Shown here: one piece after another, positions 1 through 64,000 of the stretch
Layout of the letters: the number at the start of each line of letters is the position of its first letter
How positions within the stretch are numbered: the first letter of the stretch is position 1
Virus record (IMG/VR): IMGVR_UViG_3300046171_000231
Location: 62,001-126,000 of that record
Length of the DNA stretch: 64,000 nucleotides
Reading direction: 5' to 3' (one strand)
Made by a program: the position numbers and the translations under genes
Notes under the pieces: model-generated
What the model was told of the DNA's origin: nothing
The model's database searches: none
What the model saw: only the letters and a program-made list of their open reading frames with translations

Positions 1-4
1 TCTC

Positions 5-301
5 CTATACGATTACCCAAGTACCGTCAAGGGTCATCACTGTGTTAAGTGATACAGGTCCTGCATTCAATGCATTTACACCAGTAGTTATATAATAACC
101 ACCCGAACGACTTAAATTATTACTGAATAATAATGAACCATCACCAATATACAAACCGACTAATGAACTTGCAGCACCGACTAAAGTGGTGTTCAATTCT
201 AAATCGTTGGTTGCAATACCGACTGTTCCTTTATTATCTACAACAAGTCCATCTCCTGTGGAGTTAAGGTGTTGTACTTTGTTTACTTTTAATGTGCTCA
301 T
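5..301 (-). CDS. small virion fibre adaptor-like protein
   Basis: N-terminal MSTLKVNKV motif and C-terminal NALNAGPV...GTWVIV motif shared with 1613..2725 and 9129..10472. Confidence 0.55.
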   Translation of the reverse strand: MSTLKVNKVQHLNSTGDGLVVDNKGTVGIATNDLELNTTLVGAASSLVGLYIGDGSLLFSNNLSRSGGYYITTGVNALNAGPVSLNTVMTLDGTWVIV

Positions 302-303
302 GA

Positions 304-982
304 TTAACTTGTGCTGTATGCAGTAAAACTGTAACGACCAGTTGCAAAATTAACTCCTGCCCATCCATAAAATCTAATGGTAGTTAGATTATTTCCAGAT
401 AAGTCCAAAGCACACATTGCTTTTAAGTAACCTGTTTGAGTGCGTCTATGTGAATCTATCTGAACTATCCAGTAGTTAGTAGCAGAAGAAGACTCAAAAG
501 AAGCAAATACTTCTCCTGTGTCACTGGAGGCATTTAAATTATAATATCCAAATCGTATTTCATTCTGAGCAGTTTGATATCTTCCTGCAGTACTACCCCC
601 ATATGAAACTTCAGTAAAATTATATTTACCACCAGAGGTAATCATTCCAGCAGTTGTTCCTACCTGAAAAGAAGGAGTTCCACTGGCACTCATTGATATA
701 TTATGTCCAACAAAATCAACTTTATAACAATTAGCTGGTAATGTAAAGTCATAAGAACTACCACCACTAATATCAGCATTAACGGATCTTGTTACTATTA
801 AATTACCTTGCGTATTTGAAACTGAGGCAAAACTAAGTGCACCACTGCCATCCGTGACCATAGCTTGCCCAGAAGCTCCCGTCGGCACCAGGTAACTTGA
901 AAGTTTTACTTGCAGCTAAAGTATCAGGTGTTGTTAACTTGACCTTATTACCATTTGAATGTGTAAGATTTAGTTCGCTCAT
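304..982 (-). CDS. tail fibre/adhesin tip protein (one 1-nt insertion at ~879)
   Basis: ATG at 982 overlaps the upstream stop (ATGA). MSELNLTHSNGNKVKL...LPGADG joins ORF 304..888 if one C of ccc 878-880 is removed. C-terminal domain is paralogous to 20317..21063. Confidence 0.65.
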
Positions 983-1590
983 CCTTTAACCTCCATGGCT
1001 GTAATGTAACTTATATGACTGTTATCATTATCCCCATTTTCATTACCGTTTTGTTGACGATTTAAAGCTATAGAAGTGTTAGTAGCCATCGCAGTAATTT
1101 TATAAGTATGCGAACTTGTATCACCAGCCGTTTCCATATAAAAAACTGGAGTAGTTTGAGTATCCCAAGCACTTCTACCACAAGAAAGTCCAGATGTAGA
1201 CCTTGTAGCACTACCTACGGATTGACCAATAGCACCTGAAAGAACACTACCATCTTTATAAAGAAATACATGAACGTCACCTCCACTACCTTCTCCAATA
1301 CTAATAGTACCCATTATAAGTATTTTATTACTAGCACTAGATGCTTGTATAGCTACTTCTGGTCCACTAGTAAATTGATCGGCAAGTTTTTGTTCTTGAC
1401 TGTTTTCTATACCGCCTTGTACTTGAATTATTGAACCAGAGGGCAATGCAGAAGACGTTATCGCACCACTTGATAACTTTGCACTTGTTACTGCATTTGA
1501 TGCTAATGTATCTGCATCCACAGATCCATCTGGCAGTCCACCGACTGCTAATCCTGTTATACTTCCGTCTCCGTTAATAGTTACTGGCAT
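979..1590 (-). CDS. tail fibre-like structural protein
   Basis: MPVTINGDGSITGL...DTLASNAVTSAKL repeats, GSIIQV...ITAMEV C-terminal domain, late promoter upstream. Confidence 0.65.
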   Translation of the reverse strand: MPVTINGDGSITGLAVGGLPDGSVDADTLASNAVTSAKLSSGAITSSALPSGSIIQVQGGIENSQEQKLADQFTSGPEVAIQASSASNKILIMGTISIGEGSGGDVHVFLYKDGSVLSGAIGQSVGSATRSTSGLSCGRSAWDTQTTPVFYMETAGDTSSHTYKITAMATNTSIALNRQQNGNENGDNDNSHISYITAMEVKG

Positions 1591-1609
1591 AAGATTATTT
1601 CCTCATCAA

Positions 1610-1617
1610 TATTTATA
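1610..1617 (-). promoter_or_regulatory. T4-type late promoter TATAAATA
   Basis: Exact consensus about 20 nt upstream of ATG 1590. It contains the stop codon of 1613..2725. Confidence 0.75.
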
Positions 1618-2725
1618 CGATAGTCCAAGAACATCCTGATGGAACAGTGACTGCAATTCCAGCATTAATTGCAATTGGTCCTGCACTCATCGCATTCTTT
1701 GTTGAAGTAACTTGATAGTTGACTGCCACTGCCTTATCATTTTCAAAGAAGACCGTGTTTGTTGATGCACCACCAACAGGAGCACCAGCAGGTAGATTTG
1801 ATAAACTTGAACCATCACCACTGAAAGATGTTGCAGTTAATATTCCAGTTACGACAGCTCCCGTTTGTGTGGTTTCAAATTTCTTGGCATTATCCCAGTA
1901 CAATTCTACACCACTGTCAGGTAATACTTTTAATCCAACATCGGTATCTTTGGGCTTTATAATTATAGGTACTGCACCATTACTCTGTAAAATATTCTCA
2001 TAAGGTGTGCCATCGTGATAAATTTTAAAGTCTAAAAAATTACCACAATAAATTTTATTTTCATCAGCAGTATAAGAACTATCTGCCATCTTTATATTGT
2101 GCGTATTTGACTCTAAATCACCGCCTAGCTGTGGTGAAGTATCAGAGACTAAATCCGTATCAATACCAGTTAAATTAGCACCACTACCAGAAAAACTTGA
2201 TGCAGTTACAATACCTGCAAAATTTGCACCACCAGTAATACTAAGAGTTGCTCCGATACCTATGGCAGCTGAAGGATTACCAACCTCGAATCTACCATTA
2301 TGTGTTCGTGCTACTTTTGAACCTGCACTATACAATATGACACAATCTACTGTTGTTTCTAATCTCTCAGCACTATATGGTCCTCCTGTTATAAAGAAAG
2401 AACTAGTTGTTCCAACACCAATTTCTAAATCACCAGCAGAACTTTTTATTCTGGTAGGATGTGTATCTAAACATATTTCACCAGAGAATGTTGATACTCC
2501 AGCAACACTTAAATTATCTAAGTTTGTATGACCATCTACATCTATATCCCCATTGATATCTAATGGACTGGCGAATGTTGAAACACCAGCAATGTTCAGT
2601 GCATTTAATCCACTTATCTCTGTACAAGTTACAATTCCAGATACAATGATACCTGTGTCTGTGTACTCAACAGTACTCAGACCCGCACGGTTTGCAATTT
2701 TATTAACTCGTATCTCGGATGACAT
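1613..2725 (-). CDS. tail fibre protein
   Basis: DVDGHTNLDN and GIVTASSFSGSGANLT repeats, C-terminal NAMSAGPI...WTIV domain. Confidence 0.75.
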   Translation of the reverse strand: MSSEIRVNKIANRAGLSTVEYTDTGIIVSGIVTCTEISGLNALNIAGVSTFASPLDINGDIDVDGHTNLDNLSVAGVSTFSGEICLDTHPTRIKSSAGDLEIGVGTTSSFFITGGPYSAERLETTVDCVILYSAGSKVARTHNGRFEVGNPSAAIGIGATLSITGGANFAGIVTASSFSGSGANLTGIDTDLVSDTSPQLGGDLESNTHNIKMADSSYTADENKIYCGNFLDFKIYHDGTPYENILQSNGAVPIIIKPKDTDVGLKVLPDSGVELYWDNAKKFETTQTGAVVTGILTATSFSGDGSSLSNLPAGAPVGGASTNTVFFENDKAVAVNYQVTSTKNAMSAGPIAINAGIAVTVPSGCSWTIV

Positions 2726-2747
2726 TTATATCTTTTTGATTATTTAT
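2726..2747 (-). promoter_or_regulatory. late promoter/cassette junction ATAAATAATCAAAAAG
   Basis: Motif recurs upstream of 8 fibre genes. Confidence 0.7.
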
Positions 2748-2761
2748 TAATTAACTATAAG

Positions 2762-2923
2762 TTAATCTGCCTCTGCTGGTGTATTTCCAGCAGCGACCCA
2801 TTCAAGATATTCTTGATAGAATCTATTATCTGGATCTTTAGGTATTATCATACCTTTTTCAGCAAGGATGTAATTTGTTTCATTTCCATCCTCATCTTTC
2901 ATTTTTTTGTAAGAATAAGTCAT
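2762..2923 (-). CDS. 53-aa tail fibre assembly/chaperone-like protein (absent from the ORF track)
   Basis: MTYSYKKMKD...IPKDPDNRFYQEYLEWVAAGNTPAEAD. ATGA overlap with the fibre stop. The motif is typical of small proteins that follow phage fibres. Confidence 0.7.
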   Translation of the reverse strand: MTYSYKKMKDEDGNETNYILAEKGMIIPKDPDNRFYQEYLEWVAAGNTPAEAD

Positions 2924-4620
2924 AATTCTGCGTCTACTGTGTAAGCTAGGATACCAAAACCATTACCTGATCCAGATGTGCCATAGCTGTCTTCAATGTG
3001 TCTGAGGAAAAAACCTTTGGTTCTTACTTCTGTTGTATTGTTATTCCAGTCAACTTGTTGACTTCCAACTGCAACCTGTTCTATGTGAATATCACCTTGA
3101 TTAGTTGACCCATAAATTGTAAGAGTCGGAGACGCTCTCATTTCAACCTCAAATCTTTCAGTGAAATCATAGTAAGAGTTATGTTTACTAAAACTATGTA
3201 CACCGTCACCAGCGTACCAAGAAGATACTGCTAATGTATAATTAGTTCCACGGTTTGAATCTGTTGAACGTTGGTAATAGCGTTTGCATTTAAGTAAAGT
3301 TGTGCTTATGTCTTCATGTTTAAAGTCACTCGCTGTGCCAGTAGTGGTTGGTTCTAATTGTACTCCTGTTAACATCCATTCATTTGATGTTGAGTCTGTA
3401 AAATTAACTTGTCCAGTTGCACTTGAAGGATCTGTTGAACCTCTCCAAGCAGTATTTAAAGTTCCACCTTGTACTGCTGAACCAGCAACTAACCAGAATT
3501 GAATTTCTAAGGAACTACCATTATCAAATCCAAATTCACCAGTCGTATCAGCAGGAAAATCTATTGTATATCTGTTCCAATTAGTATTTGATACTGTATA
3601 AGAACCAGAGACATCTCTGTTATTATCACGATCATGTAATTCAACAATATATGTTCCACTTTTATTACATTTTACATAAAAAGATAAAGTGAATCTTTTA
3701 GCACCGCTTGTTCCTTTTGCAAACGGAGCTAAATTAAATCCCTCAATTTTATGAAACAATTTTACTTCTTCATTACTTGCGATTGAAGTATCTGCTGTTG
3801 TACAGTTTACTCTATAACTTTGATGAAAACCATCAGGTGAATCTCCTGAGTGTCTAATTCTAAATGCTGCTGAACTATTTTGATAATAAAAGTACCATCT
3901 GTCTAAATGATAACCAGAAGAAGTTACACTAGTAAAATCAGTAGCTCTTTGTGAGACAAGCATTTCACCATTTATTATCGCATTATATGAGGCTGCAGCA
4001 CTAATACCAGTTAAGTTTGCACCACTACCACTGAAACTTGTTGCTGTTACAATACCAGATGAATTAATACCTTTTCCAGTGGCCATTTTTATGTCGCCAG
4101 TGGTATTTACAGTTCCAGCATTACTAACTCCAAAAGTTCTAGTATCTGAGTTATTCGTTATTAATAATATATCTTCATCATCAATACCTCCACCTCTACC
4201 ACTTGCCCTCAATTTTAAAACAGCACCTTGAGTTGCAGCACCAGAGGTGTTAATAAATTCAACAATAGGAGAAGCACTATTTCCTGTGAGACTTAATTTT
4301 GTTCCATTATAAGTTAAATTTGCTTCACCATTTAAGTTAACACCACTACCACCAGTGATTACTCTGTTGTCGGCATTGTTTGCTATGGTTACTTGTGTTG
4401 GCAATGAAGTTAAGTTGGCACCACTTCCTACAAAACTTGTTGCAGTCACAACACCAGCGATGCTTACATTATCTGCATTTAAATGTCCGTCTACATCTAA
4501 ATCACCATTTAAATCTAATGTAGTGACTGTGGTAACTCCAGATACAATAAGACCCTTCTCAACGGTAGGTGATCCATCCGCTAATTGATTAGTTATTTTA
4601 TTGGCTCTTATTCTGGACAT
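2920..4620 (-). CDS. tail fibre with C-terminal carbohydrate-binding-like domain
   Basis: Fibre repeats, then NAIINGEMLVSQR...DRW...TGVQLE...CKRYY domain also present in 13587..15713. Confidence 0.75.
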   Translation of the reverse strand: MSRIRANKITNQLADGSPTVEKGLIVSGVTTVTTLDLNGDLDVDGHLNADNVSIAGVVTATSFVGSGANLTSLPTQVTIANNADNRVITGGSGVNLNGEANLTYNGTKLSLTGNSASPIVEFINTSGAATQGAVLKLRASGRGGGIDDEDILLITNNSDTRTFGVSNAGTVNTTGDIKMATGKGINSSGIVTATSFSGSGANLTGISAAASYNAIINGEMLVSQRATDFTSVTSSGYHLDRWYFYYQNSSAAFRIRHSGDSPDGFHQSYRVNCTTADTSIASNEEVKLFHKIEGFNLAPFAKGTSGAKRFTLSFYVKCNKSGTYIVELHDRDNNRDVSGSYTVSNTNWNRYTIDFPADTTGEFGFDNGSSLEIQFWLVAGSAVQGGTLNTAWRGSTDPSSATGQVNFTDSTSNEWMLTGVQLEPTTTGTASDFKHEDISTTLLKCKRYYQRSTDSNRGTNYTLAVSSWYAGDGVHSFSKHNSYYDFTERFEVEMRASPTLTIYGSTNQGDIHIEQVAVGSQQVDWNNNTTEVRTKGFFLRHIEDSYGTSGSGNGFGILAYTVDAEL

Positions 4621-4644
4621 ATTGCTTTTTGATTATTTATGATG
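4606..4644. repeat. 39-nt exact direct repeat, copy 1 (late promoter plus gene start)
   Basis: tcttattctggacatattgctttttgattatttatgatg is identical at 6742..6780. Confidence 0.9.
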
Positions 4645-5053
4645 GTTCAGTTGGCCAAGTAACTGATGAATCATCAAGATAACCTTGTTCATTTAAACTT
4701 GGATTTGCACTTGATGGAAGATCTCTAAGTGCTTGACGATATGTTTCATATGATGTTTTAATTCCAACAGGAACATCACCTAATTGAGACCAATCAGTTT
4801 CAGTAAGTTTAATATTTCTTACCACTCTTAATTCATTCATCGGAAATTTTGTTTGCAAGTCATCATACTTTGCCTTGAAAGTTGCCCAGTCTTTAGATGG
4901 TGTACTAAGAATTGATTCATTAGTATCTGTTGTAATTCCAACAACCTCTTGACATTTTGATAAGTAAGTAGATTCATCTACAATACCTTCATCAAATCTA
5001 AATTGTGTGATGCCAATACCTATAAGTGTTTGTTGTATTATGTGTTCGTACAT
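4637..5053 (-). CDS. phage tail assembly chaperone
   Basis: LRVVRNIKLTETDWSQLGDVP...YRQALRDLP...WPTEPS motif. Probable start MYEHII at 5053. Confidence 0.75.
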   Translation of the reverse strand: MYEHIIQQTLIGIGITQFRFDEGIVDESTYLSKCQEVVGITTDTNESILSTPSKDWATFKAKYDDLQTKFPMNELRVVRNIKLTETDWSQLGDVPVGIKTSYETYRQALRDLPSSANPSLNEQGYLDDSSVTWPTEPS

Positions 5054-5055
5054 GA

Positions 5056-6756
5056 TTAACCTTTCTCGTATTCCCAAACTTGGAGTATGTTTTGACTATG
5101 ATGATACCATTGTAAACCCACACTTGTAAAGTCCACTAGACCTTGAGTTTTCAAACTAATTGAAGTTCCAGCACATTCAAAACTACCCATCAGGTGAACT
5201 GTACGATGATGTCTCGATAGTCCACTACCTCCAGTATAGCTTCGACCATCCATATTACCCATAATACGCTCGTTTGCAATCACAGTAGTCCAACTTCCAC
5301 CACCTTCTTGTTTTTGAATTCTCCACATCGCATCACCATTGCTATTAGCATCAGAACCCTGCCAACATTGTGATTGATGGTGTATCACAATCAGATTACC
5401 TGCTTTTTTAGGAGTATAACTTGACAGTATTGTCCTTAGATCAGTATAGGAATTAGAAGTAATGCTTACACCAGTAAAGGTAGCATACGTAGAATAATTT
5501 ACAAGTGGATAGAAATGGTTTCCACTTGTATATAGTTTACCATCAGATCCGATGCGAAATCTTTCTGTTGTTGTTCCACTTGAAGGTGAAGTATAAAATG
5601 CAAGATCTCCAATTGAATCAGTGGATGTACGATGATGTAATATTGCTGCACCCACATGAGTATCATCTGAAGTATTCGCAAATGCAATACCAATTTTTGA
5701 AGTGTTGCTATTTGTTTGTGATCTAATTACAAGATGATAATTATTTTTATCTGATACATCACTTTCTGCTGTGAGATCCTTATCAAGCAATAATAAACCA
5801 GTGCTAGTTTCTACAGTTCCGATGGAAATTTTTCCATCTGGATTAATACGCATCTTTGGCACTTTGCCATTCAAGTTATCGGTATTACCACCACTAGTTC
5901 CTCCAACATCCGTAAGGAAATCTATTTTATTTTGACCATTACCTGCATCAGTACCAATAACTAGTCTATCACCGCCAGCTTCATATCCAAATAAAGCAAG
6001 ACCACTTCCGTGACTATGTGCTATGAATAATGCATCACCATTATTACTACCACCATCAGCAGCAACTCCAATATAATTAGAAATTGAATCAAGGAAGTTT
6101 AAAGGAAAACTATTATCTCCAGCTTCTATATTACCGCCCTTAATATGTAAATCACCAGCAGTATCAAGTCGCATTTTTTCGGCACTAACAGCATTAGTAC
6201 CACCACCAATATGGAAAGATAAATCTTTATTAAGTCCTGTTCCAATAGAAGTTAAGTTTGATTTGTGTTGTATATTAAAATCAGCATTGACATTATTTGT
6301 CGTATTTAAAGCTACTCTATAAGCTGAAGAATTATCTTCTACACCTATTTCAACAGTTCTTTCAGTACCAACAATATCAACATCATAAACTGAGGAGGTA
6401 GTACCTTTTAATATTGTACCATTTGCAGTAATTTGCCCACTAAAAGTATGAATTCCAGTATGAATCGCACCAGATGCTTGTGCCTGAATCTTTACGTTAC
6501 CACCAGAATCCTTGATTGCAGTTGCATCAATACCAGTTAAGTTTGCACCACTTCCTACAAAACTTGTCGCAGTAACAACACCTGTTACATTAATATTCGT
6601 AGCTTGATGTTGAATAGAAGTTGTAATACCAGTAAGATTTAAATTATTAATACTTCCTGTGACTGTAGTAACTCCAGCTATAACTAATCCATGAGAAACG
6701 GTAGGTGCTCCGTTTGCCATTCTGTTTGTTATAAGATTAGTTCTTATTCTGGACAT
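5056..6756 (-). CDS. tail fibre protein
   Basis: MSRIRTNLITN N-terminus, EKMRL/ERFRI beta-repeats, distinct C-terminal tip. Confidence 0.75.
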   Translation of the reverse strand: MSRIRTNLITNRMANGAPTVSHGLVIAGVTTVTGSINNLNLTGITTSIQHQATNINVTGVVTATSFVGSGANLTGIDATAIKDSGGNVKIQAQASGAIHTGIHTFSGQITANGTILKGTTSSVYDVDIVGTERTVEIGVEDNSSAYRVALNTTNNVNADFNIQHKSNLTSIGTGLNKDLSFHIGGGTNAVSAEKMRLDTAGDLHIKGGNIEAGDNSFPLNFLDSISNYIGVAADGGSNNGDALFIAHSHGSGLALFGYEAGGDRLVIGTDAGNGQNKIDFLTDVGGTSGGNTDNLNGKVPKMRINPDGKISIGTVETSTGLLLLDKDLTAESDVSDKNNYHLVIRSQTNSNTSKIGIAFANTSDDTHVGAAILHHRTSTDSIGDLAFYTSPSSGTTTERFRIGSDGKLYTSGNHFYPLVNYSTYATFTGVSITSNSYTDLRTILSSYTPKKAGNLIVIHHQSQCWQGSDANSNGDAMWRIQKQEGGGSWTTVIANERIMGNMDGRSYTGGSGLSRHHRTVHLMGSFECAGTSISLKTQGLVDFTSVGLQWYHHSQNILQVWEYEKG

Positions 6757-6780
6757 ATTGCTTTTTGATTATTTATGATG
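6742..6780. repeat. 39-nt exact direct repeat, copy 2
   Basis: Identical to 4606..4644. Confidence 0.9.
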
Positions 6781-9117
6781 TTATACTCCGAACCGACCAC
6801 GATCAAGTTCAAAGTGATTCTTGATTTCTGTTGCTGATAATGCACGATTATATATTCTTACAACAGCGATCTTACCATCCCATCTTTCATAGTCATCTCC
6901 TCTTGATGCAATAGCAAATCCAGCCGTACTAACTACTGCTAGAGAACTTCCAGCACTTGCAGAGTTAGCAAATGCACCATTGATATACCACCTATTCACA
7001 TTATTACCACTGTCATACTGCCATACATGATGATGCCAAGTTTTATCAGGGAAATTTTGTCCAGTAATATTACCACTACCAGCACCAACTCCACTATTAT
7101 TATAATGGAACTGACCATCTGGATCAGCAATCATATTAAATTGATTTGGAAATCCACTTCCATATCTTGATACTATCACCTCTCTACCAGCACCGTCATA
7201 CCAAATCCAAGATTCAATTGTCATAGATGGGGTATTTAATACTTCTGCTATATTTGGAGATCCACCTGCTCCTCCTGCAATCTGTACTCTACCTTCGTTT
7301 GACACACAATCTAAGTACCCACCACGTCCTACTCTATAGTTAAATGAACCACCGTTTACAGTCATTGGTGTATTACTACTACTACTTGTCCAATCTGTTG
7401 TTGAATGTGCCAAAGCAGCAGATAAATTAGCTGAGTTTGCTATACCACCATTATCACTATATCCAGTTAATCTTCCAAAGTCACAGTCAAATATTAATCC
7501 ACTTCCACTTCCTTGAGAATATTGATTGATCACTCCCTTAATATTGAATGTTCCTGCTCCTTGAGAATGAGAGGAATCTGTAGTGTTGGTTATAGTACCA
7601 TATTCATTAATTCGCATCGCTTCATATGCGACTGCACCATGTTTTCTTACATCAAATCCTAAACATCCATCATAATCACCATCACCAGTATTTGCTTTAA
7701 ATCCTCTAATACCAGCAAAGATTGCTTGGGATGTTTTTCCTGATGTATGATGTCCTTGGAATACTATTCCACCAGTGGGAGTTGCATTATAATCAGCATT
7801 ATCTTTTAAAAATATTTGACCTTTTGCTGTCCCTTCACCCAAATCAGCAGCATATATTTGTAGAGCACTAGTTGCACTGGTAGTATTAATACCAATTCTA
7901 CCGTTTGAAATGATGCGAAGTCTTTCATATAAACCAGCATAAAATATTTGATCTACACCTGAACCTCCATAATGAACCATATCCTCAGAGGCATCCAACT
8001 GAATATATGCCAATTGACTACCAGCATTATAAAATCTTACACCAGCACCACCAGAAGCACTTTTATCTAAAACAAATTGAGCATTATTATTTGCATTTCC
8101 CTTATTTACCCAAATATACTCATCAGATTGAATGCGAAGTTTCTCATTCCCCTCTGTCGTAAATTTTATATGACCATCAGAACCTGTATCAATAGTTTCG
8201 ACTTCTGTATTTCCTTCAAATATTTTATCAGCAACAATTCCAGTTAATTGTGATCCATCACCACGATATGATGTTGCTGTTATAATTCCAGCATTACCTA
8301 AATGAATATTACTTCCTACACTTACAAAATCATCTACGTCTACACCTGAACGTGCTGTTATGATTCCGATAGAATCTATATTTGTTACATCTTCATATGT
8401 TATTGTGCCACCGATTGATAGTCCACCTGTGATAGTGGTCATTCCAGATATTACAACACCATTCTGAATTGTTGTTGCACCATTTGCTGCTGCGTTTGAT
8501 ATTGAATTAACTCTGATTCTACCTGCACTTGCACCACCACCAAAGGTTCCAAAGTCTGCAAGTCCTAAAACGTCAGGTATTAAATCATCTCCTTCAGCAA
8601 CGATTAAATCAGCACTACCATCAACTTTGATATCTGCATACTGTGTATATGCTTTTGATGCGGATGCAGGAACATCAACAGTCACAGAAGATGGTACACC
8701 AAGAACCTGATTGGTGTAATACATCTTGTTAAGTGGACTTGATGCAGTCGCACTTAATGCAGTTCCTAATCCAGCAGGTAGATTTGTTAAGTCTGATCCA
8801 TCTCCTACAAAACTTGTTGCTGTTATAACACCTGCGTTTCCTAATTTTATATTACTACCTACATCTACAAAATCATCTACATCAGCATATGCTACATTAA
8901 GACCAGCTGAGTGTAAATCAGATGTGCCTGTTTTGAAATTAGATGCTGAAGATATACCAGTTGTATTAACGTGGTTATGAATATGAATATTACCTGCGTG
9001 ATCTAATTTTAAAGCTTCACTTGTATCGTTTATATGCAGCGTAAATTGATTATCAATCCCCGTTGGAGTGGTGATACTCGTGATACCTGATATACTTTTT
9101 TGACTAATCTGTGACAT
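6781..9117 (-). CDS. tail fibre with C-terminal LamG/ConA-like lectin domain
   Basis: TYEDVTNIDS repeats, C-terminal TIESWI...WHHHVWQYD...WYING...GKIAVVRIYNRALSATEI. Confidence 0.8.
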   Translation of the reverse strand: MSQISQKSISGITSITTPTGIDNQFTLHINDTSEALKLDHAGNIHIHNHVNTTGISSASNFKTGTSDLHSAGLNVAYADVDDFVDVGSNIKLGNAGVITATSFVGDGSDLTNLPAGLGTALSATASSPLNKMYYTNQVLGVPSSVTVDVPASASKAYTQYADIKVDGSADLIVAEGDDLIPDVLGLADFGTFGGGASAGRIRVNSISNAAANGATTIQNGVVISGMTTITGGLSIGGTITYEDVTNIDSIGIITARSGVDVDDFVSVGSNIHLGNAGIITATSYRGDGSQLTGIVADKIFEGNTEVETIDTGSDGHIKFTTEGNEKLRIQSDEYIWVNKGNANNNAQFVLDKSASGGAGVRFYNAGSQLAYIQLDASEDMVHYGGSGVDQIFYAGLYERLRIISNGRIGINTTSATSALQIYAADLGEGTAKGQIFLKDNADYNATPTGGIVFQGHHTSGKTSQAIFAGIRGFKANTGDGDYDGCLGFDVRKHGAVAYEAMRINEYGTITNTTDSSHSQGAGTFNIKGVINQYSQGSGSGLIFDCDFGRLTGYSDNGGIANSANLSAALAHSTTDWTSSSSNTPMTVNGGSFNYRVGRGGYLDCVSNEGRVQIAGGAGGSPNIAEVLNTPSMTIESWIWYDGAGREVIVSRYGSGFPNQFNMIADPDGQFHYNNSGVGAGSGNITGQNFPDKTWHHHVWQYDSGNNVNRWYINGAFANSASAGSSLAVVSTAGFAIASRGDDYERWDGKIAVVRIYNRALSATEIKNHFELDRGRFGV

Positions 9118-9122
9118 ATTTT

Positions 9123-9129
9123 TATTTAT
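9123..9129 (-). promoter_or_regulatory. late promoter ATAAATA
   Basis: Immediately upstream of ATG 9117. Confidence 0.6.
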
Positions 9130-10472
9130 TAGACGACAACATAATTACCGTCAATGAAGAGATTACCATTTATAGTAACTGGACCTGCCATCAGACCATT
9201 AAATGCAGTTCCAATATAATGATTATCATTTAAAGTATTATCGTGAATTATCATTCCATTACTTATATACATTCCTTTTGCCATACCATTACTTACAGCA
9301 AAACTATTTCCCTGTCCTGTATGATGATGACACCAGTAATAAAGTAATGCAGGTGCATCAGCAGGTATCGTCCATACAACTTGACGGACTGTAGCAGCAT
9401 TAAATCCACTTACATACTGTGCCATTGTTTTATTGACACCATCTAATTTATATGTAACACCTGTAATATAATGACCGTGACTATTGTGATCACCGCCAGG
9501 TCCGAGACTGAACATCAATGGATGATTTGCACCACCATATACTTCATTACTATTATCAGACTGGTCAAAGGTATAGGTATGACGTTTATTAATTTCAAAC
9601 AATGCAGGTTTCTCAACTCCATCTAAGTAAAATACTCCTGTTGATTGACCTCCAACTGTATCTGTTCCGACTGTGACAGTGATTGTTGTGTCGATAGATG
9701 ATGCACCGATACCTTGCAAATCATTATCATCAAGACTACTCGTATGAACACCAATTGATTTATTGGTTGCGATACCAGCAGTGTATGTACTCCAAGTTCC
9801 ACCAGCACCAGCTCCACCACCACCTGCAATACTAATATCTACTGTGGTTCCATTGACTGCAAATGTATTACCAGTTCCTACAAAATTAAGTTGAGTAATA
9901 CCAGCACCAATCTGAGTTCCTGCAGATTGAATACCAACTTCAGAAGCACCACTGAATAATGTTGCTGTTGCAACTCCAGCAATACTTACATTATCAAGAT
10001 TAGTATGTCCATCTACATCTAATTCTACAAAGTCACCATCACCTTTAAATGTTGTGGCAGTGATAACACCTGCATTTCCTAATTTTATATTACTTCCTAC
10101 ATCTAAAAAGTCATCTACATCTACACCTGACCTTGCTGTGATGATACCAAGTGAATCAACATTCTTTACATCTTCATATGTTAAGACTCCACCAACAGTA
10201 ACATTACCTGAAAAGTTTGCAGTAGATCCAGATATTGCCCCAGTAAAAGACGAAACACCAGCAACGGTCATTCCTGCATTTATATCAACAGCGTATGTGT
10301 TGAATGTTGCAGCAGTTCCAGTAATTATATTATCTGTGGACGCTATACCAGTAAGCCCAGCACCATCACCTACAAAGGATACTGCAGTAATAATACCTGT
10401 AGATTTTATATTATGACTGTTTATATTGGATGCGGTATGAATACCTGGACCAAGTATCCGTGTAAATGCCAT
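9129..10472 (-). CDS. tail fibre with cupredoxin-like insert and C-terminal adaptor motif
   Basis: Fibre repeats, HPLMF...YYWCHHHTGQG, NGLMAGPVTI...GNYVVV. Confidence 0.7.
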   Translation of the reverse strand: MAFTRILGPGIHTASNINSHNIKSTGIITAVSFVGDGAGLTGIASTDNIITGTAATFNTYAVDINAGMTVAGVSSFTGAISGSTANFSGNVTVGGVLTYEDVKNVDSLGIITARSGVDVDDFLDVGSNIKLGNAGVITATTFKGDGDFVELDVDGHTNLDNVSIAGVATATLFSGASEVGIQSAGTQIGAGITQLNFVGTGNTFAVNGTTVDISIAGGGGAGAGGTWSTYTAGIATNKSIGVHTSSLDDNDLQGIGASSIDTTITVTVGTDTVGGQSTGVFYLDGVEKPALFEINKRHTYTFDQSDNSNEVYGGANHPLMFSLGPGGDHNSHGHYITGVTYKLDGVNKTMAQYVSGFNAATVRQVVWTIPADAPALLYYWCHHHTGQGNSFAVSNGMAKGMYISNGMIIHDNTLNDNHYIGTAFNGLMAGPVTINGNLFIDGNYVVV

Positions 10473-10493
10473 TATTGCTTTTTAGTTATTTAT
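10473..10493 (-). promoter_or_regulatory. late promoter/cassette junction ATAAATAACTAAAAAG
   Basis: Near-identical to 4621..4640. It contains the upstream stop codon. Confidence 0.7.
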
Positions 10494-10846
10494 GATGGTT
10501 TAGGGTATTTTGCTTTTACAGGATCGACTATATCGGTCTTCCACTTGTCTATACCGTGGTGATAGATATAGTCAAGTTGCTCAGCTAATGGAGGATAGAT
10601 ACCTTCTGTAGTAGCAACACCGTCTACCATCTGACCTGTTCTTTGTTCTTTATAAAGTTCTTGATTTTTAATTCTTGTTACTTCTGCTAATACCTGTTCT
10701 TTTGTTGGAATTTTACTTTCGTCAGATAAGTTACCATCACCAATTAACCATTTAACATTTTCATATTCATCATCCCCCTCCACATAAAAGAAAAGTCCAC
10801 CACAAAGGTTTTCACATGCTTGTAAAAAAGTGCTTGTTCCGTTCAT
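10490..10846 (-). CDS. tail fibre chaperone-like protein
   Basis: YPPLAEQLDYIYH...VKAKYPKPS motif, also in 13224..13583. ATGA overlap at 10843-10846. Confidence 0.65.
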   Translation of the reverse strand: MNGTSTFLQACENLCGGLFFYVEGDDEYENVKWLIGDGNLSDESKIPTKEQVLAEVTRIKNQELYKEQRTGQMVDGVATTEGIYPPLAEQLDYIYHHGIDKWKTDIVDPVKAKYPKPS

Positions 10847-11364
10847 AAATTCATCTCCCAAATTGATAAACTTGATCCACCCATACTGTTTTCAATTCTT
10901 TGATCATCACTAGCATTAGGATTTAATATATTAAAAGGTCTGTCACTATTTCCGTTTGCAGTTCTATGACCTACTAATACATTTGTACTTCCAGTTCCTG
11001 TTGCATTTGTTACACTGCCAGATATTACCATCATCTTATAATAACTAACATCAGTATATTGATAATGAACAATTGGATAACCACTTCCTACACCACCACT
11101 TGTAACGAGGCTACCATTATATGTTCCTCCCACTTTAAGATTCATAGTAATCGCACCAGCATTATTACCCCAACAAGCAATAAATCCTTGAAATACTAGT
11201 GTGGAAGAAGATAATTTTTTATCAAAACTACCAAAATCACAAGTAACAATTTCATTATTACTAGCGGAATTGGTGAGACTCCTTCGAGTAGTATTTTTTA
11301 ATCTTGTATAGTGAACTACATGAGCAGCTCTATGTTGTCCTTCATCACTAAAATAAAGACTCAT
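10843..11364 (-). CDS. fibre tip/adhesin-like protein
   Basis: Beta-rich 173 aa ending SSLSIWEM. Translationally coupled to the upstream fibre (TAATG). Confidence 0.55.
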   Translation of the reverse strand: MSLYFSDEGQHRAAHVVHYTRLKNTTRRSLTNSASNNEIVTCDFGSFDKKLSSSTLVFQGFIACWGNNAGAITMNLKVGGTYNGSLVTSGGVGSGYPIVHYQYTDVSYYKMMVISGSVTNATGTGSTNVLVGHRTANGNSDRPFNILNPNASDDQRIENSMGGSSLSIWEMNL

Positions 11365-13205
11365 TATAAAACCTCCTCCATCTTGATTTTGAATTTTTTA
11401 CCACTTCGATTATTTATCATATACACATCACTTTCACCCTCTTGTATTGTCCAGTCACCCCAAGTATTATCTATACTATTTGTTGAACCTTCATTAGATA
11501 AGTTAAGGTCATTTGTGTATATGTTTCTCCAACGCATTGAAGAAGTACCTAAGTCATAAGTATTATTAGCTACTGGTGCCCAATGCCCATCACTTTGTAA
11601 TTGACATCTAACTGTATTATTAGTGGCAGAATTTTAATTGACTAGCAACTGTATTATTAATGTAAGCATTACTTCCGTCATAATACATTTGTAACTGGTT
11701 TGCTGAACCAGACATAAATCTGGCAGTGTTATCACCAAAGTTAATATTATTCCCTGCTGTTAATAGCTCCATGTTACTTGCACTCCATAACTTAGTGTTT
11801 CAAGCTTTTTACTTCCATTGAAATATAACTCAACGGCCCCGTCACCTATTAATTTTATCCCGTTGTCCGAACCTTGTGGTCGTATGTAAATATCATTTCC
11901 AGAATTGATATACATATCAACACCAGAACCGTTATCTATAACTAGATTTCCAGTATCGTTTTCTAGGTATGAATTAGATCCGTTATGAAATATTCTTAAA
12001 TCTCCACCAGATTTATTACCAATAGTAACACCATTTGAATTACCATCTGGAAAAGAAGCTTTACCTGTTGATATAAGATTACCTTGAACTTCTAATTGAC
12101 CATTGCTTTTAAGTTTTAACTTATCTACATAACTTCCAGAAATATTACTTTTGAATGTTAAATCATTCTCATCTTGTTCAGATTGTATTTTCCAACCATC
12201 TCCATTATCATCACCTTGGTCGGCAATTAAATTTAATGACGCAGGAGTTGCTTCACCAGCTCTAACAAATAAATTTGAACCATTCCATTGTAGTTCCGAC
12301 TCACCTTGCAATTCGTTAGCTGTTCCAGTTCCAGTAATAATATAATTATTTGTATTGCTGTTTATTGTTGTACTTGTTACTGCTGCAAAGGTTGAGTCAC
12401 CTCTCAAGAATGTAGATGAACTTGCAGTTCCAGATCCTAATCTTGCGGTGGGAACTGTTCCTGATGCTAAATCAGATGCATCAAGGTTTGTTAGATTAGC
12501 ACCACTGATTGCAGGTAAAGCACCTGAAAGTTTTGACGCAGTTAATGTAGATATTCTAGCATCAGCAACTGTACCAGTTAGTTGACCAGCAGGTAAACTC
12601 GTTAGGTTTGCTCCTGAACCAGTAAAAGAAGTTGCGGTAACAACACCTGCATTTCCCAATTTAATATTACTACCAACCTCTGCACCTGAACTAAAAGTAT
12701 GAATACCAGTGTACATTGCACCCGATGCCTGTGCTTGTATCTTTACATTACCACCAGAATCTTTAATGGCAGTTGCATCAATACCAGTTAAGGCAGCACC
12801 ACTACCTACAAAACTTGTTGCTGTTATGACACCAGCATTACCTAATTTTATATTACTTCCTACATCTAAAAAGTCATCAACATCGAGTGCTGGTGCAGTG
12901 ATTATACCAACTGAATCTATATTAGTTACATCTTCATATGTTAATGTACCAGCGATTGAAACATTACCTGAAAAAGTTCCATCAACTGCAGTAACATTTC
13001 CTGAAAAAGATCCACCAGTTGCAGTTATAATACCTGTAGATTTGATATTATGAGCTTCAATTAGATTAGAATGGATTGTTGTTACACCAATATTAAATGA
13101 TGTAGCAGTGGTAGTGATACCAGTAAAATCGGCATTATTACCCACCCAGTTGGTGTCTGTCGCAACACCAGGTCCAGTTATCTTTGTGAGTCTACTTAAT
13201 ACCAT
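11364..13205 (-). CDS. tail fibre protein (three 1-nt insertions between ~11630 and ~11775)
   Basis: After correction ORF 11760..13205 continues into NTYDLGTSSMRWRNIYTNDLNLSNEG...WGDWTIQEGE...INNRSGKKFKIKMEEVL*, a common marine-phage fibre C-terminal domain. Confidence 0.75.
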
Positions 13206-13227
13206 TTATATTTTTTTAGTTATTTAT
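13206..13227 (-). promoter_or_regulatory. late promoter/cassette junction
   Basis: ATAAATAACTAAAAAAA containing the stop codon of 13224..13583. Confidence 0.7.
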
Positions 13228-13583
13228 TGAGGAATGAATGTGTTTATACCAACCACCCAACTAGGAACTACTGTAGTAACAACTCCTACTTGTGATTTTG
13301 GATATTTTGCCTTGATTTCTGCAATCTTATCTTTCCAAGTTGTTGTTCCATTCACTGCATCCCAATACTGCATATCCTGTTGTTCTTCTAAACTTGGATA
13401 CTCTGCAGCACGAGCATCAGAGTAATCAACTGTTGTAACCGTATCAATACCCACCACACAAGTTGTACCGATTCCTACAACATCTGCTTTGAATAGTTGA
13501 TAATCTAAATTACCTTCAGATACTGGTATGAATGCACCATCAGAAAGTCTTTTAATTGTTGTGTCGTCTAAAAATTTATACAT
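13224..13583 (-). CDS. tail fibre chaperone-like protein
   Basis: IKRLSDGAFIP...NLDYQ and RAAEYPSLEEQQDMQYWD...IKAKYPK motifs. Confidence 0.65.
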   Translation of the reverse strand: MYKFLDDTTIKRLSDGAFIPVSEGNLDYQLFKADVVGIGTTCVVGIDTVTTVDYSDARAAEYPSLEEQQDMQYWDAVNGTTTWKDKIAEIKAKYPKSQVGVVTTVVPSWVVGINTFIPQ

Positions 13584-13586
13584 TTT

Positions 13587-15713
13587 TTAAATCTCCGCAG
13601 TTGCTGTGTGTCTCCATTCATAAAATCTTTCAGTTCCACTCATGTAAGCGTTATAGCCTTGTCTACTTGCAGCAGATGCACTAAGCGATCCGGCTCCCTG
13701 AAAATTGGAAAAAGATATAGTTGGTGTATCTCTCATTTCTGTTATAAATCTTACAGGAAATTGTCTACCAGATACATTACCACTATTCCAAGACGCTCTA
13801 GTACTTATATCTTTTTGGAAATAACGTTGGCAACGTGCGAGTTCATCACCATAACTAACGTGTTCATATGGCGTGGCAGATCCTACTTCAAACTGAACGC
13901 CAGTTAGGTTCATGTAGTTATTTGTACTACTCATAAAATTGGGTTGATTGGTTGAGCAGTATTGAACAGAAGATGTGGTGTGCCAAGAATTTAAAGTAGA
14001 TGTACGCCTGTCTGATTGTATTGCTAACGCCCATTGAACTCTAAGACCACCAGCGTTCCAAGTACCAGAAGTATCGCCAGGAACAGTAATTGTTTTCTTT
14101 TCCCAAGTATTAGCAGCACTTATAGTATATTCAGCAACAAAACATCTAGTACCTTGCGTATCGTTAAATAGAGAAGCACTATAAGTTCCTGTTAAGTTAG
14201 ATTTTATCCAAAAAGATAAAGTACAACTTTTTGCATAACTCTCGCCATAATTTAAGTGTTGTATATTTTTATCTTCAATTACATGACTAACAAATGTCAA
14301 TCCATCTATTGATGAGTCTGCTGTTACACATTTTATTCTTAAAGAATATTTATAACCTTCTGGGTAGTTTTGCTGCCATTCCAGTCCAAGAATACCACCA
14401 TTACCATTATAACCTTTAAAACGATCTGTATGATAAGTATGAGTAGAACCACTAAGGTTGTTCATAGATGCTAGAGCAAATCTTTGGCAAACTTGCATAG
14501 CTCCGTTGATTATTAAATTTCTATGTGATAATTGTCCCACTGTTGGAACAAATTCAGTAGCAGTAGCAATACCAGTCACATTCATATTACCACCTGCGTC
14601 GATGCGAACTCTTTCAGTTCCACCGTTTGTTCCATTTGTAGAGAATTTGATATAATTATCACCATGATTATATGCTACTGAACCTGCTTCAGCAGTACTA
14701 TCTTTAAACATTATAACTGATGTTGCAAAATCATTACTTGTTTCTAGTATTAATTCAGAATCAGAATTAGCATTTGCTTCGGCAGCGTGAACTGTTAGTT
14801 GTGCGTCACCAGTTGCTCCACCATTAAAAGTTAAGTTTGCTTCACCAGTAATAGCAGAAGCACTAGTCGTTGTTACAACTCTATTATCTGCACCATTTGT
14901 TAATGTTGGTCCTGCACCTGTTAACCCACTACCATCTCCAACAAAACTTGTTGCAGTTATAATACCAGTTGCATTTATATTTCCTACAGGAGATATTGTA
15001 ACTGCTGCTCCTACAGTAACATTTCCTTCTGCTGATACACGAAGTTTTTCAGTTGAACCATCTTTGTTTAAGAATCTAGTTAATGTGCTTTCAATATCTA
15101 ATGAACCAGAATCGTTTGTATTTCTTAATCTTGATTTAGCACCTGATGATGTATGAATTAATATCATATCAGATGCATCACCAAATACTAAATTTTGATC
15201 ATCGAGAAAATTTTGACCGTGACTTAAATTTCCAAATAAAGTTGATTTTGCAACAGCTTCTAAAGTATTTGCGGTATTAGAACCCATAATAACTTTATTT
15301 GCTGCATTATTGTTTATTGTTGTTCCCGAAATTGTTGACCAAGACGCTGCACTTCCTGAACCACCACTTGTTAATACTTGTCCTGATGTTCCATAGTTTG
15401 CACCACCGATTCCTAACTGTCCACCATTTCCTACTCTAAATTTTTCACTACCACTTATCTGTAGAAGTAAATGAGATGTTGAGTTTACATTACCAGTAAC
15501 ATTTCCAATTAAAGTTGTTGCAGTTATAATACCAGCGTTACCAAGTTGTATTGTACTTCCTACGTCTATATGATTTGCAGTGTGTTTTGTTGTTACATCA
15601 AATTGTGTAGCGGTCATCACACCTACTACATTAAATCCTGATATTGAATCTAATACACCATCAGATGCTAATATCTTATCGTTATTATTCTGTCCACTGA
15701 TGGTTATTGCCAT
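13587..15713 (-). CDS. tail fibre with C-terminal carbohydrate-binding-like domain
   Basis: GANYGTSGQVLTSGGSG repeat, RNLIINGAMQVCQR...TGVQFEVG...ELARCQRYF. Confidence 0.75.
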   Translation of the reverse strand: MAITISGQNNNDKILASDGVLDSISGFNVVGVMTATQFDVTTKHTANHIDVGSTIQLGNAGIITATTLIGNVTGNVNSTSHLLLQISGSEKFRVGNGGQLGIGGANYGTSGQVLTSGGSGSAASWSTISGTTINNNAANKVIMGSNTANTLEAVAKSTLFGNLSHGQNFLDDQNLVFGDASDMILIHTSSGAKSRLRNTNDSGSLDIESTLTRFLNKDGSTEKLRVSAEGNVTVGAAVTISPVGNINATGIITATSFVGDGSGLTGAGPTLTNGADNRVVTTTSASAITGEANLTFNGGATGDAQLTVHAAEANANSDSELILETSNDFATSVIMFKDSTAEAGSVAYNHGDNYIKFSTNGTNGGTERVRIDAGGNMNVTGIATATEFVPTVGQLSHRNLIINGAMQVCQRFALASMNNLSGSTHTYHTDRFKGYNGNGGILGLEWQQNYPEGYKYSLRIKCVTADSSIDGLTFVSHVIEDKNIQHLNYGESYAKSCTLSFWIKSNLTGTYSASLFNDTQGTRCFVAEYTISAANTWEKKTITVPGDTSGTWNAGGLRVQWALAIQSDRRTSTLNSWHTTSSVQYCSTNQPNFMSSTNNYMNLTGVQFEVGSATPYEHVSYGDELARCQRYFQKDISTRASWNSGNVSGRQFPVRFITEMRDTPTISFSNFQGAGSLSASAASRQGYNAYMSGTERFYEWRHTATAEI

Positions 15714-15738
15714 TTACACAATTTTTTAGTTATTTATA
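15714..15738 (-). promoter_or_regulatory. late promoter/cassette junction
   Basis: TATAAATAACTAAAAAA containing the stop codon of 15734..16228. Confidence 0.75.
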
Positions 15739-16228
15739 TTTTAATTCCACCAAAATTTCCAATACCTCTATCATATAAAAAGATAACAGTATATCTTGGT
15801 TTGACCACTGGTTCGACCCAATGTAATAAATCAGTCGGATATTCTTTAGCCCAACCTGCTACATTCTTAGAGAATCCACCTTCATAACTTAAACCCTCTT
15901 CAGAATCTTCAAGATGTAATGTAGTAAAGTATGCAGGTCCGTGGTCATCACAATGTTTTGGAATCCAGTCACCTACATCATACTTATTAATTACTATTTT
16001 TGATAAAGGTAATGGTTTCTTCGGAGAAATCTTTACTAAATCAACAAGTAAATCTTTTGGTAATGATGTATCACCTACACATTGATAAGATCCAATCTCG
16101 TGATTCTCTACTCCTCGAATAGGTCTGAATGTTGAACGATCAAGATAGTAAGCATCATCTAATAAATCTAATCTATCTCTTAATGAATGTGCTTCTTCTA
16201 CTTCAATTAGTTTATATTCATGCACCAT
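15734..16228 (-). CDS. 2OG-Fe(II) oxygenase
   Basis: INKYDVGDWIPKHCD (HxD)...LLHWVEPV...RYTVIF. Confidence 0.75.
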   Translation of the reverse strand: MVHEYKLIEVEEAHSLRDRLDLLDDAYYLDRSTFRPIRGVENHEIGSYQCVGDTSLPKDLLVDLVKISPKKPLPLSKIVINKYDVGDWIPKHCDDHGPAYFTTLHLEDSEEGLSYEGGFSKNVAGWAKEYPTDLLHWVEPVVKPRYTVIFLYDRGIGNFGGIKI

Positions 16229-16736
16229 AAGTTGCTAACTTCCAAGTCGGAACCATATTAACATTCCATAAATTATCCTGAGTGCTAGTCTCTGTTTCAT
16301 AAGTATATGTTCCATCAAACAATAAAGCATCTCCTTTATCTACATTATATTTTGTACCATTTAATATTAGATGATTGCCATCATTCAATGAAATTGAAAG
16401 AAAAGATCCAATCGCCCTGACTGGTTCATTCAAACCAATCTTTGCTGGATCACTTGGTGTGGTTGGATATAAGATACCAGTGTTTGCAGGTATTTTCATA
16501 AAGGTTGAAACTAGGTATGAACTCAAAACTTCACTTGTGATATAAGTTTTCCAAGCTGTCTTAAGTGATTCGGGATATGAATAATATCTTAAAATTTTAT
16601 ATGAAGAAACTTGATTACCACCTGCATCACTATTACGATATTCCTTTCCAGCAGCATCTGGTAGTGTTGGTAATGCTGCCACCATAGCGTCACAATTATT
16701 TGTAGTAAGATAACCTGTGCGTTTAATTATTGTCAT
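16218..16736 (-). CDS. degenerate double-stranded beta-helix (oxygenase-like) protein
   Basis: FMKIPANTGILY...SISLNDG...YNVDKGDALLFDG. Metal-binding His residues are not evident. Confidence 0.4.
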   Translation of the reverse strand: MTIIKRTGYLTTNNCDAMVAALPTLPDAAGKEYRNSDAGGNQVSSYKILRYYSYPESLKTAWKTYITSEVLSSYLVSTFMKIPANTGILYPTTPSDPAKIGLNEPVRAIGSFLSISLNDGNHLILNGTKYNVDKGDALLFDGTYTYETETSTQDNLWNVNMVPTWKLATYGA

Positions 16737-16737
16737 T

Positions 16738-17319
16738 TTACCTATCTGAAATCATATTAATACCAGAAAGATCATTTTCTGATTTAATCTCTTCGGAGAC
16801 TCCACCTGCCATTTTAGCATTTACATCATTTCTTACTGTGGTTTTATCTTTATATGTCCAGTTTGGATCATTTTGATAAGAATCTTTATACTTACCATTC
16901 AAATCTCTTACTTCATCAATATATTCTTTCATCGCATTGAAACTTGCTTTTTGATCGTCAGTTAAAGATGAAGCATCTAATAATAATTTCATCATATCAA
17001 TAACGTGATTCAACTGATGATGATAATTATATTTCTTACGAATATGAATTCCTGCAGTGGTATCAAGATCAAGTTCAGATGCTATTCTTGGTCTAGTTGC
17101 TTTGTTTTGCACTGAACCTGAATCAAAATCACCAACATATTCATGTGTTTCAGGATTAAATGTCTCTAACTTACCTTTACAATACTTGGTATTCACTTTA
17201 TCAAGATGTGAACCAATCATTTTTGCCACAAGAGCACCTGACAACTTATTAAAAATAAGTGTCTGAGGTTGTTCTATATTTTCCTCTTTAAGTAAATCGT
17301 CGAATTGTTGTGGATACAT
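16738..17319 (-). CDS. hypothetical protein, possibly a fibre chaperone
   Basis: 193-aa ORF with GAGGAG RBS, directly downstream of a fibre gene. Confidence 0.5.
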   Translation of the reverse strand: MYPQQFDDLLKEENIEQPQTLIFNKLSGALVAKMIGSHLDKVNTKYCKGKLETFNPETHEYVGDFDSGSVQNKATRPRIASELDLDTTAGIHIRKKYNYHHQLNHVIDMMKLLLDASSLTDDQKASFNAMKEYIDEVRDLNGKYKDSYQNDPNWTYKDKTTVRNDVNAKMAGGVSEEIKSENDLSGINMISDR

Positions 17320-17336
17320 TTTAACTCCTCTTCATA

Positions 17337-19734
17337 CTATGTGGAATCTGCTCCAGCCCAATAAATTGAACCGCTGCTATTTTTAATCCATAAAGTTTTT
17401 CTATCTTCGTTACCAGATGCGGTATTATTGTTTACCCAGTAAGAGTATACACGATTCCATCTAACAACGAACATAGTATTATTAGGGACACTGACTGCAC
17501 TAGTTGCCCAGTTTCTTGCTGTGTCTCTATCACCAGCGTTGCCTTGTCCGTACACATCTATGTATAATACAGTAGCAGTGCTTGGTTTGTTAGTCAAGTT
17601 ATTGTAATCACGATACCAGCTACCATGATTACCGTCCAATAAATCAGAATCAAGTCCACTTCCTGAACCATCATTACCAGAAGTCCAGACTGTGGCTTCA
17701 CTACCATCAGCATGCCATTTTAATCCACTAGTACCACCTCTAAGAATAATGTAATCATTTTGTTGTTGATTAACTATGTAAAAAGCATCATCACTAGCAC
17801 TAAATTGTAAATATGCTCTATCAGTTGTACCTTCTCTAAATCTGATGTAAGGACTAGATGAACCTTGTAATATTATATGTTCGTCTGTACCAGTGTTTAC
17901 AACTAGTTGACCATTCATTGTGTCATTAGTATCTGACCTTACAAAGTTAGCACCATGAATACCATCGACAGTATCAGCATCTAATCCTGTTCCAGATCCA
18001 TCATTACCTGAGTTCCAGATAACATTACCATTAATATAACAGTCACCATTACCACTTCCTTGTACAGATATTCCACCACTTGTTTGTCCTCCACCATATA
18101 TTCTTGTATGTCCACTATTCGCATTTCCGTAACCAATATACATTCCATCATCTGAACCACCAGACTCATTTCGCATCACTCTTGCATTTAAATAGGAATC
18201 GTTTGATGATAAAGTCAAGTTTTGTGCCTGAACCCAACTGAAGTGTTGTACCATCAAAAGTTAAATTAGATTCTGCAGTTGCAGTTCCATCACCATCAGA
18301 TGTTAAGACTCGATTATTTGAATCACCTGCTATTGAATTGATTGCAACTGTAACTGTCTTAAATGTATTATCACCAGCTAAGAATGTACCACTATTCTTT
18401 GTTCCACTATCTCCAAGACGAGCAATCGGTACTGTACCAGATGAAAGGTTTGTTGCATTTAAACTACTTAAACCTGAACCACTTCCTGAAAATACTGATG
18501 CGGATAAAGTATTTGTTGCGTAATTAAATGTGAGTTGAGGATCAGTTTTAGCACTAATCATCGTACCACTTGTTAGGTTGGTAAGTACAACTCTTTCAGT
18601 TCCAGAAGATGCACTACTTAATGAAGCACCTGTGTTTGTAAGATTCGCTCCATCTCCTACAAATGATGTTGCTGTAACAATGCCTTGAAATTCTGCTCCT
18701 GCTTTTGCAACAATATCACCACTATTAAAAATAGTTGCACCTGCACCAATTGGAGTATCAGCACCAAGAACGTTTACACCTGCAATTTCAATACCTACAT
18801 TATGTAAGTTAGATGTTCCTGTTTTAAATTGAAGTGCAGTTGATATACCAGTCGCTTTTGTGTTACCAGTAATATCAAGATGACCAGTTCCAGTAATCGA
18901 CTTATTTAATAAATCTAAGTTACCACCAAGTTGAGGACTTGTATCACTTACAAGCTCTGCAAGAACAGCAACCGTTGCCACACCAGCAGCACCAGTGCTT
19001 GCAATTACACTTAATCCACTTGAACCACTAAAGTCAAGTGAGGATATACTACCAGCAGTACCAACAACAGTGCCATCTGGACCTTTAACTGTAAGACCAC
19101 CAATCGCACCAGTTCCTGCAGCAGTGATTCCAGATAAATTAGAACCATCTCCATAGAATACACCAGCAGTCACAATACCAGTAAAGACTGCTGCTCCTGA
19201 ATTATAAATTGTAGAACCAGAACCTATTGGAGTATCAGCACCAAGAACATTGATACCTGCAATTTCAATACCTATACTATGTAAATTAGAAGTTCCTGTT
19301 TTAACTGTTGTTTCATCTATAACAACTGTTCCAGTTCCAATTGATAAAATACCTGTTACTCTTGCATCACCATTTACAATTAAATCAGTTGTGGCACCAC
19401 CAACAACAACATCTCCAATTGTTGTGACACCTGATATACTTACATTATCTAAATTTGTATGTCCATCTACATCTAAATCTACAAAATCTCCTGTCGCAGC
19501 TGTTACGATACCTACGATTGAAACACCAGCACCGACATGAATATCTTTCTGTGCTGTTATAATACCAACTGAATCTATACTTGTTACGTCTTCATAAGTC
19601 AGTACACCACCGACTGACAAATTACCACTTACATCCGCATCTCCATTAACATCTAATCCAGTTGCGGTGATAATGCCAGTTTGATAATCTTCATTGGGTT
19701 TGATGACACCCTTTGTAATTCGGGTCAATCCCAT
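17337..19734 (-). CDS. long tail fibre protein (1-nt insertion at ~18212)
   Basis: ORFs 18166..19734 and 17337..18257 join as GTKLDLSSNDSYLNARV. WNSGNDGSGTGLDADTVDG repeats. Confidence 0.75.
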
Positions 19735-19735
19735 C

Positions 19736-20062
19736 TTATGTAATCTCCATTATAGTAAGAGTTGCATCTACACTATTATTTGTATCACTATCGACTGTTA
19801 TAGTATCTGCTGTTTCTAATACTACCTTATTTCCTGACATAAATTCAAGAGATGATCCTTGAGGTATTGGAGCATTTTTTAATAATTTAACATCGTCAGT
19901 TGATGGTCTTGTAATTCCAACTCCTACAAGACAACCTGAACCAGAAGTATTTGCAAGTGTGATACCAATTACAACAGTTGTAGTTGCACTCGGAACAACA
20001 TAAACATTTTGAGTTGTAATACCAACGTTCGCTTTTGTTTTTAATTTAAAGGTATTTGCCAT
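19736..20062 (-). CDS. conserved virion structural protein
   Basis: MANTFKLKTK...VYVVPSATTTVVIG...KVVLETAD...IMEIT family, usually next to an ALAIALG protein. Confidence 0.6.
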   Translation of the reverse strand: MANTFKLKTKANVGITTQNVYVVPSATTTVVIGITLANTSGSGCLVGVGITRPSTDDVKLLKNAPIPQGSSLEFMSGNKVVLETADTITVDSDTNNSVDATLTIMEIT

Positions 20063-20069
20063 TTTGTTA

Positions 20070-20297
20070 TTATCCTAGTGCGATTGCAAGTGCTGTAGCA
20101 TCAGCTAGTGTTGCAGCAGGATTACCATTTGTATTTATGGTGCCTGTAATATTAGCATCTCCCTGAACATACAATGCATAATTTCCTTGAGGTGCTGTCG
20201 TATTAATTCCAACAGAGTTTGCAATACCAACCTGTGCAGTTGTATCGTTTACATTTACTAACGAATTAAATTGTGATGCTTCTCTGTTCTTAGCCAT
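20070..20297 (-). CDS. small structural protein
   Basis: VGINTTAP fibre motif, C-terminal DATALAIALG. Confidence 0.6.
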   Translation of the reverse strand: MAKNREASQFNSLVNVNDTTAQVGIANSVGINTTAPQGNYALYVQGDANITGTINTNGNPAATLADATALAIALG

Positions 20298-20317
20298 ATT
20301 TCTTTTTAGTTATTTAT
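20298..20317 (-). promoter_or_regulatory. late promoter/cassette junction
   Basis: ATAAATAACTAAAAAG upstream of ATG 20297. Confidence 0.7.
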
Positions 20318-21898
20318 TAACTTGTACAGTATGCAGTCCAACTAAAACGACCCGTATCAAATCCTGTTCCATATGGAAAGAATCTTATTGTTGTTAAAGC
20401 ATTTCCACCTAAATCAGGAACACCCATTACAAACATATTTCCACTTTGTGTTCGTCTGTTTGCCATTCCATGAAATATCCACATATTAGAAGCTGAAGAT
20501 GATGAAAATGTCATAAAAATTTCACCTGTATCACTACCTGCATTTAAGTTAGTATCAAAAGCATCTATCTGATTTTTACTTCCTTCATAAGCATTACCTG
20601 TTCCACTTTTTGTATAATTATAATTACCACTTGCAAGAATCCCTGCGGAAGTTCCTAATCTGAAAGCAGGAGAACCAGATCCACTTGTAGAAATATTATG
20701 CCCAACAAAATCAACTTTGTAACAGTTCGCAGGAAGAGTAAAATCGTAACTCCCACCTCCTGATAGAGGACCAGCATTTGTTGTTCGATGAACTAATACT
20801 CCATTTGTTGAAGTTGTAACACCAACGTTCATTTCATTACCACCCGCACCTCTTAAATAGATGTTTCCAACCATATTACTATGGAGAGTACATATGTAAT
20901 ATAATTGTGCAGGTGCATCTAGTTCTGGAGTAAAGAACTGAACTCCATTTTGATCACCAGTAACACCAGCGGTATATGCGGAACCACCAGTTGTCAAACG
21001 GAACTGAAATGGGTGTGCTGAACCAGTAGTATTATTAAAACGATATTTCTGCCCTCGAATCAAATATAAATCTGGATCATCTGCAGAAGCTATCTACACC
21101 TCCACCACTAAATCTATATGCTGACGAACCATTTGCAGTCACAGTAAAATTAACGACTGGTGCCTTCATCAGGGTGCTGGTATATTAGTTAAGCTTGCAC
21201 CACTGATTGCTGGTAATGCACCTGAAAGTTTTCGATGCAGTAAGTGTTGAAATTCTTGCGTCAGCAACAGTTCCTGATGCAATATTTGATCCATTAAGAT
21301 TGGTAAGATTAGCACCACTGATTGCTGGCAATGCACCAGATAATTTAGATGCAGTAAGTGTAGATATTCTTGCATCGGCAACTGTGCCAGTAAGTTGACC
21401 AGCGGGTAAACTGGTTAAGTTTGCACCACCTCCACTAAATGAACCTGCGGTAAACAAGTTTGTATTTGGATTGTAAGTTAGTCCTGTATCAGTTTCTGCT
21501 CCTTGAGATCCAGAAGCACCGTCTGAGAATAATGGATATACAGTTTCGTTCGCAGTATTATTTGCAGTTACAGTAATGTTTGTTGCAGTTGTAGCAGTAC
21601 CTGTGATTCCACCTGCAGCTGATATTGCACCTGCAAAGAATGAAGTTCCTCCAGTTACACTTAACCCACTTCTCGCTGTTACAACACCTACTGAATCTAT
21701 ATTAGTTACGTCTTCATATGTTAATGTTCCACCAACAGAAACATTTCCAGTCACAGAAAGAGTTCCACCAATGCTGACGTTTGTACTTATCGCAACATTG
21801 TTGGCATTTAAATTTAAATTGTTAGGACTTGTAATCGTCGGTGTGCCTGAAGCACCAATCAGATTAACCTCCTTTACACCAAAACCCTTCTCTGCCAT
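20317..21898 (-). CDS. tail fibre with cupredoxin-like domain (about four 1-nt insertions between ~21090 and ~21235)
   Basis: ORFs 21185..21898, 21169..21381 and 20317..21063 join through ...IPAPDEG...FTVTANGSSAYRF...DPDLYLIRGQKY. HPF...YYICTLHSNM motif. Confidence 0.7.
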
Positions 21899-21918
21899 AT
21901 GACTTTTTGATTATTTAT
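21899..21918 (-). promoter_or_regulatory. late promoter/cassette junction
   Basis: ATAAATAATCAAAAAG containing the subtilase stop codon. Confidence 0.7.
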
Positions 21919-23825
21919 GATTGTTTGAATGATATACCAGTGACTTCAACACCAGAAATTTTCACTTCGGCATCTGATGCAGTCGGATCATAGATGACAC
22001 GATTCGCTGCACCACGATTATTATAAGCCTCTCTCCAGTATTCATTATCATTATCAGTTGGATATGGATTTGCCCATTCCGTATTTGGAAGCATTTGTGA
22101 TGCTTGCGTTTTAATAAAATCTTTCACCTCTGCTGACGTTGCACTTGGTTTTGATTCAAGAAATAATGCAACGACTCCAGCAACAACTGGAGATGCTGCT
22201 GATGTCCCATTAAAATATCGATCAACAAAACTAGAATTATATCTTGAAAAATTAACTTCCGTTCCCAGTTGATCACCATTCGCTGCTCTCATACCAGCAG
22301 ACAATGTTTCATCTGCAGGTGCCCATACATCAACACCTGGTCCGTTATTAGAATAAGATGCCTTTCTTTCTTGATAATTAGATTCAATATAATCATCCAT
22401 AGCTCCAACACAAACTGCTGGATGATAGTCTGTAGTTGTATTGTATCCAATATTTGCAGGATGAATCCAATTACGATGACCTGATGGTACAGTTCCACTT
22501 ACTCCTGAACCAGGTATACCTGCTCGATTGTCAGCACCATTCAAAGTTGTGAGATAATCATTTAAATGAGGATCACTTAAACCAAGACCTAATCTTTGGT
22601 TACTATTTCCAGCAGAAGTAACGTATATTACACCTGCATTTACCATTTCATCACCTGCTGTTTCAGTTGAATTTGATCTTGACGATGTTGCAAACTGACG
22701 ATTATAAGTTGTACCTGATCTCAATCCATATGCCATACCTTGAACACCTGAACTACCCATATTATAACCAGTGAAATTACCTGTTGAACCTTTAAAACTA
22801 TAATAAACTTGAGTTCCTGAATTAAAACCAGCAAAGTATCCCCAACTTCCATTTACAACTGTAGGATTTTTACGACCCGCAGTAACAGGTTTATTTTGAT
22901 GAAAGATTTTCATAATATCGTAACTTGCTTCAATACCCATACTTGTAGGAGATGCAATCGCACTCATATTCCATATATTAGATTCAAAAGCAAGACCAAA
23001 ATTTTTACCAGCAGACAGTCCAGCACATCCAGTACCGTGAGAACTTGTCATTGTATGTGATGTACCACCAATACCAAGTGTATTTGCAACAGTATAATTA
23101 TCAGGAATTGCAACAGTACCGACTGAAGAAAATGAACCTGAACGACTGCTTGAATTTTCCCACCAAGCGTGTGCTGATGCAGTTGTAATACCTGTTCGAC
23201 CATCAGGTTTTGTATATGTGTGACTATTTGATGTGAAGTAACTTGGATCAATATAATATGGACCGTCTAGAACTACATCTCTCACTCTTGACTTACCATC
23301 ATCATCTAAAAATTCAGGATGATATTGCATAATACCTGAGTCTTGTATAACAACATCAACATTTTTACCAGTCAAACTAAAACTTAAATCATCATTAATG
23401 ACTGCTGCATCACCAGTAACATTTGGCCAACTCTTTCCATTTGTTGTTACACCAACTCTCTTCGTTGCCCAGTTTGTACGATTTTCCTCTGCTGATGTTG
23501 CTGATATAGAAAAAGCAGAAGTTGATAAGTTACGATATATTTTTACGTTCTTACGAAATCTTTTTGTATCAGGTTCTGGTTCTGGATATGAAAAACGATA
23601 ATCAGATGGAGATAATTCTATCCACTTGACTTGAGGGTGAGTCGATATTCCAGTTGCTTCATCGTGTGTTAACCAATAAGTACCACGAGTTGGACTATGT
23701 TCTTTTGTATCAGAGCAAGTTACCTTACGGTCAGGAATACCATCTTCATTTGAATCAACTATTAATACGTTGTGAATTGTATTCCAATACTCAGGACTTG
23801 TAACAGCAAGAGTATATTTGAACAT
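21915..23825 (-). CDS. subtilisin-like S8 serine protease
   Basis: Catalytic motifs VVIQDSG, HGTGCAG, SAGN and FNGTSAASPVVAG. Confidence 0.9.
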   Translation of the reverse strand: MFKYTLAVTSPEYWNTIHNVLIVDSNEDGIPDRKVTCSDTKEHSPTRGTYWLTHDEATGISTHPQVKWIELSPSDYRFSYPEPEPDTKRFRKNVKIYRNLSTSAFSISATSAEENRTNWATKRVGVTTNGKSWPNVTGDAAVINDDLSFSLTGKNVDVVIQDSGIMQYHPEFLDDDGKSRVRDVVLDGPYYIDPSYFTSNSHTYTKPDGRTGITTASAHAWWENSSSRSGSFSSVGTVAIPDNYTVANTLGIGGTSHTMTSSHGTGCAGLSAGKNFGLAFESNIWNMSAIASPTSMGIEASYDIMKIFHQNKPVTAGRKNPTVVNGSWGYFAGFNSGTQVYYSFKGSTGNFTGYNMGSSGVQGMAYGLRSGTTYNRQFATSSRSNSTETAGDEMVNAGVIYVTSAGNSNQRLGLGLSDPHLNDYLTTLNGADNRAGIPGSGVSGTVPSGHRNWIHPANIGYNTTTDYHPAVCVGAMDDYIESNYQERKASYSNNGPGVDVWAPADETLSAGMRAANGDQLGTEVNFSRYNSSFVDRYFNGTSAASPVVAGVVALFLESKPSATSAEVKDFIKTQASQMLPNTEWANPYPTDNDNEYWREAYNNRGAANRVIYDPTASDAEVKISGVEVTGISFKQS

Positions 23826-26800
23826 TACATAACCTCACGTTTTATCTTATAGGTTGTAGAACCAGAAACTCCAGTTTCAGGAGTTGCTCTCAATAATATA
23901 TTACCACTACTGATTGTTGCATCACATTGAACTAATAATGATGAACTAAACATCACTGCAAACTGTGTTGAGTGAATTGTTGTGCCATCTCTCATTGCTA
24001 GTAGTTTTTGTGATTGGAAATCACTTCCATTCTTAATGTATATTGTATACTCAACAACTAAATCATTTGCACTATATCCAGTGCAGTGTATTAATGGTTG
24101 CAGGAGTTCCAGCACTTGCATTGAACGTTCCTGAAAGATTAGTTGTAATACCAACATCAGTTCCAGCTGATATAGTTGTCCAAGATGCTGCAGCTCCAGA
24201 ACCACCACTGGTTAATACTTGACCTGATGTACCATAGTTTTCACCTAGTAATCCAATATCACCATCTTTACCAATACGGAATCTTTCAATAGTAGATCCA
24301 CCTTGCATTGTCCTGAAGATATGATCACTATATGAAGTTCCCCCAGAATAATATGCAGTATCACCACCACCTCCACCTGAATATTATTTTAGATGAACCA
24401 TATATTGCATTACTATTAAATACAACTCCACCAGCACCAACTGATAATTGATAAGTAGTTGTTATGCCAGATACATTTAGTTTTTGAACATTAAACTGAC
24501 TTGTTGATACACCAACAGTTACTGAACCACCAGATATTGCAGATACATCTATTATCTCTCCAAAGTTTATTGTCCCTGCAGTTCCAACTGTGTTACCATT
24601 ATTTTTAATTACAACACCAGAACCTGATGCGGTAATACCTGTTAATCCTGAACCATCACCAATAATCGCACCACCAACATAAAGGTTCTTCGCAACACCA
24701 ACACCACCATCTACAACTAATGCACCAGTAGTTGTGCTTGATGATTGTGTCTCACTATTCAATTCAAGACTTGTTGCAGTGACAATACCTGTACCACCAA
24801 ACAAAGCGTTACCAGTAACACCAAATGTTGCACCTACACCTATATTAGCTTGTGGATTTCCAATCTCAAATCTTCCATTATGTGTTCTTGCTACCTTTGT
24901 ACCATCACTGTATAGGATAACACAATCTGCTGTAGTTTCAAATCTCTCACTTGTGTAAGGACCACCTGTAATAAAGAATGAACTTGTATTACCTACACCA
25001 ATTGTTAAGTCTCCAGCAGTGCTTTTAATACGAGTTGGATGCGTATCGAATACCACTTCACCAGAAAAAGTAGTAACACCAGCAATAGAAACATTATCAA
25101 GATTAGTATGTCCGTCTACGTCAATATCAGCATTGACATCTACGTTTCCATTAAATGTTGAGATACCAGATACATCTAGTTTGTTTACATTGAATTGACT
25201 TGTATTAACTCCAGCAGATATACCAGTAAGTTGTGAACCATCACCAGTATAAGCTGTAGCAGCAACTGTTCCCGTTACTGTCACACCCGTGTTTGAAGTT
25301 TCTAATTTTTTAGCATTATTAAAGTTGAGTTCAACACTTCCACCGTTTGTAAATTTAGCAAGTGTGGTTCCACCACCATTACTCTTAATACTTACAACAC
25401 CACCACCACTTGCGTTAATATCAGCAATAGTCAACGCACCTGATGCAGATATCGCTGCAGTATTCACAGTGCCAGCAAATGTTGTCACACCAGCGACATT
25501 GACATTATCTAAGTTTGTATGACCGTCAACATCTATCTCAACAAAATCACCATTACCTTTGAATGTTAAAGCAGTTACAATACCAATACTACCAAGTTGA
25601 ATATTACTTCCAACCTCTATGAAATCATCAACATCTATATTTGTAAGTGTAGATACACCTGTAACGACTAAAGTATTCGCACGAGTTTCAGCTGTTGAAC
25701 CTCCACCAGCAGATCCAGTTATTGTTACAATACCAGCCGATATAGGTGATACAGATAAATTATCACCAAAGTTAATTGTTCCAGCAGTACCAACAGTCGA
25801 ATTACTATCCTTTATGACTACACCTGAACCTTCAGCAATAATACCAGTTAATGCTGAACCATCTCCTTTAAATTGTGTCGCAGTAACAACACCAGAAATA
25901 TTTGCACCACCTGTTCCTGTGATAAATTTATTGAATAAATCTAAATTACCACCAAGTTGGGGTGATAAATCTTCGACAAGATTTCCAATACCATAAGCAC
26001 CACCACCAGCAGACACAGTATTGTATGAAACGATTTCGACTATATCTCCTACAAATGAACCGACTGCTAATACAACAGATGTACCATTAGTTGCAGTAAA
26101 TTCAGCATCAGTTAATTTAACACCATTGATATAGACATCAACATAGTTTACATTGTATGAGAAACTAAATGAAGTTTGTCCAGCAGATGCTGTAAATGTT
26201 TGTCTAGTTCTTATTGATGGGAATGATGCCCACTCAACTCCAGTTCCAGTTGTCTTTAAATAATTTCCATTTGTTCCAGCAGATCCACCAGCGGTTATCG
26301 TGCTATTGAATCTTGTGTTTGCAGCAAAGGTAGTGACTCCTGCAACAGAAACATTATCTAAGTTTGTATGTCCGTCTACATCTAATTCTACAAAGTCACC
26401 ATCACCTACAAATGTATTACCATGAAAATTAGTTCCAGTAACAACACCAGCGATAGAAACGTTATCTAAGTTTGTATGACCATCTACATTTAAGTCTTGA
26501 GTAACAGTTGCAAAACCAGATATGCTAACATTGTCAAGATTAGTATGACCATCTACATCTATATCACCATTTAAATCTATTCCTGTAGCAACTATTGATG
26601 CAGTATTTACTGTTCCAGAAAAAGTTGTAACACCAGCAACACTAAGATTATCTAAGTTAGTATGTCCATCTACATCTAAATCTCCATTTAAATCTATGCC
26701 TGTGGCAGTTACACTAGTGGCAGTTAAAATACCAATATTATAAACTTCAGTTCCTAATCCTGTGACACCAAATTTATTCTTATTAACTAATTCAAGATAT

Positions 26801-28176
26801 GCACCATCACTTAATGAGAAACTATTTCCCTGTCCTGTGTGATGATGACACCAGTAATATAAAGTTGCGGGTGCGTTTGCAGGTACTTTCCATTCGACTG
26901 TTCGTGACGTAGCAGCCACAAAACCACTGACATATTCAGCCATGGTTTTGGCAACACCATCTAACTTATAAGTGATGCCTGTCATATAATGACCGTGACC
27001 GTTATGATCACCACCTGCACCAGTACTGAACATTAATGGATGTGCACCAGCACCACCATAAGAAGCGTTAGTTGAATTTGATTGGTCGAAGATATAAGTT
27101 GTATTTCTGATTATAGGAAATAGAGGTGGTTTCTCTGTACCATTAAAATAGAATACACCAGTTGATTGTCCACCTACTGTATCAGTTCCGACTGTAACAG
27201 TAACCGTGGCACCCATATTATGTGAGAAATATGCCTTACCGTTTGCGTGTACGTGAGCAAATAATCCGTGATAATCAGTTGAATTCGGAAGATCTGTAAT
27301 ATCAGAATATAAAGATGGTACTTTGTTCTGACCTGATAGTGCTTCTATTACACCACCAGTAACTCTCATACCTGAACCAGCAGTTACAATTCCAACAGCA
27401 GAAACACCAGCACCAACGTGAATATCTTTATTTGCAGTTATAATACCAACAGAATCAATATTTGATACATCCTCATAAGTTAATGTGCCAGCAATTGAAA
27501 CATTACCATTAAATATTGCATCTCCTGTGAATGTAGAAATACCACCTACACTTAAATTTCTCTCTACAAATAAATCTTTATATGAAAATGTAGAGATACC
27601 AGATGTTGGTGCACCAGTCTGTCCAATATATCTGTAACCTACAATGTATATGTTTGTATCAGTAACACCACTGGGAACACTTGTGTCATTAAAGTTTAGA
27701 ACACCAGCAGAATAATCAAAGAACCAACCATCGTTTGCACCTGAACCAGCAGCAGATAATGCAACACCACCAGAATTTGGATCTCCTTTATATACTTTAA
27801 TTAAATAACTTGCACCAAATTGAGTATCAATCCAGTTCGTTAATCTTGTAGATGATGCATTACCATAAGTTGTATAAGCAATATAAGCACGTTGACCAGA
27901 ACTTGTAGCATCTGCTGTCATTCTTAACCCAGAGCTACCAGCAAGATATACCTTAACTTGATTCGTGTCTGAACCTGGTGGTGTTGCAGGAATTGAACTA
28001 CTCTCATTCCATAGTGCACCATTTGCAATAATCAGAGGTGATGGTATCGCTTCAGCGAAGGGTTGCTTTCCAGTACCACTTATTGCACCAGTTCCCACGA
28101 CAGAACCTGTCTTGGTTTTGGTAAAACCAATTTTCTTTAACAGAAAGTCAATCTTTTGTTGGTCGGTTACTGCCAC
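23825..28176 (-). CDS. very large fibre/structural protein, ~1450 aa (insertions at ~24385 and ~24083)
   Basis: ORFs 24361..28176, 24072..24308 and 23825..24208 join. Six DVDGHTNLDN repeats, cupredoxin-like insert, Ig-like FTASAGQTSF domain. Confidence 0.75.
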
Positions 28177-28186
28177 TTAATTACCC

Positions 28187-30052
28187 CTATCCTGTGAATC
28201 TGACTGTTGAAATCGACTGTCCAGAAGTCAATTTAAATCGAACCAAAATTTTGTTGTTACCGTTTGATGATGATTCTTCACCAAACACACAAGTAAATGT
28301 GCCACTTGACCCTGACATTACTGTACCAAAGGCACATCCATTGTCAGCGTTATTCGGATTACCAGCACCAGAATAAGCATCAAACATATCTGCCCATCCA
28401 TTTGTGTTACTCAATCCTGTTGTCCAAGTTGAGTTCTCTGGAAGACAAACAAAACAACCTGCATAAGTTCCAGTCACCACAATATCCATTTGAGATACAG
28501 CAGCTCTAGTTAGAAGAACTTGGAAATATTGTGTACCACTTCTTCCAGAAGAATAGTTAGGACCTACTGGCAGATATGATGTGTAGTTAGTTACATCATG
28601 TCTTAGTGTTCCACCTCTTACAATTGCTTCATAAACAGCAGGTGTTGCACTTGCATTGAAAGTGGATGATATAGGTGAAGGTGTATCACCTGTAGCACCT
28701 GCATTGACTCTGATTCCATTTCCAGAACCAGTTCCTAAAGAAGAAATAAGTATATTATCTTCGTCTACCTGTGATGTTGTTGCTGATGTTCCCATAATGT
28801 TTACTGCTGTTGAATAACTAACTCGATTATTATTATCAGATCCGTAAGGTGTCACAACATCCATTCGAGTGAAATGATTTGATGTAATTGTATTATGAAT
28901 ATTATTTGGATAAGTTGATATAAGTGTTGTAGCACCTGTGCCAACTGCATAATTTCTCGCTGGTGGATGTGTACCAGTTGCACCACTTATAAGCATATTG
29001 TTGAAATACTTATGACCAGAATTAGTAAATCCTGTAGTTGCACCATCAGAATTGATTAATTTGTAGTTACTGTATAAGTACATATCACCTGTTGCATTTG
29101 TAACTGTAGCAACGTATGTAAATGTGTTTGCAGAATTATTTGTATAATGTGGAACTCCAGATGAATATGAAACAACGTGTGATGAACTCGGTGGAGTTGT
29201 TACACCACTGAATGCAATCGTAGGTGCACCGACTGTACTTGGGTCTTCATACCAGAATACTTCTGATGTATTTGCAGAACCGTGATTAATATATGCCTTA
29301 TTATAACCATCAGGTGATGCTGCATTTAATATTCTGACATCATATACCTGATAAAATGCTGCGTCTATACCACTATTTCTTGTTGATAGTGATGCATCTT
29401 TGTTATCACTTATGACTAATGCACCTGATGTTGCATTATTTGTACCTGTATCTAATGTTGATGTTCCAACTCCGACTGCATTTACATATGCTGTGACTGT
29501 TCCATTATCACCTGGTCCGACATCACCTATAGTATTAGATGTGATTGTACTATCTGAATTTCTTGTATATCCACTTCCTGCTGATGGTGCTGAACCACCT
29601 GTATTATTAGTTGGTGTGAATCCCTGACACAAATATCTTGTACCATTTGTACCTGTGAGAGATAAACTTAATCCATTGAATGTATCAGGTGCAGGAGGAA
29701 CTAACTTACCTAATATAAAATTAAGTTCGTTGATTGAATCTTTTGTATGATCTGAATTACTTATTGTAAACGCTCCCGACTTAAATCCACCTGCAGGAGT
29801 TCCGATTACTTGATTACCGTGATATGAAGTGGCAGTTACAATTCCATTATAGTTTATTGACCCACCACCATAGTTCTCTATCCAAGGGGTGAGTAGTGCG
29901 ACAGTTGTTCCTATTCCGACACCTTGAGTGTCTCTTTCTGCGAATAGATGACCATCATAAAAATTAATTGCTAGTTCTCCGATCTGCATATCGTCTAAAC
30001 CAGGACGCTTGCCTGTGACTGCAGACCTTTTTAACTTAAAAGGAGTTGCCAT
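28187..30052 (-). CDS. structural/fibre protein with Mtd-N/hyaluronidase-like N-terminal anchor
   Basis: FKLKRSAVTGKRP...GELAINFYDGHLF N-terminus, Ser/Thr-rich beta domains. Confidence 0.65.
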   Translation of the reverse strand: MATPFKLKRSAVTGKRPGLDDMQIGELAINFYDGHLFAERDTQGVGIGTTVALLTPWIENYGGGSINYNGIVTATSYHGNQVIGTPAGGFKSGAFTISNSDHTKDSINELNFILGKLVPPAPDTFNGLSLSLTGTNGTRYLCQGFTPTNNTGGSAPSAGSGYTRNSDSTITSNTIGDVGPGDNGTVTAYVNAVGVGTSTLDTGTNNATSGALVISDNKDASLSTRNSGIDAAFYQVYDVRILNAASPDGYNKAYINHGSANTSEVFWYEDPSTVGAPTIAFSGVTTPPSSSHVVSYSSGVPHYTNNSANTFTYVATVTNATGDMYLYSNYKLINSDGATTGFTNSGHKYFNNMLISGATGTHPPARNYAVGTGATTLISTYPNNIHNTITSNHFTRMDVVTPYGSDNNNRVSYSTAVNIMGTSATTSQVDEDNILISSLGTGSGNGIRVNAGATGDTPSPISSTFNASATPAVYEAIVRGGTLRHDVTNYTSYLPVGPNYSSGRSGTQYFQVLLTRAAVSQMDIVVTGTYAGCFVCLPENSTWTTGLSNTNGWADMFDAYSGAGNPNNADNGCAFGTVMSGSSGTFTCVFGEESSSNGNNKILVRFKLTSGQSISTVRFTG

Positions 30053-30103
30053 TTATATACGGTATTTACCGATGTATGCAGTATATACTGCTGAGTTATT
30101 TAT
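30053..30103 (-). promoter_or_regulatory. late promoter plus palindromic 5' leader
   Basis: ATAAATA at 30097-30103, palindrome gcagtatatactgc at 30078-30091, inverted repeat cggtatttaccg at 30060-30071. Confidence 0.6.
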
Positions 30104-30475
30104 TCAAGTAGCGTTATTCCTTCTCGGACGATACTGAAATAAGTCTGTTGGTGGATCTGGTTCCATCCATTCTCTAATCTTTTGGTATTTCTCATATGAG
30201 AAAAACTCTTGATTTAAGTACCACTCTTCCCAAGGTTGATGTCCTTTACTATGATTACAGCTAGAACAACAACAGACTACATTTTTTGTAAAGTCTGTTC
30301 CACCCTTTGATCTGGGAACAACGTGATCCATTGTCAAATTATTACCATCACCACAATAAGCACATCTAAAGTGCCATTTCTCTTTTACGTCTTTCCTCCA
30401 TAATCTTTTTGCTTCTGCTGAACTTGTTGTCTGTAAGTTGAAAACATACGCTTTAGAAGAATGGAGAATGCTCAT
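30104..30475 (-). CDS. HNH endonuclease
   Basis: CAYCG...LTMDHVVPRSKGG...NVVCCCSSCNHSKG. Confidence 0.9.
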   Translation of the reverse strand: MSILHSSKAYVFNLQTTSSAEAKRLWRKDVKEKWHFRCAYCGDGNNLTMDHVVPRSKGGTDFTKNVVCCCSSCNHSKGHQPWEEWYLNQEFFSYEKYQKIREWMEPDPPTDLFQYRPRRNNAT

Positions 30476-30526
30476 AAACTATTGTGAGTTATTTTTATTT
30501 AGGAAATAAAAAAAAGTCTAAAGGGC

Positions 30527-30557
30527 AAAAAAATACCCCGAAATTTTTTCCGAGGTA
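30527..30557 (-). terminator. intrinsic terminator after psbD
   Basis: tacctcgg...tcggggta stem followed by a T-run on the minus strand. Confidence 0.6.
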
Positions 30558-30582
30558 AATGTAATTAAATACTGATTTTAGT

Positions 30583-31660
30583 TTAGAGTGCATTACCACG
30601 AGGTAATACTTCCTCTGGGAACACGAAGTTCTCGTGTGGTTGGTCTACAGATGACATCCAAGCTCTCATACCTTCATTTAAAAGAATATTCTTTGTATAG
30701 AAAGTTTCAAACTCTGGGTCTTCTGCTGCTCTTATCTCTTGAGATACAAAATCGTATGCTCTTAAGTTAAGTGCAAGACCTACAATACCGATTGATGATG
30801 TCCACATACCCATCACAGGTACGAACAACATAAGGAAGTGTAAGAATCTTTTGTTTGAGAAAGCAACACCAAATATCTGTGACCAGAATCTGTTTGCTGT
30901 AATCATACTGATAAGTTTCTTCTTCCTGTGTAGGGTCAAATGCTCTGAATGTAGAACTCTGAACCTTACCATCAGTATAGACTGAAGTGTCTTCATACAA
31001 AGTGTTCTGTACTGTTGCACCGTGAATGGCACAGAGTAATGCTCCACCTAATATACCTGCTACACCCATCATATGAAATGGATTTAGAGTTATGTTGTGG
31101 AAACCTTGTATGAATAAGATATAACGAAAGATTGCTGCGACACCAAATGAAGGTGCGAAGAACCAACTATGCTGCCCTAGTGGGTAGATTAAAAAGATGC
31201 TAGTGAAGACTGCTATAACTGCTGAGAATGCGAGTGCGTTGTAAGGACGAATCCCAACAAGACCTGCAATTTCAAACTGTCTTAACATAAACCCTATGAG
31301 TCCGAACACACCGTGAAGTGCAACGAAGTTCCAGAGTCCACCGAGTTGTAACCAACGAACGAATGAACCTTGTGCCTCTGGTCCCCAAAGGAACATAAGA
31401 CTATGACCCATTGCATCACCAGGTGTTGACACTGCTGCTGTTAAGAAGTTTGCTCCTTCAAGATATGAAGATGCAATACCGTGTGTATACCAACTAGTAA
31501 CGAAAGTAGTTCCAACGAACCAACCTCCGATAGAAAGGTAAGCACAAGGTAAAAGTATAAGACCAGACCATCCGATAAACACGAAACGATCTCTCTTTAA
31601 CCAGTCATCAAGAACATCAAACCAACCCCTTGTAGGTGCTTGTAAAGTAGATGCTACCAT
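30583..31660 (-). CDS. psbD: photosystem II D2 protein (1-nt insertion at ~30910)
   Basis: [23 protein letters not shown]...EEETY|[14 protein letters not shown]...EVLPRGNAL. Confidence 0.97.
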
Positions 31661-31674
31661 TAATTTTTCCTATG

Positions 31675-31698
31675 AAAAAGGGGTCTTGCGACCCCTTG
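31675..31698 (-). terminator. intrinsic terminator/stem-loop between psbA and psbD
   Basis: AAGGGGTC-GCAA-GACCCCTTTTT. Confidence 0.8.
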
Positions 31699-31718
31699 AG
31701 TTGTTTTGGGTTAAGTAA

Positions 31719-32808
31719 TTAACCAATTGCAGGTGCTGTTAAAGCAACTGTTGTAGACTCAGCAGATGCTAGGTCTAATGGGAAGTTGTGTGCATTTCTT
31801 TCGTGCATTACTTCCATTCCTAAGTTTGCTCTGTTTAAAACATCGCCCCATGTTGGTACAATTTTACCATTAGCGTCTACTACAGACTGGTTGAAGTTGA
31901 AACCGTTTAGGTTGAATGCCATTGTACAGATACCCATTGAGGTTAACCATACACAGACTACTGGGAATACAGCAAGGAAGAAGTGTAAACTTCTTGAGTT
32001 GTTGAATGAAGCATACTGGAAGATAAGTCTACCGAAAGTAACCGTGTGCTGCCACGATATTATATGTTTCTTCTTCTTGTCCGAACTTATAGCCGTAGTT
32101 TTGACTTTCTGTTTCTGTAGTTTCTCTAATTAAAGAAGATGTAACTAAGCTACCGTGCATTGCACTGAAAAGACTACCACCGAACATACCTGCAACACCA
32201 GCCATATGGAATGGGTGCATTAGTATATTGTGCTCTGCTTGGAACACGAACATAAAGTTGAACGTACCTGAGATACCTAGTGGCATTCCGTCTGAGAAAG
32301 AACCCTGTCCGAAAGGATACACTAAGAATACTGCAAATGCTGCAGATACAGGTGCTGAATATGCTACACATATCCAAGGTCTCATACCTAATCTGTATGA
32401 TAGTTCCCACTGTCTGCCCATGTAAGCAGAGATTCCGATTAGGAAGTGGAAAATAACTAACTGGTAAGGACCACCGTTATATAACCATTCGTCTACTGTT
32501 GCTGCTTCCCAGATTGGGTAGAAGTGTAGACCGATAGCGTTTGATGAAGGAACAACTGCACCAGAGATGATGTTGTTACCATACAAGAAAGAACCCGCTA
32601 CTGGTTCTCTGATTCCGTCGATATCGACTGGAGGTGCTGCAATGAATGCAACGATGAAACATGCTGCTGCTGCGAGTAAGCATGGAATCATTAGGACACC
32701 AAACCAACCAACGTAGATTCTGTTGTTTGTTGATGTTACCCATTCGCAGAACTGTGGCCAGCCTGCTAGTAGACCTTGCTGTCTACCTTGTTTTGAAAGA
32801 GTTGTCAT
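31719..32808 (-). CDS. psbA: photosystem II D1 protein (1-nt insertion in aaa 32035-32037)
   Basis: [15 protein letters not shown]...[10 protein letters not shown]|[14 protein letters not shown]...[13 protein letters not shown]. No intron. Confidence 0.98.
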
Positions 32809-32823
32809 TAGTAAGACGTTTGT

Positions 32824-32930
32824 AAATAGGGCAACAGGGAAGTTGCGATATTTATTTCCAGTAATCCCTCACTACTGGATAGAAAGACGAAGTATTATAC
32901 TGCCTATAGGTCTTGGTTTGAGAGCAGTTT
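32824..32930 (-). ncRNA. PhotoRC-II-like cis-regulatory RNA in the psbA 5' UTR
   Basis: ACTGC...GAC...GCAGT...GTC and TCCAGTAG-TGAGGG-TTACTGGA hairpins upstream of psbA. Resembles the cyanophage PhotoRC-II motif as I recall it; not searched. Confidence 0.65.
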
Positions 32931-32935
32931 GTAGT

Positions 32936-32962
32936 CAGGGTTACGATTGTTTCGAGTCCTTT
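32936..32962 (-). repeat. conserved leader hairpin AAAGGACTCGAAACAATCGTAACCCTG, copy 1
   Basis: Matches 54618..54643 except in the loop. Confidence 0.85.
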
Positions 32963-32989
32963 CTAATGGTGAGGAAACCCTCACTTCTT

Positions 32990-33023
32990 TATTTATATTA
33001 ACAAAACTTTACAGAAAAGTCAA
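32990..33023 (-). promoter_or_regulatory. composite sigma70 plus late promoter of psbA
   Basis: TTGACT-17-TAATAT overlapping TATAAATA. Confidence 0.7.
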
Positions 33024-33036
33024 TAAGTATAAATAC

Positions 33037-33507
33037 TCAATTAAAATGATATGTTACTTCATTACTAGGCACATACCCACGCATACCACAAGATAAACAA
33101 ATACGAGGTACAGTGCTTGATATTCCCATATGCTCTAGACCTTTCTTAATAAAAATTGTATCACCAGCTTTTAATACAACAGGTTCCATATCCTCAACGA
33201 CATATGATATCTCACCTTCCAAGCATAAAATCAAAACATTAGTTGGGTCTGTATGTGCACCAATCCCTTCTGATGCACCAAGTGAAGAGAATATTTGAAT
33301 ATCTTGAAGAAAATATTTAAGATATTTTTTAAAACAATTCTTAATTTTTTGGGGGAATTCTTCAATATCAATATAACTTGTTTTAATTGTTCCACGCTCA
33401 TACTCATAAACTACGTACTCATCTGAATCATTATACAGATTTGGAAATGTAGATTTAGGTTCTTCCCCATGATTTTTTATTAGTTCAATTACTTCTTCCC
33501 AGTACAT
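33037..33507 (-). CDS. cupin/JmjC-like oxygenase
   Basis: GAHTDPTNVLILCLEG...LKAGDTIFIKKGLEH...RICLS. Confidence 0.75.
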   Translation of the reverse strand: MYWEEVIELIKNHGEEPKSTFPNLYNDSDEYVVYEYERGTIKTSYIDIEEFPQKIKNCFKKYLKYFLQDIQIFSSLGASEGIGAHTDPTNVLILCLEGEISYVVEDMEPVVLKAGDTIFIKKGLEHMGISSTVPRICLSCGMRGYVPSNEVTYHFN

Positions 33508-33527
33508 AATAATATAATATAATAATT

Positions 33528-33641
33528 TTATATATCTGTCTCTTCCATCATTGTTGACATCATTACTACGAAAAGTGTGGTTAATAACACTGTTCCCGAA
33601 AATATTGCTATAAACATCTCTAAAGTCTGATAATAGTTCAT
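33528..33641 (-). CDS. 37-aa single-TM micro-protein
   Basis: MNYYQTLEMFIAIFSGTVLLTTLFVVMMSTMMEETDI, ATGA coupling. Confidence 0.6.
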   Translation of the reverse strand: MNYYQTLEMFIAIFSGTVLLTTLFVVMMSTMMEETDI

Positions 33642-33739
33642 ACGTTTAATGTGTGGGCATTGATATAAGAAAATGATATCATTGCAGGGATGACCCAGCT
33701 AAACGGTAAAAACATTCTTATTTTTTCTTTTTGTTTCAT
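33638..33739 (-). CDS. 33-aa membrane micro-protein
   Basis: MKQKEKIRMFLPFSWVIPAMISFSYINAHTLNV, ATGA coupling at both ends. Confidence 0.6.
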   Translation of the reverse strand: MKQKEKIRMFLPFSWVIPAMISFSYINAHTLNV

Positions 33740-33849
33740 AATAGACCTACTGATCCTGCGGTTATTCCTACGACCATAAAAAAACCAAACTCCACCAAGT
33801 CTCTTGTACCTGGTGGAATAGAATTGACTATAGTGGACAAGAGTATCAT
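33736..33849 (-). CDS. 37-aa membrane micro-protein
   Basis: MILLSTIVNSIPPGTRDLVEFGFFMVVGITAGSVGLL, ATGA coupling. Confidence 0.65.
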   Translation of the reverse strand: MILLSTIVNSIPPGTRDLVEFGFFMVVGITAGSVGLL

Positions 33850-33923
33850 GAATATATGAACCCTAAACCACCTGTTGCTGTGTATGCGACTGCACACAAA
33901 AATACTACTCTGCTAATAATCAT
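33846..33923 (-). CDS. 25-aa membrane micro-protein
   Basis: MIISRVVFLCAVAYTATGGLGFIYS, TAATG/ATGA coupling. Confidence 0.55.
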   Translation of the reverse strand: MIISRVVFLCAVAYTATGGLGFIYS

Positions 33924-34096
33924 TATGCTCCCTGATAAACTGGTGTCATAACTCCACCTCCTTCATCATCATCGTCATCGTCATCTACTAAACGTAAAAA
34001 ATATTCAATAGCGACTAGAGCACTCACTGGATAGAAACACCATAGTATTGCTTTCCAAATTGGAAATGATTGTGCAGCGATGTTGAATTCTCCCAT
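33923..34096 (-). CDS. 57-aa membrane protein with acidic tail
   Basis: FPIWKAILWCFYPVSALVAIEYFL followed by a poly-Asp run and EGGGVMTPVYQGA. Confidence 0.7.
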   Translation of the reverse strand: MGEFNIAAQSFPIWKAILWCFYPVSALVAIEYFLRLVDDDDDDDEGGGVMTPVYQGA

Positions 34097-34138
34097 AACT
34101 TAAAGTTTTGTTACAATAGTATTTAGTTTTGTAAAGTT

Positions 34139-34228
34139 TTAAGCAAATACACTTGTGAATGTACTTGTTCCCAATGCCAACATAAAGATGTATGGCACGA
34201 CTTTAAATGGCACTGGATGTCTCTTCAT
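34139..34228 (-). CDS. 29-aa membrane micro-protein
   Basis: MKRHPVPFKVVPYIFMLALGTSTFTSVFA, TAATG coupling to hli. Confidence 0.6.
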   Translation of the reverse strand: MKRHPVPFKVVPYIFMLALGTSTFTSVFA

Positions 34229-34362
34229 TACACGAAACCTGGAATGATTTGACCTGTTGTTAGGTAAGCACCTAATCCTGCTACAATGCCGAGCATTGCT
34301 AATCTACCGTTAAGTTTCTCGGCAACTAGCTTTTCTTTTTCGATTGGTTTTGGTGTTGTCAT
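34228..34362 (-). CDS. hli: high-light inducible protein
   Basis: AEKLNGRLAMLG...TGQIIPGFV, start MTTPKP. Confidence 0.93.
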   Translation of the reverse strand: MTTPKPIEKEKLVAEKLNGRLAMLGIVAGLGAYLTTGQIIPGFV

Positions 34363-34469
34363 TAAAAAATACCTGGTATGATTTGTCCTGTTGTTGCGTA
34401 TGCACCGACTGCTGCTACGAAACCTAGCATTGCTGCCCATCCGTTAAATCTTTCTGCTTCTGGAGTCAT
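34362..34469 (-). CDS. hli: high-light inducible protein (absent from the ORF track)
   Basis: MTPEAERFNGWAAMLGFVAAVGAYATTGQIIPGIF. Confidence 0.93.
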   Translation of the reverse strand: MTPEAERFNGWAAMLGFVAAVGAYATTGQIIPGIF

Positions 34470-34517
34470 GAGTTTTTCCTCTTTGTTGATTGTGAATTGT
34501 GTGTTGAGTTTCATTTT

Positions 34518-34643
34518 TTAAAAGAAACCTGGTGCTATCCATCCGAATAGACCGTAGTTGACTGTGCCGATTACTAAACCGAGCATTGCGAGACGACCAT
34601 TAATCTTCTCTGCGTATCTCCAATATGAGTGCTGATGATCCAT
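34518..34643 (-). CDS. hli: high-light inducible protein
   Basis: MDHQHSYWRYAEKINGRLAMLG...WIAPGFF. Confidence 0.9.
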   Translation of the reverse strand: MDHQHSYWRYAEKINGRLAMLGLVIGTVNYGLFGWIAPGFF

Positions 34644-34840
34644 TAGAAGATACCTGGTATGATTTGACCTGTAGTGATGTACGCACCTAATAGTGCAACA
34701 AAACCAATCATCGCCCAACGACCATTTACTTTCTCAGCATTCTGAGGATATCCGTCATAGGAAGCACTTTCGTCGATATAAGGTCTTGTTTCAGTTGGGA
34801 AAGCGTTTTGTCTTCCACCTGATTCGGTTGTAACTGTCAT
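34643..34840 (-). CDS. hli: high-light inducible protein
   Basis: MTVTTESGGRQN...AEKVNGRWAMIG...TGQIIPGIF. Confidence 0.93.
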   Translation of the reverse strand: MTVTTESGGRQNAFPTETRPYIDESASYDGYPQNAEKVNGRWAMIGFVALLGAYITTGQIIPGIF

Positions 34841-34864
34841 TGAATTATTAATTTATGTAACAAT

Positions 34865-34893
34865 ATTATATAGTAAATATAAAATTTTGTCAA
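34865..34893 (-). promoter_or_regulatory. sigma70-type early promoter of the hli operon
   Basis: Perfect TTGACA-17-TATAAT. Confidence 0.85.
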
Positions 34894-34970
34894 GAAACTT
34901 TACAATTAAATGCCGATCCCAGTCAAGAAACCCTGATATAATTATTAAAAAATTATTAAGAATATAAGTT

Positions 34971-35504
34971 TTACTTATTAATCAATGGATTATAAACAAT
35001 ATTTCCAACAACCATACACCTTCCATCAGACTTGTTTGGTAGAGTATAATGATTTCTATGTGAATGAAAGAAAACTATTCTACCTGGTACGGGTTCTATC
35101 TCTTCTTCATCTAAGATAAAAGGAGAGGAACCCTCTGGTGCAGAGACACAATAATTAAATGACAGAGCATATGGAAAGTGATTATGTTTAGTTACATATT
35201 GCCCTTTATCATAATGTATTCCCCAACACTGATTAATTTCAAATCCTCCTCTATCAAAAGTAGCAGCACCATAATCTTTACTACTCCCTCCTCCACTAAC
35301 ATGAAAAGCAGCCTCAGGAATACAAGCATTAATCCAATATAGTAATATATCAATATCCTTTATACCTTTTTTATGAAGTCTCCAATCAGTTTTTCTTCCA
35401 CCTCCCATCACAGTTTCTTCTACATTAAAATTATTACAAACCGTATTATATAAAAATGGATTTATTTGTTCTCCTTGCCAGTAGTCCTCAGTATAGAAAT
35501 TCAT
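34971..35504 (-). CDS. 2OG-Fe(II) oxygenase-like protein
   Basis: WGIHYDKGQYVTKHNH...SFNY...PGRIVFFHS..NHYT...R. Confidence 0.75.
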   Translation of the reverse strand: MNFYTEDYWQGEQINPFLYNTVCNNFNVEETVMGGGRKTDWRLHKKGIKDIDILLYWINACIPEAAFHVSGGGSSKDYGAATFDRGGFEINQCWGIHYDKGQYVTKHNHFPYALSFNYCVSAPEGSSPFILDEEEIEPVPGRIVFFHSHRNHYTLPNKSDGRCMVVGNIVYNPLINK

Positions 35505-36286
35505 TATTTGTTTTCAAAACCTGGTGGAACACGATTAAAATACGGATCATAATCAAACATCTTATCCCAATCTTCGATGTTAGTTGAAGAGCATCTCCAG
35601 AATTGCCATATACCTTCGTAACTTGATTTATGAAATACATGAATGTGTATATCGTGTATTGATGAACCGAGTTCAAGCTTGTAAAGAAATAAAGGTATTG
35701 CGAATGTATTGCCAGAATTGTATATTAAATCATCTGCAACTGCTCTCGGTTTTGAACCTTGATCGAGTTTATACTTATCACCACGACAATGTAATCTTAC
35801 AAGTTTCTCTGCGTGATGTCTTGTAATTAAATAGCAAGCAGTTGAAAAGTCATTTATAAATCTACGATGCAACTGTGCATATACAGTGGCAGGGTTGATG
35901 ATTGCTAATTGAATGACATCATAATCATAAGGAATCTTTGAGTAAAAATCTTTCCACGTAAATCCCCAATGAAGTACTGTAGATATATCACAATCATCTT
36001 CCATCATCAAAGCACAAGGTGCATCAGTTTCAAGGAACATCTTCATTGCTTTTAAATGTGAGGTAGTACATCCTACTTCACTTGATGACATTCCATCAGG
36101 GTATGTTCCTTTTAATATGTCACTTAAATCATCTTCACGACCATCATATGCAGATACACGGGTATAATTTTCGATATCCCATTCCTTAAGCATATTCTCG
36201 GCAGATTCCCATCTTTCTGGTTCACCATCAAGATTAATACAATAGACTGGAGGAAGTCCTTTTAATTTGTATTTTGCCTTATTCAT
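35504..36286 (-). CDS. glycosyltransferase family 25
   Basis: YCINLD...R.SAYDG...EVGCTTSH...MEDD. Confidence 0.8.
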   Translation of the reverse strand: MNKAKYKLKGLPPVYCINLDGEPERWESAENMLKEWDIENYTRVSAYDGREDDLSDILKGTYPDGMSSSEVGCTTSHLKAMKMFLETDAPCALMMEDDCDISTVLHWGFTWKDFYSKIPYDYDVIQLAIINPATVYAQLHRRFINDFSTACYLITRHHAEKLVRLHCRGDKYKLDQGSKPRAVADDLIYNSGNTFAIPLFLYKLELGSSIHDIHIHVFHKSSYEGIWQFWRCSSTNIEDWDKMFDYDPYFNRVPPGFENK

Positions 36287-37179
36287 AGTTGTGTTTTAAT
36301 CCACTCCTCTACATTCATTTCGGGTTTCCAAGCAAATGTTTTTTGTATCTTATCAATGTTAGCCAAACTGTTTCTTGCCTCTCCAATTCTTGGTGGTATA
36401 TTAATTGTATCATCAGATATGAAAGATGCAATCTCATTCACTGAATAATTCTTACCAGACCCTACATTATATACTTGACCATATGCATCATCATCTGGAT
36501 TTGATATTGCTGCCATTACATTTGCGTTTGCTACATCTTTCACATATATGTAATCCCTTCTCTGTTCCCCGTCACCAACGATTGTCAGTGGTTCACCTGC
36601 TGCTTTCTGTCTTAAAAATATACCTGTCACAGGAGCATACTGACCCTTTCTGGGTGCTCTTTCACCAAAGACATTAAAGTATCGGAATACAATTGTCTTA
36701 AGTCCGTAGAGGTCTGTATACATCTTACATAACTTCTCACCTGCAATCTTTGATACTGAATATGGATTTAAACAATCATCTGGTTGTGTCTCAATATTGG
36801 GTGCTTCATTCAATCCGTAACCTGATGATGTTGATGAATATAATACTTTCTTCGCTCCAACTTCTCTTGCACATTGTAATACATTACAAGTTCCTATCGT
36901 ATTAATATTGAGTGCATTTACTGGATTCTCAATCGCAGGTCCGATTCTTGCTTCTGCTGCAAGATGAAAAACATAATCAGCACCAGTAAATGCATTCTTA
37001 AGTCCTTTATAATCTGTGATATCGATATCTACATTTAAAGTATCTTTTCTCCAATGAAAGTTATCATTGTCAGAATATTCATTATCGATCACAATAACCA
37101 TATGATCTAATCTTTTAAGTTCTTCAACGATGTGTGACCCGATAAAGCCAGCACCACCAGTAACGATTGAAATTGTCAT
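36283..37179 (-). CDS. NAD-dependent nucleotide-sugar epimerase/dehydratase
   Basis: GGAGFIGS, YSVSK, RYFNVFG, GDGEQRRDYIYV. Confidence 0.9.
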   Translation of the reverse strand: MTISIVTGGAGFIGSHIVEELKRLDHMVIVIDNEYSDNDNFHWRKDTLNVDIDITDYKGLKNAFTGADYVFHLAAEARIGPAIENPVNALNINTIGTCNVLQCAREVGAKKVLYSSTSSGYGLNEAPNIETQPDDCLNPYSVSKIAGEKLCKMYTDLYGLKTIVFRYFNVFGERAPRKGQYAPVTGIFLRQKAAGEPLTIVGDGEQRRDYIYVKDVANANVMAAISNPDDDAYGQVYNVGSGKNYSVNEIASFISDDTINIPPRIGEARNSLANIDKIQKTFAWKPEMNVEEWIKTQL

Positions 37180-37817
37180 TAATATAAAACGGTTGGTTTC
37201 CAGAAATTACGATTTGGTTGTATCACTTCAATTGTAGGATATGAAGTCAAAGATTGATCTGTACCATTAGAACTGGTTTGATAAAACAAAGGGTCATCAA
37301 ATGCATAGACATTATAGTATCTTTGTATTTCAGCGAAACCAATATCTTGATGTTGTGCAGTATCAAAAGATTGATGTGCAATCTTGCTACAGAGAGAAAC
37401 ATATTCCTCATCTAAGTATAGCACAGAATGAGCACTCAGCATATTATATATTCTCAAAAGACCACCGTTCAATTCTTCATATTGAACGCAAGGACCAGAG
37501 TGAGAATTCATCCTACCCCAAGATGAGATGCCAAGATAAACTGCGTCAGAGTCATCAGGTACATCAATAATAGTTCTAAAGTTTTTTGTTTTGCAATCAT
37601 CTTCAAATATAATAAAAGGTGGTTCTACTTCGTTCAATGCTTTGTAGTGAGAGTAAGAACAACCTGCTAATGGTCTGTCTGGTGTATACTCACCATCTAT
37701 ACGAATGATATTTTCAAATCCACATTCGTCTAATACATCTACAATACTATTCTTTTTCTCAACATCTTGTTGAAGATTGATATAGACAGCAGGTATTTCT
37801 CTAAGATCTAAGTTCAT
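37179..37817 (-). CDS. GT25-like glycosyltransferase
   Basis: VYINL...GCSYSH...IIFEDD. Confidence 0.6.
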   Translation of the reverse strand: MNLDLREIPAVYINLQQDVEKKNSIVDVLDECGFENIIRIDGEYTPDRPLAGCSYSHYKALNEVEPPFIIFEDDCKTKNFRTIIDVPDDSDAVYLGISSWGRMNSHSGPCVQYEELNGGLLRIYNMLSAHSVLYLDEEYVSLCSKIAHQSFDTAQHQDIGFAEIQRYYNVYAFDDPLFYQTSSNGTDQSLTSYPTIEVIQPNRNFWKPTVLY

Positions 37818-38497
37818 TGTGGTCTTTCTTCAATGCAATAATTTTAGCATCATAAGGATACTCGGAGTTATACATTTGCTCCTCTGCAAAACAATATGAT
37901 GGTGTCAATGATTTAGTTGGTGGATTATCTATCAGGTAACGATTCATCTGTGATTCATCGTGCCATAATGCAATAACATCATTCTCTAAATCTTTTGTGA
38001 CTCTATCGGCAAGTATCTCTGCCATTTCTAAAAATCTTTTTGTTGAACCACCATTGAATCCACCTGCATAATATAACTCACCTTCTTCACCTGGTGGTAC
38101 ATATGCAAGTGACTTTGGATTACGGTCATATGTTCTCTGCTCTTTTGGATAGAATGATTGATATGGATGCATAGTTGCAACTAAATCATCTAATACTTCA
38201 TCACCAACCTTATCTACGATTCCCATATCTACATCAAAGTAGTAACAGTAATCAAACTGTGAAATATAATCTTTCTCTTTTACAAAGTAATTGTATCTCT
38301 TTGAGTGTTGGCATTGGCCAAGGTTCGTGGTCAATTTGAGATACCTTAATATTATCTGATGTTTCTACATCGTGTTCAGTAAATAATAAACCTTGTATCT
38401 CGTGACCATTGAGAAACTTCTCTTCAATATTATCATACAATCTTTCTACAAATTGTATGTACTTATTAGTTGCAATAGTCAGAATAAGAATTTTCAT
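37801..38497 (-). CDS. glycosyltransferase family 6, ABO-like (1-nt insertion at ~38301)
   Basis: IATNKY, WPMPTL|KRY, DVD, YYAGGFNGG, WHDESQMNRY. Confidence 0.88.
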
Positions 38498-39360
38498 CTT
38501 AATATATCTAATAAAGTTTTGACAGAGCATTCAAAGGATAGATTGTCCTTAATAAATGCTTTTGGATCATATTCGTCTAGTGTAGCATAAAATTTAGAAA
38601 ATGTCACATTCAGTTCATCTATGTTAAAAAATACTTCTCCACATCTCTCATCCCAATAAGGTATCGATGTTGCAGGAACTCTGTATGCTTCTCCTTGGTC
38701 TAACCATTCTTTAATATCCCAAGCAATAATCGGAACTCCCATTGACATAATCTCTTGAACTGCAATACCCTGACTTTCTGTACCATTAATAAGGAAACAG
38801 AACTTTGCTTGATTAACTAAATCCTTAAAACCATCTTCACCATATCCACCATACTCTACCATTTTATATGTAAGATTTTTACTATCTAAAAATTGCTTGA
38901 CTGTATCTAGTTCTTTCTGCTCTCTTCTCTTGAAATATATCAGACAATCATATGTAATATCTCTTTCATTATTAAATGTCTCAATACCAACTGGCCAGAC
39001 TGATAACTTATTCTCTGGTAAATTAAATTTATTGATAAACTTATCTTTGACCCATTGAGATGGTGCAATCATCTTTTTGTAATAATCCTGATGTTCGATT
39101 AGAAACTGTCCATAGGTATCAAACAACCAAACCTGTGGTCCAATAATACAAGTATCAAGTTCTATTTTAGAATGTTTTTCGTGTGCAATATCATTATATT
39201 GTAATAGAAAATTATGTTCGTACTTCTCTTCATTGATAGCATAATCGATCTTCTCTTGGTCTAAACTCATCAATAGATTTTTTACAACCTTATGAGGACC
39301 ATTCATTGTTTGAGTATGACCCCAATATGATTCAGAATAATATAAGTTTATCATAACCAA
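38494..39360 (-). CDS. GT-B (family 4-like) glycosyltransferase
   Basis: APSQWVK, ESQGIAVQEIMSMGVPII. Confidence 0.7.
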   Translation of the reverse strand: MVMINLYYSESYWGHTQTMNGPHKVVKNLLMSLDQEKIDYAINEEKYEHNFLLQYNDIAHEKHSKIELDTCIIGPQVWLFDTYGQFLIEHQDYYKKMIAPSQWVKDKFINKFNLPENKLSVWPVGIETFNNERDITYDCLIYFKRREQKELDTVKQFLDSKNLTYKMVEYGGYGEDGFKDLVNQAKFCFLINGTESQGIAVQEIMSMGVPIIAWDIKEWLDQGEAYRVPATSIPYWDERCGEVFFNIDELNVTFSKFYATLDEYDPKAFIKDNLSFECSVKTLLDILR

Positions 39361-39771
39361 GTAGTTTGTTTTAGCATTTCTTCTGGAAGTTTATCAGTCC
39401 AAATGTAATCAGTATGTTTATTATCTATCTTTGGTTCAAACATCTTTTTGACAGGAACAATATGTAAGAGTGTAGGTGTATGAGTTGCCCTTGCATCTGG
39501 AACATCTGGAAAAATATAATTAGAATATCCGATAATTTTAAATTCAGAAAAACTTTGACCTATCTCTTGCATCATAACTCTTTCTGGCTAACTCTGCCAT
39601 TGTTTCTTTATATCTTAATCTACCACCAACTACCCAGTATACATCTTTAACTGGTTCTTCTTTCCTTTTAATTAATAGATATTTTTTCTCAGCAAAAATT
39701 AAAAAGTCTGCACAGAAAACTGGCATCGTTTTTATTATCTTTTGATACTCTTCTTCTGGTATAAAAGTCAT
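39351..39771 (-). CDS. GDP-mannose mannosyl hydrolase-like Nudix protein (1-nt insertion at ~39586)
   Basis: LLIKRKEEPVK..W..GGRL...ET..E.A.R...QEIG...TH. Confidence 0.75.
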
Positions 39772-40568
39772 ACCCAAGTCCAGTCACTAAACTCCATATC
39801 TTTTACAGATTTACCTGCACAACTATCAGCAAACCAATTACTTGGAGCAACAACTTTTTCACTATCACCTAACCAAGCTCCCCACCAAGAGAATGATGAG
39901 TTTGCAATAATATGATAATCACATTTTGTCATCAAACACAAATCAATATCTGCATCATTACCTTCAGATATCATCACACTATCATCAGCAAAGAGTTCTT
40001 GTTCTTGACACCATTTCGGGTCATCTGAAAATACAAGTATCTGAACATTTTTATCAAACAACTTTAATGCATCTTCATAATAACTCATCGGTTGTAATGG
40101 ATGATTATTATTCACAGTATAATCTGTTCTTCTGATATGTAATGATACAACTTTATTTCCGCTAATTGACTCATACATCTCATTACATAATGATTCTACT
40201 TCATCAGAAAACTTAAAATCATTCTTGATTTCATCTTTTACATGTTCAAAATATTTTGGTGATTGATAGTAACCAAAGAAGTCAACATTATCAGGACAAG
40301 ACCTAAAAAGTTCTTCATCAAACTCGTGCATCCTTTCTTGTAGAATAGGATTCTTTGATATCTGAATATTATTCTTACTTATATTTTCAAATACGTTGTA
40401 GATATTCAGAGGTGATTCTTTTACTAATGGATCATTTTGTCCAAAGACTTGCTCTGGTGGAATACTAAATTCATATCCACGATTTCTTGCAATACCTTTT
40501 AACGATGCATATTGAAACATCTGATTTGCAAGTCTTCCAAGATTACCAATGTTATTAAAACTAATCAT
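39768..40568 (-). CDS. alpha-1,2-fucosyltransferase (GT11)
   Basis: GRLANQMFQYA, GYYQS, HIRRTDY, FSDD, IIANSSFSWWGAWL. Confidence 0.9.
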   Translation of the reverse strand: MISFNNIGNLGRLANQMFQYASLKGIARNRGYEFSIPPEQVFGQNDPLVKESPLNIYNVFENISKNNIQISKNPILQERMHEFDEELFRSCPDNVDFFGYYQSPKYFEHVKDEIKNDFKFSDEVESLCNEMYESISGNKVVSLHIRRTDYTVNNNHPLQPMSYYEDALKLFDKNVQILVFSDDPKWCQEQELFADDSVMISEGNDADIDLCLMTKCDYHIIANSSFSWWGAWLGDSEKVVAPSNWFADSCAGKSVKDMEFSDWTWV

Positions 40569-41304
40569 ATTCTCCGTAAACCTTTCCGTTAATTGTGTTG
40601 TAAATTTGTGTTTTTAATTTTGTGCTTGAATAGTCGTGATTACGACTTAACCAAACAATTTCAATAGATAAATCTTTTCCTGTATAACTACCATCCATAT
40701 AATCAGTTCCTAAGAAACGAATATGATAATCTTTTAGATAATGATGAAATGTTTCTTCTGCTTGATAAACTACAACATCATCAACATATTTAATAGCGTG
40801 TAGTATTTCTTTTCGATCTTCTACAGTCTGGACTGGTTTTAATTTATTCGGTCTTGCCATTGATGGGTCTTCGTGTAATGCAACTGTTAGATGATTACAA
40901 TGTTCTTTTGCTTCCTTAAACATTCTTATATAACCAGGATGTATTACATCAAAGTTACCTGCAATAATACCTTTCTTTGGTGGAACAGTTTTCTTCCACT
41001 CCTCTACATTAATACCTTTATCATCTATAAACAAATCTGCAGTTGGTTTATGAAACATAGGCTCAATCTCGTGATACTTATAACCCCAACGATCTAACTG
41101 CTCTCTTGTTAATTGAGTCCAATCTTTACCAGAACCTCTTCCTCTTGCAGTCATCATAATAATAGTATGACCTTCATCATAAAGACGATTGACTTGCTCA
41201 ATCATAAAAGGATAAGGTTGTGAATCCCAATACCTTACATTATGACCATCTGGATCACTTGGAGTTTCACATAAAGTCCCATCTATATCAAAACAATATT
41301 TCAT
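40561..41304 (-). CDS. bifunctional HAD phosphatase / cytidylyltransferase-like protein
   Basis: N-terminal FDIDGTL...TARG...KP..D.FIDDK, C-terminal GNFDVIHPGY...R...YSST. Confidence 0.8.
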   Translation of the reverse strand: MKYCFDIDGTLCETPSDPDGHNVRYWDSQPYPFMIEQVNRLYDEGHTIIMMTARGRGSGKDWTQLTREQLDRWGYKYHEIEPMFHKPTADLFIDDKGINVEEWKKTVPPKKGIIAGNFDVIHPGYIRMFKEAKEHCNHLTVALHEDPSMARPNKLKPVQTVEDRKEILHAIKYVDDVVVYQAEETFHHYLKDYHIRFLGTDYMDGSYTGKDLSIEIVWLSRNHDYSSTKLKTQIYNTINGKVYGEYD

Positions 41305-41804
41305 ATAACTCCGTGAAGAAAAATCTGATGGACACACTCAACAACCCCATAACTATCACTGTTAATATGATAGTTCCAAAGTGCATTTTTTGCAACTGTT
41401 TTTATTGTATTATCAATCTTAAATCCTGTTAGAACTCCATAATCAGTTTCAGTTTCTTCGCACCAATTCAAACAGTTCAACATATTAGGTGACTCACCAC
41501 CAGAACTCATAATAATTACGAGAGTATCTTTCTCAACATAATACTCTAAGAACTTTTCATATGCGTGATCATATCCAAAATCATTTGATAACATTGTTAT
41601 CATTGATGGGTCGGATAACACTGATACTTTCTTACCATTAAACTTCATATAATCTTGAGATATATGAGATGCAACAGAGTTGCTACCACCATTTCCTAAA
41701 ATTATAATTCTTGGATGTGTATAATATTCTTTCTGAAACTTGAAGAACTCAACTTCCATATGAGCAGATTCAAGAGTTTTAACATACTCTTCAAAAGGAT
41801 TCAT
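41301..41804 (-). CDS. gmhA: phosphoheptose isomerase (SIS domain)
   Basis: GNGGS...ASH...SNDFGY...SSGGESPN...E..H. Confidence 0.8.
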   Translation of the reverse strand: MNPFEEYVKTLESAHMEVEFFKFQKEYYTHPRIIILGNGGSNSVASHISQDYMKFNGKKVSVLSDPSMITMLSNDFGYDHAYEKFLEYYVEKDTLVIIMSSGGESPNMLNCLNWCEETETDYGVLTGFKIDNTIKTVAKNALWNYHINSDSYGVVECVHQIFLHGVI

Positions 41805-42748
41805 AATTCTTTTCCAGTTACACCTTTAGTTTCTACATCTATTTTAACATAATCAAACGGAATATTCAACTGTCCCTTTTTAGAAAATGTTAGAAAGAAA
41901 CCACCATTACCCGCACCACATAATTTATGTGCAATCACAGATTTATTTTCAATTAATTCTTCATCCATTTGTTTTATCCAATTGTTCTTTAATATTGTAG
42001 ATGATGTATTTTTCTTCAATATCCAACTATCATTCATTAGATTTAAAAAATCATCATAATTTTTTTTATAGAAAGCATCGTGTGCAATTTCAACAGCCTC
42101 TAGTAATGGTCTTGATTTTTCAATATTCGCAGTTACATCTTTCAAAACTTTTTTAGAATTTCTTGTCACACCAGTAAAGATTAAATGTGCGTCAAACTCA
42201 CGAAATAAATCAGAGTTCATAAAATTATATTTGACAATACCACCTCTCTTAAATTCAATTCTTTTAAATCCACCTACACCACAACCATATGGATCTTGAT
42301 AACCACAATAAGGATTCATAATTAATTCTAAACGATATGCCATTTCACATATTTCAACATCAGTCATCGGTGTTTTATAATACATCGTAAGACATTTGAG
42401 TAAACTAATAATGTAAGATGATGAAGATGCAAGACCACTTCCTTGTGAGTATGCATCACTGGTCATTGAAACATTTACGGGTGGTGTTCTAAAATAATCA
42501 AGAACTATTCGTATTAATTCATTTTTAATTTTACGAACATCAGTTACCTCTTCTCTCTTTGAGTAATTAATAATATATTTTCCACCTTGATTATTATAAC
42601 CTAACTTATCTTCGTGTAATGTGATATAAGTTTTAAGACTACACGCAAAACTAATTACAGAACCGTATCCATATCTTTCTACAAAGACAGGATTATCTGT
42701 TGAACCACCAAATAAAGATACTCGTAAAGGACAAGATGAAATAAACAT
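41801..42748 (-). CDS. hddA: GHMP sugar kinase, D-glycero-D-manno-heptose 7-phosphate kinase-like
   Basis: PLRVSLFGGSTD, GSGLASSS, GYQD, KLCGAGNGGF. Confidence 0.8.
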   Translation of the reverse strand: MFISSCPLRVSLFGGSTDNPVFVERYGYGSVISFACSLKTYITLHEDKLGYNNQGGKYIINYSKREEVTDVRKIKNELIRIVLDYFRTPPVNVSMTSDAYSQGSGLASSSSYIISLLKCLTMYYKTPMTDVEICEMAYRLELIMNPYCGYQDPYGCGVGGFKRIEFKRGGIVKYNFMNSDLFREFDAHLIFTGVTRNSKKVLKDVTANIEKSRPLLEAVEIAHDAFYKKNYDDFLNLMNDSWILKKNTSSTILKNNWIKQMDEELIENKSVIAHKLCGAGNGGFFLTFSKKGQLNIPFDYVKIDVETKGVTGKEL

Positions 42749-43854
42749 TATGATACATCCCTCAATACATTTAACTCTTCCATTTTTTTACTACAGTATT
42801 CGATTATATTATCAATCGAAGAGGCAGAGTTTAACCACTCCTTATATTCAACAATACTATCATATATTGTTCTGCTTGGTTTCCAACCTAGACTTTCAAG
42901 TTTAGATATATCAGACCATATGTGTCTTGTATCTCCAAATCGATATTTGCCACAAGGTTTTGGTTCATAATCTTGAACACCAAATACTTCTGCAACTGTT
43001 TCTGCAAAATGTTTAACTGTAATCGGTGCACCTCCACCTACATTAAACATCTCATAATTGGCACGATCATCTTCTAATACTAGAAGGTTTGCATCAACTA
43101 CATCGTGAATGTTTACAAAGTCTCTGATTTGATTTCCATCTTCATATATCTGTGGTTCTTTACCTTGATGAAATGCAAGACAAAAAATACGACAAGCACC
43201 ACTATAAGCATTATAAAAACTTTGTCTTGAACCTTGTACGATTGAATATCTCATCGCAACTGAAGGTATACCATATCTCTTTCCTAATTGTAATGCAAAC
43301 ATTTCCTCTGCAATCTTACTCATTCCATACGGGTTCTGTGGATTTGATATTCTTTCTGGTGTTCTTGCACAATATATCTCTTTACCCTCTGGTGGTCTAG
43401 GCTCCCATATTCCTTTCTTTAAATCTTCCTCTAATCTCATATCTGGTAATAATTCATTACCATCAGAGTCAAGATATAATCCTTCTCCTAGTGTTGCTTG
43501 ACTACTTGCAACAATAACTTTTTGTATTGGTAACTTATGTCTTAAAATTATCTCGTATATGCTTGCAGTTGATGATACATTTACATCAACAAACTTTGAA
43601 AAGTAAGGTAAGTAATCCTGAAACGCAGCAAAATGAAAGATATAATCTACATCTTTCATCGCTTGTAGTAATATATTATGATCTGTTACACTTCCTGATA
43701 TCAGTTCAATACGTTCATCAAGATATTCTGGTTTATTTTTATGGACAGGTACTTCTAATGAATCAAGAACTTTAACATCATAACCTTTCTGTAGTAGTCT
43801 ATCAGCAGTATGAGATCCAATGAATCCTGCTCCACCTGTAATCAATACTTTCAT
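42748..43854 (-). CDS. NAD-dependent epimerase/dehydratase
   Basis: GGAGFIGS, YGMSK, EDGNQIRDFV, RFGDTRH. Confidence 0.88.
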   Translation of the reverse strand: MKVLITGGAGFIGSHTADRLLQKGYDVKVLDSLEVPVHKNKPEYLDERIELISGSVTDHNILLQAMKDVDYIFHFAAFQDYLPYFSKFVDVNVSSTASIYEIILRHKLPIQKVIVASSQATLGEGLYLDSDGNELLPDMRLEEDLKKGIWEPRPPEGKEIYCARTPERISNPQNPYGMSKIAEEMFALQLGKRYGIPSVAMRYSIVQGSRQSFYNAYSGACRIFCLAFHQGKEPQIYEDGNQIRDFVNIHDVVDANLLVLEDDRANYEMFNVGGGAPITVKHFAETVAEVFGVQDYEPKPCGKYRFGDTRHIWSDISKLESLGWKPSRTIYDSIVEYKEWLNSASSIDNIIEYCSKKMEELNVLRDVS

Positions 43855-44486
43855 TTTTTAATTGCAATAAATCCCTTACTCCTGCCTGGTGGGTCAGTAA
43901 GTATATAATCATTATAGAACTCAAACTCCCAATTGGCAAGTGTTTCACTCCACCATTCAGGTGGTCTAATATTCCAACACTCACGATGATAAAAATCACC
44001 CCAAGGTTCAGAGCAAGCAAGAACAGAACCTACAGGTGCAATCTTATCAATAGTTTTTATGATACCTAAAACATCATCATCTTCAAGATGAGCAAGGCAG
44101 CACATTGTAGAAAAGAATGTTGGTTTAGTTAATTTTAATTTTGATATTTCTTCTTCAGCAAATCCATTAACATATTTTACTTTTTTATTATCAGGATATA
44201 TTTTCTTTGCAATTTCAATTGCTTCTCCAGATGGTTCGATTGCGTACACCTTTTTATATTTTCTTTGCTCTACCAAATAGTTTGCAAACCATCCTGTACC
44301 AGATCCAATATCAACACCAGAAGTAAGTTCATACTTATCTAATGCATCACCGTGCGGTATATCTTCTTGATATAAAAATTTAAAATCATTACTATTATGT
44401 TCTAGGTGTGCTCTCTTTTCTTTTTCAAAAGCATCATCAAGAACATAGTTTTTATTATGTTGATTCAAAGAGTCAACGTTAGGCAC
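43851..44486 (-). CDS. class I SAM-dependent methyltransferase
   Basis: VDIGSGTG, AIEPS. Confidence 0.8.
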   Translation of the reverse strand: MPNVDSLNQHNKNYVLDDAFEKEKRAHLEHNSNDFKFLYQEDIPHGDALDKYELTSGVDIGSGTGWFANYLVEQRKYKKVYAIEPSGEAIEIAKKIYPDNKKVKYVNGFAEEEISKLKLTKPTFFSTMCCLAHLEDDDVLGIIKTIDKIAPVGSVLACSEPWGDFYHRECWNIRPPEWWSETLANWEFEFYNDYILTDPPGRSKGFIAIKK

Positions 44487-45580
44487 TTGCAGCCTCCCGA
44501 TACAATTCCATAAACCTACTTATAATAGATGGCACATCGTATATTTCTCTATATCTTTTCTCTGCGTTTAATTTACAAACAACGTAGTAATTTTTATTAC
44601 ACATTAAATTTTTCATTGCTTCAGAATATTCTTGATAATCTTCAACAACTTCACCTGCATCACCTATCTGCTCTTTCTGTCCCATACTTGGTGCGGTATG
44701 ACTTATCATAGGTAAATGATGTGATAGTCCTTCAATAATTGAACTTGAACATTGTTCACCATCAGACCTTCCGTGTGCATAAACATTCAGTGTATTTAAA
44801 AACTTATGAATCAAATTTATATCACTTGTCGTATCTAAAAATTTAACATTCTTTAGTTGATAATCTTTTGCTTGTTTACGATGATTTGTACTACCACCTA
44901 AAATTAAAAATGCAGTATCATCACTTTGTATTTCTTCGTATGCATCTAATGGCATTGGTGAAAAGATATGCATATCGTTTCTTTGATGCATACCAAATAC
45001 AAACTTATCTTCCCATCCAAACTCTTCAATGTAAGATGTTGTATCATACTCTGGAACTTCAACAGGAACAGGAATAATTACACCTCTCTGTGGACTACCA
45101 CCTGCCTGTACCCATTTAGATTTTTGTTCTTGAGATATTAAAACTGTGCGATAGACATTAGCTTTGTCTTCACCCATACCTGCAAGATGAATACTATCAA
45201 TAATAGGTGTCTTATTAATATGAATGAATGGATATTCTGGATGTCCAGAACGACCAGTTTGTATTACATCATAATTATCTTCATTAAAAAAATCAAAGAA
45301 ATTAGTATTCACCCAATCGTGAGTTGGTTTAGTTACATCTTTAAATTCAACATCAAACTTGATTAGATTTACACCGTGAGATTTTGTATACTCAACTCTT
45401 GATTCATCGGTATCAAGATGTTTAAAATCTGAACCAATATAAGGTGCAGCATCACAATAAAAGAAAGTCAACTTGAAACTCATCTTTTGGTAAATGTGCA
45501 GCAATAGTTTGTAGATACTTTTCGGTTCCACCATTTGCCATACCACCAAATTTTATAAACGCAACTTTAATTTTTTCCAT
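44479..45580 (-). CDS. glycosyltransferase family 4 (1-nt insertion at ~45465)
   Basis: Reconstructed N-terminus MEKIKVAFIKFGGMANGGTEK, C-terminal GEQCSSSIIEGL. Confidence 0.75.
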
Positions 45581-46469
45581 TTAATCTATCTCTCAATTGT
45601 GGGATGTGCCATACATTTAAATCCTTGAAGTATTCTACCCCATATTCATCAAAATGTCTATAGATGTCTGGTAGTAGGTTCTTTCTCATAAAATATTTCT
45701 CATTCCATTCTGGGTCAAAGTTAGGTATATCTGGGAGTGGAATATTCTCAATCCATTCTTCTGGCATCTGTGTCATACCTACATTATCCTCTAGCATAGT
45801 GATACTATACTTATTATTGATTTCGTGTATTGCTCCTTGACCTTTTTGAACAAGTTCTCCTATCTGACACCAAGCTTGTTTTAATTGGAAATTGTTATAG
45901 AAACTAAACTGATAATGTAGTACAGCACCGTGTTCTAATTCTAAAGTTCTTTGTGTTTCATCTGTATTGGGTCCTATAGTTCTACCTTCACACATATATC
46001 CATAGTTGTAATCTAATGAAGTATCATCACGAACAATAAAATCTTTAAAGTTATTACTCCAAACTGTGTAATCATTTCTAAAATGAGTACAACTTTTCCA
46101 GAGTGCTAACCATTGCATTCTAACTTTTTCACCTGGTTCTAATTGTTCCATTATTTCTCTCGCAATTGGAACAAAATTGGATGTAAAAGTTTCATCAGCA
46201 TCAAGACAAACAAAGTGTGTACCACCTGCTTCACGACCATAGTTAAAAAGATGTTGACGAATCAAACCACAAGTCCATCCACCCTTTAGTTTTTCAGTAT
46301 CATCATATCCTTTGACAATCACTCCTGCATCTTCCATAATCTTACGGGAGTTATCTGTTGAGTGGTCATCAACAGCAATTATTTCATCACATATCGGTTT
46401 AACATTTGATAAGTATGTTGGAAGAAAATACTCTTCATTTTTAAATGGTATTAGTCCAATTACTTTCAT
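45567..46469 (-). CDS. glycosyltransferase family 2
   Basis: IPFKNEE...VDDHSTDNS...LDADE. Confidence 0.8.
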   Translation of the reverse strand: MKVIGLIPFKNEEYFLPTYLSNVKPICDEIIAVDDHSTDNSRKIMEDAGVIVKGYDDTEKLKGGWTCGLIRQHLFNYGREAGGTHFVCLDADETFTSNFVPIAREIMEQLEPGEKVRMQWLALWKSCTHFRNDYTVWSNNFKDFIVRDDTSLDYNYGYMCEGRTIGPNTDETQRTLELEHGAVLHYQFSFYNNFQLKQAWCQIGELVQKGQGAIHEINNKYSITMLEDNVGMTQMPEEWIENIPLPDIPNFDPEWNEKYFMRKNLLPDIYRHFDEYGVEYFKDLNVWHIPQLRDRLNGKN

Positions 46470-47092
46470 TTTAAATACACTCCAAAACCTGTATCATTAT
46501 GTGCCCATTCAGTTACATCATACTTATAAGTATAGTCTAACTCTGTATGAAATCTCCACTTCGTGCGACCAGGCATAGATGGACGTATATCATCAACTAA
46601 CATTACACAATCATCTTTCATATATTGTTTCCATACTATTAACTCTGACAATACTTGTTCATAAGTATGAATAGTATCTAAAAATATCATTGAGATGCTT
46701 TTCTTTTCAAAAGTTTTTGATACTCTTTCAGAATCTAAAGCATCAAAATCATTGAGTATATGAACTCTAGAGTCATTCTTTATCTTATCATTTACAAAAC
46801 GAACGTCATCTACAATATCTAATGTATAGAACTCACTGTTAGGTTGAAGTGCATCATAAATGGAGAGTATTCCAAGTCCTTCACGATTACCTAATTCAAC
46901 AATAGTTCCTTCAATATTAGATGTGAGGTTATGTAATAAAGAAAAGTATCCATGATTTCCATCCTTATTAAATATGAAAACATTGTAGACATTATCATTA
47001 CGAATTAAATCTGCAAGTGATTCATCATTCCATTTGATATATGGACTACTCTGAGTTTCAGAAATTATTTTTTCAAGTGTTGTGTGATTCAT
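46466..47092 (-). CDS. SAM-dependent methyltransferase (Methyltransf_24-like)
   Basis: VELGNREG, IFLDTIHTYEQV, LVDDI. Confidence 0.7.
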   Translation of the reverse strand: MNHTTLEKIISETQSSPYIKWNDESLADLIRNDNVYNVFIFNKDGNHGYFSLLHNLTSNIEGTIVELGNREGLGILSIYDALQPNSEFYTLDIVDDVRFVNDKIKNDSRVHILNDFDALDSERVSKTFEKKSISMIFLDTIHTYEQVLSELIVWKQYMKDDCVMLVDDIRPSMPGRTKWRFHTELDYTYKYDVTEWAHNDTGFGVYLK

Positions 47093-47865
47093 CTAAAATT
47101 AGAAACAGGAATTTTTTCTTCATCAACAATTATATTTCCCACATCATATGCTCTTGTATATGGTACAAGATGAGGATCTAAAACTCTTATGTTATAACGA
47201 AGTTCAATTACTGTTCTTTCAATTGGCTGTTTACTATCAGGTTTTGTGCTTTGACCTAATCCTTCATTAAGATAATAACCAAGATTTATTGGTAGATGTA
47301 AACCTTTAGCATTGAAAGCAAGTCTTAATGCTAAATCATAATCAGCACCTTGAACTAACTGTTCATCAAATACACCAGACTTTTCAAGTAATGATTTACG
47401 AAACATAAAGTATGGACCTAAAATCATACCTGTTTTAAGTTCATCTTCTCTTCCTGTCTCATCAACATATTGTCCTTCTGTACTACCAAATCTAGGAACT
47501 ATAACATAATTACCATATACAAAATCAACATCAGGATTTTCATCCAATGCCTTTGCCATCACTTCAATTGAATCTGGTGTTCTTAAATCATCTACATTCC
47601 AAATACAAAGATAATCACCTGTTGCATATTCAATACAACGATTCATAGATGTACCAATAGGGTCAACACCTTCTACTTTAATATGTAAAATATTATCATA
47701 CTCTTCATTATATTCTTCGACCAGTTTAACTTCTTCATCTGAAGGGTCATTGTGGTCTAAAACAATCTCTAAATCTTTATGAGTTTGTGTGGAAAGATTA
47801 TCTAAAAAACCCTTCATATACTTGCTCATATTATAGCAAGGAGTAATGGTGCTTACTTTAGTCAT
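47089..47865 (-). CDS. glycosyltransferase family 2
   Basis: TITPCYN, ATGDYL..WNVDD, GADYDLALR. Confidence 0.85.
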   Translation of the reverse strand: MTKVSTITPCYNMSKYMKGFLDNLSTQTHKDLEIVLDHNDPSDEEVKLVEEYNEEYDNILHIKVEGVDPIGTSMNRCIEYATGDYLCIWNVDDLRTPDSIEVMAKALDENPDVDFVYGNYVIVPRFGSTEGQYVDETGREDELKTGMILGPYFMFRKSLLEKSGVFDEQLVQGADYDLALRLAFNAKGLHLPINLGYYLNEGLGQSTKPDSKQPIERTVIELRYNIRVLDPHLVPYTRAYDVGNIIVDEEKIPVSNFR

Positions 47866-48706
47866 AATTTTTTTTCATTGCTTCAAATACTTTTGCAATG
47901 CCAGTTTCTAAATCAGTTTTTGGAGACCAGTATTTTTCAATGAAACGGTCTGCTTCATTTCTTTTATCAAGTTGAACAGAGTCACTTGCTTGACCTGGTA
48001 GAATATTAATTGGTTTACCAATTAATTTAAATTCATTTTCTATTATTATAGCAACTTCACGAATAGATGTATAGTCAAAGTTAGTGATATGTAACGGGTC
48101 GTTAGCATAGAACTCATCATAATTTTTCATTACAGCTTCTAGTCCTTCACAACAATCTTCTGCGTATAAAAACTGTCTAACTTCTTCACCATCTGTCATC
48201 ATCTCAAAGTCACCTTCTTCAAATCCTTTTCTAATAAAGTCTGTGATTACGTGTGCTTTATCGTGGTCTTTTTCAATACCATATACATTCCAGAACTTTA
48301 CGATTAATCCACCAAGTGATTCAGTATATAATTCACCGACTCTTTTCAAAGTTCCATATGGTGAGTAACTCATATTACTCATTTGAGATGATGCGAATAC
48401 AAATGGTTTATCATATTCTTGTAGAAGACCAAATGCATTTGCCATCAATCTTGTATTGTTATTCACAAAATCAAATGTATGCTGATACTTTTTAAGATAC
48501 CTAGAACCACCTACATCAAACGCAAGAAAGAAAACAAAGTCACTTTCCATAATCGCATTGCGAAGATATGTATTAGGAATGTGAGTCATATCCTGATGCT
48601 CACCATTTACCATATCAAACTCTCTTACAATATGTCCTTTCTTTGAAAGATACTCTGAAAGATATGCACCGATTTGACCACTTGAACCTAAAACGGTTAT
48701 TATCAT
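47858..48706 (-). CDS. NAD-dependent epimerase/dehydratase
   Basis: LGSSGQIG, YGTLK, WNVYG, DGEEVRQFLYAED. Confidence 0.8.
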   Translation of the reverse strand: MIITVLGSSGQIGAYLSEYLSKKGHIVREFDMVNGEHQDMTHIPNTYLRNAIMESDFVFFLAFDVGGSRYLKKYQHTFDFVNNNTRLMANAFGLLQEYDKPFVFASSQMSNMSYSPYGTLKRVGELYTESLGGLIVKFWNVYGIEKDHDKAHVITDFIRKGFEEGDFEMMTDGEEVRQFLYAEDCCEGLEAVMKNYDEFYANDPLHITNFDYTSIREVAIIIENEFKLIGKPINILPGQASDSVQLDKRNEADRFIEKYWSPKTDLETGIAKVFEAMKKNYD

Positions 48707-49752
48707 TGATCCATCCATTTCATAAACCTACTAAATGGATTTAATTTAGGTTCAACAACCTCTTCTACTACTGGTTTATTTCCCATCTGATTCTCATTTA
48801 TCCAGTCATATGTTTTCTTAATACCTTCTTCAAGTGTCATTGTATAATTCCAATCTAACTTCTCTTTAATTAAATCGTTATTTGAATTACGACCACGAAC
48901 ACCTAACGGACCTTCAATATGATTTCTTCTCTACTTTTTTATCTGCTGCCTTTGCTGCAATATCTACAAGTCCATTGATAGATACCATTTCTTCTGAACC
49001 TATATTCACAGGACCAGTAAAGTCTGATTGAACTAATCTATAGGTTGCTTCGACGCATTCATCAACGAACAAGAAGGAACGAGTTTGTAAGCCATCTCCC
49101 CACACCTCAATAGTTCCACCTTCCTGTGGGAGTTCAGCAACTTTGCGACAGATTGCTGCAGGAGCTTTTTCTCTTCCACCTGTCCAAGTTCCTTCGGGAC
49201 CGAAGATATTATGATATCTGGCAATGCGAACAGGAACATCGTAGTTACGATGATAAGAAAGGTATAACCTTTCAGAGAAAAGTTTTTCCCAACCATATTC
49301 TGAATCTGGATTGGCAGGGTAGGCAGTATCTTCACGGCAGTCTGGTGTGTTTGGGTCTAGTTGATTATGCTCTGGGTACATACACGCAGAGGATGAAAAG
49401 AATATCTTTGGTTTATAATCTTTGACGTTTCTAAGTATGTTTAGATTGAATGACTTGCAGAGTTATTCATTACATCTGCATCGTGTTCTCCTGTAAAAAT
49501 ATATCCTGCTCCACCCATATCAGCAGCAAACTGATATATCTCATCAAACTCTATATTAGTTACATCTTTGCAAAATGCTTGGTCTGTTAAATCACCAGTT
49601 AGAAATTCATCTGCTTCTGTTCCAGAAAAATCTGGTTCTTTTACATCTGCACCTCTTACCCAGTATCCTTCTAACTTGAGTTTCCTTACCATATGACTTC
49701 CGATGAAGCCACCTGCACCACAAACAAGTGCTTTTTTAGTTTCAGTTTCCAT
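48703..49752 (-). CDS. GDP-mannose 3,5-epimerase-like SDR (insertions at ~49450-49457 and ~48924)
   Basis: GAGGFIGS, AADMGGAGYI, SSSACMYP, YGWEK, GGREKAPAAICRK, GPLGVRGRNSNN. Confidence 0.85.
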
Positions 49753-49769
49753 AATCTATTTCACTCCTT

Positions 49770-50708
49770 TTATATAGAACGTAAATTAGACTCGTTATTT
49801 TTCATCCACTCATAGGTAGATTCAAGTCCTTCTCGTAAACTAATCTTCGGTTCCCATCCCAAAGATTTCATTTTATCTACATTCAAAACCTTTCTTGGAG
49901 TTCCATTTGGTTTTGATGTATCCCATTCATAATCGTTCTTATATCCAGTAACTTCAACTATCATCTCTGCAAGTTCTTTGATTGTTACATCTTCTCCTGT
50001 TCCAATATTAATTATCTCTTCACTGTCATATCTTTCCATACAAACTAATAATGCTGCTGCTAAATCATCAACGTGTAGAAATTCTCTTTTTGCAGAACCA
50101 TCACCCCATAGTTTTACAACCCAATGCTTACTCTTTTCTAATGAACCGTGAAACTTTGAAAGTAAAGATGGTAGAACGTGTCCATAATTATGATCAAAAT
50201 TATCATTCGGTCCGTATAAATTAGTCGGCATTACTGCGATTCGCATTCAAACCATACTGTTTACGATATGCCTGACACATTTTGATACCTGCAATTTTAG
50301 CGATTGCATATGCATCATTGCTTGGTTCTAGATAACCTGATAGTAATTGGTCTTCTGTGATTGGTTGCTTTGCTAACTTTGGATAAATGCAAGAAGAACC
50401 TAGAAATAGTAACTTTCGAACACCAACCATTGCTGCACAACTGATAACATTTGATTGAATCATCAGATTCTCATATATGAAATCAGCAGGATAATCAGCG
50501 TTACCACCAATACCACCTACCTTTGCTGCTGCAAGAAAGACATACTCTGGTTGTTCCATCATAAAGAACATCTTAACATCTTTCTGGTCAGTCAAATCAC
50601 ATTGAAAACGACTCACAGGTTATGATGTTTGTAAAACCTTGAGATTCTAAATGACGAACGATTGCAGAACCAACTAGTCCGTTATGTCCTGCAACAAATA
50701 TTTTTGAA

Positions 50709-50719
<11 letters not shown>
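49770..50719 (-). CDS. fcl: GDP-L-fucose synthase (insertions at ~50618 and ~50240)
   Basis: [55 protein letters not shown]. Confidence 0.9.
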
Positions 50720-51721
<1,002 letters not shown>

Positions 51722-51727
51722 AGTCAC

Positions 51728-51756
51728 ATAATAAAGTATAAAGTATTAATTGTCAA
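51728..51756 (-). promoter_or_regulatory. sigma70-type promoter of gmd and the glycan operon
   Basis: TTGACA-17-TATTAT, ending 6 nt before the ATG. Confidence 0.65.
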
Positions 51757-52091
51757 TCTCTCCCGTGGTCATCTTCAAACCTTTCAATGTCATCCTCTTC
51801 AAGATAAGGACCACTTTGAACCTCAATGATTTTAAGTGGTATCTTGCCAGGATTTGACAAACGATGCTTACATCCCAGAGGAATGTATGTGCTTTGGTTC
51901 TCACCAATCAACTGTCTTGCATCATTTAATTGAACTTCTGCTGTTCCACTGACAACAATCCAATGCTCTGTTCGATGGTGATGCTTCTGAAGGGATAATC
52001 TATGACCTGGTTTAACTTCAATGTTTTTGACTTTAAATCTATCACCTTGATCAATTACTTCATACCAACCCCAAGGTCGTTCTTCCTTCAT
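51753..52091 (-). CDS. mannose-6-phosphate isomerase type II cupin domain
   Basis: ERPWGWY...[13 protein letters not shown]...HRLSNPG...IEVQSG.YLEEDDI.R. Confidence 0.9.
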
Positions 52092-52291
52092 TTCTTAAAG
52101 TACTTGTTTATCATATCAATTTGATCTTGATACTTTGCAATCATATCAAGTTCTTGTTCGATTGCTTCAACTATATTTGAGTGCTCACCAATCCCTGCAG
52201 GATTAGTTAGATACACTTCTACGTTTGCAACGTGTTTTTGTATGTCACCTTGAGCGTGGGCTAAAAGTGCTTTGATTAGTTGTTCTCTCAT
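52088..52291 (-). CDS. conserved cyanophage hypothetical protein
   Basis: [15 protein letters not shown]...[12 protein letters not shown] overlaps. Confidence 0.7.
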
Positions 52292-52508
52292 TCTTTTACG
52301 TAACAGGGTACTCCTTCTGGGTCTAACCATTTTGTATACTCAAGGTCTTCGATACACATATCGAATTGAATTGAGTTATCACAAAGGTACATATCAGTAT
52401 ACCTCTCAGTATATGTATTGTACTTTTGAATACGGTAATCTGGTTGACCGTTCTCTAATTTCCTTTCGTAACAAAGCGATAGGGATACCTTTCAAGAATA
52501 ACATCCAT
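52288..52508 (-). CDS. conserved cyanophage hypothetical protein (1-nt indel at ~52460)
   Basis: MDVILERYPYRFV...ENGQPDYRIQKY...DMYLCDN...EYTKWLDPEGVPCY. Confidence 0.6.
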
Positions 52509-52532
52509 GATGTTTCATAATAATATACTACT

Positions 52533-52560
52533 ATTATACACCATAATACTGTCTAGTCAA
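52533..52560 (-). promoter_or_regulatory. sigma70-type promoter
   Basis: TTGACT-16-TATAAT. Confidence 0.6.
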
Positions 52561-52568
52561 GCAAAAAG

Positions 52569-52856
52569 TTATATATTTTCTCCTCTATATGCAGGGATAT
52601 CTCCGTCATCATCATCTTCATCTTCATCAAATTCTTCTGGTGTAAATACTAATAACTCCTCTCCTGTCTTTACACCTTCCATCTCTGGATGTGGTGCTGG
52701 CATCTTATATGGTTTCATTGCATCGCCATATGATTTGACAGGTTTCTTATCCATCTCTGATAATGTACTTGTCATCATCTTAAACATAAACGCAAAGGTA
52801 GCAGCAAATAGTGCTACAAAAAACACAAGATAGATAAAAATTAGAGTATCATTCAT
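52569..52856 (-). CDS. DUF2973-like membrane protein
   Basis: N-terminal TM helix, PHPEM...GEELLVF, acidic tail. Confidence 0.65.
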   Translation of the reverse strand: MNDTLIFIYLVFFVALFAATFAFMFKMMTSTLSEMDKKPVKSYGDAMKPYKMPAPHPEMEGVKTGEELLVFTPEEFDEDEDDDDGDIPAYRGENI

Positions 52857-53239
52857 CGATGAAATATTTTTTGAATAGGAACTTGTCGTATTCTATCTAT
52901 AACATCAGTCTCTACCTTATCTGCAATCCTCTCCAAGATATTAACATCTAAATCCATGAATGGTGGAACGATTCCTAACACTCTTAACAAACCATCTACA
53001 AACAAAGCAAGAGCAGTGAATCCTAGAATCATACTGAGAACTGTAGCATCACGATTATGCTTTGCCATTGACTCTTCATCAATCTTCCGTGCTTCATCTA
53101 CTGCTTCTTTAACAGCATCAGAAATTAATTCATCTACTTCATCTTTGGTGTAGGTGTACTTTCTTATCTTCTCCTCCGTGACTGTTCTCTCTACAGGAAC
53201 GTCGGACAAAGGAAACTCTGTGATTAGTGCTTTGAACAT
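52853..53239 (-). CDS. conserved membrane protein
   Basis: KHNRDATVLSMILGFTALALFVDGLLR. Confidence 0.65.
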   Translation of the reverse strand: MFKALITEFPLSDVPVERTVTEEKIRKYTYTKDEVDELISDAVKEAVDEARKIDEESMAKHNRDATVLSMILGFTALALFVDGLLRVLGIVPPFMDLDVNILERIADKVETDVIDRIRQVPIQKIFHR

Positions 53240-53272
53240 ATCGGATTGCTTTTTATTATGTATTATATCATA

Positions 53273-53419
53273 TCATCTCGTAACCACCACTATATGGTCG
53301 TTTCGCCATTTTTTTGTCTGTTTCTCCTGTAAGTCAGCAATCTTCTTGAGGGTTTCCTGACTTTTCTTAATTTCGTCTATCTTTTTTTGAACTTCATCGA
53401 GTTCCTTTTTGATATCCAT
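53273..53419 (-). CDS. 48-aa coiled-coil protein
   Basis: MDIKKELDEVQKKIDEIKKSQETLKKIADLQ. Confidence 0.5.
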   Translation of the reverse strand: MDIKKELDEVQKKIDEIKKSQETLKKIADLQEKQTKKWRNDHIVVVTR

Positions 53420-53495
53420 TCGTCTCTAAAATGCTTCCCTTATGACCTCCTCACGTATAGAAAAGAGTGGTGAGTTCTGGTCTAAGTGTAATTAT

Positions 53496-53749
53496 TTAGC
53501 GGACTTCAAAGTCTAACTTGCGTATTTTACGCTTACTACGCTCTTCTTGCCACTCAATTTGCTCTGTAGATAACCCACTTCTTTCATTCACAGAGTAGGT
53601 ATTTAACATAATAACTTGCCCTAAATCAACAGCAGATATCACATCCCCTTTGATGGTTGTCATATTTCACAACCACAACAAACTGATTTTCCTGCAGCAG
53701 CCTTTATCTCTTTTCCACAAGGTCTACACCTTACTCTTATTGGTTCCAT
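53496..53749 (-). CDS. zinc-ribbon hypothetical protein (1-nt deletion at ~53665)
   Basis: VRCRPCGKE...CCGC.NM...SAVDLGQV...KRKIRKLDFEVR. Confidence 0.6.
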
Positions 53750-53795
53750 CTTTAACATTCTAACCTTTGCTTCATTCACTTGTTTTTATTATATA

Positions 53796-53951
53796 TTATT
53801 TTAAATCTATTTGCCTACACACCATATAAGTTTTTATCGCCTTACAGGAGAATGCTTTCTCTTTACTTAATAAAAAAATGATAGAGGTCAGTTGAACCAA
53901 AATGGCAACTGGAACCACTACCTTTAAAATTATCTTTGCTTTACTAGTCAT
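53796..53951 (-). CDS. 51-aa membrane protein
   Basis: TM segment followed by a Cys pair. Confidence 0.45.
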   Translation of the reverse strand: MTSKAKIILKVVVPVAILVQLTSIIFLLSKEKAFSCKAIKTYMVCRQIDLK

Positions 53952-53981
53952 CACAAAATGTTACGATATCATAACTATATA

Positions 53982-54125
53982 TCACCAATCATCTTCCATT
54001 TCTATTTGCTGTACAGGACAAGGTGGTGCTGTTCTGTGATAATTAACGTGTAGCAACTCTATGAACACAAGAGCACAAACCAATATCATATTGATCTGAA
54101 ACAACGGATGCTTGAGTAAATTCAT
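53982..54125 (-). CDS. 47-aa membrane protein
   Basis: MNLLKHPLFQINMILVCALVFIELLH. Confidence 0.55.
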   Translation of the reverse strand: MNLLKHPLFQINMILVCALVFIELLHVNYHRTAPPCPVQQIEMEDDW

Positions 54126-54130
54126 TATAT

Positions 54131-54160
54131 AAAAAAAGACCCCTACTATGTAGAGGTCTT
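54131..54160 (-). terminator. intrinsic terminator
   Basis: AAGACCTCTAC-ATA-GTAGGGGTCTTTTTTT. Confidence 0.85.
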
Positions 54161-54180
54161 TGTAAAGTCGTTACTTTAAT

Positions 54181-54540
54181 TTAGAAAACGAACTTAACAC
54201 CTGCTTTAGCAGAGAAGTCAACATCGTCACTAGGAGTTGTTACACCAGAGATTTCTCCGTAGAACTTATCATAAGAACCACCAAGGTATCCAATGAATTC
54301 TACATCACCGAACTCATCAGAAGTTTCTGTATGAGTTACTGTTGGACCACCAGAAACGTACCAACCGATTCCTGACTCTGTTGCTCCCTCATATCCAACT
54401 ACTGCTTCAAGACCACCAGATGTATATGCTCCATCAGGATATGATCCACTTGCTTCCAAATTAACGTATGGACCAGCAAAGGCTGCACCTGCGAATAGGA
54501 AAGGGGTTGCTGCTACTGCAGCGATTGTTGATTTAATCAT
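54181..54540 (-). CDS. DUF680-like exported beta-barrel protein
   Basis: Signal peptide ending AFA/GPYVN, alternating beta strands, C-terminal AGVKFVF. Confidence 0.75.
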   Translation of the reverse strand: MIKSTIAAVAATPFLFAGAAFAGPYVNLEASGSYPDGAYTSGGLEAVVGYEGATESGIGWYVSGGPTVTHTETSDEFGDVEFIGYLGGSYDKFYGEISGVTTPSDDVDFSAKAGVKFVF

Positions 54541-54567
54541 TTTTGTTTATAGTATCTCGCTAGGCAT

Positions 54568-54643
54568 TAAAAAACCTGCGGATGGAAATTCTTTCGACTA
54601 GAATTTTACATTCTACGCAGGGTTACGATCTTTCGAGTCCTTT
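54568..54643 (-). promoter_or_regulatory. structured 5' leader: conserved hairpin (copy 2) plus terminator-like stem
   Basis: AAAGGACTCGAAAGATCGTAACCCTGCG...CGCAGGTTTTTT. Confidence 0.6.
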
Positions 54644-54657
54644 GTTCTATGTAATGG

Positions 54658-54691
54658 TATTTATTGTAACACAAGGTTGAGATCGTGTCAA
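54658..54691 (-). promoter_or_regulatory. composite sigma70 plus late promoter
   Basis: TTGACA-17-TACAAT overlapping ATAAATA. Confidence 0.75.
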
Positions 54692-54705
54692 GTGTGTTGA
54701 TTTCT

Positions 54706-55353
54706 TTACCTTTTGACCTTTGCCCAATCCATATCGAAGAGGTACAAACCCTTGTCTGTGAGAACGTGATTGTACATTTTCTCAAAGATAGATGGTGGCA
54801 TTGTGACTACATGAGCACCTGCACCAAATGAATCTGATACTGTTTTGACATCTCTTACAGATGCTGCAAGTATCTCTGTCTTTCTTATACCCTGTATTGT
54901 ATACACATCACTAATCTGGTCAATCAACTCAATACCATCAAATGAATTATCATCAACTCTACCTACAAATGGTGAGACATACTTTGCACCTGCCTTTGCA
55001 GCAAGTATTGCTTGTGCTGCTGAAAATATAAGAGTCACATTAACATTCACTAAATCTCTTGATAACCTCTTACATACTTTTAATCCGTCAGGAGTGCAAG
55101 GAACTTTGATAGTTGCGTTCTTTCCAAACTTACGAGAAAGACGAGTACCTTCAAGATACATTGCATCAAAGTCACCAACGACTTCCATACTGATATCATC
55201 AATACCCATATCAATCAATTGTTGGTATACTTCTTCTGGGTCTCGACCACTCTTCATAATCAGAGTTGGATTTGTTGTGATACCATCGATCAAATCAGTC
55301 TGAAAGTGTTTTTCTATCAATTCTGTATCAGCGGTATCCAAAAATAACTTCAT
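54706..55353 (-). CDS. talC: transaldolase (TalC/FSA family)
   Basis: MKLFLDTAD, GITTNPTL, TIKVP, NVTLIFS, YVSPFVGR, LAASVR. Confidence 0.95.
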   Translation of the reverse strand: MKLFLDTADTELIEKHFQTDLIDGITTNPTLIMKSGRDPEEVYQQLIDMGIDDISMEVVGDFDAMYLEGTRLSRKFGKNATIKVPCTPDGLKVCKRLSRDLVNVNVTLIFSAAQAILAAKAGAKYVSPFVGRVDDNSFDGIELIDQISDVYTIQGIRKTEILAASVRDVKTVSDSFGAGAHVVTMPPSIFEKMYNHVLTDKGLYLFDMDWAKVKR

Positions 55354-55455
55354 AGTGTCTCATAACTGTACATACAGTATAACACATATTTTTAGTTTGC
55401 AAACCATAAGTTTTAGTTTGCTAAATAAAGCTACATCAAATAGGTAGAATTACCA

Positions 55456-56007
55456 ATGAAAAAACTATTACCTATATTATTATTGTTTGGATTTGGCACT
55501 GCAGTTAATGCTGGTGGAATGACAACTCGACATCAAACTAGTCTTCAACAAGTTCAGACACCAACTATAACACAGTCCCAGAGAACTGGTAATTCATATT
55601 CAGTTTCTGGAAACAATGTGAGTACATCATACACATATTGTTCTGCTGATTGTAGTGGAACTCCAACAAACACTACCGTAACAGGTGGAGTTGCAAGGAT
55701 TAGTTATACTTCAACTGGTGCAACAACTATGACCGATATCAGTGCAGCTCAAGGTGTAGTTAATACAGGAACAACTAGTAGTCCAGTCTATCAGTCCACT
55801 GGTACTTTTAGTTTTGCAAATTCTTACACTCAAGGAGATGCGACAGATTCAACAGGAACTAACACGACAGTAACAGCAGGTGCAACAGGTGCTTCAGCAG
55901 CACCAGGTACAGTTACCAGTGGTCACACAGTAACTCTTGCTGGAAGTCAAACTTCTGGAACAACAGTAACTGGTCAGTTCATATCTGAAGTTACCGTGTT
56001 CAATTAA
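55456..56007 (+). CDS. secreted beta-rich protein
   Basis: Signal peptide MKKLLPILLLFGFGTAVNA, Thr/Ser-rich. CTAAATA late-type promoter at 55421. Confidence 0.7.
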   Translation: MKKLLPILLLFGFGTAVNAGGMTTRHQTSLQQVQTPTITQSQRTGNSYSVSGNNVSTSYTYCSADCSGTPTNTTVTGGVARISYTSTGATTMTDISAAQGVVNTGTTSSPVYQSTGTFSFANSYTQGDATDSTGTNTTVTAGATGASAAPGTVTSGHTVTLAGSQTSGTTVTGQFISEVTVFN

Positions 56008-56022
56008 CATTTTTGTGCTATA

Positions 56023-56466
56023 ATGAAAAGATATAGTTTACTATTACTTCTTTTTAGCACAATACCTTCGGTATACGCTGTGCCCGTGGTCCCTAATTTT
56101 ACGCAGGGCTCGATGACCTCGAACACTACGACAAGCACAACGGTGACTGAAACGATCAATAGTATGGACTACAATACTGGTTGGCAGTATTCAGTAACGG
56201 GAACAAACGTAACTGCAGATGGTTCATTATCACCTACAGGTGCTGGTTCAGTAACAAGCACGAATGTAACATTAGATGGAGTGACTTCGCAATGGAACGG
56301 TTTGAATTTAGAAAACAGACCTCAATTTACACAAACAAACAACGGGGTAGGAAGTTTCCAATTCACGGAAACATATCATGGCCCAGGCTTGTCAAATCAC
56401 ACAATAATACAAAGAACAACAACAATAAATTCAGTCACAGACACAACTTCAACCTTCACACAATAA
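56023..56466 (+). CDS. secreted beta-rich protein
   Basis: Signal peptide, VPVVPNFTQGSMTS...FQFTETYHGPGLSN. Confidence 0.7.
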   Translation: MKRYSLLLLLFSTIPSVYAVPVVPNFTQGSMTSNTTTSTTVTETINSMDYNTGWQYSVTGTNVTADGSLSPTGAGSVTSTNVTLDGVTSQWNGLNLENRPQFTQTNNGVGSFQFTETYHGPGLSNHTIIQRTTTINSVTDTTSTFTQ

Positions 56467-57170
56467 CGAGGAAATTATGTTTATTACTTGCTACAACTGC
56501 GGTTTCAGTCCCTGCATATGCAGAAGTGGGGGGTATAAGTGCCACAGCAAATCCAATCGCAAATAGTTCTGGCTCAGTTACCAATCAAGCTATACAAGTT
56601 TTACAAGGACCGTATATAACTAACACATATGGTAATGGCATACAGTGTCAAAGTGCTACCATGAACATTACTCCATACTTAACAGGAACAGGAAATTTTA
56701 AGCGTCCATTTGAGCACACATATCAAGATCCAGTATATGATATGTCAGATTTAAATGATGATGGAGTATTAGACAATCCAGGTCAAATTTTATATTATGT
56801 TCCAACAAGAACAGGACAACAAGAAGTTTATAATATATCAGGTGGTCTATCAGCAACTTGGTCAAGACCATTGGATAAAGAAGCAAGAGAGAAGTGTATG
56901 GAGGCAGCAGCAACACAAATATCATATCAACAACAGATAACTGCGAATAAGAGATTAGACTTTGAACTAGCCAGACTTAAAAATTGTGGAGAACTAATGA
57001 AAGCTGGAGTTATGTTTCATCCAAAGTCACCATATCATGCTGTATGTGCTGATGTAGTATTGGTAAATCCACCAGGTGTTGTAGAACAACATACACACGA
57101 AATATCAACAAAACCACCAATCAGTAATGACGCAGGTGTTTTAAAAGAAATATCTATAGGTAATAATTAA
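56463..57170 (+). CDS. secreted/envelope protein (start uncertain)
   Basis: Signal-like TRKLCLLLATTAVSVPAYA, ANSSGSVTNQAIQV...RLDFELARLKNCG. The ORF-track start at 56181 lies inside the previous gene. Confidence 0.65.
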   Translation: MTRKLCLLLATTAVSVPAYAEVGGISATANPIANSSGSVTNQAIQVLQGPYITNTYGNGIQCQSATMNITPYLTGTGNFKRPFEHTYQDPVYDMSDLNDDGVLDNPGQILYYVPTRTGQQEVYNISGGLSATWSRPLDKEAREKCMEAAATQISYQQQITANKRLDFELARLKNCGELMKAGVMFHPKSPYHAVCADVVLVNPPGVVEQHTHEISTKPPISNDAGVLKEISIGNN

Positions 57171-57940
57171 TTCTTTTTCTTAATTGGGGGAAGTCCTTTC
57201 TTTTCACGATACTTATTTGTTTTAATTTCTGATAGAGAAGGTCTACTAATTTTCTTACCTAATTTTTTCTTGATAGTATCTGTAATCTTTTTAATTATAG
57301 GTTTGACTATTCTCAATATTAATGGTGTTGCAGCAGCACCTGCAGTTGCAATTACTGCGACTGCGAGTGTTGTAGATGCTTGATTTGCAGAGGGAAGGAA
57401 TTTTTCGGCTGCAGTAGTTGGTTCATATAAGGTTATACAGGTTTTTCCATCAGCACTCAATTCGTGACCAATGACCTTTTCATCACCTGCTTGTGTTAAG
57501 TCACCAACTCTTAATTGACCAGGACCAGGACAAGGCACTTCTTCTTCACCACCTAAATCTCCTGTAGGTGGAACTTCTGGTGGGTCAACATCTGGTGGTG
57601 GTGGAACAACTGGAACTGGTGCTTCTCTTGTAATTATTAACTGCTCTGGTTCATAATTCATTGCGTCATATGATGGTATAGTTGCATCACAGACTATCAT
57701 TGCACGATCAGGATCTTGATCTACAAGATTTTTATCTTTCGGCAAACCAGATACATGCATTCGATTATCTTGGTGTGCTTTCACACAACCAGGCATATTA
57801 ATTATTGGATTACCTATATTCAATACCACAGGTGGAACTAAATGATCTACACTACGTTCTACATTCTGCCAATTTGGTACAAAAACATTAGGTATTCTAA
57901 TATTATTATTATAAATTGGTTGTATGTGAGGTATTGTCAC
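57167..57940 (-). CDS. proline-rich membrane-anchored protein
   Basis: Cys pairs, PPPPDVDPPEVPP, C-terminal TM helix and basic tail. Confidence 0.65.
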   Translation of the reverse strand: MTIPHIQPIYNNNIRIPNVFVPNWQNVERSVDHLVPPVVLNIGNPIINMPGCVKAHQDNRMHVSGLPKDKNLVDQDPDRAMIVCDATIPSYDAMNYEPEQLIITREAPVPVVPPPPDVDPPEVPPTGDLGGEEEVPCPGPGQLRVGDLTQAGDEKVIGHELSADGKTCITLYEPTTAAEKFLPSANQASTTLAVAVIATAGAAATPLILRIVKPIIKKITDTIKKKLGKKISRPSLSEIKTNKYREKKGLPPIKKKN

Positions 57941-58137
57941 TTAATAACACCACCAGATTGTTTAGGCATCACAACTTTTATCTGTTTGTAAACCTCCTCA
58001 ACAATAGTATCTTTAATAAACTTTCTATTTTCATTAAATCTTTTTTCTGCATTTAACCATACATATGAAGTAGCAACAATAACAAGACCATTAAGTAATA
58101 AAGATACACCTATTCCAATTTTAATAAAGATTTTCAT
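57937..58137 (-). CDS. small membrane protein
   Basis: N-terminal TM helix, ATGA overlaps. Confidence 0.6.
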   Translation of the reverse strand: MKIFIKIGIGVSLLLNGLVIVATSYVWLNAEKRFNENRKFIKDTIVEEVYKQIKVVMPKQSGGVIK

Positions 58138-58397
58138 TTTTTAGTTACATTTTCAATAAGATACTTTTGATTTTCTCCTGCCTTTTCCATTGAATATAAA
58201 GCAAAAGATTTAGTCATTGCTAGTGCTAATAAATGATGAATATTTTTACCATCGTCATCAGTTAATTCATTACCCATAGTTGCAACAACTCCTACAATCA
58301 ATCCTAGTTCTACTAGAACAACAAGGAAAATAAGTTTCATTGCCCATTTTCCTGTCTCAAAAAATCTTTTGATTTGGTCTCCAATAAATTTTTTCAC
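58134..58397 (-). CDS. membrane protein
   Basis: GTG start in a GTGA overlap, TM helix. Confidence 0.55.
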   Translation of the reverse strand: MKKFIGDQIKRFFETGKWAMKLIFLVVLVELGLIVGVVATMGNELTDDDGKNIHHLLALAMTKSFALYSMEKAGENQKYLIENVTKK

Positions 58398-58567
58398 AGT
58401 AGTATAGCTCCTATGATAAATCCTTTTGCAAATGTAATACAAAGCATTTGATAATCAGTCAAGTTGAACTTTTCCTGTATCCACTTTGTTTTTTTCTTAT
58501 CCCACTCTTTCAAATGATATAAACGATGAACTATTGGATTCATCTTTTCGTGATCGTTGCAAGACAT
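58394..58567 (-). CDS. 57-aa conserved cyanobacterial/cyanophage-type membrane protein
   Basis: KEWDKK...IQEKFNLTDYQMLCITFAKGFIIGAILL. Confidence 0.65.
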   Translation of the reverse strand: MSCNDHEKMNPIVHRLYHLKEWDKKKTKWIQEKFNLTDYQMLCITFAKGFIIGAILL

Positions 58568-58571
58568 TTTT

Positions 58572-59039
58572 TTAACCCTCGTTTAGTGTACCGAATGACC
58601 TACGAATCTCACGTAGTGCTTCAAGATTCATATCCTTTGTTCCTCCATCATAAGCATGTGCATACCCTTCAGTAATCATCTGCTCGTTAAGAGAAACTGT
58701 TTCTTCATTTATATATAACCATCCAAGAAGACGACCATACTTACCAGTACCACCGACAAGTTCAGTTCTAACAGTGAGTTCATCACCATCACCTGCAATA
58801 GTATCTTCTAATTTTTTCTTTAACCAGTTAGTAGCATCTATTCCTAATGCCTTCTCTTCTAAATTTCTAGTCCTCTTCTCTGGGGTGTCCACTCCAGCAA
58901 TTCTTACTCGTTCTTTTTTGAATAAATCGAATCCAAGATCTATAGTGACATCTATCGTATCTCCGTCGAGTACTCTATCAATTGATACGACTCTAAAGTT
59001 GTAGCAACTCTTCCGACTTGGTGGAACCATTGCTCCCAT
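58572..59039 (-). CDS. thermonuclease (SNase-like) family protein
   Basis: RVLDGDTID...RVRIAGVDTPE...GKYGRLLG...LNEQMITEGYA. Confidence 0.85.
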   Translation of the reverse strand: MGAMVPPSRKSCYNFRVVSIDRVLDGDTIDVTIDLGFDLFKKERVRIAGVDTPEKRTRNLEEKALGIDATNWLKKKLEDTIAGDGDELTVRTELVGGTGKYGRLLGWLYINEETVSLNEQMITEGYAHAYDGGTKDMNLEALREIRRSFGTLNEG

Positions 59040-59364
59040 TTTCTTGCTCCCAAAAATTATCTAGTGCATTATTTATAGCATCACCAGGTTTTGTTGCAGT
59101 TTGCTCAATTCTACCTTTATTCATATTTCTTTGAAACATCATTTGCATTTGATGCCAGTGCATTGGTTCGTAGATATCAATCTCTCCTTTTAATTCTTCT
59201 CTTGGTATAAGTGGTCTTGGTACAAGTATTAAATCTCTTTCATCAGGACAATTAGCAGGTGAACCATCTAAAGGAAGACTACAAGCATGTGCAGGTGGGT
59301 CAGTTATAGGTGCTGTACCACACATCGTTAAAAAGAATATTGGAATTATTGCTAACTTATTCAT
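58993..59364 (-). CDS. putative lipoprotein/exported protein
   Basis: MNKLAIIPIFFLTMCG N-terminus. Confidence 0.5.
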   Translation of the reverse strand: MNKLAIIPIFFLTMCGTAPITDPPAHACSLPLDGSPANCPDERDLILVPRPLIPREELKGEIDIYEPMHWHQMQMMFQRNMNKGRIEQTATKPGDAINNALDNFWEQENGSNGSTKSEELLQL

Positions 59365-59473
59365 TTGGAAAGAAATGGTCGTATCTAATTATGTAGTATA
59401 TCATTATTGTAACACATACTAATAATATTGCAACCATTATAACAATCGACCAAGTAACCGTTTGAGCTGCCAT
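59357..59473 (-). CDS. 38-aa single-TM protein
   Basis: MAAQTVTWSIVIMVAILLVCVTIMIYYIIRYD. Confidence 0.6.
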   Translation of the reverse strand: MAAQTVTWSIVIMVAILLVCVTIMIYYIIRYDHFFPNE

Positions 59474-59534
59474 AGTTTAATTCCTCCACCATTTTCGTTT
59501 GCGTCTTCAGGTAAAATTTCTTTGAACCGATGCA

Positions 59535-59780
59535 TTAGATACCTTGGTCTTTATATCGAGAGTAAAACTCTTTTAATGATGATTGACATTGACCTTTGTT
59601 TTCGGTATCTGGGTCTTCATATCCTTTAATTCTTTTCCATTCATTATGTAATGCACCTAATAACCACGCTTGAGAAAGACTATGGGGTCCGTTCTCTAAT
59701 AGTTCAAGATGTCGTTTGTTATTACAAAAGTTTTTAGCGTAGTCCTCTCTCCAATTTGAATCGTCATATGTCTTTTCCAT
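59535..59780 (-). CDS. conserved cyanophage hypothetical protein
   Basis: DSNWREDY...ELLENGPHSLSQAWLLGALHNEW. Confidence 0.65.
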   Translation of the reverse strand: MEKTYDDSNWREDYAKNFCNNKRHLELLENGPHSLSQAWLLGALHNEWKRIKGYEDPDTENKGQCQSSLKEFYSRYKDQGI

Positions 59781-60046
59781 TATAGTCCTTCGCTCCAAAA
59801 GTTATCTACAGGGGTGATATTTCTTGCAACAAAATATAAACCAAGATTAGTTAAAAACCAGAAGGCATTTATAATCCAAGTGTTTCTCCAAAGATACTTT
59901 CGATTGTATTCTACAATATAGATATTTCTTTCATTATCACCTTTCTTAACTATCTGCTCTAATATTAATGCAACTACAAAACCGATTGCGTAGATGTAAA
60001 AGATAAAATTTAGAAAGCTAGATGAAAGTAGTAAAAGAGAAATCAT
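59780..60046 (-). CDS. membrane protein
   Basis: Two TM segments. Confidence 0.6.
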   Translation of the reverse strand: MISLLLLSSSFLNFIFYIYAIGFVVALILEQIVKKGDNERNIYIVEYNRKYLWRNTWIINAFWFLTNLGLYFVARNITPVDNFWSEGL

Positions 60047-60081
60047 TAAATTGTTACGAGGTCATAATATTTATTATATCA

Positions 60082-60582
60082 TCAAACCATAGACATTGCA
60101 AGTTGCAATTCTCTTGCGTGTTTCAATTCATCCTCTGCTATCTCTGCAATTTTTGTATCCTCTGGATGATATGCAGAGTATTTCACATAAGTTTCATATG
60201 CATGTTTCTCAATCTTCATATTGATATCGTACGCATCTACTGGACTAGCGAAGTAGTAAGCAACCATAATCCAATAGTAAAGAAGAACCAAGTGTTTAGC
60301 GAAGAATCTATCGATCCAATACTCATTACCTCCACGAGTTTCCATCTCTTCCAAGTGTTCTGTTTCATTTAATGCCTGATAGAAGTGTTCTTTCATCAAG
60401 TATATATGATCCTCTCCTCGAAGTCCAAGACTTTCACGGAAATGTAATACACTGATAAATGAGAAGTATGGTGCCCTTGCAATTACTTCAAGAACCCAGA
60501 ATCTTTGGAAGTCTCTACCTCGATAGAGAAAATCCAAGATGTAGATTGTAAGGTCTAAAACCGATGTGTTAAATTTTTTCAT
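60082..60582 (-). CDS. ptox: plastoquinol terminal oxidase
   Basis: RFWVLEVIARAPYF, ETEH, EKHAYETY, DELKH di-iron motifs. Start MKKFN at an ATGA overlap. Confidence 0.92.
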   Translation of the reverse strand: MKKFNTSVLDLTIYILDFLYRGRDFQRFWVLEVIARAPYFSFISVLHFRESLGLRGEDHIYLMKEHFYQALNETEHLEEMETRGGNEYWIDRFFAKHLVLLYYWIMVAYYFASPVDAYDINMKIEKHAYETYVKYSAYHPEDTKIAEIAEDELKHARELQLAMSMV

Positions 60583-60683
60583 ACAAGTATGGGGTGTGCC
60601 CAAGCATAGTTTGGATAGAACCATAGTGCGGTTCCAATAGTCGCAAAAATTACTAACGTTGCTCTTATAGGTAGATTTTTCAT
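60579..60683 (-). CDS. 34-aa membrane micro-protein coupled to ptox
   Basis: MKNLPIRATLVIFATIGTALWFYPNYAWAHPILV. Confidence 0.55.
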   Translation of the reverse strand: MKNLPIRATLVIFATIGTALWFYPNYAWAHPILV

Positions 60684-60841
60684 TTTATCTCCGTAATTTT
60701 ATTCAAAGAAAAAGGATGCTCGTGTAGATACGGAACATCCTCTCTTGCGTGTTTTACTGCTTCAAAAGCGTCTGTGGCATATTCGCCTATTTCGTGATAC
60801 TCATTTAGCTGGTCGTGCCAACCAAGTGTGTAGTGGGACAT
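60680..60841 (-). CDS. 53-aa conserved hypothetical protein
   Basis: MSHYTLGWHD...EYATDAFEAVKHAREDVPYLHEHP, GGAG RBS. Confidence 0.7.
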   Translation of the reverse strand: MSHYTLGWHDQLNEYHEIGEYATDAFEAVKHAREDVPYLHEHPFSLNKITEIK

Positions 60842-60922
60842 GATAGTTTCAACTCCAGTACGTTATTATTTAGTATAGCAACTAGGTATAAATACGCATT
60901 GATGTGTGGACTCCCACACCTA

Positions 60923-61096
60923 TCAGACTCTTTTTCTTTTTATCTTAATAATTGACATACCTACCATTAAACCTACAACCATACCTAGAGTTGCGACTGC
61001 AACACTTGTGCTGAATACTAATTCAGTTGGAACTAATGGTTGTGATTCCCAAGTGCCTGGTAGTGTATACACTGATGGGTTTGACGCAAAAATCAT
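60923..61096 (-). CDS. 57-aa membrane protein
   Basis: NPSVYTLPGTWESQ followed by a TM helix and basic tail. TG-TATAAT promoter upstream. Confidence 0.6.
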   Translation of the reverse strand: MIFASNPSVYTLPGTWESQPLVPTELVFSTSVAVATLGMVVGLMVGMSIIKIKRKRV

Positions 61097-61155
61097 TTTT
61101 CTTTTCTTTTCTCTATGTATATTATAGCACTAAAAAATATCTTGACAACTATATC

Positions 61156-61695
61156 TTACTTAATAATATCTTCTAGTTTAAATAATGAAACAAATTCAAT
61201 TTCATTATTATCCCATACTTTATGGTCTTCCTGTCTATCAACGATTGCAACGACACGATTTACGATATAACCTGATTCTCTTAAAACATTTACTGCTTTA
61301 ATTGCACTACTACCTGTAGTGGTCACATCTTCTAATACTGTAACGATTGACCCCTTTGGTGGTTTATTACCTTCAATGACTTCTTTTGTTCCATATCCTT
61401 TTGGATTCTTTCTTACAATCAGTGCATCAATATGTTTACCAGAGTAGTATGCTTTCTGTGCAATACCACATACTAATGGGTCAGCACCGAGTGTAAGTCC
61501 ACCAACTGCTACAGATTCATTCTCAACGTGCTCTATCATTAAATGTGAGCATAGTGCATTTCCTTCACAAGACAAAGTAACAGGTTTACAATTAATATAA
61601 TGATCTGATTCTTTACCAGATGACAAAGTAAATTTACCGTTCTTATATGCTCTTTCTTTCAAGAGATTGAGTAATGTTTTTCTATGATTTTCCAT
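61156..61695 (-). CDS. pyrE: orotate phosphoribosyltransferase
   Basis: FTLSSGKES.HY, VRKNPKGYG, VLEDVTTTGSS. Confidence 0.93.
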   Translation of the reverse strand: MENHRKTLLNLLKERAYKNGKFTLSSGKESDHYINCKPVTLSCEGNALCSHLMIEHVENESVAVGGLTLGADPLVCGIAQKAYYSGKHIDALIVRKNPKGYGTKEVIEGNKPPKGSIVTVLEDVTTTGSSAIKAVNVLRESGYIVNRVVAIVDRQEDHKVWDNNEIEFVSLFKLEDIIK

Positions 61696-61701
61696 AGTCT
61701 T

Positions 61702-61730
61702 ATTCTATCAGAAAAAAATTATTTTTGCAA
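61702..61730 (-). promoter_or_regulatory. sigma70-type promoter of pyrE
   Basis: TTGCAA-17-TAGAAT, ending 6 nt before the ATG. Confidence 0.6.
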
Positions 61731-62285
61731 CTAACAGTTTTTATTTAAGTCTTCTGCCATACCACCACCTATTTCTGCACCTTGATTACCACTAAACATT
61801 GTTACCCAACCAGCAGCAACCCAACCAATAATGGGAATATTAGCAACGCTAGGAGCAACACTAGCACCAACGCTGGAACCCACGAGTCTTCCTGTGTTTT
61901 CTGCTCCTCCGATTGCTTTGATGCAAGCTTCTGATTTTTTATTTCCTTCTGTGACTGTGATTGGTTTATTGTGTACTGCACCGTCCATCGTGTATTGCTC
62001 AACGACTTTAACTTTGTTGTTAGCCAATCCAAGAAAGCCACCCTTCGTATTGCTATCCCTTTCCACACGCATCACTTTTGGATCGTTTGCTTTATAACTT
62101 ATCTTATATCCATTATGTCCAACTTCTGCTTCATATGATGTATAAGGACCAACTGGTAAGTTGATACTTGGTAATTTACTTTGACGATTTGATAAAGAAC
62201 CTATCATACCAATGTGAGATAATCCAATAAGTCCACCTAATCCCAAGGCGAACCATCTACCCCATTTCACTTCTTTCTTTTCCAT
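61731..62285 (-). CDS. glycine-zipper membrane protein
   Basis: N-terminal TM helix, GRLVGSSVGAS...IPIIGWVAAG...GAEIGG. Confidence 0.65.
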   Translation of the reverse strand: MEKKEVKWGRWFALGLGGLIGLSHIGMIGSLSNRQSKLPSINLPVGPYTSYEAEVGHNGYKISYKANDPKVMRVERDSNTKGGFLGLANNKVKVVEQYTMDGAVHNKPITVTEGNKKSEACIKAIGGAENTGRLVGSSVGASVAPSVANIPIIGWVAAGWVTMFSGNQGAEIGGGMAEDLNKNC

Positions 62286-62698
62286 TATTTTTTAGGTGGT
62301 ACTTGTGGTGCAAGAACCATAGGTGCTTGCTCAATTCTGATTGTTTGTGCTGGTGCTGTATTTGCTGCTTTCTCGATTAATATTTCCATATCTTTCTTTG
62401 ATATGTTTGCTCCCCCGCCACCAGATCCATCTTTCTTCTTACCTCCTGCTTGGACACCGAAGGTAGCTAAAGTTCCTGTAAAAATCGAAGCTATGAAAGT
62501 TGGATCAATTTTTTCTCCTTGCTCATATCCTGGTATTTTAACGTAGTTTAAAGTTAATATTCCTGCAGACCAAGTGAGCACTGCCAATCTAATAATTGTA
62601 GAGAGGAATGCCATTTGCTCGTCTTTATCATCTATTGTCTCTTTAAGTTTACCTAGAGGACCTTTAGGTTTTACTTCTTCTTTCTTTGCTTCAGCCAT
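62285..62698 (-). CDS. two-TM membrane protein
   Basis: LSTIIRLAVLTWSAGILTL...DPTFIASIFTGTLATFGV. Confidence 0.65.
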   Translation of the reverse strand: MAEAKKEEVKPKGPLGKLKETIDDKDEQMAFLSTIIRLAVLTWSAGILTLNYVKIPGYEQGEKIDPTFIASIFTGTLATFGVQAGGKKKDGSGGGGANISKKDMEILIEKAANTAPAQTIRIEQAPMVLAPQVPPKK

Positions 62699-62737
62699 GG
62701 GATCAATATGTCTATATTATATATAGACGCTTAATCC

Positions 62738-63001
62738 TTAGAAACCTAATGGTATTGGTGACATAGGTGATGCAGCAGGTGCGTCTGGTGTTGATGGTGA
62801 TGGTAAACCTAGACTACCTCCACCTAAACCACCAAGGTCTCCAAGACTACCAAGTTTATCGGTGACTGCTTCCATTACCTTGCCTTTGACGTTTTCGATA
62901 ATCGCATCCTTGCGTATGAATACGTAACCGCCAAGACCAACAACGGTGAGAGATATAACACCACTTGCAATAGCGATTCCATTTACTATCTTTTGTAACA
63001 T
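62738..63001 (-). CDS. single-TM protein with Gly/Pro tail
   Basis: MLQKIVNGIAIASGVISLTVVGLGGYVFI. Confidence 0.65.
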   Translation of the reverse strand: MLQKIVNGIAIASGVISLTVVGLGGYVFIRKDAIIENVKGKVMEAVTDKLGSLGDLGGLGGGSLGLPSPSTPDAPAASPMSPIPLGF

Positions 63002-63021
63002 AATTCTATTTACTCAACAAA

Positions 63022-64000
63022 TTATATAGACAAACTTTTAATGAGTTCTTTATATGAAAGAAAAGAAGTATTTGTAAAGGTTGTGTGCAATTCACTGGAT
63101 ATCTCTTTAACTTCTTCATAAAGATTCATTTCAGATAAAAAATTATGACACTCTTGTTTTGTTAAATGATTTAATCCAAGTAAAGTATGTCCCCATAGTC
63201 CTATTCCAGAACAACCATATAATTGAGGTAAGTCTTCAAAAAATAATCCTCTTACTTTCAGAAGACTAATAATTTTTTTATTGTAGTCAGTTAGGAGTTA
63301 CTCTACTGTCACGACTATAATGAATATTAATAAAATTTTTAAAATCCTCAATCAAATTATCAATATGTTTATTATAAATGGATATGACATTAGGATTTAA
63401 TGTTCTATCTTTAGTTTCTCTAATACATCTTTGACATAAGATATCAATTTGAACTAATGTAAGATGAATATTAGTTGCTTGTAATGGCTCTAAAAAATGA
63501 TATGCAAGACCTAAAGAAATCACATTTTGGTTCCATGATTTTTTTAACTTGCCAGAATCAAATTTAAATGATTTTAATATTTCAGCATCTGGATAGTTAG
63601 ATTTAATTTCATCTACCACATTATTTCCCCATTCATCACAACTTACATATCCACATCCTATTCTTTCTTGAGTTGGTATCTGCCAACACCATCCTAAATT
63701 TAATTTATCTGCCTTCGTCACCATACTAACACTATGTTTTCTAGTAAAAGTCGTAACAGAATTCATTGGTAAGTTATCTTTAAATGATACCCAATCTGAT
63801 TTCTCTGAAAATATTCTACTATATCCTGTACAATCAATAAAAATATCACCCTCTATGATATGATTACTACAAATTATTTTTGATACTTTACCAGTTTCAT
63901 CTCTTTTAATTTTAGATACTGTATCTGAAATATACTTAATATTTTTTCTTTTTAATGATTTATTCTTTAGATATTGAATTGTTAATTTATTATCTAAGTG
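63022..64000 (-). CDS. prnA: flavin-dependent (tryptophan) halogenase, 5'-truncated (insertion at ~63295)
   Basis: GDIFIDCTGY, GWCWQIP (WxWxIP), RIGCGYV, LGLA..FLEPLQATNIH. The frame is open to the window edge. Confidence 0.85.

What the first reader, a model, noticed from the sequence alone, without database searches (positions are those of the whole stretch)
5..10472. Recurrent N-terminal 'plug' and C-terminal 'socket' motifs suggest a branched fibre assembly
Seen: an N-terminal S.(I/L)(R/K).N.(I/V) motif begins 5..301, 1613..2725, 2920..4620 and 5056..6756, and occurs internally in 6781..9117 (GRIRVNSISN). A ~45-aa C-terminal domain N(A/G)(L/M).AGP(V/I)...G.(W/Y).(I/V)V ends 5..301, 1613..2725 and 9129..10472. 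The 98-aa protein is little more than the two motifs. Established: branched receptor-binding complexes exist in phages such as CBA120 and G7C. Inference: the fibres dock onto one another through these modules, so one virion could display many tips.
Basis: partly seen in the sequence, partly recalled or inferred. Interest (0 to 1): 0.6.

Follow-up and report, generated by a model that had tools for sequence, protein, structure and literature searches.

The report
Plug-and-socket joints in cyanophage fibres

Summary
Both motifs are real and far beyond chance. The window is the fibre gene cluster of a 236-kb T4-like cyanomyovirus. The "AGP" domain is an uncharacterised module (no Pfam family, no PDB sequence match) with 2458 cluster representatives. 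It always sits at the extreme C-terminus and has three subtypes, all present here.

The new result is gene adjacency. The gene 2-40 nt downstream of an AGP gene starts with a short conserved N-terminal peptide, and its class matches the AGP subtype (30/32 after AGP genes, 20/240 after other genes). In the window the pairs are 9129-10472 -> 6781-9117, 1613-2725 -> 979-1590, and 5-301 -> three head genes.

The 979-1590 product has a TNF/C1q-like head. Its P-SSP7 homologues acquire host-range mutations (PMC5520035).

- On small heads in other phages it follows AGP genes directly (48 arrays).
- On long fibres it pairs with a different upstream module, PLNK...DLIPD. The two are fused in one protein in 34/35 loci, as in 6781-9117, or split into adjacent genes in 5/6.

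Docking is therefore supported by comparative genomics only. The single complex prediction gave no verdict.

The parts
9129..10472 (-). 447-aa fibre protein ending in the AGP domain, subtype J (about residues 386-447, window 9132-9317)
   Evidence: HMM E 2.8e-24. Alignments A4/A6. The next gene starts 11 nt downstream with the cognate class-I peptide.
6781..9117 (-). 778-aa fibre. Class-I N-terminal peptide (res 1-17, 9067-9117); PLNK...DLIPD module (res 128-186, 8560-8736); Gly-rich linker; internal plug module (res 199-233, 8419-8523); C-terminal ConA-like/Laminin_G_3 domain (res 625-766, 6820-7245)
   Evidence: It is the only PLNK...DLIPD module in the genome.
5056..6756 (-). 566-aa fibre with the MSRIR-type plug module (res 1-35, 6652-6756)
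   Evidence: The upstream gene ends in a lectin-like domain, not AGP.
4637..5077 (-). Tail-fibre assembly chaperone (146 aa)
   Evidence: Pfam PF16778 Phage_tail_APC, E 8e-13; phrog_4912.
2920..4620 (-). 566-aa fibre with the MSRIR-type plug module (res 1-35, 4516-4620)
   Evidence: phrog_4492 tail fibre, E 4.5e-42.
1613..2725 (-). 370-aa shaft protein: plug-type N-terminus (res 3-10, 2696-2719), a middle part like P-SCSP1u fibre gp28, and AGP subtype D (res 323-370, 1616-1759)
979..1590 (-). 203-aa head protein: class-C N-terminal peptide (res 1-14, 1549-1590), a flexible linker and a TNF/C1q-like jelly-roll head (res 50-203, 982-1443). It starts 22 nt after the AGP-D gene.
   Evidence: AF2 pLDDT 84.6, above 90 in the head. 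Foldseek matches to the Pgp3 TNF-like domain, the BC2L-C and PLTL lectins, C1q, and the A-1(L) short-fibre CBD.
304..982 (-). Second gene after the AGP-D gene (about 225 aa, N-terminus MSELNL...). In this assembly it is frameshifted by one extra base near position 876.
5..301 (-). 98-aa adaptor: plug peptide (res 2-9, 275-298) plus the AGP subtype A module (res 25-98, 8-229). It is followed, just outside the window, by three head genes (genome 61482-61997, 60992-61459, 60471-60992).

Best explanation
Window 5-10472 is part of the receptor-binding fibre cluster of a T4-like cyanomyovirus. The cluster is built from exchangeable modules joined without covalent bonds.

Shown:
- The AGP domain is a widespread module that is always C-terminal. 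In P-SSP7 gp17 it lies at the end away from the tail.
- The next gene nearly always starts with a 10-17-residue conserved peptide whose class goes with the AGP subtype.
- The proteins carrying that peptide are either further fibres or small TNF-like heads.
- The same heads occur with different N-peptides.

Inferred:
- The N-peptide is an address label that inserts into the trimeric AGP tip, probably as an added beta-strand on a flexible Gly-rich tether.
- That would mount the downstream product on the distal end of the upstream one.

In this phage the proposed joints are:
- 9129-10472 carries 6781-9117.
- 1613-2725 carries the 979-1590 head, and perhaps the next two products.
- The 98-aa protein is an adaptor whose AGP-A tip carries the three heads encoded after it.

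The S.IR.N.I motif is one class of such labels. On long fibres its partner is the PLNK...DLIPD module. In 6781-9117 the two are tethered in one chain. In other phages they are two adjacent genes. Where the free MSRIR-type fibres of this phage (2920-4620, 5056-6756) attach is unknown.
For: 1. AGP family. It has 2458 representatives (E<=1e-3) among 1.84e9 proteins. In the best 150 it is always at the last residue. It comes in three highly conserved subtypes, attached to at least 10 different N-terminal classes.

2. Adjacency after AGP genes, in 43 distinct viral pairs:
- AGP-J is followed by the class-I peptide in 16/16.
- AGP-D is followed by the class-C peptide in 11-12/18, and by other classes in the rest.
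- AGP-A is followed by MGTLN in 6/8.
- Gaps are 2-40 nt.

3. Reciprocal check: class-I genes have AGP-J directly upstream in 17/19, plus one divergent AGP.

4. Control: a labelled N-terminus follows 30/32 AGP genes but only 20/240 other genes (Fisher p 2.5e-24, related loci not independent). Classes I, C, G and Q occur only after AGP genes.

5. Conservation island: pairwise identity is 0.6-0.9 in the last 50 aa upstream and 0.58/0.44 in the first 20 aa downstream, against about 0.1 in both gene bodies. There are many synonymous differences (1032 synonymous against 686 amino-acid changes), so selection acts on the proteins.

6. Plug-bearing head arrays start right after an AGP gene in 48 distinct cases.

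7. P-SSP7 gp17 ends in AGP-D and is followed by four head genes. Its N-terminal 117 aa bind the tail (bioRxiv 10.64898/2026.08.19.745834). Host-range (resistance-breaking) mutations map to genes 37 and 38 of that cassette (PMC5520035).

8. Head fold: TNF/C1q-like, like trimeric lectins.

9. Heads 63-91% identical to 979-1590 carry either the class-C peptide or a plug-type peptide.

10. PLNK...DLIPD and the plug are fused in 34/35 loci and split into adjacent genes in 5/6, plus L083 and L084.
Against: - There is no physical or structural evidence. The complex prediction gave no verdict, and the monomer model of the 98-aa protein is unusable (pLDDT 52).
- Adjacency plus matching subtypes could arise from linkage of a cassette that recombines at its conserved edges.
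- The loci are related and were retrieved with the motifs themselves, so there is ascertainment bias.
- Stoichiometry and geometry (coaxial or branched) are unknown.
- No fused AGP-plus-peptide protein was seen.
Confidence: 0.6

Rival explanations
1. The AGP domain is only a C-terminal folding and trimerisation nucleus, like the foldon or an intramolecular chaperone. Under this reading the N-peptides anchor their proteins elsewhere on the baseplate or tail. The adjacency would then reflect inheritance of a cassette and recombination at conserved junctions.
For: The domain is strictly C-terminal and far more conserved than the fibre bodies, as is typical of C-terminal folding modules of fibres (established knowledge: T4 fibritin foldon, endosialidase C-terminal chaperone domain). 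A conserved TAATAAATA lies right after the stop codon, so the junction also holds DNA-level signals. The free MSRIR fibres here have no socket gene upstream.
Against: It does not explain why the N-peptide class of the next gene tracks the AGP subtype across at least six unrelated upstream bodies. It does not explain why heads tethered only by an 11-residue peptide and a Gly linker always start right after an AGP gene. There is no Peptidase_S74 or other Pfam match.
Confidence: 0.2
2. The AGP domain is itself the receptor-binding tip, and the downstream small proteins are separate adhesins or accessory factors mounted elsewhere.
For: [quoted passage not shown] Distal C-termini of fibres commonly bind receptors (established knowledge: T7 gp17, T4 gp37).
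Against: It is about 70-90% identical across proteins that are under 50% identical overall, and across phages of different hosts. That is the opposite of what host-range tips show. The host-range mutations in P-SSP7 fall in the downstream heads (PMC5520035).
Confidence: 0.08
3. One reading: in this phage the AGP trimers of 5-301, 1613-2725 and 9129-10472 bind the S.IR.N.I N-termini of the four named fibres, giving a CBA120/G7C-like branched complex.
For: The motif does start head genes that directly follow AGP genes in other phages. 5-301 is the third gene after the AGP-D gene 1613-2725.
Against: MSRIR-type fibres were preceded by AGP in 0/8 related loci and pair instead with PLNK...DLIPD. Each AGP gene here is followed by a gene of another peptide class. 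No gp10-like domains were found.
Confidence: 0.1

Closest known systems
P-SSP7 tail fibre gene 36 (gp17) and the paralogous cassette of genes 37-39 (Schwartz and Lindell 2017, PMC5520035)
   Same: Homologous arrangement: a fibre ending in AGP-D, then head genes after a 3-nt gap, with class-C, MSQLKL, MATLN and MSRII N-termini and the ...MEVAA ending. The heads acquire host-range mutations.
   Different: The paper infers a role in fibre structure from gene position only. The AGP domain, the N-peptide classes and a docking mechanism are not described. Distal fibre parts are unresolved in the P-SSP7 and P-SCSP1u maps.
T4 long tail fibre joints (gp34-gp35-gp36-gp37) and the T2/S16 gp37-gp38 tip adhesin
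   Same: Consecutive genes whose products join end to end, the distal one carrying receptor specificity. The joint regions are conserved while the bodies are mosaic (established knowledge).
   Different: No sequence relation was detected. The partners here are short peptides on Gly tethers and TNF-like heads.
Lactococcal phage TP901-1/Tuc2009 BppU-BppL tripods, and the tripod complexes of Staphylococcus phage 812
   Same: A trimeric C-terminal domain holds separately encoded receptor-binding trimers by their N-termini. This gives a precedent for one-to-three branching (established knowledge; PMC13433997 abstract).
   Different: Homology was not tested and not detected. Branching here is only suggested, by three genes following a socket gene.
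CBA120 / G7C branched tailspike complexes
   Same: Several receptor-binding proteins on one virion, assembled through conserved N-terminal modules.
   Different: Those use T4 gp10-like domains. None was detected in these proteins by Pfam or PHROGs.
Anabaena myophage A-1(L) neck fibre gp82-gp81-gp80 bead chain (PMC10966104)
   Same: [quoted passage not shown] This is a model for what a 98-aa plug-plus-socket protein could do.
   Different: That is a neck fibre, not a tail fibre, and no sequence similarity was tested beyond the PDB searches.

Membership tests
Branched tailspike complexes of the CBA120/G7C type | T4 gp10-like attachment domains in the N-terminal parts of the receptor-binding proteins | tested here: not met
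   Pfam scan of ten fibre proteins at E<=0.1 gave no gp10-like family. PHROGs gave only generic fibre or wedge hits. This was tested by sequence only; the folds could not be tested.
Branched tailspike complexes of the CBA120/G7C type | One protein binds two or more different receptor-binding trimers at once | not testable with these tools
   There is only gene-order evidence: three genes follow many AGP genes.
T4-type long tail fibre (gp34-37) joints | Sequence homology to gp34, gp35, gp36 or gp37 | tested here: not met
   No such Pfam, PHROG or PDB match.
T4-type long tail fibre (gp34-37) joints | Consecutive genes whose products join C-terminus to N-terminus | tested here: inconclusive
   Adjacency, subtype matching and the fused/split forms fit. 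Binding itself is not shown (one search gave no verdict).
TNF/C1q-like trimeric head domains (lectin-like receptor binders) | Jelly-roll beta-sandwich fold of about 130-150 aa | tested here: met
   AF2 model of 979-1590, with pLDDT above 90 over residues 50-203. Foldseek E 2e-6 to 1e-3, probability 1.0, to Pgp3, BC2L-C, PLTL and C1q.
TNF/C1q-like trimeric head domains (lectin-like receptor binders) | Trimeric assembly and sugar or receptor binding | not testable with these tools
   Only indirect support: host-range mutations in the P-SSP7 homologues (PMC5520035).
Phage_tail_APC fibre assembly chaperones (PF16778) | Match above Pfam's gathering score | tested here: met
   4637-5077: 48.4 bits against a cut-off of 26.6.
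C-terminal intramolecular chaperone domains (Peptidase_S74) | Pfam match or conserved Ser-Lys dyad in the C-terminal module | tested here: not met
   None of 30 AGP domains matched it.

The most novel reading that the evidence does not exclude
The cluster may encode a hierarchical tree in which each trimeric socket carries the three different products encoded after it. In gene order, 6781-9117 is followed by three plug fibres (5056-6756, 2920-4620, 1613-2725). The AGP-D gene 1613-2725 is followed by 979-1590, 304-982 and 5-301. The AGP-A of 5-301 is followed by three heads. One fibre would then display five or more different receptor-binding tips. Alternatively, the three heads could form C1q-like heterotrimers. 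Exactly three heads follow an AGP gene in 29 of 54 complete arrays, and P-SSP7 has a noted three-paralogue cassette (PMC5520035).
Probability: 0.15. Interest if true: 0.85.

Novelty: new variant of a known kind. Interest (0 to 1): 0.6.

Why it matters
Host recognition by marine cyanophages is poorly understood. The distal fibre parts are invisible in the published P-SSP7 and P-SCSP1u structures.

A simple, readable code (socket subtype plus N-terminal address peptide) would tell from sequence alone which gene products are mounted on which fibre. It would explain how heads are swapped between T7-like podoviruses and T4-like myoviruses. It would also give a mechanism for the host-range cassette downstream of the fibre gene.

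The idea can be tested directly with a cultured model phage. It would improve the annotation of thousands of metagenomic "hypothetical" fibre proteins.

Tried and rejected
- Complex prediction: AGP-J C-terminus x3 with the N-terminal 50 aa of 6781-9117 x3 gave no answer (score 0.02). It is not evidence either way.
- AF2 monomer of the 98-aa protein with 18 sequences: pLDDT 52, so it was not used for fold search.
- Pfam on 30 AGP domains: nothing.
- PDB profile search on the AGP domain: only chance-level hits.
- ESM Atlas feature search: no usable hit.
- By eye, residues 128-186 of 6781-9117 looked like a degenerate AGP domain. This was rejected: the AGP HMM does not hit it, and hhalign of PLNK...DLIPD against each AGP subtype gives probability below 1%.
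- Searching relatives with the five-sequence N-terminal alignment failed because it has no conserved stretch. A three-sequence alignment was used instead.
- Megablast of the region against cultured phages gave only 60-bp matches.
- The Liu et al. 2010 P-SSP7 paper could not be read, so virion proteomics for the heads were not checked.
- No reads tools were used, and no sequence was taken for human.
Full report
**Context.** The window is bases 62001-126000 of a 235.8-kb IMG/VR virus record. It carries psbA, sugar-nucleotide genes and baseplate-like genes, and its few DNA matches are to Prochlorococcus phages. It is therefore a T4-like cyanomyovirus. Positions 5-15713 are one run of minus-strand fibre genes that continues below the window start to about genome 52300.

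**Observation.**
- Residue shuffles expect 0.25 N motifs, against 5 seen.
- They expect 0.0035 N motifs at an N-terminus, against 4 seen.
- They expect 0.001 C motifs, against 3 seen.
- The N module is about 35 aa.
- The C module is 48 aa in 1613-2725 and about 65-74 aa in 5-301 and 9129-10472.

**The AGP domain.**
- A profile of the three copies finds 2458 cluster representatives at E<=1e-3 among 1.84 billion proteins.
- In the best 150 the domain ends at the last residue, apart from two with short trailing extensions. It falls into three subtypes, each present once in this genome.
- It is joined to at least ten different N-terminal classes. Only 16-23 of the 150 have a plug-like N-terminus.
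- It has no Pfam family and no solved relative by sequence.
- PHROGs see it only as the C-terminal end of several fibre or unknown-function families.

**Adjacency after AGP genes.** In 45 viral loci fetched with the AGP profile, the gene that starts 2-40 nt downstream has an N-terminal peptide that goes with the AGP subtype:

| AGP subtype | Downstream N-terminus | Count |
|---|---|---|
| J | M..I..(N/K)SI.GI.SIT (class I) | 16/16 |
| D | M.(V/I)TING.G.ITG (class C) | 11-12/18, other classes in the rest |
| A | MGTLN | 6/8 |

- The upstream proteins belong to at least six unrelated N-terminal families and range from 137 to 1125 aa. The downstream proteins range from 121 to 998 aa.
- Reciprocally, 17 of 19 class-I genes have AGP-J directly upstream, and one more has a divergent AGP-like end.
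- As a control within the same loci, 30 of 32 AGP genes are followed by a labelled N-terminus, against 20 of 240 other genes. Classes I, C, G and Q are never seen after a non-AGP gene. The loci are related, so the p-value is only indicative.
- Conservation forms an island. Identity is 0.6-0.9 in the last 50 aa upstream and 0.58/0.44 in the first 20 aa downstream, against about 0.1 on both sides. There are many synonymous differences, so the proteins themselves are under selection.

**Pairs in the window.**
- 9129-10472 (J) is followed by 6781-9117 after an 11-nt gap.
- 1613-2725 (D) is followed by 979-1590 after a 22-nt gap.
- 5-301 (A) is followed by the head at genome 61482-61997 after a 7-nt gap.

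**What the downstream proteins are.**
- The 979-1590 product models well (pLDDT 84.6). It has a flexible first 50 residues and a jelly-roll head. The head matches the TNF-like domain of Pgp3, the trimeric TNF-like lectins BC2L-C and PLTL, C1q, and the A-1(L) short-fibre CBD.
- Its database relatives (63-91% identical heads) carry either the class-C peptide or a plug-type peptide such as MSILRVNTI or MSTLKVNAI.
- So the N-peptide is exchangeable on one and the same head, as expected of an address label.

- Contigs carrying plug-type heads show an AGP-D-like gene, then after 3-4 nt a head starting MS(T/I/Q)LKVN.I, then further plug-type heads interleaved with small chaperones.
- Among 80 loci fetched with such heads, 48 distinct arrays begin right after an AGP gene. 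Most of the remaining 24 begin after a chaperone, an unrecognised head or an AGP variant that my pattern missed.
- Exactly three heads follow the AGP gene in 29 of 54 complete arrays. This set was selected with head sequences, so it is biased.
- The cultured model phage P-SSP7 has the same layout. gp17 (715 aa) ends in AGP-D and is followed after 3 nt by genes 37, 38, 39, a chaperone and gene 41, all with head-type ends.
- The N-terminal 117 aa of gp17 bind the adaptor and nozzle, and the distal part is unresolved (bioRxiv 10.64898/2026.08.19.745834). The same holds for P-SCSP1u (PMC10575957).
- Resistance-breaking P-SSP7 mutants carry mutations in genes 37 and 38. The authors call these, together with gene 39, a cassette of three paralogues with a presumed but undemonstrated role in fibre structure (PMC5520035).

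**The MSRIR-type plug of the long fibres.**
- It is not preceded by AGP in any of 8 related loci.
- Searching with residues 1-207 of 6781-9117 showed that a PLNK...DLIPD module is followed, in many proteins, by a Gly-rich linker and a plug-like motif.
- Some proteins end right after that module. In two such contigs the next gene starts MSRIRAN.
- In 46 viral loci fetched with that module, it is followed in the same chain by the plug in 34 of 35 distinct cases. When the gene ends there, the next gene starts with the plug in 5 of 6.
- This is a fused-versus-split (Rosetta-stone) relation, and 6781-9117 is the fused form. A close relative (P0110, 73% identical) keeps the internal plug.
- The genome has only this one PLNK...DLIPD module. 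The docking site of the free MSRIR fibres 2920-4620 and 5056-6756 therefore remains unknown.

**Mechanism.**
- Shown: module families, positions, adjacency, subtype matching, fused/split forms, head fold, and host-range genetics in a homologous cassette.
- Inferred: the N-peptide binds the preceding C-terminal module. This would mount fibres and heads serially, and possibly three per socket, on a distal tip. The 98-aa protein would act as an adaptor between two such joints.
- Not shown: any physical contact. The complex job gave no verdict, and the monomer model of the 98-aa protein is poor.

**Comparison with known systems.** It works like the T4 gp36-gp37 or gp37-gp38 joints, the lactococcal BppU-BppL tripods, and the A-1(L) head-to-tail neck fibre. 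The modules themselves appear to be undescribed.

Noticed in passing
window 304-982 (minus strand), near position 876: The gene after 979-1590 starts at an ATG at 982 (MSELNL...) but is out of frame with its main part. Compared with the near-identical contig IMGVR_UViG_3300046171_000178, this assembly has one extra base, so the gene is frameshifted here. This could be a real mutation or an assembly error.
   Followed up: partly
window 11364-13205 (minus strand): The 481-aa fibre gene 11760-13205 is followed by two short ORFs in other frames (11620-11772 and 11364-11537). The 57-aa ORF equals the WGDW...NNRSGKK C-terminal module that ends many intact class-I fibres in the database. The fibre gene therefore looks broken into three pieces.
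   Followed up: no
window about 9315-9347, in 9129-10472: Just before the AGP-J module there is a YYWCHHHTGQG stretch that resembles a cupredoxin copper-site loop, within a roughly 160-aa domain that matches phrog_708. No Pfam or PDB sequence match supports this.
   Followed up: partly
window 30767-32943: psbA is read as two ORFs (30767-31660 and 32029-32808) with about 370 nt between them. Rfam finds no group I intron at gathering score, but it does find a PhotoRC-II RNA at 32844-32943 upstream of psbA.
   Followed up: partly
loci L012-L030, the bases right after the AGP-J stop codon; window 9118-9131: The stop codon of AGP-J genes is usually part of a conserved TAATAAATA. This resembles the T4-type late promoter TATAAATA (my own knowledge), so the downstream gene may have its own late promoter.
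   Followed up: no
window 10490-10861 and 13224-13583: These two small proteins (phrog_9114) end in ...KAKYPKP(S), like the small chaperone-like genes interleaved between head genes in other phages and like P-SSP7 gene 40.
   Followed up: partly
window 5-10472 plus genome 60471-61997: Three labelled genes follow each putative socket gene. After 6781-9117 come 5056-6756, 2920-4620 and 1613-2725. After 1613-2725 come 979-1590, 304-982 and 5-301. After 5-301 come three heads. The same count of three is common in other phages.
   Followed up: partly
window 35504-43854: A run of glycosyltransferase and nucleotide-sugar epimerase genes lies downstream of the fibre and psbA region.
   Followed up: no

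What the first reader, a model, noticed from the sequence alone, without database searches (positions are those of the whole stretch)
1591..21918. Cassette-like array of receptor-binding fibre modules joined by a conserved stop/late-promoter junction
Seen: ten fibre units start with ATAAATA at 1610, 2741, 4634, 6770, 9123, 10487, 13221, 15731, 20311 and 21912. Eight of them carry the longer motif ATAAATA-A(TC/CT)-AAAAA just before the ATG. In six, the TAA of the upstream gene lies inside the promoter. Units are mostly fibre plus a cognate chaperone, with divergent tips. Established: TATAAATA is the T4 gp55 late promoter, and repeated promoter elements have been proposed to drive gene shuffling in T4-like phages. 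Inference: these are self-expressing, exchangeable adhesin cassettes that are gained, lost or reordered by recombination at the junction, giving a recombinase-free host-range repertoire. This is my best candidate for an undescribed system.
Basis: partly seen in the sequence, partly recalled or inferred. Interest (0 to 1): 0.75.

Follow-up and report, generated by a model that had tools for sequence, protein, structure and literature searches.

The report
Cyanophage tail-fibre cluster with shared late promoters
This is the variable host-recognition (tail-fibre) gene cluster of a T4-like cyanophage, where most fibre genes carry the same extended late-promoter and short-leader sequence; that sequence marks gene boundaries, but the evidence is against it being the point where whole cassettes are swapped.

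Summary
All ten ATAAATA sites lie on the coding (minus) strand just upstream of an ATG. Eight carry ATAAATA-A(TC/CT)-AAAAA, against 0.01 expected by chance. Six contain the stop codon of the gene before them. The genome is a 236-kb T4-like cyanomyovirus with psbA and psbD, and the region is its host-recognition cluster of mosaic fibre-like genes.

The extended motif is not the generic late promoter. Only 10 of 34 promoter-like sites in the genome have it. It also precedes the tail-tube gene and a distant tail gene, and it is conserved across many relatives (78 copies on the gene strand and none on the other strand in 80 loci).

The cassette-exchange mechanism is not supported:
- Unit order is fixed in relatives down to about 80% identity.
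- Homology between relatives often starts exactly at the motif but almost never ends there (11 versus 0 of 28 blocks; 71 versus 2 in a wider survey).
- The other breakpoints lie inside genes, often in shared shaft repeats.
- One recent swap crosses the motif and resolves in the next gene's first codons.

The exchanged unit is therefore the distal fibre part plus accessory genes. The promoter and N-terminal anchor form a fixed scaffold. This is a new variant of known fibre mosaicism, of moderate interest.

The parts
21904..21918 (-). Junction J21918: extended late-promoter motif (ATC type). It contains the TAA of the Peptidase_S8 gene. The ATG follows 13 nt downstream, at 21898.
   Evidence: The junction is conserved in G003, G004, G005 and phage S-T4.
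20317..21898 (-). Fibre-like gene, split in the window into 21185-21898 and 20317-21063. It is a single 525-aa gene in G001. The C-terminus resembles a baseplate-wedge/tail-fibre connector.
   Evidence: (phrog_677, phrog_6942), and 71 (1-nt indels at 21233, 21171 and 21090).
20303..20317 (-). Junction J20317: extended motif (ACT type). The preceding stop overlaps it by 1 nt. The ATG is at 20297.
   Evidence: Similarity to G003 and G004 begins here. In G002p a recently swapped tract crosses it.
15734..20297 (-). Unit of six genes: a 75-aa gene; a 108-aa conserved virion protein (19736-20062); a fibre of about 800 aa, split in the window into 18166-19734 and 17337-18257; and accessory genes of 193, 172 and 164 aa.
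15723..15737 (-). Junction J15737: extended motif (ACT type, full TATAAATA octamer). It contains the preceding TAA. The ATG is at 15713.
   Evidence: G001 has a 17-bp insertion just upstream, which moves the stop codon out of the motif.
13224..15713 (-). A 708-aa fibre (phrog_4492) followed by a 119-aa phrog_9114 protein.
13213..13227 (-). Junction J13227: extended motif (ACT type). It contains the preceding TAA. The ATG is at 13205.
   Evidence: From the motif onward, about 135 nt are identical in four genomes, while the sequence immediately upstream is unrelated.
10490..13205 (-). A 481-aa fibre-like gene, small ORFs, a 173-aa gene and a 118/123-aa phrog_9114 protein.
10479..10493 (-). Junction J10493: extended motif (ACT type). 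It contains the preceding TAA. The ATG is at 10472.
9129..10472 (-). A 447-aa fibre-like gene. It shares 71-73% identity over about 120-135 aa with the 1186/1271-aa protein encoded at 24361-28176.
9123..9129 (-). Junction J9129: core heptamer only, 5 nt from the ATG at 9117. Homology to relatives runs across it.
6781..9117 (-). A 778-aa fibre-like gene with a C-terminal Laminin_G_3 (concanavalin-like lectin) domain.
   Evidence: PF13385, E 4e-17.
6762..6776 (-). Junction J6776: extended motif (ATC type). The preceding stop lies 4 nt upstream. The ATG is at 6756.
   Evidence: Homology spans it in G004 but begins at it in G003.
4637..6756 (-). A 566-aa fibre followed by a tail-fibre assembly chaperone (4637-5077).
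   Evidence: PF16778, E 8e-13.
4626..4640 (-). Junction J4640: extended motif (ATC type). It contains the chaperone's TAA. The ATG is at 4620. The junction and the first codons are nearly identical to J6776.
   Evidence: Repeat D18 pairs 4523-4644 with 6659-6780 at 78% identity.
2762..4620 (-). A 566-aa fibre (phrog_4492) followed by a 53-aa ORF.
2733..2747 (-). Junction J2747: extended motif (ATC type). The preceding stop lies 14 nt upstream. The ATG is at 2725.
1613..2725 (-). A 370-aa fibre-like gene. The segment 2201-1820 is replaced in the near-identical relative G001, and both edges of the replacement lie in copies of shaft repeat D3.
1610..1617 (-). Junction J1616: TATAAATA without the extended part. 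It contains the preceding TAA. The ATG is at 1590, with a 19-nt spacer.
3998..4069 (-). Reference copy of the 72-nt shaft repeat D3, which encodes INSSGIVTATSFSGSGANLTGISA. Eight copies occur across the fibre genes. Related families D1 and D2 have 21 and 6 copies.
   Evidence: Breakpoints are enriched in these repeats.
21915..23825 (-). Conserved 636-aa subtilase-family (Peptidase_S8) gene flanking the array. It was used as the anchor to find relatives.

Best explanation
Window 1-24000, continuing to about genome position 52000, is the host-recognition cluster of a T4-like cyanomyovirus. It holds a dozen or more fibre-like late genes.

Each transcription unit begins with a lineage-conserved subclass of the gp55-type late promoter, ATAAATA-AYYAAAAA. 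This is followed by a short, A-rich leader of 13-17 nt that has no Shine-Dalgarno sequence. The genes are packed so tightly that the previous stop codon falls inside the promoter.

The promoter plus the first 30-250 codons (the N-terminal anchor of each fibre) is a positionally fixed, conserved scaffold. The part that varies and is exchanged between phages is the distal shaft, the tip and the accessory or chaperone genes.

I infer that exchange occurs by ordinary homologous recombination (the phage has UvsY). One crossover would fall in conserved shaft repeats or N-terminal coding sequence. The other would fall in the homologous promoter and N-terminus of the next unit. The motif therefore marks the downstream edge of each variable segment simply because that is where the next conserved gene begins. 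The array probably grew by tandem duplication of units together with their 5' ends.

Shown here: the motif statistics, the conservation, the breakpoint asymmetry and the repeat enrichment. Inferred: promoter activity, the near-leaderless transcripts and the recombination pathway.
For: Identity of the genome and region:
- psbA and psbD are present, as is a PhotoRC-II element.
- A gp33 homologue and UvsY are encoded.
- NATAAATA is the published cyanomyovirus late-promoter consensus (PMC2984593).
- A large fibre-rich hypervariable 'host recognition cluster' has been described in cyanomyophages (PMC7029224).
- The genes give fibre-family PHROG/Pfam hits and form a mosaic network of paralogues.

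The motif:
- 8 copies in the window against 0.01 expected.
- 10 of 34 promoter-like sites in the genome carry it. The motif-to-ATG spacing is 13-17 nt for the eight extended junctions in the array, and 5-22 nt (median 14.5) over all 14 fibre-region sites, against a median of about 25 elsewhere.
- 0 of 10 such genes have an SD-like core.
- Across 80 related loci there are 78 copies on the gene strand and none on the other strand. There is no conservation immediately upstream of the motif.
- It is present in the cultured phages S-T4 and S-SRM01.
- Each junction keeps its ATC or ACT variant in REF, G003 and G004, apart from one-base changes at two junctions in G003. The first junction differs (ACT) in the more distant G005 and S-T4.

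Breakpoints:
- Unit order is conserved in four relatives.
- 11 of 28 syntenic blocks start within 5 nt of a junction, and none of the 28 ends within 50 nt of one.
- In the wider survey the counts are 71 starts against 2 ends.
- 5 of 8 block ends and 5 of 10 recent patch edges lie within 30 nt of repeats that have 3 or more copies. The expected fraction is 9.6% (p = 3.5e-4 and 1.3e-3).
- Both edges of the replaced segment 2201-1820 lie in D3 repeat copies.
- The recently swapped tract in G002p runs through the motif and ends within the first few codons of the next gene.

Other:
- Terminator-like sites are no more frequent than chance, and none lies at a junction.
- J4640 and J6776 together with their N-termini are near-duplicates, which fits tandem duplication.
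Against: - No transcription data exist. Promoter activity, start sites and any special role of AYYAAAAA are inferred from sequence alone.
- Because the stop codon sits in the motif, a boundary at the gene end and a boundary at the motif cannot be told apart by sequence.
- At J13227 about 135 nt are 100% identical across genomes that are otherwise about 80-88% identical. This suggests unusually frequent recent exchange right next to the junction, and a recombination-promoting role would also explain it.
- In the more distant relative G005 the unit order appears permuted. Whole-unit rearrangement therefore does occur over longer time scales, by an unknown route.
- The pairwise comparisons share evolutionary history, so the block counts are not independent events.
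Confidence: 0.62

Rival explanations
1. Each promoter-to-promoter unit is a self-expressing cassette, and recombination at the short conserved junction gains, loses or reorders whole cassettes. This would be a late-promoter analogue of the PeSL elements of T4-type phages.
For: - Similarity between relatives begins to the nucleotide at the motif at seven junction positions.
- Gene content differs between relatives. G004 lacks the block from window 1590 to -1529, and an 80-aa gene sits at different places in G003 and G004.
- Unit order is permuted in G005.
- S-T4 has a much shorter cluster, plus a vestigial promoter and a 36-codon stub.
- PeSL-mediated shuffling is an established precedent (PMC2839356, PMC4122927).
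Against: - The asymmetry is strong: 0 of 28 and 2 of about 3000 homology ends fall at junctions, against 11 and 71 starts. A symmetric cassette joint predicts both equally.
- Unit order is fixed down to about 80% identity.
- Homology spans four junctions.
- Recent events are intragenic.
- The one recent event that abuts a junction resolves downstream of the motif.
- Junction-specific ATC/ACT variants are inherited by position.
- Intragenic repeats of 72-200 nt are far better homology substrates than a 15-nt motif.
Confidence: 0.12
2. The extended motif has no function of its own. It is a relic of common descent, copied along with each fibre gene's 5' end during tandem duplication.
For: - J4640 and J6776 share about 40 identical nt, including the first codons (repeat D18).
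- The fibre genes are paralogous.
- The motif travels with particular N-terminal families across relatives.
- It is absent from the most distant relatives, L084-L101 and L011-L013.
Against: - The N-terminal coding sequences next to different junctions have diverged beyond recognition, and the spacer varies. Yet the nine bases after ATAAATA remain nearly invariant in 53 non-redundant sites from diverse genomes of 34-45% GC.
- The motif also precedes the unrelated tail-tube gene.
- This conservation implies purifying selection on the element itself.
Confidence: 0.15
3. The junction region actively promotes recombination next to it, for example through late-transcription-associated nicks or R-loops that prime T4-style recombination-dependent replication. 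It would act as a hot spot rather than as the crossover site itself.
For: - A tract of 100% identity, about 135 nt long, lies immediately downstream of J13227 in four genomes that are otherwise about 80-88% identical.
- The first 60-100 nt after several other junctions are also very similar.
Against: - Strong purifying selection on N-terminal anchors, together with ordinary recombination in those conserved arms, explains the same pattern.
- There is no direct evidence.
- The 75-aa gene after J20317 diverges quickly.
Confidence: 0.08

Closest known systems
Host recognition cluster (hypervariable fibre island) of cyanomyophages and pelagimyophages (Zaragoza-Solas et al. 2020, PMC7029224)
   Same: Both are large non-syntenic islands (34 kb on average in cyanomyophages) within the structural region. 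Both are rich in tail-fibre genes and in lectin/adhesin-type domains, and both diverge gradually rather than by wholesale replacement. The region here is at least 32 kb and behaves the same way.
   Different: That description does not mention a shared extended late-promoter/leader motif, stop codons embedded in promoters, or the asymmetry of homology boundaries. I did not confirm the flanking landmarks VrlC and gp14 here.
T-even distal tail-fibre locus (gp37/gp38) mosaicism through conserved motifs (Trojet et al. 2011, PMC3157838; the Tetart et al. 1998 'His-box' work is cited from memory)
   Same: In both, a conserved N-terminal or proximal part is joined to a swapped distal adhesin and its chaperone. 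Recombination takes place between short conserved coding motifs shared by divergent fibres. Here the 72-98-nt shaft repeats (GIVTATSF.GSGANLTGI) play that role.
   Different: Here there are ten or more fibre-like units in tandem rather than one locus. Each has its own late promoter of a shared subtype, and the repeat motif is different.
PeSL elements (early promoter plus stem-loop) of T4-type phages (Arbiol 2010, PMC2839356; Comeau 2014, PMC4122927)
   Same: Both are short, repeated regulatory sequences at gene boundaries in hyperplastic regions, and both coincide with the edges of insertions, deletions and replacements.
   Different: PeSLs combine a sigma-70 early promoter with a terminator stem-loop, and they flank both sides of exchanged modules. 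The junction here is a gp55-type late promoter with no stem-loop, and it marks only one side of the variable segments. The PeSL paper I searched (PMC4122927) does not mention cyanophages or late promoters.
T4/cyanophage late promoters (TATAAATA or NATAAATA, recognised by gp55 with gp33 and gp45)
   Same: The core heptamer, the coding-strand placement upstream of structural genes, and the presence of a gp33 homologue (PMC2984593).
   Different: This is a conserved nine-base extension with a fixed, short distance to the ATG, used by a subset of tail and fibre genes only. I found no description of it.

Membership tests
gp55-type (T4-like) late promoter | Core TATAAATA, or NATAAATA in cyanophages | tested here: met
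   ATAAATA is present at all ten sites. The full octamer is present at two. The consensus is taken from PMC2984593.
gp55-type (T4-like) late promoter | Located on the coding strand just upstream of late structural genes | tested here: met
   54 of 59 copies in the genome are on the gene strand. The downstream genes are fibre, tail and tail-tube genes.
gp55-type (T4-like) late promoter | The phage encodes the late transcription factors gp55, gp33 and gp45 | tested here: inconclusive
   A gp33 homologue was found at genome 46455-46673, 67% identical to that of S-T4. I did not search successfully for gp55 or gp45. The literature says all cyanomyoviruses carry them.
gp55-type (T4-like) late promoter | Late-phase transcription start a few bases downstream of the motif | not testable with these tools
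   Needs 5'-end mapping of RNA from infected cells.
PeSL mobile regulatory cassette | Sigma-70 early promoter (-35 and -10 boxes) combined with a stem-loop terminator | tested here: not met
   No -35/-10 pair and no stem-loop at the junctions. Terminator-like sites number 11 against 8.1 expected, and none is at a junction.
PeSL mobile regulatory cassette | The element flanks exchanged modules on both sides | tested here: not met
   Homology starts at the junctions but does not end there: 11 against 0 of 28 and 71 against 2.
Cyanomyophage host recognition cluster | Large variable island in the structural region, rich in tail-fibre genes | tested here: met
   At least 32 kb of fibre-like genes whose content varies among relatives.
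Cyanomyophage host recognition cluster | Lies between VrlC and the neck gene gp14 | not tested
   On one side the flanks found here are a Peptidase_S8 gene and large unnamed structural proteins. I did not identify VrlC or gp14.
Enzyme-driven diversification (shufflon/invertase, integron-like cassettes, diversity-generating retroelement) | Encodes a serine or tyrosine recombinase, or a reverse transcriptase | tested here: not met
   No RVT_1, Resolvase or Phage_integrase match in the 236-kb genome. The controls gave matches.
Mosaic tail-fibre locus (conserved N-terminus, exchangeable distal part and chaperone) | N-terminal parts conserved between relatives while C-terminal parts and downstream accessory genes are replaced | tested here: met
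Mosaic tail-fibre locus (conserved N-terminus, exchangeable distal part and chaperone) | Breakpoints at short conserved coding motifs shared among fibres | tested here: met
   Enrichment of breakpoints in repeats with 3 or more copies: p = 3.5e-4 and 1.3e-3. The replaced segment 2201-1820 is a specific case.

The most novel reading that the evidence does not exclude
The stop/late-promoter junction could be a late-gene counterpart of PeSL elements. On this reading it is a conserved 15-nt regulatory joint that, together with the first codons of the next gene, acts as a portable downstream recombination arm or hot spot. It would let divergent cyanomyoviruses swap distal fibre modules while keeping every unit correctly expressed. 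That would explain the razor-sharp homology edges and the 100%-identical tract next to J13227.
Probability: 0.15. Interest if true: 0.6.

Novelty: new variant of a known kind. Interest (0 to 1): 0.38.

Why it matters
Cyanomyoviruses kill a large share of the ocean's Prochlorococcus and Synechococcus, and this cluster probably decides which cells they can attach to. The results separate a fixed scaffold (a shared late promoter and short leader plus the N-terminal anchor, in conserved order) from an exchangeable payload (distal shaft, tip and accessory genes, bounded by shaft repeats).

That gives a concrete rule for reading host-range variation in viromes. It also gives a simple sequence tag, ATAAATAAYYAAAAA, for finding unit starts in uncultured genomes. 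The extended promoter subclass itself appears not to have been described. It could be tested in the cultured phages S-T4 and S-SRM01, which carry it.

Tried and rejected
- Megablast of the 22-kb region against isolate phages gave only fragments of 60-100 nt. Distant blastn of one junction region found nothing useful. Relatives therefore had to come from IMG/VR.
- Chance occurrence of the extended motif is rejected: 8 found against 0.01 expected.
- A terminator between units is rejected. Terminator-like hits are at the chance level and none lies at a junction.
- No Rfam family matches in the array. The only hit in the window is PhotoRC-II upstream of psbA.
- An endonuclease-driven mechanism was considered. 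The 164-aa gene at 15734-16228 has a weak PHROG 'DNA endonuclease' hit (E 2e-7), but no Pfam hit at E up to 1 and no PDB sequence hit. I left it unassigned.
- DGR, shufflon and integrase mechanisms are rejected because none of the enzymes is encoded.
- My guessed PHROG accession for gp55 (phrog_117) matched nothing anywhere, so it is uninformative.
- Extended-motif genes are not longer or more fibre-like than other late genes in relatives. The median ORF is 232 aa against 210 aa. 'Fibre-specific promoter' is therefore too strong a description.
- A literature search for the exact motif string found no paper.

Full report
**What the window is**

The window is positions 62001-126000 of a single 235,761-bp virus contig with 34.9% G+C. 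It encodes psbA and psbD, with a PhotoRC-II element upstream of psbA. It also encodes UvsY and a tail-tube protein and a gp33 homologue. Its only DNA similarity to isolates is to cyanophages. It is therefore a T4-like cyanomyovirus. Every gene in window 1-30000 is on the minus strand.

**Checking the observation**

- All ten ATAAATA heptamers are at the stated coordinates, on the coding strand, 5-19 nt upstream of an ATG.
- Eight carry ATAAATA-A(TC/CT)-AAAAA, against 0.01 expected.
- The previous gene's TAA lies inside the heptamer at six sites. It overlaps by one base at two more. It lies 4 and 14 nt upstream at the last two.
- The bare heptamer is not over-represented (21 against 32.6 expected). 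What is non-random is the strand (54 of 59 genome-wide), the position and the extension.
- Only two sites have the full T4 octamer. The rest fit the published cyanophage consensus NATAAATA (PMC2984593).

**Gene content**

PHROG and Pfam searches label most large ORFs as tail-fibre-like.

- There is one clear assembly chaperone (4637-5077, PF16778).
- The 778-aa protein has a Laminin_G_3 tip.
- A baseplate-connector-like domain lies at 20317-21063.
- The cluster continues below the window start to about genome position 52000. That stretch holds further fibre genes, including ones with Gly_rich_2 and Peptidase_S74 domains.
- An all-against-all comparison shows a mosaic network of paralogues that share N-terminal and shaft segments.
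- Repeat finding shows 72-200-nt coding repeats scattered through the fibre genes. One of them, D3, encodes INSSGIVTATSFSGSGANLTGISA.

This matches the 'host recognition cluster' described for cyanomyophages (PMC7029224).

**Is the extended motif just the generic late promoter?**

No. Of 34 ATAAATA sites that precede an ORF in the genome, 10 carry the extension.

- Eight are in the array.
- One lies between a 1926-aa tail-fibre gene and a 719-aa tail gene, 37 kb away.
- One precedes the tail-tube gene.

The 20 late-promoter-like sites outside the fibre regions show no shared downstream sequence as a group and have longer leaders, with a median of about 25 nt. For the eight extended junctions in the array the distance to the ATG is 13-17 nt, and over all 14 fibre-region sites it is 5-22 nt with a median of 14.5. 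None of the ten extended-motif genes has an SD-like core. If transcription starts a few bases after the heptamer, as in T4 (this spacing is from my own knowledge), these mRNAs would have leaders of only about 6-10 nt.

**Conservation elsewhere**

The 636-aa subtilase gene and the 108-aa virion protein were used as anchors to fetch relatives from IMG/VR.

- The motif occurs 3-7 times per related contig, always on the gene strand.
- Across 80 loci (1.14 Mb) there are 78 copies on the gene strand and none on the other strand.
- In 53 non-redundant sites the 15-mer is nearly invariant (consensus ATAAATAACTAAAAA). The 30 nt upstream show no conservation, and the spacer varies.
- The most distant relatives lack the motif.
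- The cultured phages S-T4 and S-SRM01 have it.

This points to selection on the element within a lineage, not chance and not mere recent duplication.

**Do breakpoints fall at the junction?**

I assembled four relatives:

- G001: about 98-99% identical to the window.
- G002p: 96-99% identical.
- G003p and G004: about 80% identical.
- G005: about 54% amino-acid identity.

Unit order is the same in G001 to G004.

Of 28 syntenic blastn blocks among the window, G003p and G004:
- 11 start within 5 nt of a junction.
- 0 end within 50 nt of one.

Alignments show similarity beginning abruptly at the heptamer at J20317, J15737, J13227 and J10493 in all comparisons. The same holds at J6776, J4640 and J2747 against G003p. 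Homology simply spans J9129, and against G004 it also spans J6776, J4640 and J2747.

Among 3105 HSPs of at least 200 bp between about 80 related sequences:
- 71 start at an extended junction (29 distinct junctions).
- Only 2 end at one.

A joint between exchangeable cassettes should be a homology end as often as a homology start. It is not.

**Where the other breakpoints lie**

- Five of eight window-G004 block ends, and five of ten edges of divergent patches between the window and the near-identical G001, lie within 30 nt of repeats that have three or more copies. Such positions make up 9.6% of the array (p = 3.5e-4 and 1.3e-3).
- The replaced segment 2201-1820 has both edges inside D3 copies.
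- Recent divergent patches are intragenic. The one exception is a 17-bp indel just upstream of J15737 in G001, which also moves the stop out of the promoter.
- In the one recent swap that abuts a junction (G002p, the C-terminus of the 525-aa gene), the foreign tract runs through the motif and spacer and ends within the first few codons of the next gene. After that the sequences are identical for more than 350 nt. The crossover was in coding homology, not in the motif.
- Each junction keeps its own ATC or ACT variant in the window, G003p and G004, apart from one-base changes at two junctions in G003p.

**Interpretation**

The conserved scaffold is the promoter, the short leader and the N-terminal anchor, in fixed order. 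The exchangeable payload is the distal shaft, the tip and the accessory genes.

The motif marks the downstream edge of each payload because, with no intergenic spacer, that is where the next conserved gene begins. Median intergenic length is 6 bp in S-PM2d (PMC5931967).

Homologous recombination is sufficient to explain the exchange, and no site-specific recombinase or reverse transcriptase is encoded.

The near-identical J4640 and J6776 junctions and their first codons fit growth of the array by tandem duplication.

**What remains open**

- Content does change at the unit level over longer distances. G004 lacks six genes (window 1590 to -1529). An 80-aa gene sits at different places in G003p and G004. 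G005 has a permuted order. S-T4 has only a cluster of about 5.5 kb, plus a vestigial promoter and a 36-codon stub.
- One boundary of the six-gene difference is an early sigma-70-type promoter.
- The 135-nt tract of complete identity after J13227, in genomes otherwise 80-88% identical, hints at very frequent exchange next to that junction.
- These points keep a PeSL-like or hot-spot reading alive at low probability.
- PeSLs themselves are early promoter plus stem-loop elements. The 2014 PeSL paper, the one I searched for these terms, mentions neither cyanophages nor late promoters.

**Verdict**

The locus is a new variant of known tail-fibre mosaicism within a known kind of hypervariable island. 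The extended late-promoter/leader subclass and the one-sided boundary rule are the new details.

Noticed in passing
window 32034 and 30910 (psbA 32029-32808, psbD 30767-31660): Both photosystem genes are truncated in the window (259 and 297 aa) by single extra C bases relative to G003p, where they are intact at 362 and 358 aa. G002p shares the extra C at 30910 and also has an extra C of its own. This pattern suggests 1-nt indel errors in these metagenome assemblies.
   Followed up: partly
window 21233, 21171, 21090 and 18214: 1-nt or 2-nt insertions relative to G001 split two fibre genes. 21898..20317 is one 525-aa gene in G001. 19734..17337 is one gene of about 800 aa in G001 and G002p. G001 has similar splits of its own in other genes. 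These may be real frameshifts or assembly errors.
   Followed up: partly
window 32844-32943 (-), and window ~54600-54660 (-): A PhotoRC-II RNA (Rfam RF01717, 62.8 bits) lies upstream of psbA, downstream of a sigma-70-type promoter. A second early promoter at about 54690-54658 is followed by a similar AAAGGACTCGAAA...TCGTAACCCT stretch, but that did not reach the Rfam threshold.
   Followed up: partly
window 30104-30475 (-): A 123-aa HNH endonuclease gene (phrog_2214, E 2e-33) sits directly next to psbD. This recalls the homing-endonuclease/psbA association known in cyanophage S-PM2.
   Followed up: no
window 19736-20062 (-): The 108-aa protein is a very widespread small virion structural protein. 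It has 340 relatives in IMG/VR. It also has homologues in pelagiphage podoviruses, roseophages, Methylophilales phage Melnitz, rhizobiophages and the S-TIM5 group.
   Followed up: partly
L021:27436-27569 (Synechococcus phage S-T4): A vestigial unit: CTAAATA-ACTAAAAAG followed by a 36-codon ORF beginning MSRIRANN. This is the N-terminus of the window's 566-aa fibres. The ORF then stops just upstream of a carbamoyltransferase gene. It is not annotated in the record.
   Followed up: partly
genome 60413-60470 (window about -1530 to -1588): A conserved sigma-70-type early promoter (TTGACA-N17-TATAAT) lies inside the fibre cluster, upstream of a 70-aa gene. The conserved block shared with G003p and G004 begins there.
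   Followed up: partly
window 15734-16228 (-): A 164-aa gene at the end of a fibre unit gives a weak PHROG 'DNA endonuclease' hit (E 2e-7), with no Pfam or PDB support. It is present in G001 and G002p and absent from G003p and G004.
   Followed up: partly
genome 100-306 and 235251-235457: A 68-aa ORF is repeated at both contig ends at 98.5% identity. This is consistent with terminal redundancy, or with a circularly permuted genome assembled with an overlap.
   Followed up: no
window 11411-11417 and 20132-20138 (-): Two further ATAAATA copies are conserved in relatives. They lie 46 and 69 nt upstream of the 173-aa and 108-aa genes and could be additional internal late promoters.
   Followed up: no

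What the first reader, a model, noticed from the sequence alone, without database searches (positions are those of the whole stretch)
9300..27200. Type-1 copper (cupredoxin-like) sites in three fibre proteins, two with a Gln axial ligand
Seen: HPF...YYICTLHSNM (H...C-x2-H-x2-M) at ~20860-21060. HPLMF...YYWCHHHTGQG (C-x2-H-x2-Q) with an extra DHN.HGHY His-rich loop at ~9300-9680 and ~26820-27200. Established: H/C/H/M is the blue-copper ligand set, Gln replaces Met in stellacyanins, and Prochlorococcus is copper sensitive. Inference: the virion may display copper- or redox-active domains, for metal-mediated receptor recognition or protection from oxidation.
Basis: partly seen in the sequence, partly recalled or inferred. 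Interest (0 to 1): 0.62.

Follow-up and report, generated by a model that had tools for sequence, protein, structure and literature searches.

The report
Blue-copper-type domains in cyanophage tail proteins
Three tail-fibre or baseplate proteins of this T4-like marine cyanophage each carry a domain that looks like a small blue-copper protein with all four copper-binding residues, which is unexpected for a virus particle and can be tested directly at the bench.

Summary
The 235.8-kb virus has T4-type Gp23 and psbA/psbD-like genes. It holds exactly three copies of one domain, all in tail or baseplate ORFs of the window. Two are a long type with C-H-x-H-T-G-Q. One is a short type with C-T-L-H-S-N-M.

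AlphaFold models are confident (pLDDT 93 and 92). Every top match in two independent PDB fold searches is a cupredoxin, with best Z 9.9. A profile of short-type copies alone hits amicyanin, plastocyanin and copper nitrite reductase at E 5e-6 to 2e-4. It places the family's His, Cys, His and Met on amicyanin's MPH and C-T-P-H-P-F-M motifs, its four copper ligands.

Among 493 distinct domain copies, 88% keep H/C/H plus Met or Gln. Cys and the second His are mostly lost together.

The family is very large: 8,755 representative proteins. Among isolates it matched only Synechococcus and Prochlorococcus phages, of more than one tail type.

The frame breaks in the third gene are errors of this record. 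Copper binding, ligand geometry and function remain untested. Most likely these are metal-loaded cupredoxin modules exposed on the tail. A redox role is possible. No held paper or annotation describes this.

The parts
9129..10472 (-). P0001, a 447-aa tail-fibre or baseplate protein: fibre-like N-terminal part, long-type cupredoxin domain (aa 256-400), short C-terminal tail
   Evidence: ORF. PHROG tail fiber families and baseplate wedge phrog_708 over aa 256-415. Near-identical 438-458-aa proteins occur in many metagenomes.
9273..9707 (-). Long-type cupredoxin domain of P0001, with an insertion after strand 4 and axial Gln
   Evidence: AlphaFold pLDDT 93.2. All top fold matches are cupredoxins: Foldseek probability 0.99-1.00, VIA Z 8.8 to 6tfd_A 26-141.
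9522..9524 (-). His317 (domain His62, motif H-P-L), predicted N-terminal copper ligand
   Evidence: Invariant column in alignment A1. Lies just before strand E64-67 in the model.
9312..9332 (-). Ligand loop C381-H-H-H384-T-G-Q387: Cys, second His and axial Gln, plus the invariant His382 directly after the Cys
   Evidence: The loop lies between strands E121-126 and E134-139.
9471..9473 (-).
   Evidence: 42 of 42 long-type sequences below 80% identity keep it. Its geometry was not testable.
24361..28176 (-). P0003, a 1271-aa fibre protein with repeated DVDGHTNLDN motifs and one long-type cupredoxin domain (aa 318-462)
26791..27225 (-). Long-type cupredoxin domain of P0003. Ligand codons: His379 at 27040-27042, Cys443 at 26848-26850, His446 at 26839-26841, Gln449 at 26830-26832
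   Evidence: 69% identical to the P0001 copy. HMM E 2.3e-82. Coordinates.
20317..21910 (-). Fibre or baseplate gene with a short-type cupredoxin domain. Read in three frame segments in this record; a single 529-aa ORF in the near-identical contig L065
   Evidence: phrog_677 'baseplate wedge tail fiber protein connector' matches the cupredoxin part only.
20836..21172 (-). Short-type cupredoxin domain (H-P-F ... C-T-L-H-S-N-M). Ligand codons: His at 21013-21015, Cys at 20890-20892, His at 20881-20883, Met at 20872-20874
   Evidence: The intact copy L065:1905-2243 was modelled at pLDDT 92.1. Z 9.9, rmsd 2.6 Å, 95 residues aligned, 24% identity to 6tfd_A 26-139. Foldseek matches are rusticyanin, plastocyanin and amicyanin.
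21087..21233 (-). Three sites with extra bases (+1 near 21229-21233, +2 near 21163-21172, +1 near 21087-21091) that break the frame in this record only
   Evidence: DNA alignment with L065 and L066. Every contig of 4 runs from 4 studies leaves these bases out (table 4).

Best explanation
The three segments are true cupredoxin domains, the fold of blue-copper proteins such as amicyanin and plastocyanin. They are built as modules into tail-fibre and baseplate proteins of a T4-like marine cyanophage.

Each domain keeps a complete type-1 copper ligand set. One His sits at the start of strand 4. A Cys ends strand 7. A second His and an axial Met (short type) or Gln (long type) follow in the strand 7-8 loop, with the shortest known spacing, C-x2-H-x2-M/Q, as in amicyanin.

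Shown here: the fold, the homology, the ligand positions, their conservation, and the tail-protein context.

Inferred: each domain binds one metal ion, most likely copper. The metal ties the C-terminal loop to strand 4 and makes a small rigid beta-sandwich knob that projects from the fibre or baseplate. There it most likely serves as an exposed contact or adhesion module during adsorption to marine picocyanobacteria. Whether the metal also cycles between Cu(I) and Cu(II) is open.
For: - Models: pLDDT 93.2 and 92.1.
- Fold: all 50 listed rows of two exhaustive PDB comparisons are cupredoxin-fold proteins. Best is the N-terminal type-1 copper domain of Hyphomicrobium nitrite reductase, Z 9.9 and 8.8. 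Foldseek agrees.
- Sequence: the short-type profile hits 2vmj (E 5.3e-6), amicyanin (5e-5) and plastocyanin (2.4e-4). His, Cys, His and Met align on amicyanin's MPH and C-T-P-H-P-F-M motifs.
- Pfam: relatives pass the PF00127 Copper-bind cut-off. One JGI record names a member 'plastocyanin'.
- Conservation: 432 of 493 distinct domains (88%) have H/C/H plus M or Q. 440 keep both Cys and the second His, 39 lose both, and only 14 lose one. Of the 440, 432 keep Met or Gln.
- Short and long types are homologous, with Met aligned on Gln.
- Precedent: engineered amicyanin M98Q, which has the same C-x2-H-x2-Q spacing, is a solved Cu(II) protein and appears among the matches.
- Context: PHROG tail and baseplate families. 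321 isolate records match, all Synechococcus or Prochlorococcus phages, mostly annotated gp9 'baseplate wedge tail fiber connector'. BFVD matches to cyanophage tail proteins reach TM 0.85-0.89. Syn19, P-SSM2, Bellamy and P-GSP1 keep the motif.
Against: - No metal was measured, and I could not read model coordinates, so ligand clustering is inferred from topology and alignment only.
- The window's own proteins get no Pfam hit, even at E up to 1.
- Z scores of 7-10 are middling on their own. The argument rests on the uniformity of the hit list plus the sequence evidence.
- From general knowledge: cupredoxins normally fold and load copper outside the cytoplasm, whereas virion proteins assemble in the cytoplasm where free copper is scarce. 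Recombinant cupredoxins often pick up zinc.
- About 12% of family members lack the site and presumably still fold, so the fold does not strictly need the metal.
- The adhesion role is only inferred. In two of the three proteins the domain is internal, not at the distal tip.
Confidence: 0.7

Rival explanations
1. The copper centres are redox-active and that is their function. The virion carries electron-transfer sites that react with oxidants or reductants at or near the host surface, for example to condition adsorption or tail triggering, or to deal with reactive oxygen.
For: The axial ligand contributes little to metal affinity but tunes the reduction potential (general knowledge of type-1 sites). 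It is kept in 432 of 440 H-C-H sites, and it is fixed as Met in one subfamily and Gln in the other. The family is spread across myo-, podo- and other tailed phages of photosynthetic hosts. Light-dependent adsorption of some cyanophages is unexplained, and changes in tail fibres have been suggested as a cause (10.1101/167650).
Against: No electron donor or acceptor is known or predicted. Type-1 sites change shape very little on redox, so they make poor switches. P-GSP1 and P-SSM2 carry the domain yet adsorb in the dark, so presence of the domain does not predict light-dependent adsorption. There are no experimental data.
Confidence: 0.2
2. The site is a relic or a zinc/structural site. The residues are conserved for folding, the domain carries no copper in natural virions, and it acts simply as an Ig-like spacer or adhesin.
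For: Assembly is cytoplasmic. About 12% of copies have lost the ligands. There are degenerate paralogous copies such as L022:3778-4206 in the same proteins. Cupredoxin-like folds without copper are common among the fold matches (SufI, EfeO, coagulation factors, CyoA).
Against: 88% retention of all four residues across a family of thousands, the all-or-none pattern of loss, and retention of the weakly binding axial ligand are hard to explain without a bound metal of type-1 geometry.
Confidence: 0.15
3. Chance resemblance: short H...C-x2-H-x2-M/Q strings in glycine- and threonine-rich fibre sequence, with no real relation to cupredoxins.
For: No Pfam hit for the window's proteins. Single-sequence searches of the PDB found nothing.
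Against: Profile E-values reach 5e-6 against true blue-copper proteins with the ligands aligned. The models are confident and the fold hit lists are uniformly cupredoxin. Relatives pass PF00127.
Confidence: 0.01

Closest known systems
Amicyanin (Paracoccus; PDB 1aac and mutants)
   Same: Single-domain cupredoxin. Same ligand order and the same minimal loop C-x2-H-x2-M. The profile aligns His, Cys, His and Met on amicyanin's MPH and C-T-P-H-P-F-M motifs at E 5e-5 to 2e-4. Fold matches. The M98Q mutant mimics the long type's C-x2-H-x2-Q.
   Different: Amicyanin is a free periplasmic electron carrier with a defined partner (methylamine dehydrogenase). Here the domain is an internal module of 447-1271-aa virion fibre proteins. 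The His ligand is followed by Pro, not Asn. Identity is only about 15-20%.
N-terminal type-1 copper cupredoxin domain of Hyphomicrobium denitrificans nitrite reductase (PDB 6tfd, 2dv6)
   Same: Best structural match to both models (Z 9.9 and 8.8, rmsd 2.6-2.9 Å, up to 24% identity). Also a profile hit at E 1e-4. It too is a cupredoxin fused as an extra module to a larger protein.
   Different: There it feeds electrons to a catalytic nitrite reductase core. No catalytic partner domain is present in the phage proteins.
Stellacyanin and umecyanin (phytocyanins with axial Gln)
   Same: Gln replaces Met as the axial ligand. Umecyanin 1x9r is among the fold matches (Z 5.5).
   Different: By general knowledge the loop spacing differs (C-x4-H-x4-Q against C-x2-H-x2-Q here). 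Phytocyanins have a disulfide next to the site, while the phage domains hold a single Cys. They are plant cell-wall glycoproteins.
Cyanophage 'gp9 baseplate wedge tail fiber connector' (phrog_677; e.g. Syn19_089) and P-SSM2 orf298 'T4-like proximal tail fiber'
   Same: These carry the same domain. It forms the C-terminal ~110 aa of Syn19 gp9 and aa ~59-163 of P-SSM2 PCMG_00298, with H...C-x2-H-x2-M intact.
   Different: The annotations name them only by T4 analogy, and none mentions copper or cupredoxin. This genome has no PF07880 (gp9/10 N-terminal) match (though the control genomes were silent too). Its carriers have other architectures.
Multicopper oxidases and copper nitrite reductases (type-1 site wired through Cys-His to a second copper site)
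   Same: Cupredoxin fold. The His ligand is followed by Pro, as in the H-P-x-H-x-H motif seen in the 6vox alignment. The long type has an invariant His directly after the Cys.
   Different: There is a single domain, no H-x-H or H-C-H motifs, and no His before the Cys. A second site is only a conjecture.

Membership tests
Cupredoxin / type-1 (blue) copper protein (Pfam PF00127 clan) | Greek-key beta-sandwich of 7-8 strands | tested here: met
   Models at pLDDT 93.2 and 92.1 have 8-9 strands. All 50 listed rows of two exhaustive fold comparisons are cupredoxins, Z up to 9.9. Foldseek probability 0.99-1.00.
Cupredoxin / type-1 (blue) copper protein (Pfam PF00127 clan) | Ligands in the canonical places: His at strand 4, Cys at the end of strand 7, His and Met/Gln in the strand 7-8 loop | tested here: met
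   In the model's secondary structure His62 lies before E64-67, Cys126 ends E121-126, and His129 and Gln132 lie before E134-139. The HMM alignment places them on amicyanin's MPH and C-T-P-H-P-F-M motifs.
Cupredoxin / type-1 (blue) copper protein (Pfam PF00127 clan) | Significant sequence similarity to known members | tested here: met
   Profile A3 against the PDB: E 5.3e-6 (2vmj), 5e-5 (amicyanin), 2.4e-4 (plastocyanin). Relatives P0123 and P0126 pass the PF00127 cut-off. The window's own proteins get no Pfam hit, and profile A1 alone gives only E 0.04-0.06.
Cupredoxin / type-1 (blue) copper protein (Pfam PF00127 clan) | The four ligand atoms lie within bonding distance of one point in 3D | not testable with these tools
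   Model coordinates are not exposed to the script box. Proximity is inferred from topology only.
Cupredoxin / type-1 (blue) copper protein (Pfam PF00127 clan) | Binds copper with an intense ~600-nm band and a small parallel hyperfine splitting in EPR | not testable with these tools
   Needs a bench experiment.
Stellacyanin / phytocyanin | Axial Gln together with phytocyanin loop spacing and a disulfide beside the site | tested here: not met
   Axial Gln is present. The spacing is C-x2-H-x2-Q and each domain has only one Cys. The resemblance is an analogous axial ligand, not membership.
Multicopper oxidase / copper nitrite reductase | H-x-H, H-x-x-H-x-H and H-C-H motifs across two or more cupredoxin domains that form a second copper site | tested here: not met
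   There is a single domain, and Trp or Gln/Ile precedes the Cys. Only a C-H pair plus an invariant His79 are found in the long type.
T4 gp9/gp10 baseplate proteins (PF07880) | gp9/10 N-terminal domain | tested here: inconclusive
   No PF07880 match in the whole genome, but the control genomes were silent too. The phrog_677 match covers only the cupredoxin part. Relatives P0095-P0097 and P0103 combine PF07880 with this domain.

The most novel reading that the evidence does not exclude
The tail of marine cyanophages carries working redox centres. The short type would be a plain blue-copper site. The long type would be a blue-copper site with axial Gln, wired through the adjacent Cys-His pair to a second metal site built from the invariant His79, His127 and perhaps Asp89, Met65 and Met95 of the long-type insertion. 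That would make a minimal oxidoreductase or redox sensor on the virion, acting at the host surface during adsorption or tail triggering.
Probability: 0.1. Interest if true: 0.88.

Novelty: new variant of a known kind. Interest (0 to 1): 0.62.

Why it matters
Type-1 copper sites are known as electron-transfer centres of cellular proteins. I found no report of one as a conserved part of a phage tail.

This one appears to be standard equipment of marine picocyanobacterial phages. It matched 321 isolate genomes, among them a T7-like podovirus and a phage of the separate genus Llyrvirus. It belongs to a family of more than 8,000 representative metagenomic proteins.

If the site is loaded with copper, abundant ocean viruses would bind a scarce and toxic trace metal. 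That would open a new line on how they recognise or respond to their hosts.

It also gives a function-relevant annotation to genes now labelled only 'hypothetical' or 'gp9 connector'. The test is cheap: the purified domain should be blue.

Tried and rejected
- Pfam on the three window proteins found nothing relevant, even at E up to 1.
- Single-sequence phmmer against the PDB found nothing. Only profiles reached the cupredoxins.
- Megablast of the region against isolate phages found essentially nothing.
- PF00127 over the whole genome gave no match, so this phage has no recognisable plastocyanin gene and the domains are too divergent for that model.
- PF07880 over the genome gave no match, and the controls were silent.
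Whether cellular genomes hold this subfamily therefore stays open. One cluster member is labelled as from a Euryarchaeota MAG.
- Real pseudogene for the third gene: rejected. All public contigs in four studies lack the frame-breaking bases.
- Link to light-dependent adsorption: considered and downgraded. P-GSP1 and P-SSM2 have the domain but adsorb in the dark.
- The weak PDB hit to the phiTE tail protein 9cuy (E 0.46) was judged noise.
- Literature searches on cupredoxin, blue copper or copper with cyanophage, tail fiber or baseplate found no description of this.


Full report
**What is in the sequence**

The window is bases 62,001-126,000 of a 235,761-bp IMG/VR virus record rated complete. 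The genome encodes a T4-type major capsid protein (PF07068, E 2.7e-152) and psbA/psbD-like reaction-centre genes. GC content is about 0.32-0.39. It is a T4-like cyanomyovirus.

Between 6.8 and 30 kb all long ORFs lie on the minus strand. Most match PHROG tail-fibre, baseplate or virion-structural families.

- P0001 (9129-10472, 447 aa) carries H-P-L...C-H-H-H-T-G-Q.
- P0003 (24361-28176, 1271 aa) carries the same motifs.
- The gene at 20317-21910 carries H-P-F...C-T-L-H-S-N-M.

A six-frame scan of the whole genome for [YFW][YFW]xCxxHxx[MQ] finds only these three places. An HMM of the domain finds no further copy.

**The third gene is not really broken**

In this record the gene at 20317-21910 is read in three frame segments. 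Aligned with the near-identical contig L065 and with L066, the window has extra bases at three sites (+1, +2, +1). In L065 the gene is a single 529-aa ORF.

I laid Logan contigs from four runs of four different studies on the stretch. At each of the three sites, the depth of contigs that leave the extra bases out adds up to the whole depth (table 4). The breaks therefore belong to this assembly, not to the virus population. The psbA- and psbD-like genes are also split over two frames each, which fits an indel-prone record. I did not check those two genes with reads.

**The domain family**

Word-based and pattern searches returned many close relatives in marine metagenomes and viral contigs. 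Across the viral loci the domain comes in two forms.
- The short type is about 105-115 aa and ends in C-x2-H-x2-M.
- The long type is about 135-140 aa. It has a roughly 30-residue insertion after strand 4 and ends in C-H-x-H-T-G/N-Q.

A profile made from short-type copies only recognises the window's long-type copy. The hhalign probability is 96.3% and E is 1.5e-9, with His on His, Cys on Cys, His on His and Met on Gln.

A profile of 38 copies, run against 1.84 billion representative proteins, found 8,755 proteins at E ≤ 1e-3 and 4,614 at E ≤ 1e-10. Many have 2-10 tandem copies.

**Fold**

AlphaFold2 with these alignments gave confident models:
- Long type (window:9273-9707, minus strand): pLDDT 93.2, pTM 0.88.
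- Short type (L065:1905-2243, the intact twin of the window's copy): pLDDT 92.1, pTM 0.85.

Foldseek against the PDB returned almost only copper proteins of the cupredoxin fold.
- For the long type: multicopper oxidases and AcoP, E about 7e-4, probability 0.99-1.00.
- For the short type: Hyphomicrobium nitrite reductase, rusticyanin, plastocyanin, amicyanin and AcoP, E from 1.7e-5.

The exhaustive VIA-align comparison with 48,161 chains does not depend on Foldseek. It gave 50 of 50 listed rows with the cupredoxin fold for both models. The best row was the N-terminal type-1 copper domain of Hyphomicrobium nitrite reductase (6tfd_A 26-139). For the short type that match is Z 9.9, rmsd 2.6 Å, 95 residues aligned and 24% identity. 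For the long type it is Z 8.8.

The Z values alone are middling. The uniformity of the hit lists is what carries weight.

**Sequence link and ligand alignment**

Single sequences found nothing in the PDB. The mixed profile gave only borderline hits, although the best three were a copper oxidase and two plastocyanins.

The short-type profile A3 gave significant hits:
- 2vmj copper nitrite reductase, E 5.3e-6
- Nitrosopumilus nitrite reductase with a C-terminal cupredoxin, E 8.2e-6
- amicyanin, E 5e-5 to 2e-4
- 6tfd and 2dv6, E 1e-4
- plastocyanins, from E 2.4e-4

In the printed alignment the family's H-P lies on amicyanin's M-P-H-N-V-H, and C-t-a-H-s-n-M lies on C-T-P-H-P-F-M. By general knowledge these hold His53, Cys92, His95 and Met98, the four copper ligands of amicyanin.

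In the models' secondary structure the residues sit where a cupredoxin has them. His62 comes just before strand 64-67. Cys126 is the last residue of strand 121-126. His129 and Gln132 lie in the loop before strand 134-139.

Some relatives pass Pfam's PF00127 Copper-bind cut-off. Others pass PF25489, which I did not examine further. One JGI record calls a 2,999-aa member 'plastocyanin'. The language-model atlas search placed the domain among unnamed viral clusters and one PF00127-bearing cluster.

**Conservation of the site**

In 319 domains from the 149 best representatives, conservation at the four positions is as follows:

| Position | Residue kept |
|---|---|
| First His | 94% |
| Cys | 89% (Ser in 8%) |
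| Second His | 89% |
| Axial | Met 83%, Gln 8% |

Among 493 distinct domains from all sources, 278 are H/C/H/M and 154 are H/C/H/Q, together 88%.

Loss is correlated. 440 domains keep both Cys and the second His, 39 lack both, and only 14 lack one. Of the 440, 432 have Met or Gln at the axial position. These counts are not corrected for relatedness.

A site whose members are kept or dropped together, including the weakly binding axial ligand, looks like a working metal site.

Met65, Asp89 and Met95 are invariant too. The other His of the loop vary. This could mark a second metal site next to the first. Without coordinates I could not test it.

**Where the domain occurs**

tblastn of the short type against 50,697 isolate phage records matched 321 records. 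All are Synechococcus or Prochlorococcus phages or marine single-cell viruses. The long type matched 270 records, again all from these phages.

Most matches lie in genes annotated 'gp9, baseplate wedge tail fiber connector', 'baseplate wedge subunit', 'tail fiber' or 'structural protein'. I read five examples:
- Syn19 gp9, where the domain is the C-terminal end of the protein
- P-SSM2 PCMG_00298, aa ~59-163
- Bellamy gp29, annotated 'tail fiber'
- the T7-like podovirus P-GSP1, at the N-terminus of a 666-aa protein
- S-SKS1 (genus Llyrvirus)

The first four keep H...C-x2-H-x2-M. S-SKS1 has C-x4-H-x2-M.

The 2005 P-SSM2 paper noted that orf298 has an N-terminus similar to a gp9 homologue (PMC1079782). 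By inference, that shared piece is this domain.

BFVD predicted structures of cyanophage tail proteins match at TM 0.85-0.89. Weaker matches occur in 'beta-sandwich proteins' of metagenomic giant viruses. None of the names mentions copper.

In other phages the domain is fused to S8 peptidase, Ig-like, collagen or gp9/10 N-terminal modules.

**How it most likely works**

Shown: a cupredoxin module with a complete, conserved type-1 ligand set sits in baseplate and fibre proteins.

Inferred: each module binds one metal ion, most likely copper. The ion ties the last loop to strand 4 and gives a compact, rigid knob on the tail. Its spread across phages of several tail types that share only their hosts points to a role at the host surface or in that environment. 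Contact or adhesion during adsorption is my best guess.

A true redox role is the main rival. Conservation of the axial ligand, fixed as Met in one subfamily and Gln in the other, favours it. The lack of any known partner argues against it.

Caveats:
- Virion proteins assemble in the cytoplasm, where copper is scarce, so zinc or late loading from seawater are possible.
- About 12% of copies have lost the site.
- I considered a link to the unexplained light-dependent adsorption of some cyanophages (10.1101/167650). P-GSP1 and P-SSM2 carry the domain yet adsorb in the dark, so presence alone does not explain it.

**Comparison and novelty**

The domain works like, and by the tests available belongs to, the cupredoxin type-1 copper family. 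It is closest in loop design to amicyanin and closest in structure to the fused N-terminal domain of Hyphomicrobium nitrite reductase.

It is not a stellacyanin. The spacing differs and the domain has only one Cys. It is not a multicopper oxidase either.

Full-text searches found no paper that describes a cupredoxin or copper site in cyanophage tail or baseplate proteins. The library does not hold most subscription journals, so prior description cannot be excluded.

I rate it a new variant of a known kind. The fold and site are familiar. What is new is the unreported virion context and a long form with axial Gln and extra invariant His.

Noticed in passing
window 30691-32718 (-): The psbA- and psbD-like genes (PF00124) are each split over two overlapping frames (32026-32718 with 31821-32102; 30893-31582 with 30691-30897). 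One match has an internal TAG. These are probably further indel errors of this record, but an intron or a real break was not excluded.
   Followed up: partly
window 9471-9473 and 9327-9329 (P0001 His334, His382); 26989-26991 and 26845-26847 (P0003): The long-type domains have two more invariant His (one in 'HY', one directly after the ligand Cys), plus invariant Met65, Asp89 and Met95. This may be a second metal site beside the type-1 site. Geometry could not be tested.
   Followed up: partly
window 21915-23825 (-): A 636-aa S8 subtilase-like protein (phrog_9158, phrog_3677 protease) is encoded next to the cupredoxin gene. In other cyanophages (L072; BFVD entries of ACG-2014e and ACG-2014h) an S8 peptidase is fused to the same cupredoxin domain.
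   Followed up: partly
window 2542, 10019, 19473, 25122, 25533, 26382, 26559, 26676 (-): The ten-residue motif DVDGHTNLDN recurs eight times in several fibre ORFs, five of them in P0003. It looks like a repeated fibre-shaft unit with its own conserved His.
   Followed up: no
L022:3778-4206 and equivalents in L023, L029, L031-L033, L044: Some fibre proteins carry a further long-type-like copy in which the Cys and the loop His and Gln are replaced (for example L-F-G-Y-I-S-S-G-H). This is a degenerate paralogue that keeps the fold signature without the site.
   Followed up: partly
P0123, P0125, P0147, P0295 (representative proteins): Giant metagenomic proteins (958 to 4,678 aa) carry up to ten tandem copies of the domain. 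One cluster member is labelled as from a Euryarchaeota MAG. Whether these are viral or cellular surface proteins is unknown.
   Followed up: no
whole genome G000: No PF00127 plastocyanin-type match and no PF07880 gp9/10 N-terminal match anywhere in the 235.8-kb genome. The second search had silent controls.
   Followed up: yes

Follow-up and report, generated by a model that had tools for sequence, protein, structure and literature searches.

The window, the whole 64,000-nucleotide stretch of viral DNA analyzed here, contains two copies of a motif of ~27 bases, H1. One is located ahead of psbA, the gene for photosystem D1, and the other ahead of a DUF680 gene for a small outer-membrane-like protein. 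The features of the two loci are listed below, each in the direction of transcription.

32990..33023, minus strand: composite psbA promoter, with a -35 element TTGACT, a 17-nt spacer and a -10 element TAATAT overlapping a T4-type late box, TATAAATA
32969..32984, minus strand: 5'-proximal hairpin GUGAGG-GUUU-CCUCAC, -9.0 kcal/mol, z -2.9, preceding H1
32936..32962, minus strand: H1 copy 1, loop AACAA, inside an insert of ~37 nt in the psbA leader
32844..32943, minus strand: PhotoRC-II RNA (RF01717), scoring 62.8 bits (gathering threshold 39)
31719..32808, minus strand: psbA (D1) coding region, Pfam Photo_RC 9e-76
54658..54691, minus strand: composite DUF680/Phage_OMP promoter, TTGACA-17-TACAAT plus AAATA
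54618..54643, minus strand: H1 copy 2, with loop AAGA, forming domain 1 of the DUF680 leader
54609..54622, minus strand: Box1, 5' strand of P2, a terminator-like stem, from folds and pair tallies
54586..54606, minus strand: P3 hairpin with an invariant GUCG in its loop, all seven pairs changed on both sides
54569..54584, minus strand: antibox CAUCCGCAGG and U-run, pairing either with Box1 to give P2 or with Box2 to give hairpin B
54554..54565, minus strand: Box2 (GCCUAGCGAGAU), which gives hairpin B its 3' strand and has an invariant GCGAG, from RNAalifold
54181..54540, minus strand: DUF680-type gene, Pfam PF24653 Phage_OMP 8e-30

The psbA reading frame is broken once near 32031, as indicated by frame analysis. 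The DUF680-type protein contains a signal peptide and is small and beta-barrel-like.

H1 reads AAAGGACUCGA-loop-UCGUAACCCUG on the minus strand, at 32962..32936 and 54643..54618. As the sequence-only reading had described, only the loop differs; the arms, both 11 nt long, match exactly. The pattern GGACTCGA-N3-8-TCGTAACC has two matches in the window and none in 100 shuffles. Across the full 235,761-bp genome the H1 pattern also matches twice, and this number is unchanged when three mismatches are allowed. ViennaRNA reproduced the fold proposed for both copies, in which an internal loop separates the AGG/CCU stem from the CGA/UCG stem. This fold is weak, with energies of -3.3 and -3.4 kcal/mol and z about -0.3, the level of shuffled sequences, yet the helix positions are invariant over 66 distinct rows. 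Stability alone is therefore not enough to account for the invariance. Within the DUF680 set the stems show no covariation, so the fold is supported by the variable loop and by a small number of variants on the psbA side. In the latter, pairing in the outer stem is kept, with A.C, A-U or G-C at one position, and GGA/UCC is lengthened to UGGGA/UCCCA. The loop is A-rich, follows the pattern AA..A and varies in both length and sequence (AAGA, AAGAA, AACAA, AAUAA and others). A role as GATC and TCGA methylation sites was rejected because loops of 5 nt destroy GATC. When both strands of the whole genome were searched with 11-12-mers for a sequence that could partner H1, antisense or in trans, matches did not exceed chance.

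The variable loop length argues for an RNA over a spaced DNA site. It is very improbable, in our estimate, that the conserved block acts as DNA, as an operator for a host or phage transcription factor downstream of the start, such as an NtcA-like GTA-N8-TAC box on the psbA copy. Predicted NtcA sites exist in cyanophages (PMC3037559), and such a box is found at 32944..32931 and kept in 13 of 17 psbA-H1 leaders, in one of them with a different N8. However, the DUF680 copies read GTA-N8-TAG, TTG or GAA and lack the TAC, and the loop measures 4 nt in some copies and 5 nt in others inside the conserved block. The box is also in the wrong place for NtcA activation, being inside the transcript and 31 nt from the next TATAAT, when a site ~22 nt upstream of the -10 element is the criterion. 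The genome contains 95 GTA-N8-TAC boxes, which makes a chance match plausible.

Both copies are preceded by a composite promoter. The shared sigma70 plus late dual promoter that had been proposed is confirmed, and the two are the only such composites of the genome: TTGAC-N16-18-TAnnnT is found at 78 sites and TAnnnTAAATA at 25, and the elements occur together only at psbA and DUF680. The same architecture (TTGAC-17-TAnnnT and a late box) is present in 107 of 133 distinct related leaders, and in most DUF680 leaders the GG of H1 begins 10-17 nt past the late box. In the window H1 follows the late box by ~15 nt at DUF680. At psbA the distance is ~28 nt and the stronger hairpin comes first, which corrects the suggested 14-27 nt past the promoter. 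Middle genes of these phages are driven by promoters of the host type. In P-HM2, the nearest cultured relative, psbA and DUF680 both belong to the middle expression class.

H1 is not confined to this virus. Its exact core is found in at least 120 viral contigs, and typing of the H1 contigs by blastp of the downstream ORF assigned 86 to DUF680 and 10 to psbA. Model R1 matches 75 of the 80 DUF680 loci found by protein, at 80-115 bits, and matches the window leader at 54648..54536 with 95.7 bits. The motif is almost always located in the DUF680/Phage_OMP leader and less often ahead of psbA. Among cultured Prochlorococcus myophages, it is found at both genes in P-HM2 and at DUF680 only in P-TIM68 and P-SSM2. 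Synechococcus-phage leaders contain neither H1 nor Box1, and an unrelated 5' domain is located in place of H1. These data support H1 as a conserved cis-element of transcribed 5' leaders that strongly favors two gene contexts. The small regulon that had been suggested would comprise no more than two genes, and in many phages DUF680 alone.

In 401 sampled cyanobacterial genomes H1 is not above chance, with one forward match, which has an unrelated loop, against six in the reversed control. A search for the exact core across genome contigs gave, among the matches listed, only chance ones in unrelated GC-rich genomes. P-SSM2 has an H1-like site with two mismatches within uvsW, which was dismissed as a chance match. 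Separately, two contigs that are nearly identical (L056 and L068) have an exact H1-like match ahead of talC.

In the psbA leader, H1 behaves as a discrete block. The ~37-nt block is a clean gap in collinear psbA leaders that lack H1 and sits between the 5'-proximal hairpin and PhotoRC-II; the hairpin is kept in leaders both with and without H1. The block is present in a sub-lineage that includes the IMG/VR virus and P-HM2. Such a discrete indel might also be left by recombination between the two leaders, as a functionless scar hitch-hiking with the promoter, and in some phages the block common to both leaders reaches CCCUGCGUA of Box1, as a scar might. We give this explanation almost no weight. 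H1 is invariant while its flanks, the spacers and the P3 stems diverged freely, and the spacers of the two promoters have unrelated sequences.

Immediately downstream of H1 is PhotoRC-II, an orphan cis-regulatory motif since 2010. H1 resembles it in location and gene (psbA), and likewise in being an orphan, but H1 lies outside the two hairpins of the model and also occurs without PhotoRC-II ahead of DUF680. The 62.8-bit match assigns to this family what follows H1, and not the hairpin. It overlaps the 3' end of H1 by 8 nt, which are unpaired model positions 1-8 only; the conserved UAAC at positions 1-4 is the end of the H1 3' arm. In other PhotoRC-II copies, identified as sequence-pattern matches filtered by psbA context, a different hairpin or none is found at the place of H1, and most copies lack H1. 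The DUF680 copy of H1 gives no match to PhotoRC-II even at E up to 10. H1 is thus separable from PhotoRC-II, because PhotoRC-II leaders without H1 and a DUF680 copy without PhotoRC-II both exist. The earlier view of H1 as a separate element stands in this sense, but the Rfam match does include its last 8 nt.

The psbA leader also bears on the suggestion that H1 stabilizes the mRNA. A generic 5' hairpin could protect against 5'-end-dependent attack by RNase E/J; host RNase E matters in cyanophage infection, and H1 is promoter-proximal at DUF680, like the 5'-terminal stabilizer of the ompA type in being part of a 5' leader. However, the thermodynamics of H1 are unremarkable, and in the psbA leader the -9 kcal/mol hairpin comes before it; a stronger hairpin 5' of H1 is also found in some DUF680 leaders. 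Twenty invariant bases are not needed for such a role. Since H1 is weak yet invariant and not 5'-terminal at psbA, a stabilizer is not supported, and we regard it as improbable.

The DUF680 leader is larger than the hairpin first noted. It is a conserved structured RNA of ~115 nt with H1 as domain 1, and it is outside Rfam 15: the window leader and five canonical loci gave no relevant match, the best being a chance alignment to GadY at E 0.95. The possibility that this leader belongs to a family already described there is therefore not borne out. Box1 is shared between two structures, its CCU serving as the 3' strand of the H1 outer stem and as P2 pairs 4-6. P2 in the window has an energy of -13.1 kcal/mol (z -2.7), and its pair 5 is G-C in 91 leaders and A-U in 14. 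Hairpin B has an energy of -10.7 kcal/mol (z -3.3) and shows compensatory changes across lineages, including Synechococcus phages. Of 135 leaders, 91 allow P2 as well as hairpin B, and 128 have a U-run of at least four. This U-run could merely be the AT-rich loop of hairpin B.

Folding indicated that P2 competes with the H1 outer stem and with hairpin B. When leaders were cut at the U-run, P2 formed in 57 of 57 and the H1 outer stem in 3. In full-leader folds P2 formed in 33 of 57 and hairpin B in 24, and the H1 outer stem also formed in 24. The covariation score of the leader is 0.318, compared with 0.111 in shuffles (0 of 500 reached it) and at most 0.084 with partners slid. Covariation is thus present in the leader as a whole, but not in the H1 stems of the DUF680 set. 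Between promoter and start codon, the leader contains a stable stem with a U-run and a mutually exclusive alternative structure, as in an attenuator. The leader thus has the features of a switch: a pair of alternative helices, both supported, together with a U-run and strong covariation. An AUG in the P3 loop was rejected as the start of a leader peptide: neither frame nor length is conserved, and the loop of the window lacks an AUG.

We tentatively favor, at somewhat less than an even chance, a model in which H1 is a transcribed, sequence-specific recognition hairpin, a portable module coupled to the leader switch through a binding partner. Its home would be the DUF680/Phage_OMP leader of T4-like Prochlorococcus cyanophages. 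The H1 outer stem would compete with the base of P2 for the CCU in common, and the P2 3' strand would switch to the downstream box copy to form hairpin B, the form conserved in all cyanomyophages. H1 by itself is too weak to win against P2. The putative partner, most likely a protein, would bind and stabilize it. Bound H1 could then strip the basal pairs of P2, giving a form with H1, P3 and hairpin B that would allow read-through and represent the expressed state. Such action would be like that of a protein-dependent antiterminator hairpin. Insertion of the ~37-nt block into the psbA leader of the IMG/VR virus and P-HM2 may have placed D1 synthesis under the same factor. There is no terminator after H1 in the psbA leader, so the switch mechanism cannot apply there unchanged. 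That leaders of Synechococcus phages work with neither H1 nor Box1 also counts against the model.

A small molecule might take the place of the protein. H1 would then be an aptamer and the DUF680 leader a riboswitch, in which the ligand stabilizes H1 against P2, with the sensor copied to psbA. The bases of the internal loop and those flanking the apical loop are invariant without a thermodynamic reason, the terminator-like stem that H1 overlaps has a U-run behind it, and with no Rfam match the aptamer would be a new class. We nevertheless consider it distinctly unlikely: H1 is very small, with ~20 informative nt, the gene context suggests no ligand, D1 and the outer-membrane-like protein have no obvious metabolic link, and an unrelated 5' domain replaces H1 in Synechococcus phages. 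Only slightly less doubtful is that H1 acts with no trans factor, either as a folding or tertiary module, for example by docking of its A-rich loop or by pairing between its UCGA and the GUCGA of P3, or as an enhancer of translation or standby site. In favor are the AA..A pattern of the A-rich loop and the fact that neither the UCGA of H1 nor the GUCG(A/G) in the loop of P3 ever varies, each being self-complementary. On the other hand, this pairing has 4 bp at most, the psbA leader has no P3 partner, and H1 can be missing from otherwise intact leaders.

The recognition hairpin of our preferred model has parallels in known systems. RAT hairpins, bound by proteins of the BglG/SacY/LicT family, are short and imperfect, contain internal loops, are weak alone and overlap the 5' strand of a terminator, which binding blocks. 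H1 is likewise a short, imperfect, weak hairpin with an internal loop over the 5' strand of a terminator-like stem. Unlike RAT, it has no sequence similarity or Rfam match to them, and termination here is predicted from sequence; we know of no CAT-domain protein in these phages. Lambda nut boxB and HK022 put are promoter-proximal RNAs of processive antitermination. H1 resembles them as a promoter-proximal hairpin with an A-rich loop, ahead of a terminator-like stem in a phage transcript, but its sequence and size differ and it has two copies only. To our knowledge, T4-like phages have no N-like factor. PeSL cassettes in T4-type genomes combine a repeated near-consensus sigma70 promoter with a stem-loop and are tied to modular shuffling (PMC2839356, PMC4122927). 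H1 and its promoter are also a repeated promoter and stem-loop module with a link to such shuffling. However, PeSL stem-loops are terminators that precede an early promoter, loose in sequence and present in many copies in hyperplastic regions (PMC4122927), whereas H1 is downstream of its promoter, invariant and present in two copies per genome.

A bolder version of the model is unlikely, though still worth stating. H1 would be the sensor of a new phage switch, a riboswitch or a dedicated RNA-binding antiterminator, that co-controls D1 and an envelope beta-barrel during Prochlorococcus infection, and the DUF680 leader would be a new abundant RNA class of the ocean with a bistable expression platform. 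Among auxiliary metabolic genes of viruses, cyanophage psbA is a standard example, and H1 provides a concrete handle on its control, a short invariant hairpin common to a second gene. That gene, DUF680, is highly expressed and nearly universal among cyanomyophages. Its leader is absent from Rfam and can therefore be added as a new family. H1 also exemplifies how regulatory modules move between leaders as discrete blocks.

In metatranscriptome contigs, depth rises rather than falls past the U-run, so termination is not evident in nature. These are assembled contigs without read ends, though; their depth gauges termination poorly, and short RNAs do not survive the making of libraries. The contigs end at the edges of conserved blocks, and neither transcription starts nor termination can therefore be read from them. 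H1-bearing contigs are present in metatranscriptomes, and the DUF680 leader is abundant both there and in ocean viromes.

The 27-base RNA hairpin H1 occurs twice in the window, each time behind a composite promoter.

32962..32936, minus strand: H1 copy 1, loop AACAA, 128-154 nt upstream of psbA (Pfam Photo_RC)
54643..54618, minus strand: H1 copy 2, loop AAGA, 78-103 nt upstream of the gene for a 119-aa signal-peptide protein
Ahead of H1 copy 1: psbA promoter, TTGACT-17-TAATAT+AAATA, near-consensus sigma70-type, -10 running into a T4-type late box
Ahead of H1 copy 2: DUF680 promoter, TTGACA-17-TACAAT+AAATA, near-consensus sigma70-type, -10 running into a T4-type late box

Both 11-nt arms are identical between the copies, and the loops differ. 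The sequence-only reading had placed and folded this pair correctly. The core pattern has 2 matches in the window versus 0 in 100 shuffles. The whole virus genome (235,761 bp) also holds 2, and a genome-wide search at up to 3 mismatches added none. The finding is real, non-random and wider than that reading saw. The protein downstream of copy 2 matches Phage_OMP (PF24653, 8e-30) in current Pfam and is labelled DUF680 in GenBank relatives.

H1 has a fold energy of -3.3/-3.4 kcal/mol (z about -0.3 for both copies). The five core pairs of its two helices (G-C, C-G, A-U) are invariant in the DUF680 set and are therefore uninformative on the fold, for or against. The fold is supported by a loop that varies in sequence and in length (4-5 nt) between fixed arms. 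Rarer variants lend further support: 5'-arm position 3 and 3'-arm position 4 form A.C, A-U or G-C, and the outer stem is GGA/UCC or GGGA/UCCC, and once UGGGA/UCCCA. The 'unpaired' bases are conserved as strongly as the paired ones.

The genome contains 78 TTGAC-N16-18-TAnnnT sites and 25 TAnnnTAAATA sites. The two elements are combined only at these two promoters, in agreement with the dual promoter proposed for both genes. Among related sequences, the composite is found in 107 of 133 distinct DUF680 leaders and in 13 of 17 H1-bearing psbA leaders. It can also occur in psbA leaders lacking H1, which makes the promoter a module separable from the hairpin. Both psbA and the DUF680 gene belong to the middle expression clusters in the nearest cultured relative, P-HM2 (PMC5082946, S2 table). 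A third near-composite promoter lies at about 60078 in the window (minus strand; genome 122078), TTGCAA-17-TATAAT+AAATA, whose -35 element has 2 mismatches.

The exact H1 core is present in at least 120 IMG/VR contigs. Among the matches listed (120 contigs), the first downstream ORF by blastp is DUF680 in 86 and psbA in 10; most of the others listed are DUF680 leaders mis-called owing to an AUG within the RNA; chance matches in GC-rich contigs account for about six. R1, a covariance model of the DUF680 leader, matches 75 of 80 DUF680 loci at 80-115 bits; these loci were collected via the protein and are free of RNA-pattern bias. In cultured phages, H1 is found at psbA and DUF680 in P-HM2, and at DUF680 only in P-TIM68 and P-SSM2, with P-SSM2 having the variant GGAAUCGA..UCGUACCCC. 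Several contigs likewise carry H1 at DUF680 and none at psbA. The suggested small regulon is thus narrowed to a single gene in most phages, and a sub-lineage has two. A scan of 401 sampled cyanobacterial genomes gave 1 forward match, with an unrelated loop, versus 6 for a reversed control pattern, so the element is phage-specific within what was searched. An exact H1-like match at L056 6670-6689 (also in L068) lies at an ORF end about 180 nt upstream of talC, before talC's own promoter; it is a remnant or else represents a third context.

Alignment of 57 non-redundant DUF680 leaders (A1) revealed an element of ~115 nt that begins with H1.

Box1 (CCCUGCGUAGAUG): after H1
P3 hairpin: after Box1, with invariant loop GUCG
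Linker CAUC: after P3
Antibox (CGCAGG), then a U-run: after CAUC
Box2 (CUUGCGAGAUAC): after the U-run, a near copy of Box1
A-rich tract, then AUG: after Box2, at the 3' end

Pairing of the antibox with Box1 creates P2, a long terminator-like stem followed by the U-run. Pairing with Box2 creates the alternative, hairpin B, which RNAalifold favours. P2 formed in 57/57 folds truncated at the U-run; full-leader folds divided into 33 with P2 and 24 with hairpin B. In A2, a protein-anchored alignment, 97.5% of cells pair versus 85.1% in shuffles. This alignment has a covariation score of 0.318, versus 0.111 in shuffles (0/500 reach 0.318) and at most 0.084 with partners slid. Changes on both sides are seen in 7/7 pairs of P3. 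At pair 5 of P2, 91 leaders have G-C and 14 have A-U; 128/135 have the U-run. For the seventh antibox base, covariation is seen with Box2 (six pair types) but not with Box1. In Rfam 15 no family covers the DUF680 leader or any of its parts, and a literature search found no description of the element. The leader represents a predicted cis-regulatory RNA family that is new but of a familiar kind. The P3-loop AUG (CCAUGUCGGG) starts upstream ORFs at many loci (e.g. L007, L011, L031). These ORFs share the DUF680 frame in only some of the contigs and can mislead gene callers.

The DUF680 leaders of the Synechococcus myophages S-RIM8, Syn30, S-CAM9, S-T4, S-SM2, S-SSM7 and MbCM1 keep only P3, CAUC and hairpin B, the last with compensatory swaps (CUGCGGG:CCGCAAG, CUGCUGG:UCAGCAAG, CUGUGGG:CCACAAG). 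H1, Box1 and the U-rich loop are all absent from them. H1, Box1 and the U-run are therefore a co-occurring, lineage-specific front end on an older core. Five Synechococcus-phage loci (L440, L441, L444, L446, L451) have a different conserved 5' domain (..GCCUCAAUUACUCGCG..) upstream of DUF680; a second promoter often stands immediately ahead of P3. DUF680-type genes form a tandem pair in S-SM2, S-SCSM1 and P-SSM2 (L442, L445, L450).

The CCU closing the outer stem of H1 also forms P2 pairs 4-6, beside the U-run. In full folds, this outer stem appears only where hairpin B is adopted (24 and 24 of 57). We infer that H1 has a partner whose binding stabilises it; a protein is a likelier candidate than a ligand. 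Partner-bound H1 would shift the balance away from P2 and towards the form that all cyanomyophages share. The other role first suggested, a generic mRNA stabiliser, is at odds with the weakness of H1 and with the stronger hairpin that precedes it at psbA and in some DUF680 leaders. A DNA operator does not fit either, since the loop varies in length. Metatranscriptome contigs include H1 in both contexts. Their depth goes up at the predicted DUF680 start and shows no drop past the U-run, although contigs cannot resolve RNA ends.

At psbA, the match to PhotoRC-II (Rfam RF01717; 32943..32844, 62.8 bits), an RNA motif of cyanophage psbA leaders, starts within the 3' arm of H1. The two had been considered separate. 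Their sequences overlap in this way. In most copies of PhotoRC-II, which are chiefly of Synechococcus-phage type, another hairpin takes the place of H1. Prochlorococcus-phage psbA leaders are collinear (promoter, GUGAGG hairpin, PhotoRC-II), and H1 is a clean insertion of ~37 nt in them. In some phages the block common to both leaders extends into CCCUGCGUA of Box1, which points to transfer between psbA and DUF680 leaders. The new family carries a portable, invariant hairpin module, common to it and some PhotoRC-II leaders.

The PhotoRC-II linker contains TATAAT (32894-32899, minus strand), with TATAAAT there in most copies; an internal promoter may lie inside this 'RNA motif'. An NtcA-box consensus, GTA-N8-TAC (32931-32944, minus strand), shares bases with the 3' arm of the psbA H1; 13/17 H1-bearing psbA leaders keep it, the DUF680 copies lack it, and 95 such boxes occur genome-wide. 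The 'hypothetical protein' PHM2_211 of P-HM2 (GU075905.1 171588-171722; L439 1257-1391) lies wholly within the psbA leader, spanning H1 and PhotoRC-II, and is probably not a gene.

psbA itself (31719-32808, minus strand) has one frame break near 32031. Translation in frame 0 stops at ..AAHGYFR*, and the next frame leads to the normal C-terminus. This single-base frameshift is an assembly error or marks a pseudogene. psbD (30583-31660, minus strand) has a like single frameshift near 30990-31050 (..TQEEETY, then SMITANRFW.. in another frame). In the T7-like cyanopodoviruses P-SSP10 (L447) and S-RIP1 (L448), a DUF680/Phage_OMP-like gene directly adjoins psbA, a hint that the two genes may be functionally linked independently of H1.
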